From Phoronis australis (lineage: Eukaryota; Animalia; Phoronida), in NCBI GenBank assembly GCA_002633005.1, contig NMRA01000863.1, positions 1-64,000 of the forward strand: a stretch of DNA of 64,000 nucleotides, read 5' to 3'. Below are positions 1 through 64,000 of this stretch, piece after piece. Numbering within the stretch: the stretch's first letter is position 1; every line of letters begins with the position of its first letter. The position numbers and the translations under genes were made by a program. Under the pieces are notes generated by a model. It did no database searches. It had not been told where the DNA came from and was given only the letters and a program-made list of their open reading frames with translations.

Positions 1-3000
1 ACATCTTGTAGACTTATGTGACGTTTTGAACATACAGTTAATGAGTTAGTCTTGATGACTAAGCAATAAAAAATCTTGCCTCAACTTTGCACTTCAGTGA
101 AAAATGTCTTGCAAAACTGTCTATTTTCATAGTTTGGAAATGACGAGCAGAGTTTACAGACCGGCCATTTGAACAAACTTTTAGGCAAGAAGTCTGTTTT
201 AAATAGTTATAGAAACCAAGTCTAAACTCTTTGAAATGAAAACAAGATGTTTTCCGGGATTATTACGCGGCTAGTATCAAAACTGAACCCCACGATCTTT
301 GTCCACTGAGGGATTCAGTTGAGGTTAAGCTTGAGGATACATAAAAATGTACGTGTAACCCTCTTGTATTCTTTCATTTCTTTTACATTATCAGGTTAAT
401 TTAAACACGTTGTAGAACGTTTAAATGGAAATAAATGCCTGTAAGATTAAAGGAGTAAGAATTGATATTTGTAAATACTGGTTTTGAGAGAAGCAAGTGC
501 ATTTTAAAAAGACAAAATGGCGGACGATGGGTCTTCATGTTCCTGTAGAGTTTATTCTGCAATAAATCCGATCACAAAAGCTTTGTGCTTTACTGAGTTA
601 TGTAAAAGACACCACTGAACATTTGAGATACAGGAAACTACCTCACAAAGCAAGGCCTGTGCCAGAGAACGAACTCGTACTACCCCGAGTCGAGGAATTT
701 CTGACTGAACAGGACCAGTCGTGGAAGAGTCAGGTAATGCTGGATGTTACCACTCTGCTCCTCTCCTCCTGAACCTAGCAGTCTTGTCAAATTCTACCGG
801 CATTTCTGTTTCGAGATATGACTTTAGTGAAAGTCAGAATGGAAAGGATCTCTGTGATCGCAAGATCGCTCCACTCAAACAACATGCACAGTACTTTGTA
901 GCCGAAGGTAACAATATCACAAACTTTCTGGATTTGAAAGAAGCATTACTTTCCAGTGGCCGTGTGAAGGGATGTTATGTGTATGCATGTTCAGTCGATG
1001 CAACAGAGTCTTTTCTAAAATACTCAGTTCCTGGTATAAGCACATTCCCAAATTCCCAATTCTACCCAAAGGAATTCGCGTGTGGAAATCAATTCATGTA
1101 GGTGACGGTAAGTTGTTACAAATACTGAGAAAATGGGAAACCCATTTCTCTAAAATACACTAACATCTCTAGACATGGCGGATTTTCAACACCAGGAGTT
1201 AAGGTTGGCATTGTATCTAGTGAAGAGCCTCAACAAAATTTCCCTTGTACCCAGCAAGGTTACTCAAAATTTTTGCTAGACGCAGAACTAGGTCAGCATT
1301 TGGATGAGGGTAACCACACTGTAACATTTACAGGGGGAAACCACGTTGCACGAAAAGTGGTCAGAAATGCTCTCAGAAATGCAAGAACCGGAGCGTCATT
1401 TGAGGCAGCCTCAGAGTACTGTTTGGATGAGACGAATGCTGAAGCAATAGGTTAGGCATTAAAAAAAGGTAAAAGGTCAACAAGATTTTCAGCAAAGGTT
1501 AAGAACTTTCTGACGAACATATTCGATGAAGGAAATAAGTGAGGTAAAAACGTTTACCCTCCTAAGTGCCAAAATGGAGAAAACGTTACGAGAACCCACT
1601 GGGAAAGTGTTTACCTGTGATGTTAAGTGAATCGCAGATTGGTGGATTTTTTCGAGGTTGTCTGCAGCAATGTTTATTACGATTCTATTTCTGCTGAAGA
1701 TGCTGTTATGTCGTCAAAATGAAGTGGTAAATGAGCTCAACATTTAGCTAGTTTTGCAGCATACCACGATGTATGATATAAGAAGTCGAGACCGTTACTT
1801 CTGTTTACTTCATGTCTGTCATGAATGAGTCATTAATAAAATTGTCTCTCGTGAATTATTTTCTATTGACTGTGAATGTGTACCTTTTTATACCACACTG
1901 GCAGAAATATTCAGCGTTAAGGTGCCCGGCGGTGTGTGGGGGAGAACACCAGATTTCTAGCGACTGGTGGCGACTAAAATTTGTAGCAACCAGCAGGGAC
2001 ATTACAATATGAACCCAATGTTACAATGACTATTGACAAGTTGAAGCATTTTTTGCACTGAACACTAGGGGGCCATATCCTCCTTGGGTGCCTTCTTTTG
2101 CCTGTGGCACGAACAAGGCAGATAGAAAACAAGGCATGGGGTGAGTTCAGTAACACTAGAACCTCTCTAAACTTTATCCAAAACCATGTGTTCTCATATA
2201 AAATACAGGGCAATATCTCGCGAAGTCTTGAATTATAGCAAGGTCCTCATGTTACTGCTCTTATTCTAGATGCTCTTCAGTCTCCACGTAAACAAAAGCA
2301 GCGCCATCTACATGTATCATTTATAAGCACGCATGCCAGTTGATTTACGTACATATTTTTTGCAATAAGCAATAATCATCAATGCCGTTTTCAGAGAATG
2401 GTAATCAATAATGCTGTCTGCCTTTTCTCCAAAATACAAGGTTTTTATGTCGTGTTTCGCAAGCTAATCATATGTTCCAAGAGCCCCCTATTGGCAGAAG
2501 AGGCAACTGAGAACATGCAGCAGGACGAAGTGCAGTTCGTGTCATGCTTCTTACGCAAAAACTACATTAGAGGCAAGATTTTTTATTTTAGATTATGAAT
2601 AGGTTAGGAATGACTGAACAAATTATTATAAAGTCAATTTCAGGAAAGGTGCGTTATGGCCGCTACAGAGTGACAAATTTGGCCGAAAATGGCTTCAGTG
2701 AAAACCTAAAAAATAGCCGTTTTTGCCTCACAAATTCAAAACGTACAAATTAAAAAATGGATTTTGAAAGTTATGCCATTAAATTATTCAGCCACTGCGC
2801 GTTCAATTCGTATTATTCATTTGTTTTGACCTTACCACATATGCTAGTAAAATGCATTCAAACATGCCTACTTCGACGCCCAATTTTGTTGCAAAATGGA
2901 GGTACAGGTCATAAAAAGAAAAATAATGAATGAAAATTCTTAAAAAGTGAGGTTTTTCTACATCTCAACAAACCAAACTCATGTGCTAAGTTTCGAAAAA

Positions 3001-3053
3001 ATCGGTGATTTTGGGTATAGACTCTACCTGTTGGTTTTTATATGGAGTCACTC
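1..3053 (+). mobile_element. Decayed Sola3-like DNA transposon (left end outside the window)
   Basis: Right end reads ...TATGGAGTCACTC followed by TTAA (3054-3057), matching the Sola3 GAG...CTC/TTAA pattern. AATAAAAAATCTTGCCTC (65-82) is the reverse complement of GAGGCAAGATTTTTTATT (~2570-2587), suggesting remnants of long TIRs. A transposase relic lies inside. Confidence 0.6.
517..1670 (+). pseudogene. Sola-type DDE transposase remnant, internally deleted and frameshifted
   Basis: ORF 721-1101 has GNAGCYHS...RYDFSESQNGKDLCDRKIAPLKQH...EGNNI (DNAGCYH / F.E...GK..CD motifs). Downstream fragments read G*ALKKGKRSTRFSAKVKNFL..IFDEG and LSESQIGGFFSRL. An N-terminal fragment starts at ATG 517. Multiple stops and frameshifts. 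Confidence 0.7.
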
Positions 3054-4039
3054 TTAAGCAGCAGTGGCATGATCCCCTACTGGTACTCTATGACAAAATA
3101 GTGAATGTTTTATTTAAATGTTTTTTAATATTCACAACATAATATATGTCACTGGGCCTTAAAAATATGCCTGCTGTTCTGCCCTCCTTGGACCAGGGGT
3201 GCGTTCAGTAACGCTAGGACCTATGGTAGGACCTAGCTAAAGTCACGTGTTTTCATTTAACATACACGGCAACATACCGCGTAATCTCGCGAAGTCTTGC
3301 TTTTTAGCGAGGTCCTTGCTTTAATTACTGAACGGGAGGCAGAAATGGCTTGCACATGTAGATATTTCCAAATTGAAACATTGAAAAAAATCTTAGCGTG
3401 CAATGCTACCTTGCGATAACTTCGATGACGACAGTGGCACACAACCGCTTACTTTGATGTTCATTAACTACCGAAGCCAGTGTGAACGGTCCAGTTAACT
3501 GCGCTGGTTACGTCGACACTCCGCTCAGACCGGAGTTAAGTCAATATGAAAGGGTCTTTAGTTTATAAATCAGCCAATTTGTAAACCAAGAGTTTCATTA
3601 AAACATGTGATTATTTTTTGCGCTTTGGTCACACTCCTTGTTTTTAGAATTCATGTATTCAAAATAGTTATCATTATGAAGTATATTATTTATTTTTTGC
3701 CTTTTGTTTACTGTTCTGTGTGCTGATTAATGCCGAGTCCAAATCGGTAACACCCATAAGCAATGCCGTATAAGCCATTTCATACCACCCATTTGAAGAA
3801 ATTTTGTGTTTTTGCATTGACGTTTCAGCATTGATGCGTAAAGATTACATGACATGGTTATTTTTCAATACTTCTTACATGTTATGGTGGTTTAGATAAG
3901 TTCTTGTGTCTGTTAATACCGAAGGAGGGGTAGTGTCCTTTTAAAGTTAAAACTTGTGCCAATTGGNCCAAAAAAGAGGGTAGTTAGGGCGGATTACATC
4001 GACTTTTGCAAGGGTCACACGCCCTGAGTAGGAAATAAT

Positions 4040-5150
4040 AACATGTATTATGTGAAAAAACTTGTTTCGATGTAACGGCAAGTCATTTTCAGCTTTACTG
4101 ATCTAAAATATTGTATTTTTCTTGCTCACTGCGTGTTATACATGACTATATTTGAAACGCCTTGTATGACAGACATGTACGGGTTAATATTTGGTTGGTG
4201 CTTGGCAATAAAAAAATTTGAATAAAAAATTCTACAAACTCCATGACATTGCTGATACCCAAGGTGTTCCATTTTTACACACCTTAGTTGTGTATTTTGT
4301 TGTGTATTTTTGAAGATGTTATATTGCATTAATAAGGATTATTTCATTGTTTGATACCAACGCAAAACTCTTAGTAGCAAGTAATGGTATGTGTTAAGTG
4401 AAAAAACTTGTTTCAATCTAACGGCAAGTCCTTTTCAGTTTTACTGCCATGATCTAAAATCTTGTACTGTTCTTGCTCACTGAGTGTTATACACATAACC
4501 AATACCATTTTTGAAAAACCGTGTGTGATAGATATATACGGGTTACTATTTTGTTGGTGCGTATCCGACCAAGCACTTCGTGTAATTTTTCATTCAAGGT
4601 TTTTTTTATTACCAACTCCATTTTGGTGCTACCAAGGTGTTCCATTTTTACACACTTGTGTATTTTTTGAAAACATTGCAGATGTCTCAATCATATGATT
4701 GAAACCATGTGGCCATTGTAATTGATCATTTGTGTGACACAATATGTGTTGGTGCTTGCTGATGTAAATATGTATGGATGGTGCTTGCTTTTTACATTGC
4801 CTCGTTTCCATTGAACATTGCCATTTTGTTGTGTATTTTTGAAGATGCTATATTACATTAACAAGGATTGTTTCATTGTTTGATACCAACGTAAAACACT
4901 TAGTAGCTAAGAATGGCATGTATTGAGTGAAAAAACTTGTTTAGATCCAACTGCAAGTCATTTTCAGTTTTCTGCCACAGTCATTTCTGATATTATTTTT
5001 TGTTGCTGACTGTCTATTATATATGATTATAATTATTTTGCAAGCCCCTATATGATAGTCATGGGTATTGTTTACTATTTTAGGTGTATGTCTGATTTAG
5101 TAGTTTACCAACTCCATAGCATTGGAGATACCCAGAAGTTCTATTTTGGC
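4040..5150. repeat. Three degenerate direct repeats (spacing about 345 and 530 bp)
   Basis: GTGAAAAAACTTGTTT.GAT.TAAC.GCAAGTC.TTTTCAG.TTT recurs at ~4052, ~4398 and ~4927, each followed by related sequence. Confidence 0.8.
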
Positions 5151-5264
5151 ACACACACTAGTCGTACATTGTGTGGGAATGATCAAATGTCTCTAGCAAT
5201 AGCATCCTCTATCACACGATTACTACCATGTAGCCAACATTGTTAGTGTTGGCATTTGCTGTTG

Positions 5265-5277
5265 TATATATATATGA

Positions 5278-5316
<39 letters not shown>
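5265..5316. repeat. (TA)n microsatellite
   Basis: Direct reading. Confidence 0.95.
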
Positions 5317-5317
<1 letters not shown>

Positions 5318-6940
5318 TAAGAGAACTATACAGATCCGGGGCATTTTTATATATGAGACCTTTACTGTGGGGTTGCAAAAAATTGTGGGGTATATATAAT
5401 GCCCCACAATTTCAGACCTATCAGAAACTGTTCTTTGGTATGCACAGTGCCTCCACGTGTATTCTCTCAACAACTTGGTTTCATCACCACATCCTATATA
5501 TAACTCTGTACAGTCTATCCCAAAAGATGTCACTGTTATTATGAGTGTCCTGCTGCAGAGTGCCATATGTGACCTACATCGGTATATTGTTATGTAATGG
5601 CCATGGAGGATATTAAGTTACTGTTGACCTAACACTGCAACAAGCGTCTGAGGTTTTGATTTTAGTGTTAATGGAGTTGGGGTTGAACATCCGCTTTAGA
5701 GTTTGAGTTGAGACAAGTTTTACTTCGTTTTATCTGAAACAAGAATGTTTGTGTGGAAGATGGTACATTCCAGATCTAAGTCTATGGTACATCCGAGATC
5801 AAAGGCTATGGTAAGTCTTTCAAATTCCTTAATATTTTGATTATTAAAGTAATTGCAAATTCATGTATCAGAGTGGTGATTATGGATGGCTAACATGCTT
5901 TTAATAGAGTCCTAGAAACTATTTCTAATGCAGAAGATGCGACCAAATACTCGCATCTGTCCCTCTTAAAAATATTTCAAAATCTAACCACCCCCTTAGT
6001 ATTATGAGCTGAATAAATCCTTTTACTTTAAAAACTCCAGAGAGTTGTAGATTTCTATGCTTTATATCTCTGAGAAGAATTGCACTTCGTAAGATTTTTT
6101 CAGATTCACTGTGAAATGGTGCCTTTTCTGAGAGAATTCCGTACAAATGGGTGTCTTTTCAGTACCGATTTCCCTAAGAAAAACGTCCATTTTGTGGACT
6201 GGAACGCTACAAAAGTCCCTTTAAGATGGAACCCCTCGATCAAATAAATAAGCAATAACTGTACATGTTACAAATTCTAACAAGAACTAGATACTGGAAA
6301 AGCAAATGTACATACTAGTATTCACACTAAAACATATCATGAGGCAATTGTGTAAAATCTTTCGTAAAACTTTTGCAGTTTGGTCCAGTTCAGTCCTAAA
6401 TGTCAACCAAACACTTTTCCTTAAAAAATATTTTACACTTCAAACAAACTTGGAAAATTAGTGACCAAAGGTATAGATATGCTGTGTTGTTTGCCTGTTC
6501 TTTAATGTGAGTTTTTACTTAATGTAGCAAGAAACAGTGATTCGTACATGTTTTGACATTGATTCAATGTGAGTGATCTAGTAACAACGTTAGATCTTTT
6601 TTAACTCTTAAATGAGCCCTTGGAAATCAGTGACTGAAAACCAAATCTCAAACTTAAAATGGGAAAATCCAGGGTAAAATAATTTACTGAAGTTATTTTG
6701 TCTAAGTTTCCAAAATATACAGGTTCTCAAATCTTTACTAACCAAGTGCCTAGAATGTGTTTTCCCTAAACATATTTTCTGTTGTCATTAAAAAGAGGGC
6801 ACATACACCAGACCAGACCTTGTGAAAACATACTTAAAAATATCTTTGAATTCTCATAGTAACTTTGATGTCTGCTTAAATGACTTAACAAGGGATGGAG
6901 TGGTCCAAAGGGTCTGTGGATCTATTGGTCAATAGTCTGA

Positions 6941-7661
6941 CAGTGCTGTAGTGGGGCGTAGGTGCATGTAGGCGCAGCCAACTACCTTTTTGCTGTTCAA
7001 CATAGCGCCTACCCACCGGGAGTTATGGTATACGTGGGACGCACTTGCAGCCAACCACCTTCTTACATTTTATCGTAGCAACCACCTTTTTAATTTAACG
7101 TACATGTAGCGTCTACGAGCCGTAAGTGACGGTATATTGGGGCGTAGTCTCAATACGATAACTTACGCCATCAGTGCGCTACGCCGATGACTGCATCATT
7201 GATGAACTTTTCGGCACGCGCAACCACCTAGCATACTTGTATTCTCGCCGAGTAATGGAATTTTTATTAATATTTCAAGATAAAGAAATAGTTATGGTGT
7301 CACGTCCATAGGTGAATAAAGAGGGGGGGGGGGNGGGCGACTGAAAGTCGCTGCCAGCTTATCGTTTCTGGGCGTTACGCTCCTATTTTCCTTTATAATT
7401 ATGCTTGGGCCCCCTTCAGAGACCACTTGGAATGCACGCGGACCTTTGCTTTTGAAAATGTGCTGTTTGACCCTTTTTCTCCGATATCTAAGATCCACCA
7501 CTGCAGACTCTATGTAAATACCTACTCATGAGTCAAAATATATGCCTAAATGTTTGTGAGTCAGGTTTTGCGAGTTCAATTCACTTTTAAAATCCAGCGC
7601 TCAAAGCGACACGAAGGACTTTGGGTGCCTACTTACCTTTTATTTTACCACTACAGCACTG
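6941..7661. mobile_element. hAT-like MITE
   Basis: Perfect 14-bp TIR CAGTGCTGTAGTGG (6941) / CCACTACAGCACTG (7648-7661), with internal repeated GTAGGCGC/GCGCCTAC motifs. No clear TSD. Confidence 0.6.
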
Positions 7662-10600
7662 TAAAATTAAGGGGAATTTTATCTGTCGTTACCAACTCGG
7701 TAGTTACGTAGAATATCTTGCTACATCAAACTAAGTGTTCGTATTTTGTTCAGGTTGTTTTTCATTGAATAACCACAATTTCACGAAAGAGAGCGTTGCC
7801 TGCTTTACAGAGCTCTACGGAATTTTGAAAGATGGATAAAATGGTGTAAAATTAACCGAAATCCTGAAGACATTTAACTCCGTAGATTAGGGAATAATGT
7901 AAAAAAAACTATTAAGAAGTTTTGTATTCCAACTATTGACTCTTCGGGCTACAGATCGTACTGTTTTCGGACTAAAGACCCTTTGGACTATAGACAGCAT
8001 TTCATTTTTATTGACAGTTTTGATTTTTTCCAGATGAGAATGCTGTAACTCCTTTCAGTTCAAGTGACAAAGAAACAGGTGAAGATAGAAGTTGGTGCTT
8101 GTTTTCTCAGAGTAAGGAAACATGCAACTTCACATGGATGAGTTAAGAAGGAGTGTGAGTTTCATATAAATGAAGTATTATGGGAAATATACATTTTCTT
8201 AGATTCTACACATTTCTGCAAGGTTTCCAGTATGTTATTTTTTTAAACTCATGAGTGCGAGGTCATAATTAACGGCTACTTTGATTTAATTCTTTCATAA
8301 GGTAACTATAGAGTCATTTTGATCCTTATTCCATCAGCATAGAGCCTCTTTTTCAGACATACATGTACATCAACTAGCATATTTCACATTTCGTTATTTG
8401 CAACAGTATTCTTCCCAATATATTTATTGTTAACTAGGTGAACCATTTAATGTAGCAGAATAACTTAAACACTTTCAAACTCGTGTTAATGGAAACTTAG
8501 AAGACAGCTTTAAATAAGCCTAACAAATGAATGCAAATGTAAAGTTGCAGCATAGATCACTGCATTTATAATTTGTTTCAGATGAAGAAGTGATGGATGC
8601 CGTTTTCGTCACAAGGTGTTCAGTTCTGCTAAAATAATCAAGAATTTTCTGATACATCGTCTGAAAGGTATGTCACGTAATTAAAATTACTTGTTTTTCA
8701 AATTTCATCACACAATATCTTTATAAATTCAAAATTTATTTCTTGCTGATGTCAAACATACGGTAATACCTTTTCAGCTATAGTTTCTATTTCTATATTG
8801 TTTTGTGATGTCTATACGAAATGTGCTGAGATGGGGTTGGTCGATCCTGTATTCCGAAGGACCTTTGATAGTCTCTAGTGCAAAGGAACTTTCGTTCGAA
8901 GGACTGTCAGTCTGAAAGTGATCTGGGTGATGACATTACAACAGAGCTTATAGAAGACTGCTGTTTTAGTACATTTAAGCACAATTAAGAATTATTATGA
9001 ATGCAAATGATAACGACTTTGTTTTGAAGATGCACGCCTCTTTCGTCATTTTTCTCTTGTCATCCTATCACGGTCATGGCAATATGATTACCTGGCACTC
9101 TTTCATGCTTGCTAGTCAGGTTTACTGCAAGATGTAATGCTCAGTGGAGCAATCAGACCAATAGCACTTCCGACCAAAGACACTTTAGAAAATCAAAAGG
9201 AAGGCAGACTCGGTTTTGACTTATCACCAAATACAAAAACATCATTTACTATCCAGGAACAAAATAACGGCCTGTAACTCTCGTTCAGAAAATTTTGAAA
9301 CTCTTGAAAGTCATCTAATGGAAACTGTGTGAAAAGACCACCGACCAAGGACCAAAAGGCGAGATAGGGGTGCAAGTTTTTAGTAATTCCAGCTCTTTCA
9401 AGATTGATGCCAATGAGGCATGAGCAGATGACAGGATTGGTTGAAATCATTAGAACATGGTTTAGTTTCCTTTTTAAGTGAAGTCAAATTTTCACAAACA
9501 AATAAAGCACATTTTTTTTCTGGTTAACACTCTTTAGGATAAAAGTCCTTTGGTCTTCATACCAAAAACCTATAAAAAGGCCACAGCTCCTAAAACGTCT
9601 TTCCGACTAACTCCCCTTTGTACTATCGACCTGCAGGGATGCTAAAGGGGACACACCTAACAGATTTTAACTACAAAGAAATCACAAAAGTATTGTTATT
9701 ATTATAATTGTTAATGTTATATTATTGTTTGTGTAAAATAGTGTATTTTAGTAAGAATGTACTCCATGTCTATGGTCTGAAGCTCCAGTGTTAGCTCCAA
9801 TCCTTAGTGCGACAACAAAAAATGGTTGCTCTAATGTGTAAACCTCATAGCTAAATTCATGCTCCAGTGGTGACAAATATTCACCATATGAAGAAGACAT
9901 TCGCGTAAAGTATAACTAAAGATTCCATAACTAAATATATACCTCACAGGAATGACAGCTTTTGCAATGTGTGCAAGGATACCTGCCAAATGATAACAGT
10001 TCTATTTTAAGTAAATTGTGAAAAGTGTAAAAAAATGAAACTAAGCAGATACCTGTCAGGCCTAAGTTTAATAAAACATACAAAAAATGCCTGTAATTCC
10101 CTAAAATTAAGTCTTAGACACTGTAACAAAAGCTGTTTTATGAGAGCTTTCACAATGCATTTATTATGGAAAAGAACATCCTGCCCAATCTTCAAACTTT
10201 TGTCATAGCAAAATGTATGTTTAAAATTTCCAATTGTATTTTCAGGTGATACACTGAATTAATGTCAACAAGAGTATGAAGTCTGGAAACTTTTAAGATA
10301 AAGGAAAATTTTCCAAACTATGCCATGATGCTGAGAGTGATGATGACAATACGACAGTCTCCATCGAGGTGGTAAAAGAGTCATTGGGATCTGTTTGTGA
10401 TGCTCAAAGTGATGATAGCAGGACATTTGATAATAGCGTAATGAGTTACCAGGATCTGCCCTTGCTAAGGGTAGTGACAATGAATATTTTAATTATGTTT
10501 TTTGTGTCTTAAGCTATAAAGTGCCACCTTCGTTCATTAGGGTCTTCACCATCACCATCATCACTTCAACCACAGCCTTTCAGAACATGAGTTTTGTTAA

Positions 10601-11274
10601 TTAGACAATTCAGGCAAATGGTATTGCAGTTTTTGCAGTTTAAACATCTTTAAAAATAACTGCTTTCAGTTATTGAGAATTGTCGTCACTATGCATAAGA
10701 GGTTCTGTGTGAAGAAAGCAAACACCATTTAATCTAAAACTGTCAAATTTTCTTTAATTGCATTTTTAGTGGTAATTGTTACTATGATGGTCGGATTCTA
10801 TAACTGTGGTGACTGGAAGTCTGCTAAGATGTGCAGGATGAAACTGTTTGTACATGCATGTCACAAGCATTGTTCCTATGGATGTATATGTATCCTCTAT
10901 TTTTGGTGCCCATCACTTGATTTTAAAGATAATTTGGGTATTCATAGTTCACTATGTGCAAGATTAATAAATGATTAAATGTTCATCTGTGAGAATTTTT
11001 TTGGCGAATTAATCAAGAATGTCATTCACAATGGTGCCAACGTATTTGTAGAAGTGTATTTTTATTAAAGGTATCAACTTATACCGTAGAACCTGACAAA
11101 GATAGTGTCATCTGCTCACGTTTCAGAATAATAAACAGATAAAAGCATCAAACATTTCTAAGTTTGAAGGTGGTAAAATCTGTTGTGGACGCATACATGA
11201 TATTAAAGTGATCTTTAGAGGACTGTATTTTGGTACATACAGACTTTAACCGAATGTGACACATCTATACATGT

Positions 11275-11545
11275 AGTTGCGGGGCTTGTATATTGGGTGG
11301 ATTGTAAGAACAGTGGAAAACCGGGATATGTAATGTAGTGGGGCATATATCTAATGGGACATATAAAGTTGGGGGGTATATATTGTATACACCTAACGGG
11401 ACATATATACTTGCGGGCTATATATTGTACTGGGGCATATACCTAGTGAGGTATATATAGTTGCAGGATATATATTGTTCCGGGGCATATACCCAATGGG
11501 GCATATATAGTTGCGGGCTATATATTTTCTATATACCCCGGAACA
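11275..11545. repeat. Degenerate minisatellite (GGGGCATATA... / TATAGTTGCGGG units)
   Basis: Alternating ~17-20-nt units read directly. Confidence 0.75.
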
Positions 11546-11605
11546 AGGTCTCAAAATTTTACCCCACTTCAAGGTTTCAGATAATAACCCCACATCTGCA
11601 TATAA

Positions 11606-11608
<3 letters not shown>

Positions 11609-11636
<28 letters not shown>

Positions 11637-11712
11637 ATATATATATGTTTGGTCGGCATATGGATGGTACAAGGTTTTTTGTAACATNATATATATATAT
11701 ATATATATATAT
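11609..11712. repeat. Two (TA)n tracts, the second next to an N
   Basis: Direct reading. Confidence 0.9.
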
Positions 11713-12842
11713 GACCTTACAACAAATTTGTGTTGTGATACATCTGAAATCTCTATAAGAACTTTGTGTTTTACATACAACTTGCACATTAACTGGCAGG
11801 CAATGCGATTATGAATACGTAGTGGTGGTGGTCTGGTAAAATACAAAATCTCGGCGAAAGTTCGCAAGAATACGATATATTGGGGTTTGTGATATTTATT
11901 AGTAAATTTCTTTCTATACGTGAGATAAACATTTGACGGAGAATGCTATTCGTTACAAAATATTAGGAAATCGATAGAAAGTAACACACCAGACTTTCGT
12001 CAACACATCATTTCATATTGTACACAATCCCTGTATCAGCCGCTTGAACCATGCGCATACAACAGAATAATGCAAGTGAGCAAAAGATCCTACACGAGTT
12101 GACGAGTCGAAAAACCGATCAACCGTTAGAAGAAAATCCAGACTTGGCGATCTTAGTGTTATTCGTAAGAATCATGTGAAAATCATTCTTTGAATATGGA
12201 TATGTGACTTTTATTTGTACGTGTGATGTTGTGATTCGTACCTAGGATGTTGCGGCCGTACGAATGAAGCTCTGAGCTGTACCTAAGGTATCGCGGTTCC
12301 TGCGTAAGATTTAATGCAGACGATTTTCCTTGGTTCTGGTTTATTGCTCGAAGTTCGTGCGTGTTATTGTCTGATGCATTGGGTTGCAAATTAGGAAATT
12401 ATAAATAGCTGATCGATTGTCGGTCATAGATAGGATTAAATTTGTCCAAAGTGCGTTAACAGAAAGTGATCGTGAGTTAGAATTGATAGTTTTTTTACTT
12501 ACGTCCTGTGTTCAGTTTGTCTTGAATCTTACCAGATGTGGAAGTTTCAAAGCTTGAAAGTTGAGACAAATCTTAGCCTTTTAATTCAAAAATGAACTTT
12601 GGTCAGTTTCATGGAAATGCCGTTTGGCTTAAAAGGACTTATATTTGAGTTTTCTGAATTCTTTTGACTGCTACAGATACCAGCTTTGTTAATTATCGTT
12701 CACAAGAAATGGGCAGTTTACGAGTATTTTTCTAAAGTGCAGACAAAATTAAACATTTTGTAAAAAAGTGACCCCGATTTATCACAAATCCGCGTCGTCA
12801 GCAATTACAGAAGTTATTGCCCCAATACTCTGATGGTCAACT
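11710..12842. repeat. Partial extra copy of intron-1 sequence of the peptide genes
   Basis: Colinear with ~18882-21824 and ~36360-38340 (e.g. GACCTT..ACAAATTTGT.TTGTGATACATCT), with an internal deletion and no exons. Confidence 0.85.
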
Positions 12843-13292
12843 CTCACAAGGCAAAGAACGTCTCCTTATTTGGTATGGCAAGACATAGACGTAACACATT
12901 TCCCTTATTTAGAAAATGTGACCTTTGACCTCAAGGGACTTCAAACAACTGGCTGTGAGTGCATTCATATAGATTATTAAATGGCCAAGTCGTTCTCCCC
13001 CGAATTCTAGAGCCCGAGTGGATTTTAGACGCCCTCAGGCGATAATTCTACAAAATCAACGAGGGTTCTAGATAAGGGGATAACGACTGCGAACATGTAA
13101 TAATCTACAGTATTTATACCACATACGGAACAAGAAATATTGCAATGAATCGATCTACCTTTCTCGACTCGCCTCGGCTCTTGTAACTAAAATATCGTTT
13201 TTATGGAAATTATGTGTCTTATTTTTCATAGCGTATAAATATCGGCAAAATGCCCGATGTTGAACATGCGATTGTTGCGCGTGCTCATTGAA

Positions 13293-14240
13293 AGGAGAAT
13301 GCTACCCAAAAAACAACCTATTTTGTATCAATTTAGATCGAGTAGTTCCCCTCGATAACAGCAAGTTCAGTTGCTTTACCTTACACCTGACGGCAGACGG
13401 AGGTGTTGAAATTAATCAATGACATAGTCGTTTCGAACGCAGTCTGTTCAGCAGTTCACAACACGCTTACTGATGTCAACTTATCGCTTGAATGCATAGT
13501 TTTACACCTATAAATCGTCAATATTTCGATGTGAAACCCTTACAAATACATCTAGTCCTTGAACAAACGTGTTGTTTTATTTCACTGTTACGGATTTATA
13601 GGTATTTGAACGTACGGTAGCCTACATAGTTCAGTCAAGGTTTAGGCCAATTTATAATGGTCGATCGCTGGAGTTTTGTGTCTGTTTGTGAAAAATTCGA
13701 ATCATTATTCCGTGAAATACAGACATAAAATGTAGCTGTTTGTTATATTTTCAGACTTGCGATTTTTTCAGTTCTAAACAAAGAAAACGTTTATTATCCC
13801 AGCCAATGTCTCGGAACACGATCAGGCCCGTCGCGGCCGCCGGGACTGGACATTACGAACATAAACCAGCTTAAGCTAAAACTAAACCTCCAGTCACGAA
13901 ACAACTATACCAGTGAGCCATACTTGCTAATAACAGCGTACTTTTCATTTTTCACTACCGCAAGCCACTTCCTAAGCATTTCGGATTGTTGAGGAAATCG
14001 AAAAAAACGATATACCCGCTTTCCTCGCAGCTACATAGTTCGTACAAGCGGGAACGATGCACGGCAACGTAACGGCATTCGCCCTGCAAATGAACCACTG
14101 ACGTCGCTGCGTCGTTTCTCACCTTCCTCGCAGCTTAACGCGACACAATTCGGCAAGGTAAGATCGACCGTATGCGAGATGTGGGTATTGACCGAATAAG
14201 ACTTTAAAAAAAGAGTAATTAAATCAGGTGGCATTCTCCT
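13293..14240. mobile_element. Kolobok-like non-autonomous element with THAP remnant
   Basis: TIRs AGGAGAATGC...GCATTCTCCT, flanked by TGAA/TTAA. The paralogous site at ~19925-19940 is empty (GCTCATTTAAGTATT). The minus strand at ~13920-14078 gives, with frameshifts, CIVPACTNYVAARKAGISFFRFPQQSEMLRKWLAVV (THAP-like). Confidence 0.8.
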
Positions 14241-14271
14241 TTAAGTATTTTATTTTCACATTCGATGACGT

Positions 14272-14352
14272 CAGTTTCTGAGTGGTGTAGTGGTAAAGTT
14301 GACTACTCGAAATTCTTGTGAACCAGGTTCGAAACCGGCCTCAGTTCCCGCC
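14272..14352 (+). other. tRNA-derived Pol III promoter-like cassette (not a functional tRNA)
   Basis: A-box-like TGGTGTAGTGG and B-box GGTTCGAAACC at tRNA spacing. No convincing cloverleaf. Confidence 0.55.
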
Positions 14353-15288
14353 AAAATGTTTTCTAACTAATGAGAAAACTAAATGGGTTATTACACTGTT
14401 GTGTTTGCCATTCGAGCCTAATATTGTGGTATAAGGGCATTTATCATAAGTCTGAGGGAGGATAGAAACTTTGTGGTAACCACAGCGTTTTTCTTCACGC
14501 GTATTTCAAAGATCGTGAGTTATGTGATTTTATCTGGCAATTTCCTCACACTGAAAATGAACTGCTCTGTACTAGAGGTTCTGAGATGGTACTTTCATCC
14601 GAAATCGGTTAAAACATATTGTGACGTAATTTCGCTTTGCATGCCTGTGCTGGATTCTTAATTGATGAGCTTTTCTTTAAAAGTATTGCCACTCTCATAT
14701 GAGCTTGAGTTGTTGCTGAATGAACTGGCAACTCAGGTCGCATGTACGCAACTTATTGTATACTATTGATTTCGTCATTTTTGGAAACACCAGTTAATTG
14801 TAAAGTGTTAGCTTGGGCTGCTGATCACTTTTGAAGTTCATGGTAAAGGTAACGAATATCGTGACATCGATTTATCATGAACCATGGAGTAAAAAGTGTA
14901 AGTGTATTACCGTTTTAGCTAAGTAAAGATGGTGGATGGTGTTAAAAGTGGCAAACTGGAGGAACTGCTGGTACTCTCAGGTGATACACCTGTATTTCGG
15001 TCCCCCTTTAAATTAAAATAGGCAACATAGGTGTCGTGAAACAGCTGATGTCAAGTCAGTATTGGGTTTGAGATAACACCGACATCTATAGTGCAGGGTA
15101 GTAAGAGTTTAAACATGTATTCAAAGCATAACATAAGACATGAACTGATGCCTTGGGAACTCGGATCACGGCAATAGACGAGGTAAACCGACTAGTAATC
15201 TATCGAACACTCGTGCAGTTGGATAAGACAGAAATAGAACACGTAGCACGCATCATGTCGATTTATTCGGTATTTTCACATGTTTGAA

Positions 15289-18200
15289 TTATATAGACCA
15301 TAATGCAGTTGGCACGGGCTTGCGCAAACCCATTTTGATTTTATCTCCCTCCTCGTCGCCAGATGACCTTCGGTTAGGGAAGGACATGTCAGAGGCCTTG
15401 ACGTCAGCAGTGAAGACACTGGAAAAAAACAGTTAACGATCTGAGCAGCAACAATTAATAAAGTTGAATAAAAACTTGAACGTGGGGAACTATGAGCATC
15501 AATAACCACGATCTCAACGTCTATTATATCAACGTACAGTATACGATTAAGTATTAAAACTGCATGCGGAGTTAGTCAATAAAAGTACGAATCAGTATAG
15601 CTTACATAAAATAACTTAATAATTAAAGATAATTTGTATAACTGTAATAACTGCGAAGCGATACCGAAGCTAGGTTACAGTGAAACAACACCTGAGACTG
15701 ACAAAAAGTAGCATGAGTAAAAGGGAGTACAAATACTGCCGAAAATAAGAAAAAGACTAACATAGAACAGAATAACATGACACTAAAAATATGTCAATCA
15801 TCGTAACAAGGTGTCGAAATGAGAGTAACTGAAATCTAAGAGGAAAATCAAGCTAACATATGGATTGATAACAACCAAGGAATATACATAAGGTACTCGG
15901 TAAGGTACATAGCAGACGTAATGTATGCTGCATACGCAGGTATATGTAAACAGTAATAGTGACACGTATAGACAGAAATTCATACAGATAATGAACCTAG
16001 AACGGGAATAATGTCTGAATCTTTGGTAGGGACCTACTAATCGATAAATAGGAAGCTGTAGTTTAACTAATTGCAGCGCCACCTACAATACTTTTTCTAT
16101 TACTCTTATAAATACTGGATATAGAAGGCGCTAAACCATTGTAGTGCAAAGAAAGATGAAATGGTGACTTCATTCATAGGTAAATGATGTTTCAGAAGTC
16201 AGTGTTAAGTTCCCAGCAAATTCGTATATTTCAAGCTACCTCTGTTACACAAACAGAAGATAAAGGTTCACAATTTTAGAGACACAAAACAAGCACTAGT
16301 TCAGCAGTTCCCACTATAATCGATGTGCCACCTCCGGGAAGTCAATAAATAACGGCTAGATGAAATTATGATGATCAAGTAGAAAATGCAAGTCAATTGA
16401 CAATTTCTTTAACTAATAGCTGCACCACCTGTAGGCAGGTAGATGACGTAGAACTTATCAACTGGCTCAAAATTTTAGAGTCTCCAAACACGAATTTCAA
16501 CTAATTCAACTATTCCCACTCTTCACTGTGCCATCTGTAGGCAGGTAGATAAAATCATAACCAACAGGCTTACAATTTTAGAGACACCAAACACGCATTT
16601 CAACTAATTCAACTATTGAAACTAATCGCTGCGCCACTTGCAGGGACAGACTCATAGTGATGACAAACATGCAGTCAGCAACAGGGCCACAACTTGAGAG
16701 ACACAGAACACAAACTTCAATTAATTTGACTATTCCCATTAATCGCTACGTCACCAGCAGGCAGACTAATGAAGTACATGACGTCAGCAAAAGGCTCACC
16801 AGATCACAAGTTGAGAGACACAAAACAAGCAGTTCAACTAATTCAGCTATTCCCAATAAAAGATGACGCCACCTGTGGGCTGGTAGGTAAGATGTATGAC
16901 GCCATCAACAAGCTCCCACTTTTAGAGACACCAAACACGCATGTCAACTTATTCAACTATTCCCACAAATCGCTGCACCACCTGCAGGCAAGGCAGTGAC
17001 TCCGGTCTTTCTTTCTCACAATGCCAATAATACCTCAGATAGCGCTACAATTGGTAGAATTACTTGAATTAGTGGAATAGCACAGTGCTGAATAGGTTCG
17101 GAGATGACTTGGGATTCAGATTAGTTGGGTTCAACTAATTCAACTATTTCTAATCGATGCCCACATCATGTGCACAATTTGATAACTTACATGACGTCAT
17201 CCACAAGCTCATAATGTTAGAGACACCAATCACGCATTTCAACTAATTCATCTATTCCCAATAATCGCTGCGCCATCTGACGGGGCAGTTTGAAAACAAG
17301 CATGATGTCAGCAACAGGCTTGCATCAGTGCCGGGTAATGGCAGGATAAGTTGAGATAAGTTGGGATTAGCGGGGTACAACTAAACATTCTAGCATGTAC
17401 GAGGGCATGGGGTAAAGCAACAAGAATCAGGACTGGAAAGAGTGCCCGGTAGGTAGGAGCCCAAAAACGGAGAGTAAGTGAATCAGGACACTGGCAATAC
17501 AGGCGCCCTAGTGAGAAAAAATGGAGGTGAGTGAAAAGGAAACTAGCAATACAGTTCAAAAGAAAATAACGGGGAGCGACAAAAGACAATGCCAACACAG
17601 CAGCGCCCGAGATGAAGATGAGAAGTGAACGTGAAACTGGCTATACATGTACAGTTGCCCCAATATATGATGAAAGGGGTTGGTGAGTGAGACAGGGCAC
17701 TGGCAATGGAGTTGACTCGATGTGGAGAAAAGGTATCATGAGGTTGAGCACTGGCAATACGTGTGTGCATTCAGTTGGCGTCGAAAGAGTCTGGTAATGA
17801 GTGAGTGGGATTGTTAGTAGCGGTAATTAAGTGTAAAAAATACAATTGTAGGCGGTCTGATACACGCTGTACCAGACGTGTGCATGCGTCACATGTGGGC
17901 CCATTACTCTAATCTCCTGGAACGATTTTTAAGCTTTATTAACATGTAGTTAAAACCGATCTGAGGAGCTAGAAACCTGGCTCAAGGGTTTAACAGTGTG
18001 ACATTGTGGGACTCGAACCCACCACCTCGAGTAAAGAAAGCGGGCACTTATCAATCAGGCCGCACTGCCTCCTGGTGGGAAGTGTAAGGATGGGAGACGA
18101 ATGGTAGTTCCTGAGCCCGTCGTGCTTCCAGCCACCCATACGCTGCGTGGTGGAGTCGGGAATTTGCAGGGTAGCGACAGAGAGGTGGCTGCGCAAATTC

Positions 18201-18431
18201 GGAAGCTATGAAATTTGTAGCGTTTAGGATCGAGACCAACGCACCCGAGAACCAAGTTAAGGTGGCGACTAAAGTAAAAGCGAGTTATGTTGGAAGTTAA
18301 GATTCAGCGAAGAAGAAATTACATTTTTATTGCAAAGTGAAGGTACATTGCTGTATCAACAAAATCACTTACGAAGCTGACGAGAACATCACGGTGACAA
18401 TCACAAGGGCAATGATATATACTGGCTTCAT
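15289..18431 (-). CDS. Small secreted peptide precursor, gene 1; complement(join(15289..15418,18373..18431)), 62 aa
   Basis: MKPVYIIALVIVTVMFSSASVFTADVKASDMSFPNRRSSGDEEGDKIKMGLRKPVPTALWSI*. Exon 2 (18373-18466) lies between the acceptor TTCTTTTGCAG and a GTAAGT donor. The phase-2 intron ends at CTGTTTTTTTCCAG. AATAAA at 15262-15267. Non-coding exon 1 at ~22202-22231. Structure conserved in two paralogues. Confidence 0.8.
16250..17290. repeat. Degenerate ~100-120-bp tandem repeat array in intron 2 of gene 1
   Basis: Recurrent TTTTAGAGACACCAAACACGCATTTCAACTAATTCAACTATTCCCA..AATCGCTGCGCCACCTG, about 8-9 copies. Confidence 0.85.
17295..18290 (-). mobile_element. DIRS/Ngaro-type retrotransposon 3' remnant with tyrosine-recombinase C-terminus (18055-18288)
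   Basis: Across frameshifts it reads FSRHLNLVLGCVGLDPKRYKFHSFRICAATS / IPDSTTQRMGGWKHDGLRNY / IRLP, matching the HSFRIGAAT...GRWKS....YIR YR motif. Non-coding tail with repeated TATTGCCAGTG motifs. Confidence 0.8.
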
Positions 18432-19254
18432 TGTAGTCTGCTAGGCTCGTATGGCGATATTTTAGGCTGCAAAAGAATCATGGCATTTTCAGTGTCATGG
18501 ACAGCGTTAAGTATCATACATAGATAGACTTTATAGCTGCATTTCACCTTGTTAAACTGGGGGAAAAGAGGCCTTTCATTCTCATCAAAACCGCCATCTT
18601 GATAATGGTTGACATGAGAGCATTCCAGTCCCGATACAAAACCAACAGGCACTGCATTTACGTATGTCATTGTGGAAGTTCAAAATCTTACATTTTTAAC
18701 CCGCTAAACAGAGCAAAATGCAGCTTTACGCTAATTGTAATCGTTCGTGTGATATTATCAAAGCTTTTTGACATCCTTCCTTCAAGGAGTTGGGTCTCCG
18801 ATTTTGATTCGTGTTGTGATTAATGCGAACTCTTGGCGCATAATCCCAGAAAAAATCCTATGGAAAGCGATACTACATATATATGACCTTGACACAAATT
18901 TGTCTTGTGATACATCTGATATCTCTATAAGAACTTTGTGTTTTACATACAACTTACACATTAACTGGCACATTACTGCGATTGTGTATACGTAGTGGTG
19001 GTGGTCTGGTAAAATACAAAATCTCGGCGAAAGTTCGCAAGAATACGATATATTGGGGTTTGTGATGTTTATTAGTAAATTTCTTTCTATGTACGTGAGA
19101 TATACATTTGACGGAGAATGCTATTCATTACAAATTATTAGGAAATCGACAGAAGGTAACACAGCAGACTTTCGTCCTCACATCATTTCATATTGTACAT
19201 GTACTTCACAATCCCTGTATCAGCCGTTTGAACCATGCGCAGATAACAGAATAA

Positions 19255-20126
19255 ATATAGATTATTACATGGCGAAGTCGTTATCCCCCGTTATCTAGAG
19301 CCCGAGTGGATTTTGGAGAATTATCGCCCGAGGGGCGTTAGCCCCGAGGGTGATAATTCTACAAAATCCACGAGGGCTCTAGATAAGGGGGATAACGACT
19401 GAGAACATGTAATAATCTATTTATACCACATACTAAACGAGAAACATTGCAATGAATCGATCTACCTTTCTCGACTCGCCTCGGCTTTGTAACTACTTTC
19501 TATGTCAGAGGCCCGGGGTCGGAGGTCGTGACCTTTTAAGAAAAGCCGAGCTATTTTTGTCAAATTATACTTATACTCAAAACCAATTGGAAATTTAAAC
19601 AAAATAGAAATGAAGTGAATCTCTAAATTAAGGTTAAGCAACTATTATAGCTTAAAACACGTTTTTTACACGCTAAGCTTCGACCGGGAAATTATCGTCT
19701 GCTAAAGTAGGTTACCACTGGTAACTGAATATAATTCTCAAGTCAAAGATCCTGACGACACGATACCTGCATTCAAACTGGAGATCGGTGATTTACAAGT
19801 AAGAGGACATGAGAGAAAAAATTCACTGAATTAAGATATCATTTTTATGGAAATTATGTGTCTTATTTTTCGTAGCGTATAAGTACAGTACAATGCGGTT
19901 TGTTGAACGTGCGATTATTGCGCGTGCTCATTTAAGTATTCTATTTTCACTCTTGATGACGTCAGTCGCTGCGTGGTGTAGTGATAAAGTCGGCGACCAG
20001 CAATATTAGGGTCCCGGGTTCGACCCCGTCCTCGGTTTCCCGCCAAATCGTTATCTCACTAGTGAGATAACTTTATGGGTTATTACACGGTTGTATCTGC
20101 CATTTGAGGCTAATATTGTGGTATAA
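19255..20126. mobile_element. Hairpin-ended (Crypton-like) non-autonomous element, 872 bp, in intron 1 of gene 1
   Basis: 164-bp palindrome 19257-19420 (loop GTTA), then TTATACCACA...TGTGGTATAA. Absent from paralogous sites at ~12061-12085 and ~36721-36745. ATAA is present on both sides. Confidence 0.8.
19961..20045 (+). other. tRNA-derived Pol III promoter-like cassette
   Basis: A-box-like TGGTGTAGTGA and B-box GGTTCGACCCC. Confidence 0.55.
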
Positions 20127-22201
20127 TACATGTTAGCAAAAGATCCTACATGCGATGACTAGTCGACAAACCGATCAACCGTTAGAAGAAAATCCAGACT
20201 TGGCGATCTTAGTGAAAATCATTCTTTGCCTATGGATATGTGATTTTTATTTGTACGTGTGATGTTGTGATTCGTACCTAAGATGTTGCGGTTTGCAAGC
20301 ATGATGCTCTGTGCTGTACCTAAGGTATCGTGGTTCCGTGGTAAGATTTAATGCAGACGATTTTCATGGGTTCTGGTGTATTGTTCAAAGTTCGTGCGTG
20401 TGATTGTCTGATGCATTGGGTTGCAAACTAAGAAATTATAAATAGCTGATCGATAGTCATTCATAGATAGGAGTTCGTTGTCCGTTTTTATAACCGACAG
20501 ACTCGTTAGTTTCGTTGAATTTGATCGAACTTTTGTATCTAAAGTGAACAATTTATATCGATATTCCTTATCCAATATAGTCAGATTTAACCATACAGTG
20601 ACTTAGGAATGTTCGTTGTGTTTTCTAATTGCTTTCCATTTATCGTAACTGAAAAAATACATCGGTAAAGTATGTGCTTCTTTCAAAATGTGTCTCGAAT
20701 AATTTTTAGAGCTGTTCTATCGGAAAATCCTTTCAATGATCGATAATTTCTCTTGAATATTCCGAGCAATTAGCCATTGTAAATTAAGCTATTTAGAATA
20801 TTTTACCTTCAAGTGCAATGCATCTTCATGTATAACATTGAGTCTACACAGCTACATATTGTGTTTTAATGATTAATTACTTTTAGTGGAGTTTCGGGGG
20901 GGAAACTTTTCGTTTTCTGTTTTGAAAAACAGGTGGACAGATCAGAGGTTTTGGTTTTGCACGAAATTGATGAATTATAAAAGGTAGAAATACGAACACA
21001 GGTTTGCTGAGAACGATCGACTCTCAGTTTACTGAGCGAAGGAAATGGGGCCTTCACAGCTCTATAATCTGGTACAAAGCAACAAGGGCGGAAGGTAGAC
21101 AAGTCTCCTCGATATGTTATTGCCCTAAGGAAACACACACGGGGAATTCGTACATATCCTTCATAAATCACGCGATATAATACGTGAACAAATAGCCTGG
21201 AATTATTCAAATGACGTTCGATAGAAATGTTTATATAGCTTGGACAATTCATGACGGTGAAGAAGTATTATACTCTTTTGGGTTGAAAATGAAAAAAGAG
21301 ATTTTTTTTCTCTGGCGTTGAGACCGACAATTCTTTAAAAAATAGAAACCAAAGAGTTCAATTGCCCAGTGCAAAAACTTATTTTGCTAAGACAAATCCT
21401 AAATTTAGTTGAGATGAAACTTGAATTTCTCCAAAGTCCGTTAAAAGAAAGAGATCTTGAGTTTGATTTGATAGTTTTTTACTTATATTTCGTATTCAGT
21501 TTGTCTTGAATCATACCAGATGTGGAAGATTCAAAGCTTGAAGGTTGAAACAAATCTTAGCCTTAAGTCAAAAATGAACTTAGTCAGTTTCTTGGAACTG
21601 TCGTTTGGCTTAAAAGGACTAACAGTTGAGTTTTTCTTAATTCTTTTGACTGCTACAGAAACCAGCTTTTTCAGTTATCGTTCACAAGAAGTGAGGCAGT
21701 TTACGGGTATTTTTCTAAAGTGCAGACAAAATTAAACATTTTCTAAAAAAGTGACTCCGATTTCTCACAAATACGTGTCTTCGGCGGTTACAGAACTTAT
21801 TGCCCCAATACTCTGATCATCAACTAATAGTGTGAGATAGTTCGAAGCGTCTCTAACTGTTCTCATGTTTGACGATTTCTCTGGCCTCAGCATTGATGTT
21901 GAAAAACAAAAAAAAAATCAGTTCTTGTCGTTCTAAGATACTGAAAAAAATCTTTGGCAGAGAACTGACATCATTGATCAAAAAAGGCGTCTTTTTCTTA
22001 AGGTTTACTATCCAAGTCCACTTGCATAATACGACTGAGAAGAGTCTAACATTTTATCCGTCTCACTCACTCATTGACCAATCAAACCGAACAATGGACC
22101 GCGAATCTGAGATTTCAGTACACCTTTGTTGTCGCCACTGACAGATAGTCTACACATATACAGAGTAAAATTATTTCGAAAATCTAGAAGAACATACTTA
22201 C

Positions 22202-22262
22202 CAAATTGTCGCAACTAGTTTCGAGTCAGTGTGTAGAAACAATGTGATGGTCACTTATATAA
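22202..22262 (-). promoter_or_regulatory. TATA box and non-coding exon 1 of peptide gene 1
   Basis: Minus-strand TATATAAG at ~22254-22261, then a ~30-nt exon ending GTTGCGACAATTTG|GTAAGT. Conserved at 38763-38823 and 52291-52353. Confidence 0.7.
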
Positions 22263-22610
22263 TCTATCAAACAGCGAATACCCGCACTGTACTTATCTTA
22301 ATCTATTCGAACCCACTCGTATCTGCAGCAAATTATTCGATTACAGACGTGTCCTCGAAGAAATGCATGCACGGTGGCTACAAAAACATGGTATTTAACA
22401 TGTATATAATCTATCAAGCTGCTAATATCCCACATCGAAGCCGATCTTAATCTACTCGAACCCCTCGTATCTCCAGCATATTGTTCGATTACTGACGTTT
22501 ACCCGAAAAATTCATGCACAGTCGCTACAAAAACATGGTGTTTAACATTGATATAATCTTTCGAGCTGCTAATATCCTGCATTGAAGCCGGGCTTAATCG
22601 ATTCGAACCT
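22257..22610. repeat. 147-bp tandem repeat (~2.4 units) upstream of gene 1
   Basis: ATATAATC unit starts at 22257, 22404 and 22551. Confidence 0.85.
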
Positions 22611-23014
22611 CAGACCACGCTCACGCATGTAAGACATTTATCTCCAGTTTTTTAGTTTCCAATTTGTTGTCAACAAGTAAATTTAATCGAGTTAAATTAG
22701 GTCTCAATGCATGAGAAAGCCAGACAAGTATGTAAACTTGACGAATTACATATTTTTACTAATATCTAATATGAATGCTTTGAGAGTGGTGAACAACCCC
22801 AATGGTTTATGCTGATAATAGTCGTTTTACAGAAACCTCGATACCACAAATTTCGGGCATGTTAGTCCATGTTCTAAAAATCGCTCATAAAACACAATGT
22901 AATATAATAGGTGCTGCTAGCTCCAGGAGAAACTGATCGTCTGAGATTACAATATGAGCAACATTGTATTGTTTCAAATTGACTTTACTGGAGAGAAAGA
23001 TGGTTTTTCTGATA

Positions 23015-23110
23015 TCAACACCAGCAAGGATTCGAACCATGAACCTTCTAGACCGGTAACGCAGAGCAAGTGTAGATGAATGAGATACAACAGTTGACCA
23101 CGGCGAGCTT
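23015..23110 (-). other. tRNA-derived SINE-like head
   Basis: Minus-strand B-box GGTTCGAATCC (23030-23040). A-box poorly preserved. Confidence 0.35.
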
Positions 23111-23453
23111 TTATCGTGCACCCCAGTATGTACAGAATTAGATGTCTGTCTCTGTACTCAGAGCACCTCATAAAGAGGAGTCAAATTGAACGAGATTAGA
23201 TATTCGAGATACTGGCAAAAACTGATTGAAAATGAACAGTCATGCCTCCCTGAGCACCAAAAGACCCATGACGCAAGAAACCCAGAAAGGACCCCGTAAG
23301 GTCAAACATTCGAGGCACTACAATAGATAATTTCACATGATGAAGTACAGACCAATTAATACACTATGGGAAACAAATTACACTCTTGATTGGGCCCGCC
23401 AGAAATCTCAAAAATGTCACCATCTGTAGTTCAATTTGTGGAGTGATCATACA

Positions 23454-23586
23454 TACACAAAACGTACCGCGAGTGGCGTACATGAGGTAATATCTCACGA
23501 GACATTATTCCGATACGCGAAAAAATATCGAGTGGGATATTACTTCATGTACGCCAATGAAGGTATGTTTTGTATTTATCCCATAC
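23454..23586. mobile_element. Hairpin terminus of a second Crypton-like family (fragment)
   Basis: Arms TGGCGTACATGAGGTAATATCTCAC / GTGGGATATTACTTCATGTACGCCA with an inner GA/GA mismatch, followed by TTATCCCATAC (compare TTATACCACATAC). Confidence 0.55.
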
Positions 23587-24959
23587 ACTTCGAATTCCTA
23601 AGTTTCTTTCATTTTTTCCCCAGATTTTTAAATACAGTTTCTTAAAGATATGTTAGGTGGAAGGAATTAAAATCACGCATTTATTTGCCGGCAGGTTGAT
23701 AGATTTTGCCCCAGCAACATCAAAATATCACCTTTGAGAATGCTGAGCCAATAGTTCATAAAAGTGGCGGCATAGTAAAGTGTTACGTACAGCTTAAACC
23801 TGAAGGAACTACCGTTTCTATGATGTCAAACATGTCTGAAATAGTGGTGGTAACAACAGATCAAACAGTGACATGTATACGTAAAAATGTGATGCCTAGC
23901 TGCGGAAATAGAAGACATTTTGCACTCTGAAAGGACATGATCATTTTGCTCAAACCAAGTCTGTGTTGATAGTTTAAAGGAGCAACAGCCCAAAAGAGCT
24001 TGAATGTCGGCCTTTCGGACTAGAAAAACAGGCACTTTCTCTTTCTATTATATTTCAAGGTAAAATAAGAATTAAAATTACAATTTCGTCATTGTTCTTT
24101 AGTTCAAAGCACACATAAATACAAAGATTGGACGTTCTATTAATGGACGTGAAGCCAAGTGTCTCATGAGGCACCGTTTTTGTGTCGCAGCTCGCAGGTA
24201 CTGTAAGGGAATTAGGTATATTAACCCTTGATACATTGTATTAAAAGCTCATATTGAACGTCGCTGACTTCGACCGTGGCCGTTTTTTCCATACAATCCA
24301 CCTTCAATGAAGCTTAGTTCAAATCACTCTGTTAAATCACAATCAAGATGTTTTATCTAAGAACATTGGCGCCCGCTCCACGTGTTTTGTATGTCCGTTA
24401 ACAGCTGTTCTAATGACCCGGTGACCGCAGCCGACTAGTTCTCGAAAAATGTTTTCACTCAAAGTTCAAGTTAACGCAATTTTTTCATCGTGGAACGATC
24501 CCCAGTTCTTTGAAAAGGAATGCTTTCAACAAAAGAAAAAAATGATTACACTGTTGGTATTTTCACTTTAGATGTAGGTCGAGAGTAAAATATTGCAGTC
24601 GGAAGTCAGTTCTTGGTGGCAAACTAAAAACGGGTATAGTTATGTTTACAAACATTACAATGTTTGCCGATACTTCAGAAATAATCAATTTTGGAAATTT
24701 TTGCACGTCTAAACAAGATTTTGAATCTCAACCTTCTCGTTTCCAAAAAGTAGGCCTACTCTGCATCCACAGCTGTCATGACGTTTCTCAAAATATCGTT
24801 AAGGCTGAACCCCTTTAAAATCTTTTTGGAACAGCACTCGCTGACCAGTATGGAAAGCCCGATTAAAACATTGAACCATAAATGAGATGATTTTAAAATC
24901 TTTGAGGACTATGCTGTATTAGCACTTTGCTAAACCTGAAGAAATTCTATTTTACTCGA

Positions 24960-26178
24960 TTCAAAAAAATAAAAAATAGATATCTAGAGAATAAGCTAGA
25001 GAAGGAAATACTGAAGTTAGAACAATGTGTTGATGATAGAACTTTTGAAGATTTAGAAAGGAAAGGGAGTGCTCTTCTAGAGATAGGGTCAGAGAAATTA
25101 AAAGGGTATTACGTCAGATCCAGGGCAACATGGATAGAGGAGGGTTAACGCCCAACAAAATATTTTTGTGGTTTAGAATCGAGACATTTTATAGCAAACT
25201 TATGTATGAAATAGAATTGGAAAATGGAGAAATAGTTACAAATCAAGAAAAGACACTAGACGTTGCTGCGAATTTTGACGAAAAACTTTATTCTGATAAC
25301 AGTTCTACTGAAAAAAATTAAAATAGAGAACCTTATTGTTTCAAATAAGCTACCCGATAATTTTGCTATGGAGCTTGAGGGACACTTAACACATGATGAA
25401 CTCTGGACTGTATTGAAATATTCAAAAAATGAAAAAAGCCCCGGGTCAGATGGTTTCACAAGTGAATTTGTAAAGTTAAAAGATTTTCAGGAAAGATTTA
25501 GAGTGTTTTGTTTTAAGACACATAAATGAAAGCTATGAAAAAATCGAAATGTCAAACACGCAAAAAACTTGGGTTGTAACTTTAATTCCAGAGCCAGATA
25601 ATGCTAAAAATTCATACAGAACTGTCGACCGATAACTTTGCTCAACAGCGTTTATAAGTTGGCATCCGGATATATTGCTAGACGAACAAAAATTACTTGG
25701 ATATATTATTTCCCCGGGTCAGATGGGATTTATAAAAGAGCGATGTCTGGTTTGAGAGTAAATTAATCCAAAACAAATGTCATTTGGTTGGGCAGTAAAA
25801 AAATTTGTAAAGACGTTTCCATCATGTAAGATGGAAGCAGGAATGGGAAATAACGGAATTTAAGATTCTAAGTAACAAGTTCAGTGTCAACATAGGAAAA
25901 ATGATTGGTATCAACTACAATGAGAGGATCTGTGAAATCAATAATCTTATAAGAATTTGGTCTAGAAGAAAAATCTCCTCTTTGGGAAAGTTACGCCGGT
26001 TAAGACCTTAATGGTGCCAAAAATTATTCACATAATGACAGCCCTGCCTACTCTATCAGACATTATTATGAATGAATTGAACGCAAGCATTTTTATGTTT
26101 ATTTGGAATAACAAAGTTGAGAGTGTGAAGAGAGATGTATTAATTAAAACTGATGAGGAAGAGGGAGTTAAAATGTTA
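24960..26178 (+). mobile_element. L1/Tx1-clade LINE ORF2 (reverse transcriptase region) pseudogene fragment
   Basis: Motifs RSRATWIEEG..PTKYF, KSPGSDGFTSEF, VVTLIP, CRPITLLNSVYKLAS, QMGFIK, GL.VN.SKT and FMFIWNNK..VKR.VL....EEGVKM, with stops, frameshifts and an internal deletion. Confidence 0.9.
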
Positions 26179-26201
26179 TATATAATTATTTATCACAAGG
26201 C

Positions 26202-26275
26202 TACCGTTTTCGCCCTAATAAGCGCCCAGGGCGCTTAGAAAAATTCGCTTCGGGAATGCGGGCGCTTATTAGAGC
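26202..26275. mobile_element. Tc1/mariner(pogo)-like MITE end fragment
   Basis: TACCGTTTTCGCCCTAATAAGCGCCC...GGGCGCTTATTAG internal palindrome. Truncates the LINE. Partner end not found. Confidence 0.4.
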
Positions 26276-27118
26276 CCAAAAGTCTCCAAAACAGGTGAAA
26301 TCGTAAGCTGGCTATCATCGAATTTACGCTCTGTGACTCATCTGTAACCTATGACAGAGTTTCTATAAAATTGCAGTACATTGCTGTCAAACTTTAATGT
26401 TAAATTACGAGCATTTCTCAGGAAATCCCAGTGCGAAATCTCGCCAAGTGATGCGTCCCTGCCTCGTGATCGCCGATAGGTCAACTTGAATTCTTGAGTA
26501 AAAATACCTGAAATCCTCCTTAAGTTTTCCAATTAGCGTCCCTAAGATTTTTAAGTTCCTGTGGAGTGGGGATTAACAGCATCATCCATGCGTTAGATCG
26601 TACTGTGCAACACGAGAAAAATCTCCGGACGACCACACATGTTGTTGTCACGTGACGTTCGTTTTGAAGTTCGACTGCGTATTGTGTGAGTAAGCGAGCG
26701 CGTGCGTATCAAACGAAGAGGGTTCATTTGCCAGAGTAAACGCGATGTAACGATTCACAGGTGTCCTCAGCTTCTAATCGTCCCCAATACACTACATATA
26801 ATACTACGAGGTACATGTATGACACTCGGGACTAGAAATTCCACGGGTGCTTCGATTCAGCCGTCCATATCAAACACGTAACTCAATAAGTTTACACAAA
26901 ACAGGTGTTCAACAAACCATGAGCATTTGTTCTTTCACGGTGTCCTGCTCCAGCGAGTTCGAAAGAATTCGCACACTCCCGACCCCTAAACAAACTCCCC
27001 GCTTTTAACAGGATGTTGTCAGGCAAAAGTTATCCCTTTAAGGCGCCTTGTTGTAATATTGCAGCAAAACTTTTGATAACAAAATACACTGTATTTCAGA
27101 AATAGCAACCAAGTCACC

Positions 27119-27790
27119 GGGTCTGTACCACTCTGTTCCTCGATCCCTATAATTCCCCGTCCCTATGCAACTCAAACGATGCGCCCTCGTCACTTTGTTC
27201 CGCCGGCAATGTATTGGGCCACCGTTGTTCCTCGGCCCTATAACAATACAGTGTATTTTCTATCAGACGACAATTTTATTTTGTTAAATAACTTATATAA
27301 TGTCATACTCTATTTTACACCTAGTCAATAAATAAGTGCTTTGACCTCTTTTACATGAAATTGTTTTTGTTCTTCAGAGTAACTGCTCAGAATTGCTAGG
27401 GAATATTTATCAACGGCACTTTCATGGAGCTCTTTTCAATTTGGCTTCACTCAGTCGTTTTAACAATCGCTATTGGAAGTGAACTACTGAAGATGATATG
27501 AGCTGTCATCTTTAAGTGATTGCTTTGGCTTGATATTCCATAACCAAACCACCATGCACCGACATCGTTCTCCCAAGGTAATTTTTTTCTGTTTTGGCAA
27601 ACATGTCTGTACGTGCACCTGAGACGCTCCTAATTATCGCCCTTGATATGTAGAAATTTATTTAAAAAGTAGGGGGAACATCGGGAATCGGAAATATACG
27701 ACCAGGTAGCATCGGGATGTGGGGTCATGGTAACTGAGGAACATCGGTTACTGAACATAGGGAACGTAAGGACATGAGAACAGCGGACCG
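27119..27790. mobile_element. Decayed MITE with subterminal inverted repeat arrays
   Basis: Left end has TGTTCCTCG/TGTTCC units. Right end has complementary GAGGAACATCGG/GAACATAGGG units. Confidence 0.45.
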
Positions 27791-29939
27791 GCCTCTAGTT
27801 GCCGGCTCAGGACGTTCCAACACTTCAACTACCCGGTCATGTAGATACGAGTACAAGAGTTTTGTTACTCATGGGAAAATGTTTTGGAATTTGGCTCACG
27901 GAAATACACGAGGAAATCAGATTACATTTTGAGCACGGGGGTCGAATTGATGATAATCAACTCGTGCAGTTATATAAAAGAAAAAAGAAAACGCCGTAGT
28001 AAATATTGCGTTGCTATATTCGGTGTGTAATTTCATATTCTTTAATCATACATGTATGAACAGGAAAGGGAATAATTTATTTACTAGAACACGCTTCCCA
28101 TGCACAAACTCCGCAACGAGTTTTTGTTCAAAAACTGTATTTCGTTTGCATTACCCTGGTAGTTCAGAGCTAACTATCTTCGCGTTGCTTCAATCTCTTA
28201 GAAAAGCCCAGGAGGAAACCTTGTCGGCCACGGTTTTAGCCTCTGTCGCTAAAGACAGCATTTTTTCAGTGGCAGAAAAACGTGTGCTAAATATGTCGTA
28301 AATTAGTTGATTGGGACTCTTCACCTACTTTCTTTTGTAACCTTAAATTTGAAGTTGAATGAAATTTTGGTTTTGTTAAGTCACTTTGATTTTGCAATGG
28401 CACTTCGTGGATAAACTGGGACAACTCTTCTGCTCACAAGGTTGTGTTTGGAACTCCTAATGTGGTAAACATTGTAATTAATTCTGTCTTTACTGATAAG
28501 TTTATCAATACAACAATAGAAAAATCATCAATTGGAGAACACTTTGGGGTACCAAAACTGGGTTGAATAATGAATCGTTTAATATAATTAACTCCGTTAA
28601 CGTATGAAATCATTGCCATTTGGTATCAGGCAGCGGTACATTTTTCAAAGCTCTTTCCACATGACAAACTTTCTTCTCGCTCTTTTACAAACCTGCTTTC
28701 GTAGACCCAACAGCTGAAAAAGCCCACAGAACCTTAATAAAGGCCAAAATGGTAACAATTCGAGTAAAACTGGACTACAGAGATGGCGCTTCTTGCCTCT
28801 TGCTTCCGTACTTTTGTTGGCGTTTGCGTACTTCTCATACGTTTGGATTTTCAGTTGTGACGAAGATTTTAGTTTACTCTCTCAGCAATCATTTTTGGAC
28901 AAAGTTTGATCATCATACTCAAATGGTAAATGTTTTCCGTTGGATTTCGAGAATGTCCTGACAGCCATTGACACTTCGGGACGTAGACAAAATAGCAAAT
29001 ACTGAAGAGTTTAATTTTCAGTCGGGATGCTCAGAAGGACCGCCGTAATATAGATACACACCATGATAAGCCATATTTTCAAAGAGTTTGATAACCAACG
29101 GTCAAACCTTGGGAACCCCTGACATCACATCCTACTTGACTCAGGCACGAATTGACACCAATTGGCTACGCGTTGCAATTACATAGCACATGAACGCGAT
29201 TTGATGTCCCATGTCGTTAAGAGCTATGTTTTGTGACGGGTTCGTAGCCGCTTAAACTAACTTGAAGGCATTTGGACGTTGTTGAAGAGGTCAAAAACGC
29301 GATTAACAGACTAAATTGCAACATTGAAAGTAGTTCTCTGTCACTGAAACACATGTCAATCTATACACCAGGTATTTCAAAAGTTTGTTCCTAAACATTT
29401 TACTTGTGTTGATATCAAAGCATTTTCTTTTAGTTTCACATTTCAGAAAAGTGATCTGTCATCTGCTCGTCATTTCGTCGATTTTTCTCTAACAAGGCAA
29501 AGCACGTCTCCTTATTGGTATGGCAAGACATGGACGTACATATGTAACACATTTCCCTTATTTAGAAAATGTGACCTTTGACCTCAAGGGACTTCAAACA
29601 ACTGGCTGTGAGTGCATTCGTATAGATTTTTACACAGCCAAGTCGTATCCCCCGAATTCTAGAGGCCGAGTGGATTTTGGACGCCCTCGGGCAATAATTC
29701 TTCAAAATCAACGACGGCTCTAGATAAGGGGATAACGACGGCGAACATGTAATGATCTATTTATAGCACATACCTAACGAGAAATAATGCAATGAATCGA
29801 TCTACCTTTCTCGACTCGCCTCGGCTCTTGTTACTAAAATATCATTTTTTTAGAAATTATGTGTCTTATTTTTCATAGGGTATAAATATCGGCACAATGC
29901 CCTTTGTTGAACATGCGATTATAGCGCGTGTTCATTTAA

Positions 29940-31600
29940 AGGAGAATGCTACCCAAAAAACAACCTATTTTGTATCAGTTTAGATCGATTAGTCCCCCCC
30001 CCCCACCCGATAACAACAAGTTCAGTTGCTTTACCTTACACCTGGCGGCAGACGGAGGTGTTGAAATTAATCAATGACATATTTGTTTCGAACGCTGTCT
30101 GTTCAGCAGTTCACAACACGCTTACTGGTGTCAACTTATCCCTTGTATGCATCGTTTTACACCTATAAATCATCAAAATTTCGATGTGAAACAATTACAA
30201 ATACATCGAGTTCTTGAAAAAACGTGTTGTTTTATTTCACTGTTACGGATTTATAGGTATTTGAACGTACGGTAGCCTACATAGTTCAGTCAAGGTTTAG
30301 GCAAATTTATAATGGTCGATCGCTGGGTCTGTTTGTGAAAAATTCGAATCATTATTCCGTGAAATACAGACATAAAATGTAGCTGTGTGTTATAATTTCA
30401 GACTTGCGATTTTTTCAGTTCTAAACACACAAAACGTTTATTATCCCAGCCAGTGTCTCGGAACCCGATCAGGCCCGTCGCGGCCTCCGGGACTGGACAT
30501 TTTCGAACATAATCCAGCTTAAGCTGAAAACTAAACATCCAGCCACAAAACAACTATACTAGCGAGCCAAAAAAATAATGTGCACTTATTTATTTTGGTG
30601 ATTTAGCCACGAAACTGAAAATCTACTTACTAGTATGGGGCCGCGAAGTCAAGTTGCCCTAAATTACAGAGCCGTCAGGGCAAAAGTTGTACAGTAAGAA
30701 TAATGTGAACAATGTATTTGTAAATCTAAATAAAGATTTCCCTAACATGTGACCATAGCATATAAAATCGATTTATTGTTTCACAACAGCTTTCTGTCAG
30801 TAAACACTGAATTGGCATGCGCTCACACAGCCTATGTGCCCGGTCAATTACCTTTATTGCATCGGAAGCCAGTTGAGTAACGCAGTGGTTTATTTATTGC
30901 TGGCTTCTCAAAATATTTGTACTGACGAATACTCCAAAGGCATTACAAATTGTATCTAATGAGACACATTTTGTTTCAGTTTTATATAAGCATTGGTTAG
31001 GGTGAGAATAATTCATTTCGCAACAGAACGCAGAATAATTAACGTCAATATGGCAAGTCGCAATACCGACTTCGACGAGAGCTCATCCGACGAAGACTTC
31101 ACAGGTCGTTCGTTAAGTTTCACAGGCTATAAGTTCGAACAGGAACACAATGATCAAGAAATACTAGAGAAGTGCCGTGAATATACAAAGGCAACGCAAC
31201 GTATGGATAGTTCTTTGGTAAGCCGGCATTTATCAGACTCACTCGGCTGTCGAGGACTGTGCCCAGACAAGGAGATGTTTCACGGCCTCATACTTGCTAA
31301 TAACAGCGTACTTTTCATTTTTCACTACCGCAAGCCACTTCCTAAGCATTTGGGATTGTCGAGGAAAAAAGGATATACCCGCTTTCCTCGCAGCTACATA
31401 GTTCGTACAAAACAATGCATGGCAACGTAGCGGCATTCACCCTGCATATGAACCACTGACGTCGTTGCGTCGTTTCTCACCATCCTCACAGCTTAATGCG
31501 ACACAATTCGGCAAGGTAAGATCGACCGTATGCGAGGAGATGTGGGTATTGACCGATTAAGACTTTAAAAAAGAGTAATTAAATCAGGTGGCATTCACCT
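29940..31600. mobile_element. Kolobok-like element, 1661 bp
   Basis: TTAA|AGGAGAATGC...GCATTCACCT|TTAA. Contains ~720 bp (~30570-31290) missing from the copy-A element. Confidence 0.8.
31239..31436 (-). pseudogene. THAP zinc-finger N-terminus of a Kolobok-type transposase (truncated)
   Basis: MPLRCHALFCTNYVAARKAGISFFPRQSQMLRKWLAVVKNEKYAVISKY has the C-x4-C, FP and W pattern of THAP. The second C/H ligands are lost. Confidence 0.7.
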
Positions 31601-32645
31601 TTAAGTATTTTATTTTCACGTTCGATGACGTCAGTTTCTGAGTGGTGTAGTGGTAAAGTTGACTACTCGAAACTCTTGTGAACTGGGTTCGAAACCGGCC
31701 TCAGTTCCCGCCAAAATGTTTTCTCACTAGTAAGATAACTAAATGGGTTGTTACGCTGTTGTGTTTGCCATTTGAGCCTAATATTGTGGTATAAGGGCAT
31801 TTATCATAAGTCTGAGGGAGGATAGAAACTTTGTGGTAACCACAGCGTTTTTCTTTACGCGTATTTTAAAAATCGTGAGTTATGTGATTTTATCTTGCAA
31901 TTTCCTCACAGTGAAAATGAACTGCTCTGTACTAGAGGTTCTGAGATGGTACTTTCGTCAGAAATCGTTTAAGACATATTATGACGTAAATTCCCTTTGC
32001 ATGCCTGTGTTGGATTCTTAATTGATGCGCTTTTTGTTCAAAGCATTGCCACTCTCAAATGAGCTTGGGTTGTTGCTGAATGAACTTGCAACTCAGGTCG
32101 CATGTACGCAACTTAATGTATACTATTGATTTCGTAATATTTGGAAACACCAATCAATTGTAAAGTGTTTGCTTGGGCTGCTGATCACTTCTGAAGTTCA
32201 TGGTAAAGGTAACGAATATCGTGACATCGATTTTTAATGAACCATGGAGTAAAAAGTGTAAGTGTATTACCGTTTTAGCCAAATGAAGATGGTGGATGGT
32301 GTTAAAAGTGTCAACATGGAGGAACTGCTGGAACCCCCAGGTGATATTTTCCGTCCCCCTTTAAATTAAAATAGCACAGGTGTCGTGAAACAGCTAATGT
32401 CAAGTCGGTATTGGGTTTGAGATAACAGCGACATCTATAGTGCAGGGTAGTAAGTTTTTAAACATGTAATCAAAGCATAAAATAAGACATGAACTGATGC
32501 CTTGGGAACTCGGATCACGGCAATAGACGAGGTAAGCCGACTAGTACATGTAATCTATCGAACACTCGTGCAGTTAGATAACAGACTGAAATAGAACACG
32601 TAGCACGCATCATGTCGATTTATTCGGTATTTTCACATGTTTCAA

Positions 32646-35600
32646 TTATATAGACCATAATAAAGTTGGCACGGGCTTGCGCAAATCCATTTTGATTACA
32701 TCTCCCTCCTCGTCGCCAGATGACCTTCGGTTAGGGAAGGACATGTCAGAGGCCTTGACGTCAGCAGTGAAGACACTGGAAAAAACAGTTAACGATCTGA
32801 GCAGCAACAATTAATAAAGTTGAATAAAAACTTGAACGTGGGGAACTGTGAGCATCAATAACCACGATCTCAACGTCTATTATATCAACGTACACTATAC
32901 GATTAAGTATTAAAACTGTATGCGGAGTTAGTCAATAAAAGTACGAATCAGTATAGCTTACATGAAATAATTTAATAATTAAAGATAATTTGTATAACTG
33001 TAATAACTGCGAAGCGATACCGTAGCTAGGTAACAGTGAAACAACACCTGAGGATTAGATAGCATATCATGTATATTATGAAAAACTATACTACTTCAGA
33101 TATGGATAATTACAAAATTTATACATGTATAATATGTTGAGCTGTACAGGTGGGTGACAATCTGACACAGATGCAGCAGAAGGATGCATCCGCCCTCCCG
33201 AGAGAGAGCGTGTGAGACTTACAAAAAATAGCATGAGTAAAAGGGAGTACATATACTGCCGAAAATAAGAATAAGAACAGAATAACATGACACTAAATAT
33301 ATGTTAATCATCGTAACAAGGTGTCGAAATGAGAGTAACTGAAATCTAAGAGGAAAATCAAGCTAACATATGGATTGATAACAACCAAGGAATATACATA
33401 AGGTACTCGGTAAGGTACATAGCAGACGTAATGTATGCTGCATACGCAGGTATATGTAAACAGTAATAGTGACACGTATAGACAGAAATTCATACAGATA
33501 ATGAACCTAGAACGGGAATAATGTCTGAATCTTTGGTAGGGACCTACTAATCGATAAATAGGAAGCTGTAGTTTAACTAATTGCAGCGCCACCTACAATA
33601 CTTTTTCTATTACTCTTATAAATACTGGATATAGAAGGCGCTAAACCATTGTAGTGCAAAGAAAGATGAAATGGTGACTTCATTCATAGGTAAATGATGT
33701 TTCAGAAGTCAGTGTTAAGTTCCCAGCAAATTCGTATATTTCAAGCTACCTCTGTTACACAAACAGAAGATAAAGGTTCACAATTTTAGAGACACAAAAC
33801 AAGCACTAGTTCAGCAGTTCCCACTATAATCGATGTGCCACCTCCGGGAAGTCAATAAATAACGGCTAGATGAAATTATGATGATCAAGTAGAAAATGCA
33901 AGTCAATTGACAATTTCTTTAACTAATAGCTGCACCACCTGTAGGCAGGTAGATGACGTAGAACTTATCAACTGGCTCAAAATTTTAGAGTCTCCAAACA
34001 CGAATTTCAACTAATTCAACTATTCCCACTCTTCACTGTGCCATCTGTAGGCAGGTAGATAAAATCATAACCAACAGGCTTACAATTTTAGAGACACCAA
34101 ACACGCATTTCAACTAATTCAACTATTGAAACTAATCGCTGCGCCACTTGCAGGGACAGACTCATAGTGATGACAAACATGCAGTCAGCAACAGGGCCAC
34201 AACTTGAGAGACACAGAACACAAACTTCAATTAATTTGACTATTCCCATTAATCGCTACGTCACCAGCAGGCAGACTAATGAAGTACATGACGTCAGCAA
34301 AAGGCTCACCAGATCACAAGTTGAGAGACACAAAACAAGCAGTTCAACTAATTCAGCTATTCCACTAAAAGATGACGCCACCTGTGGGCTGGTAGGTAAG
34401 ATATATGGCGCCATCAATAAGCTCCCACTTTTAGAGACACCAAACACGCATGTCAACTTATTCAACTATTCCCAAAAATCGCTGCACCACCTGCAGGCAA
34501 GGCAGTGACCCCGGTCTTTCTTTCTCACAATGCCAATAATACCTCAGATAGCGCTACAATTGGTAGAATTACTTGAATTAGTGGAATAGCACAGTGCTGA
34601 ATAGGTTCGGAGATGACTTGGGATTCAGATTAGTTGGGTTCAACTAATTCAACTATTTCTAATCGATGCGCCACATCATGTGCACAATTTGATAACTTAC
34701 ATGACGTCATCCACAAGCTCATAATGTTAGAGACACCAATAACGCATTTCAACTAATTCATCTATTCCCACTAATGGCTGCGCCATCTGACGGGGCAGTT
34801 TGAAAACAAGCATGATGTCAGCAACAGGCTTGCATCAGTGCCGGGTAATGGCAGGATAAGTTGAGATAAGTTGGGATTAGCGGGGTACAACTAAACATTC
34901 TAGCATGTACGAAGGCATGGGGTAAAGCAACAAGAATCAGGACTGGAAAGATTGCCCGGGAGGTAGGAGCCCGAAAACGGAGAGTCATTGACACTGGCAA
35001 CTAATATAGGCGCCCTAGTTTAAAAAATAGTGAGTGAAAAGGACACTGGCAATACAGTTCAAAAGAAAATAACGGGGAGCGACGGAAGACAATGCCAACA
35101 CAGCAGCCCCCGAGATGAAGATGAGTAGTGAACGAGAAACTGGCAATACAGTTGCCCCAATATACATGTATGATGAAAGGGGTTGGTGAGTGAGACGGCA
35201 CTGGCAATGGAGTTGACCCGATGTGGAGAAAAGTCGTCATGAGGTTGAGAACTGGCAATACGTGTGTGCATTGGCAACGAAAGAGTCTGGTAATGAGTGA
35301 GTGGGATTGTTAGTAGCGGTAAAGTGTAAAAAATACAATTTTAGGCGGTCTGATGCACGCTGTACCAGACGTGCACAGGCCGCGCATGTGGGCCCATTGC
35401 ACTAATCACCTGGAACGATTTTTAAGCTTTATTAATATGTAGTTCAAACCGATCTGAGGAGCTAGAAACCTGGTTCAAGGGTTTAGCAGTGTATCATTGT
35501 GGGACTCGAACCCACCACCTCGAGTAAAGAAAGCGGGCACTTATCAATCAGGCCGCACTGCCTCCTGGTGGGAAGTGTAAGGATGGGAGACGAATGGTAG

Positions 35601-35930
35601 TTCATGAGCCCGTCGTGCTTCTAGCCACCCATACGCTGAATGGTGGAGTCGGGAATTTGGAGGATAGCAACAGAGAGGTGGCTGTGCCAATTCGGAAACT
35701 ATGAGATTTGTAGCGTTTAGGATTGAGACCAACGCACCCGAGAACCAAGTTAAGGTGGCGAGTAAAGTAAGAGCGAATTAAGTTGGAACTGGAAGTTAGG
35801 AGTCAGCGAAGAAGGAATTACAACTTTATTGTAAAGTGAGGGTACATTGCTGGATCAACATAATCACTCACGAAGCTGACGAGAGCATCACGCCGACGAT
35901 CACAAGGGCAATGATATATACTGGCTTCAT
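32646..35930 (-). CDS. Small secreted peptide precursor, gene 2; complement(join(32646..32775,35872..35930)), 62 aa
   Basis: MKPVYIIALVIVGVMLSSASVFTADVKASDMSFPNRRSSGDEEGDVIKMDLRKPVPTLLWSI*. Exon 2 spans 35872-35965 with a GTGAGT donor. Acceptor CTGTTTTTTCCAG. AATAAA at 32619-32624. Exon 1 at ~38763-38792. Confidence 0.8.
33760..34800. repeat. Degenerate ~100-120-bp tandem array (copy of 16250-17290)
   Basis: Same units as copy A. Confidence 0.85.
34805..35778 (-). mobile_element. DIRS/Ngaro-type remnant with tyrosine-recombinase C-terminus (~35548-35775)
   Basis: Reads GLNPKRYKSHSFRIGTATS / IPDSTIQRMGG*KHD. Confidence 0.8.
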
Positions 35931-38762
35931 TGTAGTCTGCTTGGCTCGTATGGCGATATTTCAGGCTGCAAAAGAATCATGGCATTTTCAGTGTCATGGA
36001 CAGTGTTAAGTATCATACATACATAGACTTTATAGCTGCTTTTCACCTTGTTAAACTGGATGAAAAGAGGTCTTTCATTCTCATCAAAACCGCCCTCTTT
36101 ATAATGGTTGACATGAGAGCATTCCAGTCCCGATACAAAACCAACAGGCACTGCATGTACATATGTCATTGTGGAAGTTGAAAATCTTACATTTTTATCC
36201 CGCTAAATAGAGCAAAATGCAGCTCCACTTTAATTGTAACCTTTTTGAGATCCTTCCTTCAAGGAGTTGGGTCCCTGATTTGAGTCGTGTTTTGATTAAT
36301 GCGAACTCTTGGCGCATAATCCCAGAAAAAATCCTATGGCAAGCGACACTACATATACATGACCTTAAAACAAATTTGTCTTGTGATACATCTCAAATCT
36401 CTATAACAACTTTGTGTTTTACATGCAACTCACGCATTAACTGGCAGGCAATGGAATTGTGTATACGTAGTGATGGTGGCCTGGTAAAATACAAAATCTC
36501 GGCGAAAGTTCGCAAGAATACGATATGTTGGGGTTTGCGTTTTTTATTAATAAATTTCTTTCTATGTACGTGAGATATACATTTGACGGAGAATGCTATT
36601 CATTACAAATTATTAGGAAATCGACAGAAGGTAACACACCAGACTTTCGTCTTCACATCATTTCATATTGTACATGTACTTCACAATCCCTGTATCAGCC
36701 GTTTGAACCATGCGCAGACAACAGAATGATGCAAGTGAGCAAAAGATGCTACCACCGATCACGAGTCGAAAAAAGATCAACCCTTAGAAGAAAAACCAGA
36801 CTTGGCGATCTTAGTGTTATTCGTAAGAATCATGTGAAAATCATTCTTTGCCTATGGATATGTGATTTTTATTTGTACGTCGTGTGATGTTGTGATTCGT
36901 ACCTAAGATGTTGCGGTTTGCAAGCATGATGCTCTGTGCTGTACCTAAGGTATCGTGGTTCCGTGGTAAGATTTAATGCTGACGATTTTCATGGGTTCTG
37001 GTGTATTGTTCAAAGTTCGTGCGTGTGATTGTCTGATGCATTGGGTTGCAAACTAAGAAATTATAAATAGCTGATCGATAGTCATTCATAGATAGGAGTT
37101 CGTTGTCCGTTTTTATAACCGACAGACTCGTTAGTTTCGTTGAATTTGATCGAACTTTTGTATCTAAAGTGAACAATTTATAACGATATTCCAATTTAGT
37201 CAGATTTAACCATACAGTGACTTAGAAGTGTTTCTGTTGTTTTGTAGTTGCTTCCCATTTATCATAACTGAAAAAATACATCGGTACAGTATGTGCTTCT
37301 TTCCAAACGTGTCTCGAGTAATTTTTAGAGCTTTTCTGTCTGAAAATCCTTTCAATAATTGATAATTTCTCTTGAATATTCCGAGCAATTAGCCATTGTA
37401 AATTAAGCTATTTAAAATATATTACGTTCAAGTGCAATACATCTACATGTAGAACATTGTTACTACAAAGCTATATATTGTGTTTTAATGATTAATTACT
37501 TTTAGTGGAGTTTCGGAGCGGAAACTTTTCGTTTTCTACTTTGAAAAGCAGGTGGACAGATCAGCGGTTTTGGTTTTGCACGAAATTGATGAATTAGAAA
37601 AGGTAGAAATACGAACAAGGGTTTTGCTGAGAACAACCGACTCTTAGTTTACTGAGCGAATAAAATGGGGCCTTCACAGCTCTATGATCTTGTACAAAGC
37701 CACAAGGCGGAAGGTAGACAAGTCTCCTCCATATGTTATTGCCCTAAGGAAACACACGGTGAATTCATACATATCCTTCAGAAATCACGTGATATAAAAC
37801 GTGCACAAAGAGCCTGGAATTATTCAAATGACGTGCCATAGTTATGGAAATCTTTACATAGCTTGGAAAATTCATGACGGTGAAGAAGTATTATACTCTT
37901 TTGGGTTGAAAATGAAAAAGAGTTAGATTTTTTCTCTGGCGTTGAAACCGACAACTCTTTAAAAATAGAAACCAAAGAGTCCTATTGCCCTGTGCAAAAA
38001 AATTACTTTGCTAAGACAAATCCTAAATTTAGTTAAGATGAATCTTGAATTTGTCTAAAGTCCGTTAAAAGAAAGAGATCTTGAGTTTGACTTGATAGTT
38101 TTTTTACTTATATTTCGTATTCAGTTAGTCTTCAATCATACCAGATGTTCAAGTTTCAAAGCTTGAAGGTTGAGACAAATCTTGGCCTTAAGTCAAAAAT
38201 GAACTTAGTCAGTTTTTTGGAACTGCCGTTTGGCTTAAAAGGACTTATAGTTTAGTTTTTCTTAATTCTTTTGACTGCTACAAATACCAGCTTTATCAAT
38301 TATCGTTCACAAGAAATGAGGCATTTTACGGGTATTTTTAAAAAGAACAGATAAAATGATGTGGAAGTTTCAAAACTTGAAGGTTGAAACAAATCTTAGC
38401 CTTAAGTCAAAAATGAACTTGGTCAGTTTCTCATTGTTGACGATTTCTCTGGCCTCTGCACTGTTGTTGAAAAAAAAATCAGTTCTTTTCGTTTTAAGGT
38501 ACTGAAACAAATCTTTGTCAGAGAACTGATGTCATTGATCAAAATAGGTGTCTTGTTCTTAGTGTTTACTATCCAAGTCCACTTGCATGATACGACTGAG
38601 AAGAGTGTAACATTTAAGCCTTCTCACTCACTCACTGACCTATCCATCCGAACAATGGACCGCGTATCTGACATTTCAATGCACATTTGTTGTCGCCACT
38701 GACAGATAGTCTACACATACACAAAGTAAAATTATTTCGAAAATCTAGAAGAACATACTTAC

Positions 38763-38823
38763 CAAATTGTCGCAACTAGTTTCGAGTCAGTGTGTAGAAA
38801 CAATGTGTTGGCCACTTATATAA
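38763..38823 (-). promoter_or_regulatory. TATA box and non-coding exon 1 of peptide gene 2
   Basis: Minus-strand TATATAAG, then an exon ending ...ACAATTTG|GTAAGT. 147/146-bp repeats start at 38818, 38965 and 39111. Confidence 0.7.
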
Positions 38824-39514
38824 TCTATCAAACAGCGTATACCCGCACTATACCTATCTTAATCTATTCGAACCCACTCGTATCTGCAGCAAATTATTCG
38901 ATTACTGATGTGTCCTCGAAGAAATGCATGCACAGTGGCTACAAAAACACGGTGTTTAACATGTATATAATCTATCAAGCGGCTAATATCCCACATTAAG
39001 CCGATCTTAATCTACTCGAACCCCTCGTATCTCCAGCATATTTTTCGATTACTGACGTTTACCCGAAAAATTCATGCATAGTCGCTACAAAAACATGGTG
39101 TTTAACATTGATATAATCTGTCGAGCTGCTAATATCCTGCATTGAAGCCGGGCTTAATCGATTCGAACGTCAGACCAAGACGAGATTTCGTCGTGCTCAC
39201 TGGTGTCGTAGGCCTACTCGAAAAAGCGTATTTAATGTCTCATTTCGAGTAGACTCCAAACGCGTACTCAGATCTCAGAACCGTACTCGAGTTGCTATGG
39301 AACACTTCAGTTATGATGTTAAATGCAAAACCACGACAAGTCACGCTGATTCAGCGCTCCCTATATTGGCATCGACTATCCTAGCAACTATGTTATCGTC
39401 AGCTCTCGTTACAATTACAGGAGTATAACGTGGAATGGTGAGTGTTCTGTTACTGATCAATACGCTATTGTCCTACCATTTCTTGATACATTTGTAGAAT
39501 ATAAATAGGTAAAT

Positions 39515-39746
39515 AAAACAACAGGAATGGATCAACTGAGATTTTCGGATGTAATAACGTCCTTTGTCAACAGAAACAGAAATAAAGTAAAATCAAACAC
39601 TAGATGACAATTGACATTTAAGATATGGTGTAATGAATATGATACATTTTTGCGTAAAAAAATTCAATTGCCATTTTATTTCTGTTTCTGTTGACAAAGG
39701 ACGTTATCACATCCGAAAATTTCAGTTGATCCATTCTTGTCGTTTT
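39515..39746. repeat. Inverted repeat / foldback with ~72-bp arms
   Basis: 39515-39586 is a near-perfect reverse complement of 39675-39746. Confidence 0.85.
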
Positions 39747-40043
39747 GGCATGGTCACACCAACGATTGACGGCACATTGAAATTATCTTTTTCATTAATG
39801 CGGTGGTGGGCCGGTGACCTCAGAACGGGAGTCGGGTACCATAGGCCTACCACCAGCCTGCAACCAAATTGCACAATTTCTTTGACGGGAGGTCGAATTT
39901 CAAAAGTTTGTACCTTAATTGCCAGCGGTGGTGTTCTTTTCTAGTAAACCGGTTGTCCACGTCAGCCCGAAACTCCACTGAGTCGACATTTGGGCCGCAG
40001 TTGTTTGGTTACTGGTCAACCCCTGTTCTCTCTTGCATGAAAC

Positions 40044-41138
40044 CAGGAAGAGATAACCAGGAAGGGACAACTAGTTAAACCGCCGTTTTTGGCCTCCTTC
40101 CCCGGACTAATTTCAGGACTTCAGTTTCGTTTAAAAGGAAACAGATGATTTTATCAGAGAGATTAAAGCTTTTTCTATAGAAAGATATCAAAAAACTCAC
40201 TTTGCAACGTTAAACAGTGGTGTAAATGTACTTTGAAAATATCGACTTCAGCGCACGTAATCGCAACTTCCCACACGCAGTCACGGGTATTTAAGCTTTT
40301 CCGTCGATGTATAGATGGCGCAGTAGTCAATTACTCTCTCAATTTGCATATCAAATTTGCATGTGGGAGTTCTGAGACTCTCGTCAGTTGTTGGTCCAGC
40401 GCTTGAGAGAATAAAGCGGTGACCTCCCGCTGAGAGCACGCGCTCATGAAGATACCACTGCTAACTCGATCGCTTCGCAATCAGGAGGTGAAAACACTCG
40501 CATGACCGCAGTTCTGAATTCCAGCTAAGCAAGCCTTATTTCGAGGAGCGGACTTTGAATTGTTTTCGTCCCCTGACAGTGGATCGCAGAGATTAGATAG
40601 AATGAGGTAAACATCGAACTTTCTGCGGCTACCTATCGTGTTGACAAAAGTTTGAAGTGTCAGAACCATAGACGGAGTGCGCGGGATTTCTGTGATTCCT
40701 GTTCTTCAGTTGACGAAAGCATTGCTATCGGCATAAAGAATGACCGTGGGAAATTCATTTTGAGGTGGACACCTGTATCCAAGAATAAATATTAATACTC
40801 TGTAATATCTCACCCTCCGCGTTTCGTTTCTTAGACGTTGCTTGAGGTTGCGGTATCGTGAAACAACACCGTCGGGTGAGAGAAGTTGCACCGAATAATT
40901 GGAATTGGCTGCAGTTCTTTCCTTTAGAATGCCCGGACTCAACTGTGCCGTTTTCTTGGCAAGTCTCTTGCCTGCAGAAATTTTTCTGAGCATTGAAGAC
41001 ATCGACCTTCTCTTGCGCCAATCAACCTTTTATCTGCTACAGAAATGTTATGCCTAATTTTCTACCATTTTAGCACACTTTGTGGCTCTGCCATAATCGT
41101 AATACTGAATTCCGTTACAGTATGCATACTTGGAAGTT
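40044..41138. repeat. Inverted copy of 55698-56793
   Basis: Track ORFs 40481-40669(-) and 40706-41021(-) mirror 56169-56357(+) and 55815-56129(+). Ends matched by eye. Confidence 0.9.
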
Positions 41139-43563
41139 AGTTTTGCTAGATGTTTTTCCAAATTAAGCCACAGCAGTTGTTCATAATTAAATGCCTCAAA
41201 TTCCTCGACGCCATGGACATTTCCGTCAACACAAAACGCACCCTTTCCATTCTTAAAAATTCGTATTTGTGCTATAATTGCTTCGAAGGACCGGCAGTAA
41301 CCGTGGCTGGAATGTCGGCAGCTTCGCGACTAAGTATACAGCTAACTCCTGTTGAAATTCTCCATACTTCCAAATTCTTGTTTGCAGGTGCTGGTAATTG
41401 CCTTCAATAGTTTTCATAATAAGAGACTAGAAATGCGAGTTGTCACTGCCTTACATTTGCAATGGCCACCTTGCTACATTCGACTTGCGCAATAGCCGAA
41501 TTAGTGTCCACATTTGTGGTCACGTGCCGGATACAGGCCCATGAGACAAGTTGCAGCAACAAATTCAGTACGAATCCATCAACCGTTTTACACGCACAAT
41601 TAAATGTGCAAAACTGCTCCTGTATTTCTCAAACCTTTAATTTAATGCTCAAGCTATACAACGAGTGCGTGTTGAAACACAACATTGACCTTGGACCAAC
41701 GAAAGACTCCTTGCATCAGGACCTTAGTAAGCGGGGGGAGGGCGAGTGCCACCCAAAAAAATTGCATGCCTCAGGGTCAAACCATGGCAACCGACAAAGA
41801 TGTGGGGCTGGGGAAAGACAAAAAAGAAAGACTTCGAATACTGATCAGAGGGAAAATTCAAGAGAACATTGACAACTCGGTATCAGTGTATGGTTTACCA
41901 TTTGAGGGCCCTGGCCAGGACAATTGTTGCTAGGGTCTCCGTTTTTGCAGCATAGGTCGTCTAAGCGCCCTTGAAAATGTGCATTTAATCATTCATACAT
42001 GTATTTCGAAAAGTCGAGAAAATTTGTGAAGCAAAAGTTTTGCGGAGCGCATTAATTCAGTCCAAGTTTTTCAGTGGTCCATAGGCTGTGCACTACAGGG
42101 GGCTGAAGGGGCTTTAGCCCCCATGTTTGTCAGTGCTGCGCCCTCTATACACCTCCGACATGACACTGCCAACTACTCACGAGGGGAAGTTGAGATTCCA
42201 AATTCACCAAAAACACAAAACACTCGTGCACAGCACAGAAGCTGTCTTGTAAGAAATGGCGATGCGTCACTGAACTTAGTTGAAGGCTGAAGGCTGACTT
42301 GCAAAAATTCGATCCATCATCAGACCACCATATCGCAAAGGACACTAAACGACAACAGTGATATTCATGAATGTCGGGCAGCTCTAAATGCTTTATTGAA
42401 TTAAAAAGTAAACTAATGAAATTCAAAAATTTATAAACCGTAGATCGAAAAAGAAGTTCAAGTCATTGCTCATAACTTTGCACTTCCTTGATGCTGTAGT
42501 CCCCAGTAGTATTGTGCAATGAATTTAGGTTCTTCTGAACAGAATCGTTTGCTTGCCATTCCCGTGCATACTGCAAAGGCTGGACACGTCGTGACTCAGT
42601 GACGCACCCACAGTAAAGGTGTAGTCCTGCAGTAGGCTGCCCGCGTAGAATCCGCTCACAGTGATTGACGGGAAAATAACTTGAACTGCAGGGGTTTAAC
42701 ATGAAGTGTGTGCATTTTTGGGACACGAGTTCATTTTCCCAGCCCCCCGGCAGAAGCTGGACCAGTGGCCGTGTTTCAACAAGAAATTTTGATACAGCTC
42801 TACAGGCCAAGGATTTCGTGATCATACCTTTCAAAAAATTTTCAGGAAATGACCGTATTAAAATGAACTTTTCCCGAAACTGGGTCAAAAAACGACCTTT
42901 GACCCAGAACACGGGTATACACTGTAGGTTCGAGTTAAGCCGCACGTCTCAAATGAATCATAGCGGAGCTGACCAGCGACTAGCATTAGTTCGTCGAATT
43001 GAGCATGCATGGATCAGACTTCGGCGGCGACGCCACGACACCGGTTACCGTGGCGGGAGCAGCTAATTTCTTGGCTAATTTCTTGACAAAATAACACGAC
43101 CTGCTTCTAAATCTGGATTTAAGCAAAATGACGAAGTCCACTCATACACACATGCAAGCGTATCCAAATACAATTGAAGGTATTTTCATGTGAAACCATT
43201 CAATGTTCTAATTTTCTTAGATCTACCCAATCAGGTAGAACTGCGTTTCAAGGGATTCACTATAAGCACCTGAGGGTTCAAATTGGAAGCTCGCGTCGTA
43301 TGACGTCATATGACGCAGGAGATGCGAGCCTCATTTGCATATATTAGTGACATCTGTTGGTTCAAAAAAGAGGATCATTGCCCGAGTACATGCCTGGGAA
43401 GAGGCATCTTGTGGAAGGGTAAAACATGTCATGTTCAAAGCATCCTAGTGCCATTAATATGCAGTCTTTGAGTTAAGCTTTCAAACACAATGCTTGGATT
43501 CCAGACGACTTTAACATTTACTTTTGAAATCACGTTTGAAAATACGTTAAAATGCGCTAAAAC

Positions 43564-46030
43564 AGTTGTCCCTTCCTGGTTATCTCTTCATGATAAAACC
43601 CATTGCCGCGTAAGCCTATGCTGATGTCAAAACTTTGATACTGAATGTGTGTCTTTTACCGGGTTGAATCAAGTTAGTTGACAATTAGTGGCGCGTGAGT
43701 TAAAAACACTACATGTAGTACACTAGACCTACATGTATAGGCAGGCATGCCGAGCTCATCAGTGAACGGGACGAGACGTCTGCTCATAAATCGGCAAAAA
43801 AACCTGGAATATCATTCGGGGATTGAGGAATTATTGATGACTAAACTATTATTTGAAATCTGACAGGGAAGCAAATTGTTTTCATTAACTTTCCTAACCG
43901 TACAAACTGTTGCACACGCACTTCGTCTTCAATCACGGCAATCCCCACCCCACAGCTGCTTTGACCCTTGTAATGACTCGTCGACTGGACATGGGATTAA
44001 CATTCGTCACTTGCCAGGAATCGTAGTAAGAAGGACTTTAAAAATGGCGGCAATGAAGTGCAGTGAGTATGAAGTGTGAGTCTTAGTATGATTCGAGTCT
44101 GAATACGGAGATTGGAGACCGGGGCCAGGTAAACCAGAAGCACATGTCTTGGATTGTATTTTTAAAATTATAATTTAAATAAGATACTGAGAATTTGTAA
44201 CATATTTTTTCTCGTCTTAATAATTGAAAACGGCAGCTAAATATAATAATCTCTTCTGCATACAAACTATCCCAGAAGCAATAGAGAGGAACTCGTGGGG
44301 GCATGCGCATTGAGATTTGCACATTCGCTATTGGACGTTTTGTTGTATTTAGACGTATGAGCACACGGGATTTCGAACATTCAACGTTTCATCGTTGTAG
44401 TTTGTCCTCTTTGTATTTCAATGACACCGAAGCAGATGTCACAGGAAAGGTCTGATTTAATTTTAGAAGCTCATCAACTTCGACTGACAAAGCGATTTGT
44501 TATTTTTCACACGCATGTTTTTCAGTCATTCAATTCAAATTTTCAGGAAACCCTTGCCTGTTTGAAGCAGCTGTTTGTTCAAAACCATTCTATCCGGTAT
44601 ATCGTTTGCCTAATTTTGGTCAAATTTCTAGAAACGTGACGTGGGTGAGATTTTTCATGGCTTCTGCCGTGCGCCAAATAGCACATTTTGGCGAAAGACA
44701 TTTTAGTACACAGGTGCATGTTGATTGCATGGAAAAGCTTTTGAGTAACCTCAAAGGGTATAGCTAGTTAAGAATCTTGATAATACATACCAAGTTAAGT
44801 AATGCATAAAATGCCATAATGTTTACCTCCTTCATGATATCAAATTAAAAAGCTTTTTGAGACCGATTTTGTACCTCGGCTGAGATCAGAAAATCATTGA
44901 ATTTTCCCGTCTATTTTCGTGACGCGGGTTCACTGTGCATCAGTTGAGGAACGACTCCTCAATGACGGCCATGTCCTTGAAAACGTAATAGTGTCATCGT
45001 GAACGTAAAAGCTGTGTTATATTGTTTGATTGTTTTTGATTCTCATGTTGGTTCTTTTGATACAAACTTAATTATCTAGTTTCTAAATTTGATCTGCTCT
45101 TTGCATATGACAATTGGTATTTAATGTTATCATATGTCTGTGAATACGTCGCATCCCTCGGCGCAGACAACACTACCGAGGTGCCCTGACTCATCGTGAG
45201 GGTACGTCAAATTGCAGCAACAGTACCCCTTCTGGTAATGAATTAGAAGAAAAAATTTCTAGATCGACAAACGTCTGCATATCGGTGTAATTATTATTCC
45301 TTGGTATAATCTGAAGTAGAAAATTTCACTCAACTTTCGGGAAATTGTGTCCGTGCAAATGCATATTTCGACCTCTGACTTCAGACCGCCGAAGCAGTGC
45401 CAAAGATACTCTTTGGCAGTGCCGTTCGAAATCTCTGTTAACTAGTTTAGATCTATGAAAATTCATGAAATTTAGCTGAGTGAGCTTTTTGGAGGTATTT
45501 AGTGTAGACCTACAGGATGAACTAACTCTGACAAAAAAATCAGCTCCACTACAAGCCCAGACTAAATGCTTTGTAATGCAGTGCTTTAATGGCACGCGGG
45601 TGAGTGGCTCCCAGACAGATGATCGTCTTGTCGGTTTATAAAAAAACTAAAAATACGCTCTATGCAATTTTAAAGGTTAATGGCTGTATACTCCCAAGTA
45701 GCATAAAGGAAATAATTTCCAAACTTTTTACATTGTCTATATGTCAGTGATTATCTTTTTGACTGAACCGACAACACCTCACAGGTCTTAGCACTCCTTG
45801 GAAATTTCAGCCAAAGCAATAGGAATTTTGTCAGCGAAATGACTTATATGACCGTTAAAGCCATTTCTGGGTCACGGGTTTATACTGCATTATGTTAGCA
45901 AAATTTTGAAACCTCGTTAGTATTTAAAATTTCGAATTATATTCTGAAAATTTCCCGGCAGCGAGCTTTTGTTTACATATCGCCCATCACCAATATGGCG
46001 GATCGTGACGCGCTGCTTGGTCGTCTCATT
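43564..46030. repeat. Direct copy of 56765-59209
   Basis: Colinear from AGTTGTCCCTTCCTGG to CGTCTCATT. Confidence 0.9.
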
Positions 46031-46739
46031 GATCATGATCATGGTATGGAACGCCACTTATTGGCCATTCTCTTTTTATCGACAACTCAGTGACTGTTCT
46101 TTTTCCACAGTTGTGTAAATTTCATAGCGTATTATTGTTATGAGGTTTTAGTGAAGAATCGACAAGAAAATAGCAAAACGCCGCGTTTGTAACGAGCGAC
46201 ACTAGTTCTCAAGACGAAACCTTTTTGTTAATCAAATTAGGAGGATGACGCAACATGACTTTGATCTCTATCACATGGAATTGTTTTCGTGGTAACTTGA
46301 ATTTTGTGCTCGTCCTCTTAGTGCCGCGGTGTTAGGTGTGGAACAATTGCATAATTTTGTGCATTCAAATTACATTAATGAATCGGAGAACTTCTAGCGG
46401 AAACCCTAGCGCCGATATCACGTTAAGTTATTATTGCTATTACTTAATGTACGTCTAGCTACAACAGCTCAAAAAGCAGGTGACGAAAACACGCTTACTA
46501 GAGTATGTTCAGTCTTAAACTGGTGCTTTGGGCACTGAATGGGATCAGGGTCAGAGGCGAGGAAAGCAAATAATCTGCCGATCAATGAGGTCGAGTTTGT
46601 CGCAATCAACCAGCTCTTGCAATTCATGACAGAAGAAAAGAAAAGTTTACAGTACTCATTGTGTCTCTTTATTCAGTGTATATTTCCACATATCTGGATT
46701 ATGGCCCAATGTAGGGACAGGTTTTACTGATTAACGTTC

Positions 46740-48927
46740 TCAATACCCCCTTGTAGGCATAGGTACGTTGAGGCGAAGATCGGTGTCTGTATTTCTCTCG
46801 ACGTCCAAGAATCTCTTTTCATTGTTGATCGTGCGGCGCTCGACTTTGGCCGCCTTGGCTGGATCAGTGCAGCAAGCCTTAGCTTCCGTGACGCTAAAAC
46901 AACAATGACCTTTTTTATTCGATTGCCCGCGGGAAAATGTGAAACAACGAATCCAAGCTGGGTACCTAAACTACACGGTTGACGGGTAAACACGGTCACG
47001 GACGCATGAACACGACTCACGGACACCGTCCACTGACTCACGAACACGGGAACGGACTCACCAACCCGACCCATTCACCCAAATACACGGGATACGGACT
47101 CACATTCACGAAGAAACACCGTGGTTAACGAACCGCAAAAAACCATACGGTTTATGGACAAAATGTCAGCTGACCCAGGAATACGATGAGTCCGTGACCC
47201 GTGTTTGGCGGTCCGTTAACCGTGTTCCTCGTGAATACGAGTCAGTGTCCCGTGTATGTGGGTGAATGGATCGTGTTTTTTGAGTCCGTTACCCGTGTTT
47301 GTGAGTCAGTGGACGGTGTTTGCAGGTACGTGAGTCGTGTTCATGCGTCCGTGACCGTGTATTTTAGGTACCTTGGAATCTAGAAAAATATCGATGTCAC
47401 ATACGGCCAGTTTGAACTCAGAAATCTAGTTGTGCAGGTGCGTAGTATGCCCTTGCTTTTTTACGAGTCATAACAGTAGGCCGTACTAGCATAACTGTTC
47501 ATAGCTGTTATATTTTATGTGGTGAGAGGAATAAAAACTCAGCTCATGATGATAACAACTAGTCTAAATCTATTCCAATGTGGCGGCTTGCATTACAACA
47601 ACGTTTTCTTACAAATGCGAGACTTAAACTAAAAACATACAAACATCACAATAGCAATAAAATGTAATGTGTGTACCGACAAGTACACGTGTACGGTATA
47701 CGTGACTTCATAGCTACAAGCCTACCCTTACCCCTAACAGCAATGACATTGGAAGTTAAACAAAGCCAAGCCCTGTTTAGCCCATTTGTTAGCTGGGTAG
47801 ACAATAGACAATCCTGCGGAAGGGGCGGAGCTCTCAAACTTCATAGTTTTAACAGGTTTGTCTAATGCTTTGATGTGGCATCTCTTGTGTAAAACGAAAT
47901 ATTATTTCTGCAAGCTAGCTGGCTAATTGATTACTAACGTAGTACAATAGGCCAAAACAGGGCTTGACATTGTTTTGATGGATGATCGGATAGCGGTGCT
48001 GTTGAGATACCGGAAGTCACGTACGCGACTGAAGTCACGTATACAGTGCACGAATTCTCAGTTGTCGGCACAAGCATTACATTTTAATACTGTGAGCAGT
48101 TGTGTTGGTACGGGCCTTAGTGACAATGTTGTTCCCAGTGGCCTTTGATATTCATAGTGTTAGTACGACCGGAGAGTTGGAGTAATTAGTCTATCACGTT
48201 TCTTGTAAAAGTAACTGCACTTGTTGATCCTAAATTTTTAATGAAGAATGTAATTCTATCAAACGCCACCTCAGGTACAACTAATTATTAATGATGTATA
48301 ATTTTGGATGAATGCCTGACTAAATTATCGGCACAATTGTCTGATGTACGTGCCCGAATTTTGAGAACCAGTTTTCCCCACGGGCATCAAACTGGTTCTC
48401 AAAATGCGGGCACGTTATATATCAGACGATTGCCAAATTATCTACAGCAACTGTGAAGGATCCATATTTGAAAAGTATTTGTCTTGATACGGTAGAAATC
48501 TTTTGAATCATTGAAATTACTTCACTGTTGGTTTAAGTAGTCACTTATATAACCTCTCTACACTCTGTTAGATTTCGCATTTTGGCAACACTCTTGGATT
48601 ATAAAATTTAAAAAATTGGTTCAAAACTGTCAGGTTTACAAAACGATAATTGGCATGTACAAAGTAAACAAATCAACGCAAAAAAATTCCACGCATGCGC
48701 GGCGCAACCTCAGCAGCACGAGATCGAAATATCATCGCGTTACAGGGCTGCGATTTGAATGCTCAAACTGATAATTTTATAGGAAAGTCCAACCGGGTGT
48801 TAGCGAAGGAGGCATTGTGACTTTCATGCTCCCTGTGTATATTTATATTGCTGGATAACACAATCACTCACGTAGCTGAGAACATCACGGTGACAATCAA
48901 CAGGGCAATGATGTATACCGTCTTCAT
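46740..48927 (-). CDS. Small secreted peptide precursor, gene 3; complement(join(46740..46893,48872..48927)), 69 aa
   Basis: MKTVYIIALLIVTVMFSATVTEAKACCTDPAKAAKVERRTINNEKRFLDVERNTDTDLRLNVPMPTRGY*. Exon 2 spans 48872-48962 (CTTTTACAG acceptor, GTGAGT donor) with the same phase-2 intron. Acceptor TTGTTGTTTTAG. AATAAA at 46668-46673, in a 3' UTR similar to genes 1 and 2. Exon 1 at ~52291-52321. Confidence 0.8.
46961..47372. mobile_element. Foldback MITE (almost fully palindromic)
   Basis: GGTACCTAAA...TTTAGGTACC termini. ACACGG/ACGGACTCAC units are mirrored by CCGTGT/GAGTCCGT units. Confidence 0.8.
47646..48096. mobile_element. MITE/foldback with ~60-bp imperfect TIRs and an inner inverted repeat
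   Basis: AAAATGTAATG..CCGACAA..GTATACGTGACTTC versus GAAGTCACGTATAC..TTGTCGG..CATTACATTTT. Inner pair CAAGCCCTGTTT / AAACAGGGCTTG. Confidence 0.65.
48330..48434. repeat. ~105-bp hairpin, possible Crypton-like terminus
   Basis: ACGTGCCCGAATTTTGAGAACCAGTTT / AAACTGGTTCTCAAAATGCGGGCACGT. Confidence 0.75.
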
Positions 48928-51900
48928 TATCGTCTGTTTGGCTCTTCTGTTGATATCTCAGGCTGTAAAAGGACCGTGACATGTTCAGTCCCATGGAAAT
49001 AATTTTCAATACATGGTAAAATATATGTATCATACATACATACATTAATAAGTCACGTTTCGCTCAGTTTACTGAATAGAAACGAAAATCGAATTAGCCT
49101 TTCACTCAAAAACAATCGGTCTCATATTCCTTGCAATGAGAGCATTCCATTTATTATGTTAAATCAACAGGCAATACACAGGTGAGCCGATTTCAAAGTC
49201 GGAATTTTTAGTTTGTGCAATCTAAATAAACGCCGAACGTTCCACCATGACACTGTTTCTCAAAAGGAATTTTAATTATCAATACATCAAAAGTCTTAAG
49301 AGATTTAATAGCCTTTACTATACCTGTTGCGAAGAAAAAAAGGCAAAAAATAAAAAATCTTTTTCTGTTCTCGCGACGGTGCAATAATGAGGAGCGTTGT
49401 GAGGATAGTCCGGGAAGAATCGCCTTCTTCAGACATAAAAAGTTCGCTTGTGGAGGCTGTAGTAACAGCAACTGGACCGAGAACATCTCTGTGTTCAAAT
49501 TTCTTTAAGACGTGAAAGTTGCACAGAAATGGCATCGACTTTGTGCGCCGTACGAGTTTGTGGGATGTTAGTGTGGAACATACTATTTGGTCGGGAGCCA
49601 CCATTTGTTCGGCACATTTCAAGAAATCTTATTCAACCAAACACAAAAGCGCGGCGTTACGATGAAGGACTCGCCACCTTGAAAGTAACGCCAGTGCTTT
49701 CATTCTGGTGCAAGTAATCACAGGCCCTCATCCCTGGCCCAGATCGAGTGCTACGACACGTACGAGGCTTATGCTTGTATAGTGTTCAGACAGTGCTCGT
49801 TTCGTCATGGCAATGGTGAATACGAGTGACCCGGGTTTACTGGGGCATTTGTCAGTGATTATTAAGTGTCAGTTTCGCATGTTACTTGTCCAGTTCTTGC
49901 TCAGAAACGTCCTCATCTTCTGACCTGCTGAGTTTCGCTATTCCAGTTGATAGTCATATGACCAAGCGTCTTCCACGCATTACTTCACTTGGCGGTAAAC
50001 TTGGAAATAACGATTTTTTCATCAAAATTAAAAAAATCTACACTATTTGGCATAAAAGGTGCTCCTTTTGTTAGATTTTATGGCATTCATTTCATATTCG
50101 CTCACTGACACCTCAAACTGAAAACTATGAAGATGCATGTTGGGAACTCTAAGTTGCTGATGATTTCGATATCAAGTTGTTGTTAACCCAAAGAGAAGTC
50201 CTTCACAGAAATGAAAGGGACCGACTTGATAAAGAGTTTAGAGACCTAATTCGGTTTTCGTTTTTAAGGCAGTTAAATAGAGAGAAATGCCGTTTTAAAG
50301 CAATTGCAATTATTCGTGAAGTTACAGAACGCAAAATTTACGTAGCGTGTATGACATCCTTCCTTCACCCGGTGAGGCCTGCAATTTCGCGTTTGGGATT
50401 GTGTCTTGAGTAATACGAACTCCTCACGAATAATCTTGGACAAATTGTCGGAAAACGATTCTAGCACGATCTGAAATACATGTATGTCAGTCCATGATAC
50501 GTTTTCGTGAGAACTGAATTTTGTCCGAGAAACCTCAATACTCAAGCGATTCTGTAGCCTTATTGACGAAAGTTCGCATAAAATAACGTAGCTGGCTTTT
50601 GCGCTTTTGACATACATGTAATGCGTCTGTAAATTTGTTTTTTGTGCGTAGTAAATATTTGGCAGAGATTGCTATTTACTGCAAAATATTAGGAAAACAA
50701 TATAAATTTAGAATATTATATCAGACAATCGTTCTGACATCACTTCGAATTGCACGCCACAATCTCTGAGTCATCCACGACGAATCTTCCATCAAGTACG
50801 TGCAAGGACAACAAAAAAATACCGGCGAGTATGATATCAAGCATTCAATTGCGAGTCGAATAATCGATCAATCGTTTGAAGAAAAATCAGATCTGGCGAT
50901 CATAATGTCATTTGTAAGAATCACGTGGATTTCGTGGTCTGTACATGGAGTTGTGGTCGTTATTCGTACGTATGATGTTGTGGTTCGTACAGTTACCGGT
51001 GGAGGCCATTTACACAACACAAAATAACACCAAAGGCTTATTCACAAATGGGTCTAGTGAATATATTAAAGTCCAGTCTCCCTGCCTGCTTTGTGGGACT
51101 GGTTGACAATCAATGGGGAGTCGTCGGAACCACGTCGACGTTCTGGTACGGCCCAAGGAACTAATGTGTCTGTTGCTCTGTGATAGGGGGATTATACCGG
51201 AGCGCCAAGGGCGGCGTTACACATCTTACTGATCAATTTGTAAGCCACCTACATGTATAACCGCAGGAAAGTCTGAAGTACATGTAGTAAAGTGGGGGCA
51301 AATATCAAATTAAAAGGACAGACAAAGCTAGCGTAACGAATAGCTCGTAGTTTTTTAATGTATAAAATTATTGTTCTTCAACTGAAGTGAAAGGCGTCAG
51401 TGAAATACATCAATCTAACGTCTTCTCTGTCGTAGCTACCCCCACTCCTGTAAACATTGACTGCACACTTTTATCAGTGCATGCATCGTCTGTCCATAGC
51501 CCTGCCACCCGACGTATGTAGGTGCACTGATACGCGTAAAATGTAACAATTTACGTCATTGTTACATTTTACGTTGCTAGGCCTCTCCTAAAATTACAAA
51601 AATGATTACACGGTGGATATCCTCAAATTTAGATGAAAGTCGAGAGTAAAATAGTGCGGTCTGAATCAAGTTAATTTCTTCTTAGCAAACTACAGATGGA
51701 TATATATTGATATCTACAAACAATACAGTGCTGAGAAATTTAATTTGATTGCGTTTTGAAAAATTGCTTCCCAGTTTTTTTTGTTATTGAAAAAAAAACA
51801 ACAATGAAAAGGATGCATTTTCTTTTTTACAGCCCATTAGAATAGTTTAATTGATATTACACCATCGGTTTGTGATTCTTTCTTATCGCGTCTTACGGAA

Positions 51901-52290
51901 CTGCTGTGTCTAAAAATCGTTTTAATTGTGTAACCGTTGTAAGTAATGATATTAACGGTTTTGTAGGACCCTCGGAAATTGGTCAAATTTGGCAAATGTT
52001 GGAACATAATACTTTAGAAATGGCTGGTCGAAATTCACATGAAACTTTTAGATGTCATATATGATATGGCAGTTTAGAGTGTCCGGCAAGTTTTTGGCAT
52101 TTTCAATCATGAGGAGTCTCGATATTACTCGTGACGAATGCAAAGGTTCCGTGCATCATGCCTCTGACTGGTGTTTCACTTCCGTTTACTTATCGTCGAC
52201 TAGCTCTTCTAGTTCTGTCCAGTTATTCTATCGCTGACAGGTTGTCGTCACGTATAAAAGCAGAATTGTTCCAAAAAACGATGTACTTAC

Positions 52291-52353
52291 CAACTTGTCG
52301 CAATTAACTTGTTGTCAGTCTATAGGAACTAACTGTTGTTGATCATTTATATA
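52291..52353 (-). promoter_or_regulatory. TATA box and non-coding exon 1 of peptide gene 3
   Basis: Minus-strand TATATAAA at 52346-52353. The exon ends TTGCGACAAGTTG|GTAAGT and is homologous to exon 1 of genes 1 and 2. Confidence 0.7.
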
Positions 52354-55300
52354 TTAATTTATTAAACAGCGAATATCCCGCATTGGAGCGAACTGATTGA
52401 GTTTGAACCTTCTCGTATCCTGTGTGGGTAGTGGAAAAAATGCATAACAATTCAAAACGGACGTATCAACAGGGTACTTAACACTGAGTTCCCGTATCGA
52501 AGTCTAAATTTATCGATTTGTAAAACAAAATTTTTATGTAGACGAGGTATTTCTCTCTATAGTTTTCGCTCACACGTTAAACGCGAGAGCGAACGTGCGA
52601 TGTCTCGATGGTTCCCTGCATGCCGCTAGGTGGTCAGCCAGCAGGCTGGCTGGGGAACCAGCGAGCGTGTGCAGGTGTGATGTCAGCATTTTTGTTTACT
52701 ACGCAACATTGTAGATCTACAGACTCTGCCGTCGACCCGGAGAAAGGTGATCGCGCAAGTGCACAACTTGTAGTTCACTGTCGATTTATCGCAAGGTCGT
52801 TAAATTTGTCCAATTCTTAGTGCTATTAAAAATTTAGACTTACTCGCCCGCTTGAATGTTTGAAATGCGATCTTTGACCTGAGGGCTTGATCGTCGTGTT
52901 GCTGGTTTATCGGAGTAGTATACAATGTAGACCGGGATACCAGAGGTTTTTGGGCAGAAAGCCTTCATGTTCTTCTGTCTACATCGATTCAAGGGTTTTA
53001 ACTGAATAGTTTTTTTTTCAGTTTTAACAAGAGCTCCATTTGTGTCTATCTCAGGTGAGAGAAGTTTTCAAAGGTCAAAACCTATCCCCTCTGCGACAAT
53101 TACGAGTATGCGCACGAACAAATATCGAGGGATCTGCGCTTTTGTTTTCGTTATTTGTCACACCGACGTTTTGTATTTTCCTTGGCATTGTTAGTGTACA
53201 TTTTTGTACAACGTTCACTAGCGCAATAATCTATTGGCACCGCCGTCGGTTGCTTCAGATTCTCAATGGGGCTATTCGGAAAATTTACATTAACTAGAGG
53301 GCGCGCGTGTACTAGTGGTGATAGATTAACAGCCTCGATTTCGCGAGCCCTTTAAATACATGGTGAAATGGCTTGTACATTTAGGTGTGTAAACTGAATC
53401 TGAGATTCCGTGAAAAGGGTGCTTCTACGAGAGAAAGTAAGCACGACCTTATACAAAGGTAAGTTTTGTGATTATTTTAACGATTATTCCATGTTTATTC
53501 TACTGATGCCTGTTAACTGAGATACTCGCCGATGTCGACTTCGCGACAGTCGCCAGTCGGGTTGATCATTGTTGTGATGCGTGTTACGATACTTGGCGTA
53601 GCACTCGAGATCTTTTCGTACATCAAAGCCGTATTTATTGTTTGGAATGATTTCAAACAGGTTTATCAGTGACAGTTACATCAATGAATGCTGAATGTTT
53701 AACTCGATATGGGTTAGTGAGATTACAATCCAAGCCCAATGCCATGGCAAAGGGTACGTAAATGTCCATTAGACTATTTGTTTACTATTTGTCTTCCGGA
53801 AATTTATTACACGTTGAAATGAAATTCTAATATGTCTGTTTTCACGTGATCTTTGGTTTTTAGGTTTGAGGTTCTTGTACGGTGCAGAGGAGATATGCAT
53901 CGCTTCTGCAACGAGCCTGAATGGACAAAAATTGGTTTTAAGCAGTTGACTGCGGCTAACCAGCAAGATCTTCCCATCCAGTGTACATGTAGATCTGTTG
54001 TTAAAGCCTACTTTCTTCATCGGAGACAACGAACAAGCTTTGTTACTCCTTTCTCTTCCCACAGCATTTCCACACACCATTAGTGCTGCATGGCGCAATG
54101 TACATGTCAGAGGCCCAGGTGAAAAGTGAATCTCAGTACGAAGTTACCAATAAGACAACATGTTGTTTGTGTATGAAGAACTATATCTACTGCTACAGTC
54201 AGCCTCGTTGGTGAGGATACCCTTTCAAAGGCACTAAGTCATGTGTGGACAATAGCTTACTTCCTTTCCTGGAAGAAACATGCTGGATTGAAGCTAGAGA
54301 AGACGTAGTGACACTCTGGTCTAGTTCAGGGTCAGATTTTGGGCACGAAACGAGTCGTGTGATATGCGGTTGTGTTTACCTTCAAGGATCTAATTGAGGC
54401 TGAATGAGGTTACCTGGAGGAAAGCCACGTGCCGAAACTGGACCTTTTTTACAAGCGCTTATATAGGCTATTGATCTCTGTGAAATGAAAACCAAATGCA
54501 TCTGGTATAAATAAATGAAATGATTAGCGATTACGCTTGCGAATTGTCGTTAGCATTTGATTTTTTTGTGTGTAATTATTTTTATAGCTTTCTTAAGACG
54601 ACCTTTGAACAATTTTAAGTTTTGTGATAACAACATTGTTAAAAACAATTGTAATTTTCCGACGCAATGGAGTCCATAATCAGGCATATCAAGGGCTGAA
54701 TTTCTGAATTAGGTTCAATTCTCTTAGGTTAATGCTGAAGGATTGCTTTTCAATTTGTCCAAAGGTAAAACAGATGGTCAGGCGGCTGGTTTTAGCAGTT
54801 TTCTCTCACCTGTAACAGAATAGTCAGAGAAATATTATCGAATTATAAAAGAAAACGCAAGACAAAACTACTTTAGTAAGGCAGAATATACTTGACGTTT
54901 CATCTTCATGTTTATATGTAGAAACTAAATCTTTGTACCCAAGTCTTATTTAAGATCTGAATTAAACTATGTGAAACAGGCTAAAAGTGATTTAATAATG
55001 TGTATTTTTCACAACACCTAAAATAAGCATCTGACCTCAACAAGTAAAATTCATTCTAGGTGTCAATTTTTATTTCAATGCAATGTTATGACGTTTACTG
55101 AATAGCTTATTTATGTTAATTCAGTAACTAATCTGGTAGTCCTGGGGGTGGAGTCCGCTATGAAATAAGGAAACTCACTCATCTAGAGAATTTTATTGGA
55201 CATAGCATAGCTTTGAAGAGAAACTGCTGTGAAACAGGCACCCCTGACTTCTGAGCGTCACGTACCACACACCTCTTATATGAGGCGCATTCCCACCCTT

Positions 55301-55414
55301 GGAGGACAATATGTGAGTATGTGCTGTTAGCCTACCCGGCATCCGAGTCCTGGGTGAGTTTCCGAAAAGAAACACTTAGTTCCATTCAATAAACCCGTTA
55401 TTCAGTGGGGTAAC

Positions 55415-55645
55415 TGGTGGGGATAACATCACCGAACGATGTCGATAGAAACTTGATTGATAAAAACTCACCAAGTAACCTTATGTAGTCTCCCAAAGGG
55501 GCTTCGGCATCCACACACTTTTTCTCAGTTGGTTGACCCTTTTGACCGCAATGCTCCACGAATGTAGTAACCTTAGGTCTTTTAGTAATTTACGGTGACC
55601 ACCTGTCGAAGACTTGCACCAGGGAAAATAGCAATAATAAGGCTT
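55415..55645 (-). pseudogene. THAP-domain remnant of a decayed DNA transposon
   Basis: YYCYFPWCKSS...RLLHSWSIAVKR...WMPK, and in another frame DVIPT (AVPT-like THAP end). Confidence 0.5.
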
Positions 55646-55697
55646 TGCGCGACGACGTATTTTGATAACAATCCGTCTTTTTACCAGCTGTTTTACC

Positions 55698-58600
55698 AAC
55701 TTCCAAGTATGCATACTGTGGCGGAATTAAGAAATACGATTATGGCAGAGCCACAAAGTGTGCTAAAATGGTAGAAAATTAGGCATAACATTTCTGTAGC
55801 AGATAAAAGGTTGATTGGCGCATGAGAAGGCCGATGTCTTCAATGCTCAGAAAAATTTCGGCAGGCAAGAGACTTGCCAAGAAAACGGCACAGTTGAGTC
55901 CGGGCATTCTAAAGGAAAGAACTGCAGCCAATTCCAATTATTCGGTGCAACTGCTCTCCCCCGACGGTGTTGTTTCACGATACGCAACCTCAAGCAACGT
56001 CTAAGAAACGAAACGCGGAGGGTGAGATATTACAGAGTATTAATATTTATTCTTGGATACAGGTGTCCACCTCAAAATGAATTTCCCACGGTCATTCTTT
56101 ATGCCGATAGCAATGCTTTCGTCAACTGAAGAAGAACAGGAATCATAGAAATCCCGCGCGCTCCGTCTATGGTTCTGACACTTCAAACTTTTGTCAACAC
56201 GATAGGTAGCCGCAGAAACTTCGATGTTGACCTCATTCTATCTAATCTCTGCAATCCACTGTCAGGGGACGAAAACAATTCAAAGTCCGCTCCTCGAAAT
56301 AGGGCTTGCTTAGCTGGAATTCAGAACTGCGGTCATGAGAGTGTTTTCACCTCCTGATTGTGAAGCGATCGAGATAGCAGTGGTATCTTCATCAGCGCGT
56401 GCTCTCAGCGGGAGGTCACCGCTTTATTCACTCAAGCGCTCGACCAACAACTGACGAGAGTCTCAGAACTCCCACATCAAATTTGATATGGAAATGAGGG
56501 AGTACTTGTCTACTGCGCCATCTATACATCGACGGAAAAGCTTAAATAACCGTGACTGCGTGTGGGAAGTTGCGATTGCGTGCGCTGAAGTCGATATTTT
56601 CAAATTACAATTACACCACTGTTTAACGTTGCAAAGTGATTTTTTTTGATATCTTTCTATAGAAAAAGCTTTAATCTCTCTGATAAAATCATCTGTTTCC
56701 TTTTAAACGAAACTGAAGTCCTGAAATTAGTCCGGGGAATGAGGCCAAAAACGGCGGTTTAGCTAGTTGTCCCTTCCTGGTTATCTCTTCCTGATAAAAC
56801 CCATAGGCCTATGCTGATGTCAAAACTTTGATACTGAATCTTTGTCTTTTACCGGGTTGTATCAAGTTAGCTGACATTTAGTGGCGCGTGAGTTAAAAAC
56901 ACTACATTTAGTACTCTAGGCCTATAGGCAGACATTCAGAGTTCATCAGTGAACGGGACGAGACGTCTACTCATAAATCGGCAAAAAATCTGGAATATCA
57001 TTCGGGGATTGAGGAATTATCGATGACTAAACTATTATGTGAAATCTGACAGGGAAGCAAATTGTTTTCATTAACTTTCCTAACCGTACACACCGTTGCA
57101 CACGCACTTCGTCTTCAATCACGGCAATATCCCCACCCCACAGCTGCTTTGACCCTTGTAATGACTCGTCGACATGGGATTAACATTCGCCAGTTGCCAG
57201 GAATCGTAGTAAGAAGGACTTTAAAAATTGGCGGCAATGAAGTGCAGTGAGTATGAAGTTTGAGTCTTAGTATGATTCGAGTCTGAGTACGGAGATTGGA
57301 GACCGGGGCCAGGTAAACCAGAAGCACATGTCTTGGATTATACAAATTTTTAAAATTATAACTTTAATAAGATACTGAGAATTTGTAATATATTTTTTCT
57401 CGTCTTAATAATTGAAAACGGCAGCTAAATATAAAAATCTCTTCTGCATACAAACTATCCCAGAAGCAACAGAGAGGAACTCGTGGGGGCATGCGCATTG
57501 AGATTTGCACATTCGCTATTGGACGTTTTGTTGTATTTAGACGTATGAGCACACGGGATTTCGAACATTCAACGTTTCATCGTTGTAGTTTGTCCTCTTT
57601 GTATTTCAATGACACCGAAGCAGATGTGACAGGAAAGGTCTGATTTAATTTTAGAATCGCATCAACTTCGACAGACAAAGCGATTTGTTATTTTTCACAC
57701 GCATATTTTTCAGTCATTCAATTCAAATTTTCAGGAAACCCTTGCCTGTTTGAAGCAGCTGTTTGTTCAAAACCATTCTATCCGGTATATCGTTTGCCTA
57801 ATTTTGGTCAAATTTCTAGAAACGTGACGTGGGTGAGTTTTTTCATGGCTTCTGCCGTGCGCCAAATAGCACATTTTGGCGAAAGACATTTTAGTCCACA
57901 GGTGCATGTTGATTGTATGGAAACGCTTTTGAGTAACCTCAAAGAGTATAGCTAGTTCAGAATCTTGATAATATATACCAAGTTAAGTAATGCATAAAAT
58001 GCCCTAATGTTTACCTCCTTCATAATATCAAATTAAAAAGCTTTTTGAGACCGATTTTGTACCTCGGCTGAGATCAGAAAATCATTGAATTTTCCCGTCT
58101 ATTTTCGTGACGCGAGTTCACTGTGCATCAGTTGAGGAACGACTCCTCAATGACGGCCATGTCCTTGAAAACGTAATAGTGTCATCGTGAACTTAAAAGC
58201 TGTGTTATATTGTTTGATTGTTTTTGATTCTCATGTTGGTTCTTTTGATACAAACTTAATTATTTAGTTTCTAAATTTTATCTGCTCTTTGCATAACACA
58301 ATTGGTATTTAATATTATCAGATATCTGTGAATACGTCGCATATCTCGGCGCAGACAAAACTACCGCGAGGTGCCCTGACTCATCGTGAGTGTACGTCAA
58401 ATTGCAGCAACAGTACCCCTTCTGGTAATGGATTAGAAGAAAAAATTTCTAGATCGGCAAACGTCTGCACATCGGTGTAATTATTATTCCCTGGTATAAT
58501 CTGAAGTAGAAAATTCCAATAACCTTTCGGGAAATTGGGTCTGTGCAAATGCATATTTCGACCTCTGACTTCAGACCGACGAAGCAGTGCCAAAGATACT

Positions 58601-59209
58601 CTTTGACAGTGCTGATCGAAATCTCAGTTAACTAGTTTAGATCTATGAAAGTTCATCAAATTTAGCTGAGTGAGCCTTTTGGAGGTATTTAGTGTAGACC
58701 TACAGGATGAACTACGGCTGACAAAAAGTCAGCTCCATTACAAGCCCAGACTCAATGCTTTGTAATGCAGTGATTTAATGGCACGCGGGTGAGTGGCCCC
58801 CAGACAGATGATCGTCTTGTCGGTTTATAAACAACTAAAAAATAGGTTCTATGCAATTTTAAAGGTTAATGGCTGTATATTCCCCTGTAGCATAAAGGAA
58901 ATATTTTCAAAACTTTATAAAATGTCTAAATGTCAGTGATTATCTTTTTGACTGAACCGACAACACCTCACAGGCCTTAGCACTCCTTGAGAATTTCAGC
59001 CAAAGCATTAGGAATTTTGTCAGCGAAATGATGGGTCACGGGTTTATACTGCATTATGTTAGCAATATTTTGAAACCTCGTTAGTATTTAAAATTTCGAA
59101 TTATATTCTGAAAATTTCCCAGCTTCCATAAGGCAGCGTGCTTTTGCTTACATATCGCCCATCACCAATATGGCGGATCGTGTGTCACGCGCTGCCTGGT
59201 CGTCTCATT
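55698..59209. repeat. Contiguous 3.5-kb copy of the unit split at 40044-41138 / 43564-46030
   Basis: See the matched features above. Confidence 0.9.
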
Positions 59210-60222
59210 CACAGGCGCTTGGGTTTATCGCAAATGACGTCTTTTATGAGAAAACATAAAGGTTGGACACTCGAAATCTGTTTGCTCAGAATTTTCTACT
59301 CAAATGTGCATGGAACTCCACGAAACTAGCATCGGACAACTCTTAGAATACTTTCTTTCATTCGATCTCTTCAAATTGCCTTCGAGTGGTGATTTGGCGA
59401 CAAAAATGACAAAAGAATGCCAAAATCACAAATTCAAGGACGTGATTCCGTGATGTCGTGGCAGCATAGATATTAGTAAAGAGATTCGCGACTCCGTGAA
59501 GTCTCGCGGCCTAACGCAAAAGAACGTGAGCAGTATTCAAAACTTCCGGTTTCATGGCTAAGCATAGTAACGAAGGTGAACTTTCGTTTTTATTTCACGC
59601 ACGTCAAGCAAATTTTTGAGTTTGAAATTAATTTGTTGTGTTTAATGCAAACTAAATCGCGTATGCGAGCCATTCAAGTCGGATTATTGGTACGAAACGT
59701 GTCGGAATTAACTTCAGTTGACAAGTTGTTGACCGGCCCGCTTGCTAGTTGCTGGCACAGTTCAACACACGAATCGAGGAGTTTGGCCCAATGAAAAGAT
59801 TGAGCTAAATGGATAATTCTTTTCACCAGTTGAATTGTCAGTCATTTACGATGAAATTTAGTTTGAATTTTGTGATTTTGTATGAATTTTGGATCGACCT
59901 AAATGCAGTTTCTCATTCGTCACTATGTTTACTATACATAAACCATGGTTTACCAATATATCCAAAATTCAGCAAGAGCGAAATTTTGCCATTTTTCATG
60001 ATTTTCAGAAGCTCATATATATTAGCATGATGAAAAGTGGTGGAAAATGAAAAGTATGCCATCGAAATATTTAAACTGTCTTCTTTATATTGATATTCGT
60101 TTCAAGAAATGGGGGCATTCATGAATATTTTTAAAAATCGAAGTACTGCAGCACTTGAGAAGGGGATAAATTCTTAGTAGCTAAATGGCCGTTACTGAAC
60201 CGATTTTAATGATATGTATATC

Positions 60223-60382
60223 CAGGGGCAGATCCAGGATTTTGTGTTAGGGGAGGACCAGAGCAGAGTATTAGCCAGGATTTTGTCATTCAGACATTGG
60301 CACTCCCAATCTGCCAAATGAAATCTGGGGGAATTTTAGGGGGGTGTAGCCCTCTTGGCCCCCCCCTCTAAATCCGCTATTG
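60223..60382. mobile_element. Short hAT-like MITE
   Basis: CAGGGGCAGATCCAG...CTAAATCCGCTATTG imperfect TIRs with G/C-run subterminals. Confidence 0.5.
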
Positions 60383-63300
60383 ATGTCAAACTGCTGAAAA
60401 CACCTGCCTTAATTGTACACTTTTATTTGTTTTTTTTTTTTGATAAAAGTATGGGAAAATGTAGTTTTTTTAATTTAATGCCTTTTCAATTTCTAACCTG
60501 GAAAAATCCTGCAAGTGTACTCTTCCAAAAAGAAGGTAAATTCAGTCATTTTCAAGAACCATGCAGACCTTTCCAGGGTTAAAACTGAACTCAAATTTGA
60601 TTGGTCAAATGGATTAAACAGAACCAGTCAAAACTTTCCTAAATTACATAAAGTGACCCAAATTGGTGAAATATTTTCATTATAACAGTACAGAATATTT
60701 TTAAAATTCAATTTAACTTCAGTTTTGGTGATAGATTCAGTGTATTTTCTTCAAAAATAATTTTGCTACATGTTTTCTACCTTGTGGTGCTGTGATCAGT
60801 TTCATTTTTAAAAAATTAATATATTTTGTATTAAAATAATTGTTTATTCAAGGCTGCAGTACATCAAAACCGTTTAGAATACGAGTATGCTCTTTTTGGA
60901 TGGTCACTAACACAACGCATCTCAATTCTTATATTATTTGACAGGAATGAATTTGATTTAAATTTCATTGAAATTTTATTGTCCAATTTAATTTTGTTTA
61001 ATTAAAAATGCACATGATCATTTTTATCATATGGTGCGTAACTTAACTGATTGTGAAAACATTGATCTCACTTGGGGAAAAAAGAATAAGTCGTATAACC
61101 TCAAAGATTTTTAAATAAATGACAAAATACTCTGAAAAAACTAGGTTTCTGGTTTTTGCTATTTTTGAAATCATTTGTCACACCAATTTCATTTTTAGAA
61201 TTGTTTTGAAATATTTTGGAACAAAAGAAATATTTTCACCGAACCATGGTAATTCTTGAAGTGTTTTGTCGTTTTAAAAGTGGTTTGGAGACGATATGTT
61301 GTTAACCTACATGTAAAGGACTCTATCTTGTTTTAGCAACACAGTAAGCTATGGATTCCCAAATATAGTTGTCTAAACTTGATATTTTTATGGCCTGAAA
61401 TTTTTGGGTGCTATTTGCTGAAAAAAGGGCTATTTTTGAGGCTGCAAAAATTAAAAAACTCGAAAATATATTTCAAAAATATATGTAAATGGCTAAAGCT
61501 ACCATTTTAGACTATTGAAGTGTTTCTGATGAAATTTGTATTTTGCTTTGCTCTGACAGCTCTATTTTGTAAAACATAGTATGCAAAGGGAGTTTTTGTA
61601 TTCGTTCTTAGAAATGTATGCAACACTTCATGTAATGTTGTTCTGTTTTTTTTCCTGTTGGTTATTGTAAAAATCCCATTGCATATTCGTGTTGTCATTT
61701 TTCACTTACCGGTACCAATTGTAAAGTAATGCAGGGGAATCCCAGACCCCTGTTTCTTACTCATTGGAACTGGGAAAATAAAAAAAAATGAAAAATGTCT
61801 ATTTTGTGTGTTCTGTTCTATCTGATAACCATTAAAAATAAGGCTGACAGAACACCTTTCATAACCCGAGTCATTACCTCTCATGTTCTCTATTTCAAAT
61901 TTTGTGGTATTTTGTTTCAGTTGGTGGTTTCATTTCATGTTATAACTTTTTTCTTCTGCAGGCAAAAATATAACACTTAAAACTGAATTCCCTTCACTGT
62001 GTATAGAGTGCAAAAACTTAATTTATAAAAAATAATACTATACAAGTTTCCTTTCGAACATTGAATATCTGTTGGGGTCACAAAACCCTGAAGAAAATTA
62101 CAGTGCCAATTGGTCCATCCAAATTTTGACGTTTTCAATGCAATCGCTGGTTATCTCCACTACTCAATAGTGGCATTGATTCTGTTGTGGCAATTAAGCA
62201 TTCACGCTCAATGCGATACCGAAAATTAGCTCAGTTTTTTTGTTAAAAAGCCATAGAAGAGTCCTGGGGGAAAAGTTCACTTTCACAAAATCACGTTCCA
62301 GATACAACTCTTCGTTCCATATTACTTTATAGTTATGCTATGTATTTGTAACATTTAGAGGATTTCAGAAGCTGAAAGAGAGGAATAGACATTAGGTCTT
62401 AATGAGCATTCCCACCTTCATAATCATAAGTATCACTTGCCAAGAAACTGTGGAGATTATGTCAGCTCAGTCGACATGGAGAGCATGATGTGCTGCTATT
62501 GAAAATATTGAGAGTCCTTTTTGATTACATTCACGAAGCCCATTTTGAATGAGCAACAAACAGGGTCATGCTGCACTTGTTAGCGCGACATTCTTGTTAC
62601 CCCCTCCATTTGTCAGTCTTTGCAGTATTTCACACCTGATGTGTACCATTGCATATTTGATTAGCTTTTACTTTGTGGTGATATTACTGAGTCATTTTAT
62701 TTCCACTTGATGAAACAAGTATTTTCGAATTATCGTTTGTCGTCTCTTGGTCAGTTTCTTTACCAATGTTCTGACGATACGAACGGAATGGAATGAAGAT
62801 TGTTAACAGCAACAAGTGTCATGTATCGAACCAATTTTGCATAATCGTAGCTATGTTTAGAAGTTGCCTTACAATGTACTTTTGGCCTATGATAGTAGTG
62901 ACAGCAAGTTTTTGCCACACAAGTTTTTGACACTCAAGTTTTGCAAATGATATGTCAATGTCAGTTAGCCTTTGGCCTTCCCCCTGGAACAAACTGTGAG
63001 TGAATTACAAATATTTATTGTGTAACATTGTTACAAATTCATTTTTGTTGGTTAATACTTGTGCTTATGATTATGAGCTGATTTGTACGGTACTCAATTT
63101 AAACAAACATCAAAACTAATTGCAACAAAAAATCAGCTGATGTGACTGTGTAAGTGTAAATGATAAACACGGGAAAATCGGCTGAAGACGTTTTTGGCGT
63201 TAATAACTCATAACATGTCTGAATTATTATGTGAATGTTTTAAATGACATGACAGAGAACAGTATACGCATTTTATTTTTACAAGTCTTAAACACTCCAA

Positions 63301-64000
63301 AAAATCAAGCAATTCGACTCATTACTTTACCAACTCTTGAAACGAGGGAACGACCGCTCCATAAAACCGGAAGTTTTCTATCCTGCGTGTGCAGCGCCCT
63401 CTCATCGTTAGTGCTTGATGTCCCGTGGCCCGCGACATGCGCAACGCGATCTAACGGGAGTTGGGCAGTCCCTATCTATAGTCTATGGTGGCAGACGGTC
63501 TTCGCACATCCGGGTTTTTGAAGGACGCTCGCGAGCTAAATCCGAAAGTCTAATTTCGCGCGGCTTTCATCATCAATCCCTCGACTACTTGATCATGAGA
63601 AGCAGAGAGCACTTTATTGCCAAATAAATGTAATTACTCACATATTTGTGTCAAATATAAATTATCTTGATACTGTATTGATATGCGAAGTTTTTGTGTA
63701 TTGTGATTTCTTATGAAGGTTTTACTTTTGGCCAAAACCATTGAGTTAACTCGTCGGCCACGCGCATTGTAATACTTGCACGGACTGCGTTTCCAGTGGC
63801 CGAGTGTGTGTTGTGCTTCAATCAAAGAAGTGCGCGATGTCAAGATGAGAAACAAGATACGCCAGTTTATGTAATGAAATTCTAAGTTAAGGGCTAAAAT
63901 GAGCCCTCAGTGGAATAAAGTTACAAATAATCATTAAAATACTAACTTTAACATTCTCAATTAGTTGACCTGTGGATTAGAATTATTGAATTTGAAATAT

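Follow-up and report, generated by a model that had tools for sequence, protein, structure and literature searches.

A transcribed tandem family of small spliced genes in Phoronis australis encodes predicted prepropeptides with a conserved signal exon and a fast-changing last exon

Within a 64,000-nt stretch of the Phoronis australis genome (contig NMRA01000863.1, positions 1 to 64,000; hereafter the window), three genes of three exons each had been predicted from the sequence alone and proposed to encode lineage-specific prepropeptides. This raises the question whether these genes are real, whether their products belong to a known family, and what kind of peptide they might deliver.

Results

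All coordinates of the predicted genes, which lie on the minus strand and are referred to here as g1, g2, and g3, check out in the window sequence (GC 39%, CpG o/e 0.91; not vertebrate-like). Each gene has GTAAGT or GTGAGT donors and AG acceptors at the expected positions, a TATATAA box, an ATG at offset 35 of exon 2 behind a 35-nt UTR, a phase-2 intron 2, and a nearby AATAAA, and the ORFs encode 62, 62, and 69 aa, with the frame kept in g3. The promoter region of g1 (22256..22609) comprises 2.4 copies of a 147-bp tandem repeat of the upstream/TATA segment, with TATATAA (22261-22255) kept in the proximal copy only. The promoter repeats of g2 have a 146-bp period and TATATAA at 38822 (38763..39168, including exon 1), and the g3 promoter is single copy with TATATAA at 52353 (52291..52392, including exon 1). 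The non-coding exon 1 of g1 (22202..22232) has a read-supported donor after 22202 and a 5' end placed by its spacing from the TATA box; in g2 and g3, reads end at 38782 and at 52311-52314, with donors after 38763 and 52291, respectively. Exon 2 comprises 94, 94, and 91 nt (18373..18466, 35872..35965, and 48872..48962, with ATGs at 18431, 35930, and 48927) and encodes a predicted signal peptide, in g3 one codon shorter than in g1 with the frame kept, up to the phase-2 donor.

Exon 3 of g1 (15246..15418) contains 42 codons, with RR at aa 36-37, KPVPT at 15321-15307, the stop at 15291-15289, AATAAA at 15267-15262, and the poly(A) site at 15246, while that of g2 (32604..32775) contains 42 codons, with KPVPTL at 32678-32661, the stop at 32648-32646, and AATAAA starting at 32624. 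In g3, exon 3 (46650..46893, 3' end approximate) contains 50 codons up to the stop at 46742-46740, with two adjacent Cys, RR at aa 38-39, KR at aa 45-46, PMPT near the C-terminus, and AATAAA starting at 46673. Of the exon-3 frames, only that of phase 2 runs uninterrupted from the acceptor up to the annotated stop; among window tiles, 9% and 6% keep a random frame open over 42 and 50 codons, respectively.

All six predicted junctions are spanned by spliced RNA reads. At 95% likeness, runs X4 and X5 contained 89 and 202 reads for g2 junction 32775/35872, 6 and 27 for g2 junction 35965/38763, 424 and 379 for g3 junction 46893/48872, and 54 and 44 for g3 junction 48962/52291. For g1, runs X3 and X4 contained 61 and 95 reads (15418/18373) as well as 10 and 6 reads (18466/22202) at 80% likeness, a level at which g1 and g2 are not separable. 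Spliced reads have CT..AC ends on the plus strand (GT..AG on the minus strand) throughout, and first mates are all on the plus strand. Transcripts were found in all five runs (three studies) at similar levels in X3-X5; that of g3 is the most abundant, with hundreds of junction reads in 1.6 Gb, and g2-type letters form a steady minority (5/23 and 9/50 at 32662; 5/70 and 24/147 at 35942). A contig of run X2 shows poly(A) at 15246, without an A-rich genomic template behind it, and polyadenylation is established for the g1/g2 type. In an X1 contig, a g2-like exon-2 end is joined to a g1-like exon 3. A joint between 32775 and 48878 (4 and 22 reads) was rejected as a g3-g2 chimera: its nine intervening letters are the g1/g2 exon-2 end, and the reads are therefore of g1 type, placed on the similar g3 exon. 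Bases 22701-32499, which contain the relic last exon described below, lay outside the read mapping. The three loci g1, g2, and g3 are real, expressed, spliced, paralogous genes.

Conserved between g3 and g1/g2 are the promoter (63-64% nucleotide identity), exon 1 (74%), the signal exon (5' UTR 71-77%, signal-coding part 85%/78%), and the polyA block. The exon-3 coding DNA is 46% identical, which is not above shuffles (z = 1.7 and 1.1); its alignments alone never exceeded shuffles under four scoring schemes, and homology in the middle of exon 3 is not alignable. The (D/G)LRxxVP C-terminal segment that the original prediction had described as shared did not hold up, the protein likeness being within chance: shuffles attained the local score of g3 against g1/g2 in 741 and 1038 of 5000 cases and the global score in 199 and 272 of 5000. 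Between g1 and g2, 9/186 coding nucleotides differ (8 non-synonymous changes at 141 sites, 1 synonymous change at 45; Fisher p = 0.69), and the neutral divergence of the duplicated unit, 5.4%, equals the coding divergence, so that neither purifying nor positive selection is demonstrated there. At the protein level, selection can be seen in the signal exon and not between g1 and g2.

The three genes are present as predicted, but they are not the whole cluster. In a relic last exon (27960..28248, minus strand), the polyA block is homologous to those of g1, g2, and g3, with the signal AATATA at 28020, and the acceptor at 28248 is g3-like; in the phase-2 frame the relic encodes PVHT (28064-28053) at the same place and in the same frame as KPVPTL, and stops occur in all three frames. 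Neither an exon 2 nor a promoter belonging to it was found in the window. Furthermore, an orphan intron-1 copy (11702..12842, minus strand), 85-90% identical to g1/g2 and collinear with a deletion, adjoins the g1 duplication unit; no exons were found with this copy, and the intron-1 segment occurs three times in the window. The relic exon and the orphan intron-1 copy suggest that the cluster evolves by birth-and-death.

An additional remnant lies in the 3' UTR of g3, where KPVPTL (46707..46724, minus strand) is encoded in frame behind two stops (46742-46740 and 46733-46731). Its amino acids are identical to those of g2, and the six third positions all differ (6/6 synonymous), a placement that arises at random in 1 of 18564 cases. 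The match occurred in 1/20000 UTR shuffles (17/20000 for the g1 five-mer) and in 0/1379 window tiles at length 6, and its distance to AATAAA is 51 nt in g3 compared to 54 nt in g1/g2. The six-of-six synonymous differences argue for long selection on the motif, and its location behind two stops for a coding window that has likely shifted in g3. An earlier stop would likely have been gained, leaving the older KPVPTL in the UTR and an ORF now ending in PMPT. In g1/g2, the acceptor may have moved about 51 nt downstream; the corresponding match, sought after the fact, is modest, being attained in 22 and 14 of 5000 shuffles. As a source of PMPT, an internal duplication of 42 nt within g3 exon 3 was rejected, since it was not significant when all periods were scanned (191/400). 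Both product types carry PxPT 3-5 residues from the C-terminus, and a moving reading window is likely part of how the family diversifies.

Judged by hydropathy and the -3/-1 rule only, the N-termini are predicted signal peptides (11-aa mean hydropathy up to 3.0-3.1), with predicted cleavage at -3/-1 sites at 19-28. RR/KR sites are present, and 32-72% of shuffles of this composition have one as well. The predicted C-terminal tails comprise 23-25 aa (2715, 2786, and 2723 Da in g1, g2, and g3), a size window chosen after the fact that arises in 7-18% of shuffles per gene. These peptides have net charges of 0, -2, and -1 and pI values of 5.9, 4.4, and 4.7; exon 3 encodes 0, 0, and 2 Cys without a cysteine array, and the C-terminal residues are I, I, and Y, without a Gly for amidation. 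AlphaFold2 gave no confident fold for the exon-3 alignment (pLDDT 53, pTM 0.17).

The prediction that no named family would match was borne out, as no homolog was found in any search. Protein searches were conducted with the exon-3 peptides only, the signal-exon peptide (18-19 aa) being too short. Pfam matched 0/3 of them, a set of 5.8 billion protein sequences yielded 0 candidates for those of g1 and g3, and in the ESM Atlas, g1 led to nothing and g3 only to clusters without a name, at 0.89-0.90 and with low recognition. The single hit of a profile search against 1.84 billion representatives (E = 2e-4), a repetitive 151-aa singleton in which only the RR/acidic stretch matches, was rejected, as was the best PDB profile hit, a P450 at E = 0.16. 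The signal-exon pattern had 0 matches in metagenome contigs (146 pattern stretches, none confirmed), and Rfam and ARAGORN gave 0 matches. In literature main texts, as distinct from peptide lists in figures and supplements, five 7-residue motifs were absent, and nothing was found for KPVPT with a signal peptide and precursor or for the combination of premature stop, UTR, and propeptide. This is a new family, restricted to its lineage and of an already known kind.

Discussion

With somewhat less than even confidence, we favor the interpretation that these expressed tandem genes encode prepropeptides in which a conserved export part is joined to a fast-changing peptide from the last exon, which is likely cut at RR/KR and likely an exocrine effector. 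The tandemly duplicated genes would use their conserved promoter, UTR exon, and signal-peptide exon to export a changing last-exon peptide, and a cut at RR/KR would likely release a linear, uncharged-to-acidic peptide of 23-25 residues and about 2.7 kDa. This peptide would likely act outside the body or on epithelial surfaces, in defense or as a chemical signal, and on a protein target rather than by membrane lysis. Translation, secretion, convertase cleavage, a role of the Pro-Val/Met-Pro-Thr motif, and the exocrine function are what we infer here. The original reading as lineage-specific prepropeptides survives with respect to real, expressed, paralogous genes, hydrophobic N-termini, and the lack of a named family, but loses its shared conserved mature segment.

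The combination of a conserved signal exon and a scrambled last exon argues for an effector-type family and against lineage-specific neuropeptide or hormone precursors whose single C-terminal peptide would act on an endogenous receptor, a reading that we consider rather unlikely. Neuropeptide precursors usually conserve the mature peptide above the signal exon; here, conservation is lowest in the mature region, with only the PxPT motif persisting, and highest in the signal exon, and the cluster shows tandem turnover with relics, no family hit, and no C-terminal Gly for amidation, a feature that is common but not obligatory. Nevertheless, the predicted signal peptide, the dibasic site, the single C-terminal peptide, and the old synonymous divergence of the PxPT motif would fit such precursors, and echinoderm candidates of 51-82 aa share this plan (PMC6586643). 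It is unlikely that the products are uncut or near-neutral secreted small proteins with no specific target, be it components of mucus or matrix, O-glycosylated components, or products that drift behind a strong export cassette: while the neutral rate at which amino acids changed between g1 and g2, dibasic sites no commoner than by chance, the lack of a confident fold (pLDDT 53), and the tolerated loss of KPVPTL from the g3 ORF agree with this, the six-of-six synonymous differences imply long selection, and PxPT keeps its place near the C-terminus in both product types.

Rapidly diverging reproductive peptides (gamete attractants, spawning cues, or seminal peptides) would account for small, linear, non-cationic products, a rapidly changing last exon, and a family restricted to near-identical organisms. 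However, we regard them as quite unlikely, as the products lack the repeated peptide copies of sea-urchin egg peptides and, as a weak point, transcripts occur in five of five runs at levels alike in X3-X5. Classic membrane-active antimicrobial peptides are highly improbable: although the layout and the birth-and-death pattern resemble antimicrobial families of frogs, mussels, and Hydra, the net charges (0, -2, -1) speak against a classic cationic antimicrobial, as do the pI values (5.9, 4.4, 4.7) and the lack of a cysteine array. Compatible with any function is the improbable case that g1 and g2 are alleles of one locus assembled in tandem, leaving two intact genes, not three. Their divergence of 5.4% is within what alleles of polymorphic marine invertebrates can show, and in the X1 contig a g2-like end of exon 2 runs into a g1-like exon 3; on the other hand, g1 and g2 have different surroundings on either side (an orphan intron to the left of g1, a relic exon to the left of g2), the intron-1 segment has three copies, and g2-type letters are a steady minority at 32662 and 35942.

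Conotoxin-type precursors combine a signal, a pro region, KR/RR, and a hypervariable C-terminal peptide in the last exon. This organization and duplication are shared by MgCRP-I of Mytilus and the family that we favor as effector precursors, but MgCRP-I has four exons and a six-cysteine array compared to three exons and zero or two Cys here (PMC4558851). Ranid frog skin peptide genes have a non-coding exon 1, an exon 2 with a short UTR and the signal peptide, and a last exon with the remaining ORF and the 3' UTR, as well as a conserved signal exon, clustered genes, and pseudogenes; the frog literature notes that an export-exon process is yet to be demonstrated (PMC13128954). The present genes likewise have three exons with the conserved signal exon by itself and the rest on the last exon, and since ranid exon 2 has 74 coding nt, its intron is in phase 2, as with the 59/56 nt here. 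In contrast to ranid genes, there is no sequence match among the exon-3 peptides searched, the window is not vertebrate-like, the mature peptides are not cationic (net 0, -2, -1), and acidic residues follow the dibasic site instead of occupying a spacer before it; convergence likely accounts for the resemblance. Myticalins of Mytilus, likewise from a marine invertebrate, share three exons, a non-coding exon 1, a conserved signal, a dibasic site, and linear hypervariable peptides from a multigene family that includes pseudogenes, but differ in signal consensus and place the mature peptide (pI above 11) in exon 2, with a phase-1 intron and then an anionic C-terminal extension, features that g1, g2, and g3 lack (PMC5577615). 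The echinoderm candidate neuropeptide precursor AjGLRFA-P also has 62 residues, a signal peptide, and a basic cleavage site, but the present products are without GLRFA and the HPC motif, and the equal length is a coincidence (PMC6586643). Hydra arminin and periculin clusters are similar as orphan, tandem, small secreted precursors and differ by bipartite charge, cationic ends, and cysteine patterns (PMC10945409).

A bolder extension, which we rate as rather unlikely, is that an invertebrate export-exon cassette slides its last-exon reading window through an acceptor shift and an earlier stop, giving nearly unrelated peptides that both end in Pro-hydrophobic-Pro-Thr; this motif would be the active core of secreted effector or signal peptides that form an undescribed, non-cationic, and cysteine-free class. 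As an independent example from an invertebrate, with a fossil of coding sequence in a 3' UTR, the cluster offers a tractable test of the export-exon process, and peptides as short as those predicted lend themselves to direct peptidomics and assay. Invertebrates commonly have lineage-restricted clusters of secreted peptides; this one adds a well-expressed peptide gene family that ORF callers miss and that is absent from the large protein collections searched, and a compact case of secreted-peptide change with a fixed promoter and signal exon, an apparently moving last-exon window, and relics.

Elsewhere in the window, a transposon-like ORF at 709-1101 has 81 matches at 40-63%, one of which, from a sea anemone (53%), is named.

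Transcription and structure of the three genes

Spliced RNA reads were found at all six junctions predicted for g1, g2 and g3, the three minus-strand three-exon genes predicted to encode small secreted peptide precursors. The reads and contigs came from five coded runs (X1 to X5) with two organism labels and from three studies, X3 to X5 belonging to one of these, and the reads used amount to about 18-19% of each raw run; four runs were aligned to g1 at 80% likeness and four to 32500-52499 at 95% likeness. At 80% likeness, the g1 joints were crossed by 61 reads of X3 and 95 of X4 (15418/18373) and by 10 and 6 reads, respectively (18466/22202), and an X2 contig carried poly(A) at 15246; several hundred loose ends in this alignment are g3 junctions. 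At 95% likeness, the counts in X4 and X5 were 89 and 202 reads plus an X1 contig (32775/35872) and 6 and 27 reads (35965/38763) for g2, and 424 and 379 reads (46893/48872) and 54 and 44 reads plus an X2 contig (48962/52291) for g3. Every joint is GT..AG on the minus strand, with first mates exclusively on the plus strand. All three are real, expressed genes. Most reads carried the g1 letter at sites diagnostic for g1 and g2 (18/23 and 41/50 at 32662; 65/70 and 123/147 at 35942), and g2-type transcripts are therefore a minority. A loose end of an X2 contig at the start of g3 exon 3 (46893-46860) showed a one-base difference that would replace the Ala before the two Cys by Asp; X3 and X4 agree with the window at this position, and the variant, seen in a single contig, is an allele or an error.

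The gene architecture of the original prediction was also recovered, in a window with 38.9% GC and a CpG o/e of 0.91. On the minus strand, g1 extends from its TATATAA to its poly(A) site (22261-15246), g2 from TATATAA to 32604 (38822-32604), and g3 from TATATAA at 52353 to about 46650, its 3' end being approximate. In each gene, TATATAA precedes the first donor by about 60 nt, exon 1 is short and non-coding, exon 2 (94, 94 and 91 nt) has its ATG at offset 35, and a phase-2 intron leads to the last exon, which carries the stop and AATAAA; the ORFs are 62, 62 and 69 aa long. Beyond the exons of these three genes, profile scans of the window yielded neither a further exon 1 or exon 2 nor another intact exon 3. 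A promoter segment is tandemly repeated in g1 and g2 (146-147 bp, 2-2.4 copies; 22256-22609 and 38856-39168), with decayed TATA boxes in the upstream copies; g3 has a single copy, yet its read count exceeds those of g1 and g2. Just above the g3 TATA lies GGGATATTCG, an element that is kappaB-like by consensus and is altered in g1 and g2. A degenerate repeat with a period of about 106-120 bp occupies intron 2 of g1 (16412-17320) and g2 (33922-34830) and is absent from g3.

Conserved signal exon and divergent last exon

Identity to g3 is highest in the signal-coding part (85% for g1, 78% for g2), followed by the 5' UTR (71-77%), exon 1 (74%), promoter (63-64%) and intron 5' ends (56-61%), and does not rise above shuffles at the 3' end of intron 2 and in the coding part of exon 3, the middle of which could not be aligned. 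A MITE-like 400-bp element with long inverted arms (46960-47360), roughly 70 nt upstream of the acceptor of g3 exon 3, may bear on the lost similarity at the intron end. The (D/G)LRxxVP C-terminal segment originally thought to be shared did not hold up: scores of the g3 exon-3 peptide against those of g1 and g2 were reached by 741 and 1038/5000 shuffles in local and by 199 and 272/5000 in global alignment, so that LRxxVP alone is no evidence.

The exon-3 peptides had no match in Pfam, a 5.8-billion protein set (queried with those of g1 and g3), the PDB or the Atlas, in line with the earlier failure to name a family, and no relatives were found in metagenome contigs; the single profile-search match, a spurious repeat protein, was discarded. 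Motif searches of the main texts of papers gave 0 matches. Short spliced animal genes are poorly covered by such collections, and the peptides make short queries, so that this means absence from collections, not from nature. None of the collections searched records these genes, whose evolutionary trace is unusual.

A probable remnant motif and the history of the cluster

KPVPTL, the C-terminal motif of g2 (KPVPT in g1), recurs identically and in frame in the g3 3' UTR (46724-46707, minus strand), where it follows two in-frame stops, the first being that of the g3 ORF. A six-residue match was reached in 1/20000 shuffles and 0/1379 window tiles; all six codons differ from those of g2 solely at synonymous third positions, and the distance to AATAAA is 51 nt, compared with 54 in g1 and g2. 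From this we infer that selection formerly acted on KPVPTL as coding sequence in both lineages, and that the g3 ORF end later moved 14 codons earlier, to its present place at PMPT. Internal duplication could explain PMPT and was not significant. Positions 18-31 of g3 exon 3 have a counterpart in a 14-nt block lying 33 nt inside intron 2 of g1 (12/14; reached by 22 and 14/5000 shuffles, for a match looked for after the fact), which is suggestive of an in-frame downstream move of the g1/g2 acceptor by 51 nt.

The cluster bears traces of five units. An orphan intron-1 copy lies at 11702-12842, and a window-wide scan gave a weak polyA-block match at 28049-27985 (E = 0.023) that aligns to all three genes (0/500 shuffles each). 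A g3-like acceptor lies 228 nt above its AATATA (reached by 34/5000 local shuffles) and is not outstanding window-wide; PVHT stands in the phase-2 frame at the position of PVPT. With stops in 3/3 frames and no exon 2 found, this last-exon copy is a relic. Allelic duplication of g1 and g2 is rather improbable, and true paralogues are favoured, because the flanks differ and there are three intron-1 copies. An X1 contig (second organism label) is a g2/g1 mosaic, with a g1-like exon 3 (15247-15418) and a g2-like exon-2 end (35872-35902), 1 difference each. Such a mosaic could stem from recombination or gene conversion, or else be ancestral. Among the X1 contigs aligned to the window, none was of the g3 type.

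Predicted products and mode of action

The N-termini, which are predicted signal peptides, combine a basic residue with a hydrophobic core, and their -3/-1 sites fall at 19-28. The predicted pieces after the last RR/KR measure 25, 25 and 23 aa (2715, 2786 and 2723 Da; net charge 0, -2 and -1) and lack a terminal Gly; exon 3 encodes 0, 0 and 2 Cys. AlphaFold2 gave no confident model. The RR/KR sites noted earlier are present but common for such composition (32-72% of shuffles; 7-18% with a site that leaves a 20-28 aa tail).

A conserved promoter and signal exon, a scrambled last exon and a tandem array with relics form, by analogy, the pattern of an exocrine effector family. We tentatively favour secreted prepropeptides: the promoter and signal exon would drive export of the scrambled last-exon peptide, and the predicted precursor would be cut at RR/KR to a linear peptide bearing PxPT (KPVPT or PMPT), which would act on an external protein target. 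This reading is ranked, in descending order of probability, ahead of neuropeptide precursors, an uncut or near-neutral secreted protein and a reproductive signal, each unlikely, and a classic antimicrobial, which we consider very improbable. In the coding sequence, g1 and g2 differ at 9/186 nucleotides, 8 of them non-synonymous. This is on a par with the neutral 5.4% by which the duplicated unit has diverged; it speaks against strong constraint on this young pair and is too small to show positive selection. Neuropeptide precursors usually keep the mature peptide as their best-conserved part, which speaks against that alternative. Neuropeptide precursors of similar size are on record (PMC6586643).

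The same three-exon layout and phase occur in ranid frog skin-peptide genes (PMC13128954), and the same conserved-signal/variable-peptide plan is seen in myticalins (PMC5577615) and MgCRP-I (PMC4558851), which differ from g1-g3 in exon layout, charge or cysteines; orphan tandem clusters are likewise described in Hydra (PMC10945409). By this analogy, the cluster would work like an export-exon family, in which a conserved signal-peptide exon feeds a variable last-exon peptide, and is a member of no family tested.

Other elements in the window

An uncharacterised, transposon-like protein family has left a broken remnant at 655-1455; it has 81 relatives at 40-63% identity, including one from a sea anemone at 53%, and no Pfam match. 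Taken with the introns and the CpG level, this remnant points to an invertebrate source, probably a marine one. Short frames at 25049-26238, also without a Pfam match, resemble LINE reverse-transcriptase remnants. A probable mobile element is present in two copies 93-96% identical (40044-41141 and 55695-56793, inverted; 43564-46030 and 56765-59209), and RNA reads lie on both strands over 39837-43838 in this region. The most enriched 8-mers in the whole window are TACATGTA (22 sites, about 11-fold) and TGACGTCA (10 sites, about 12-fold).
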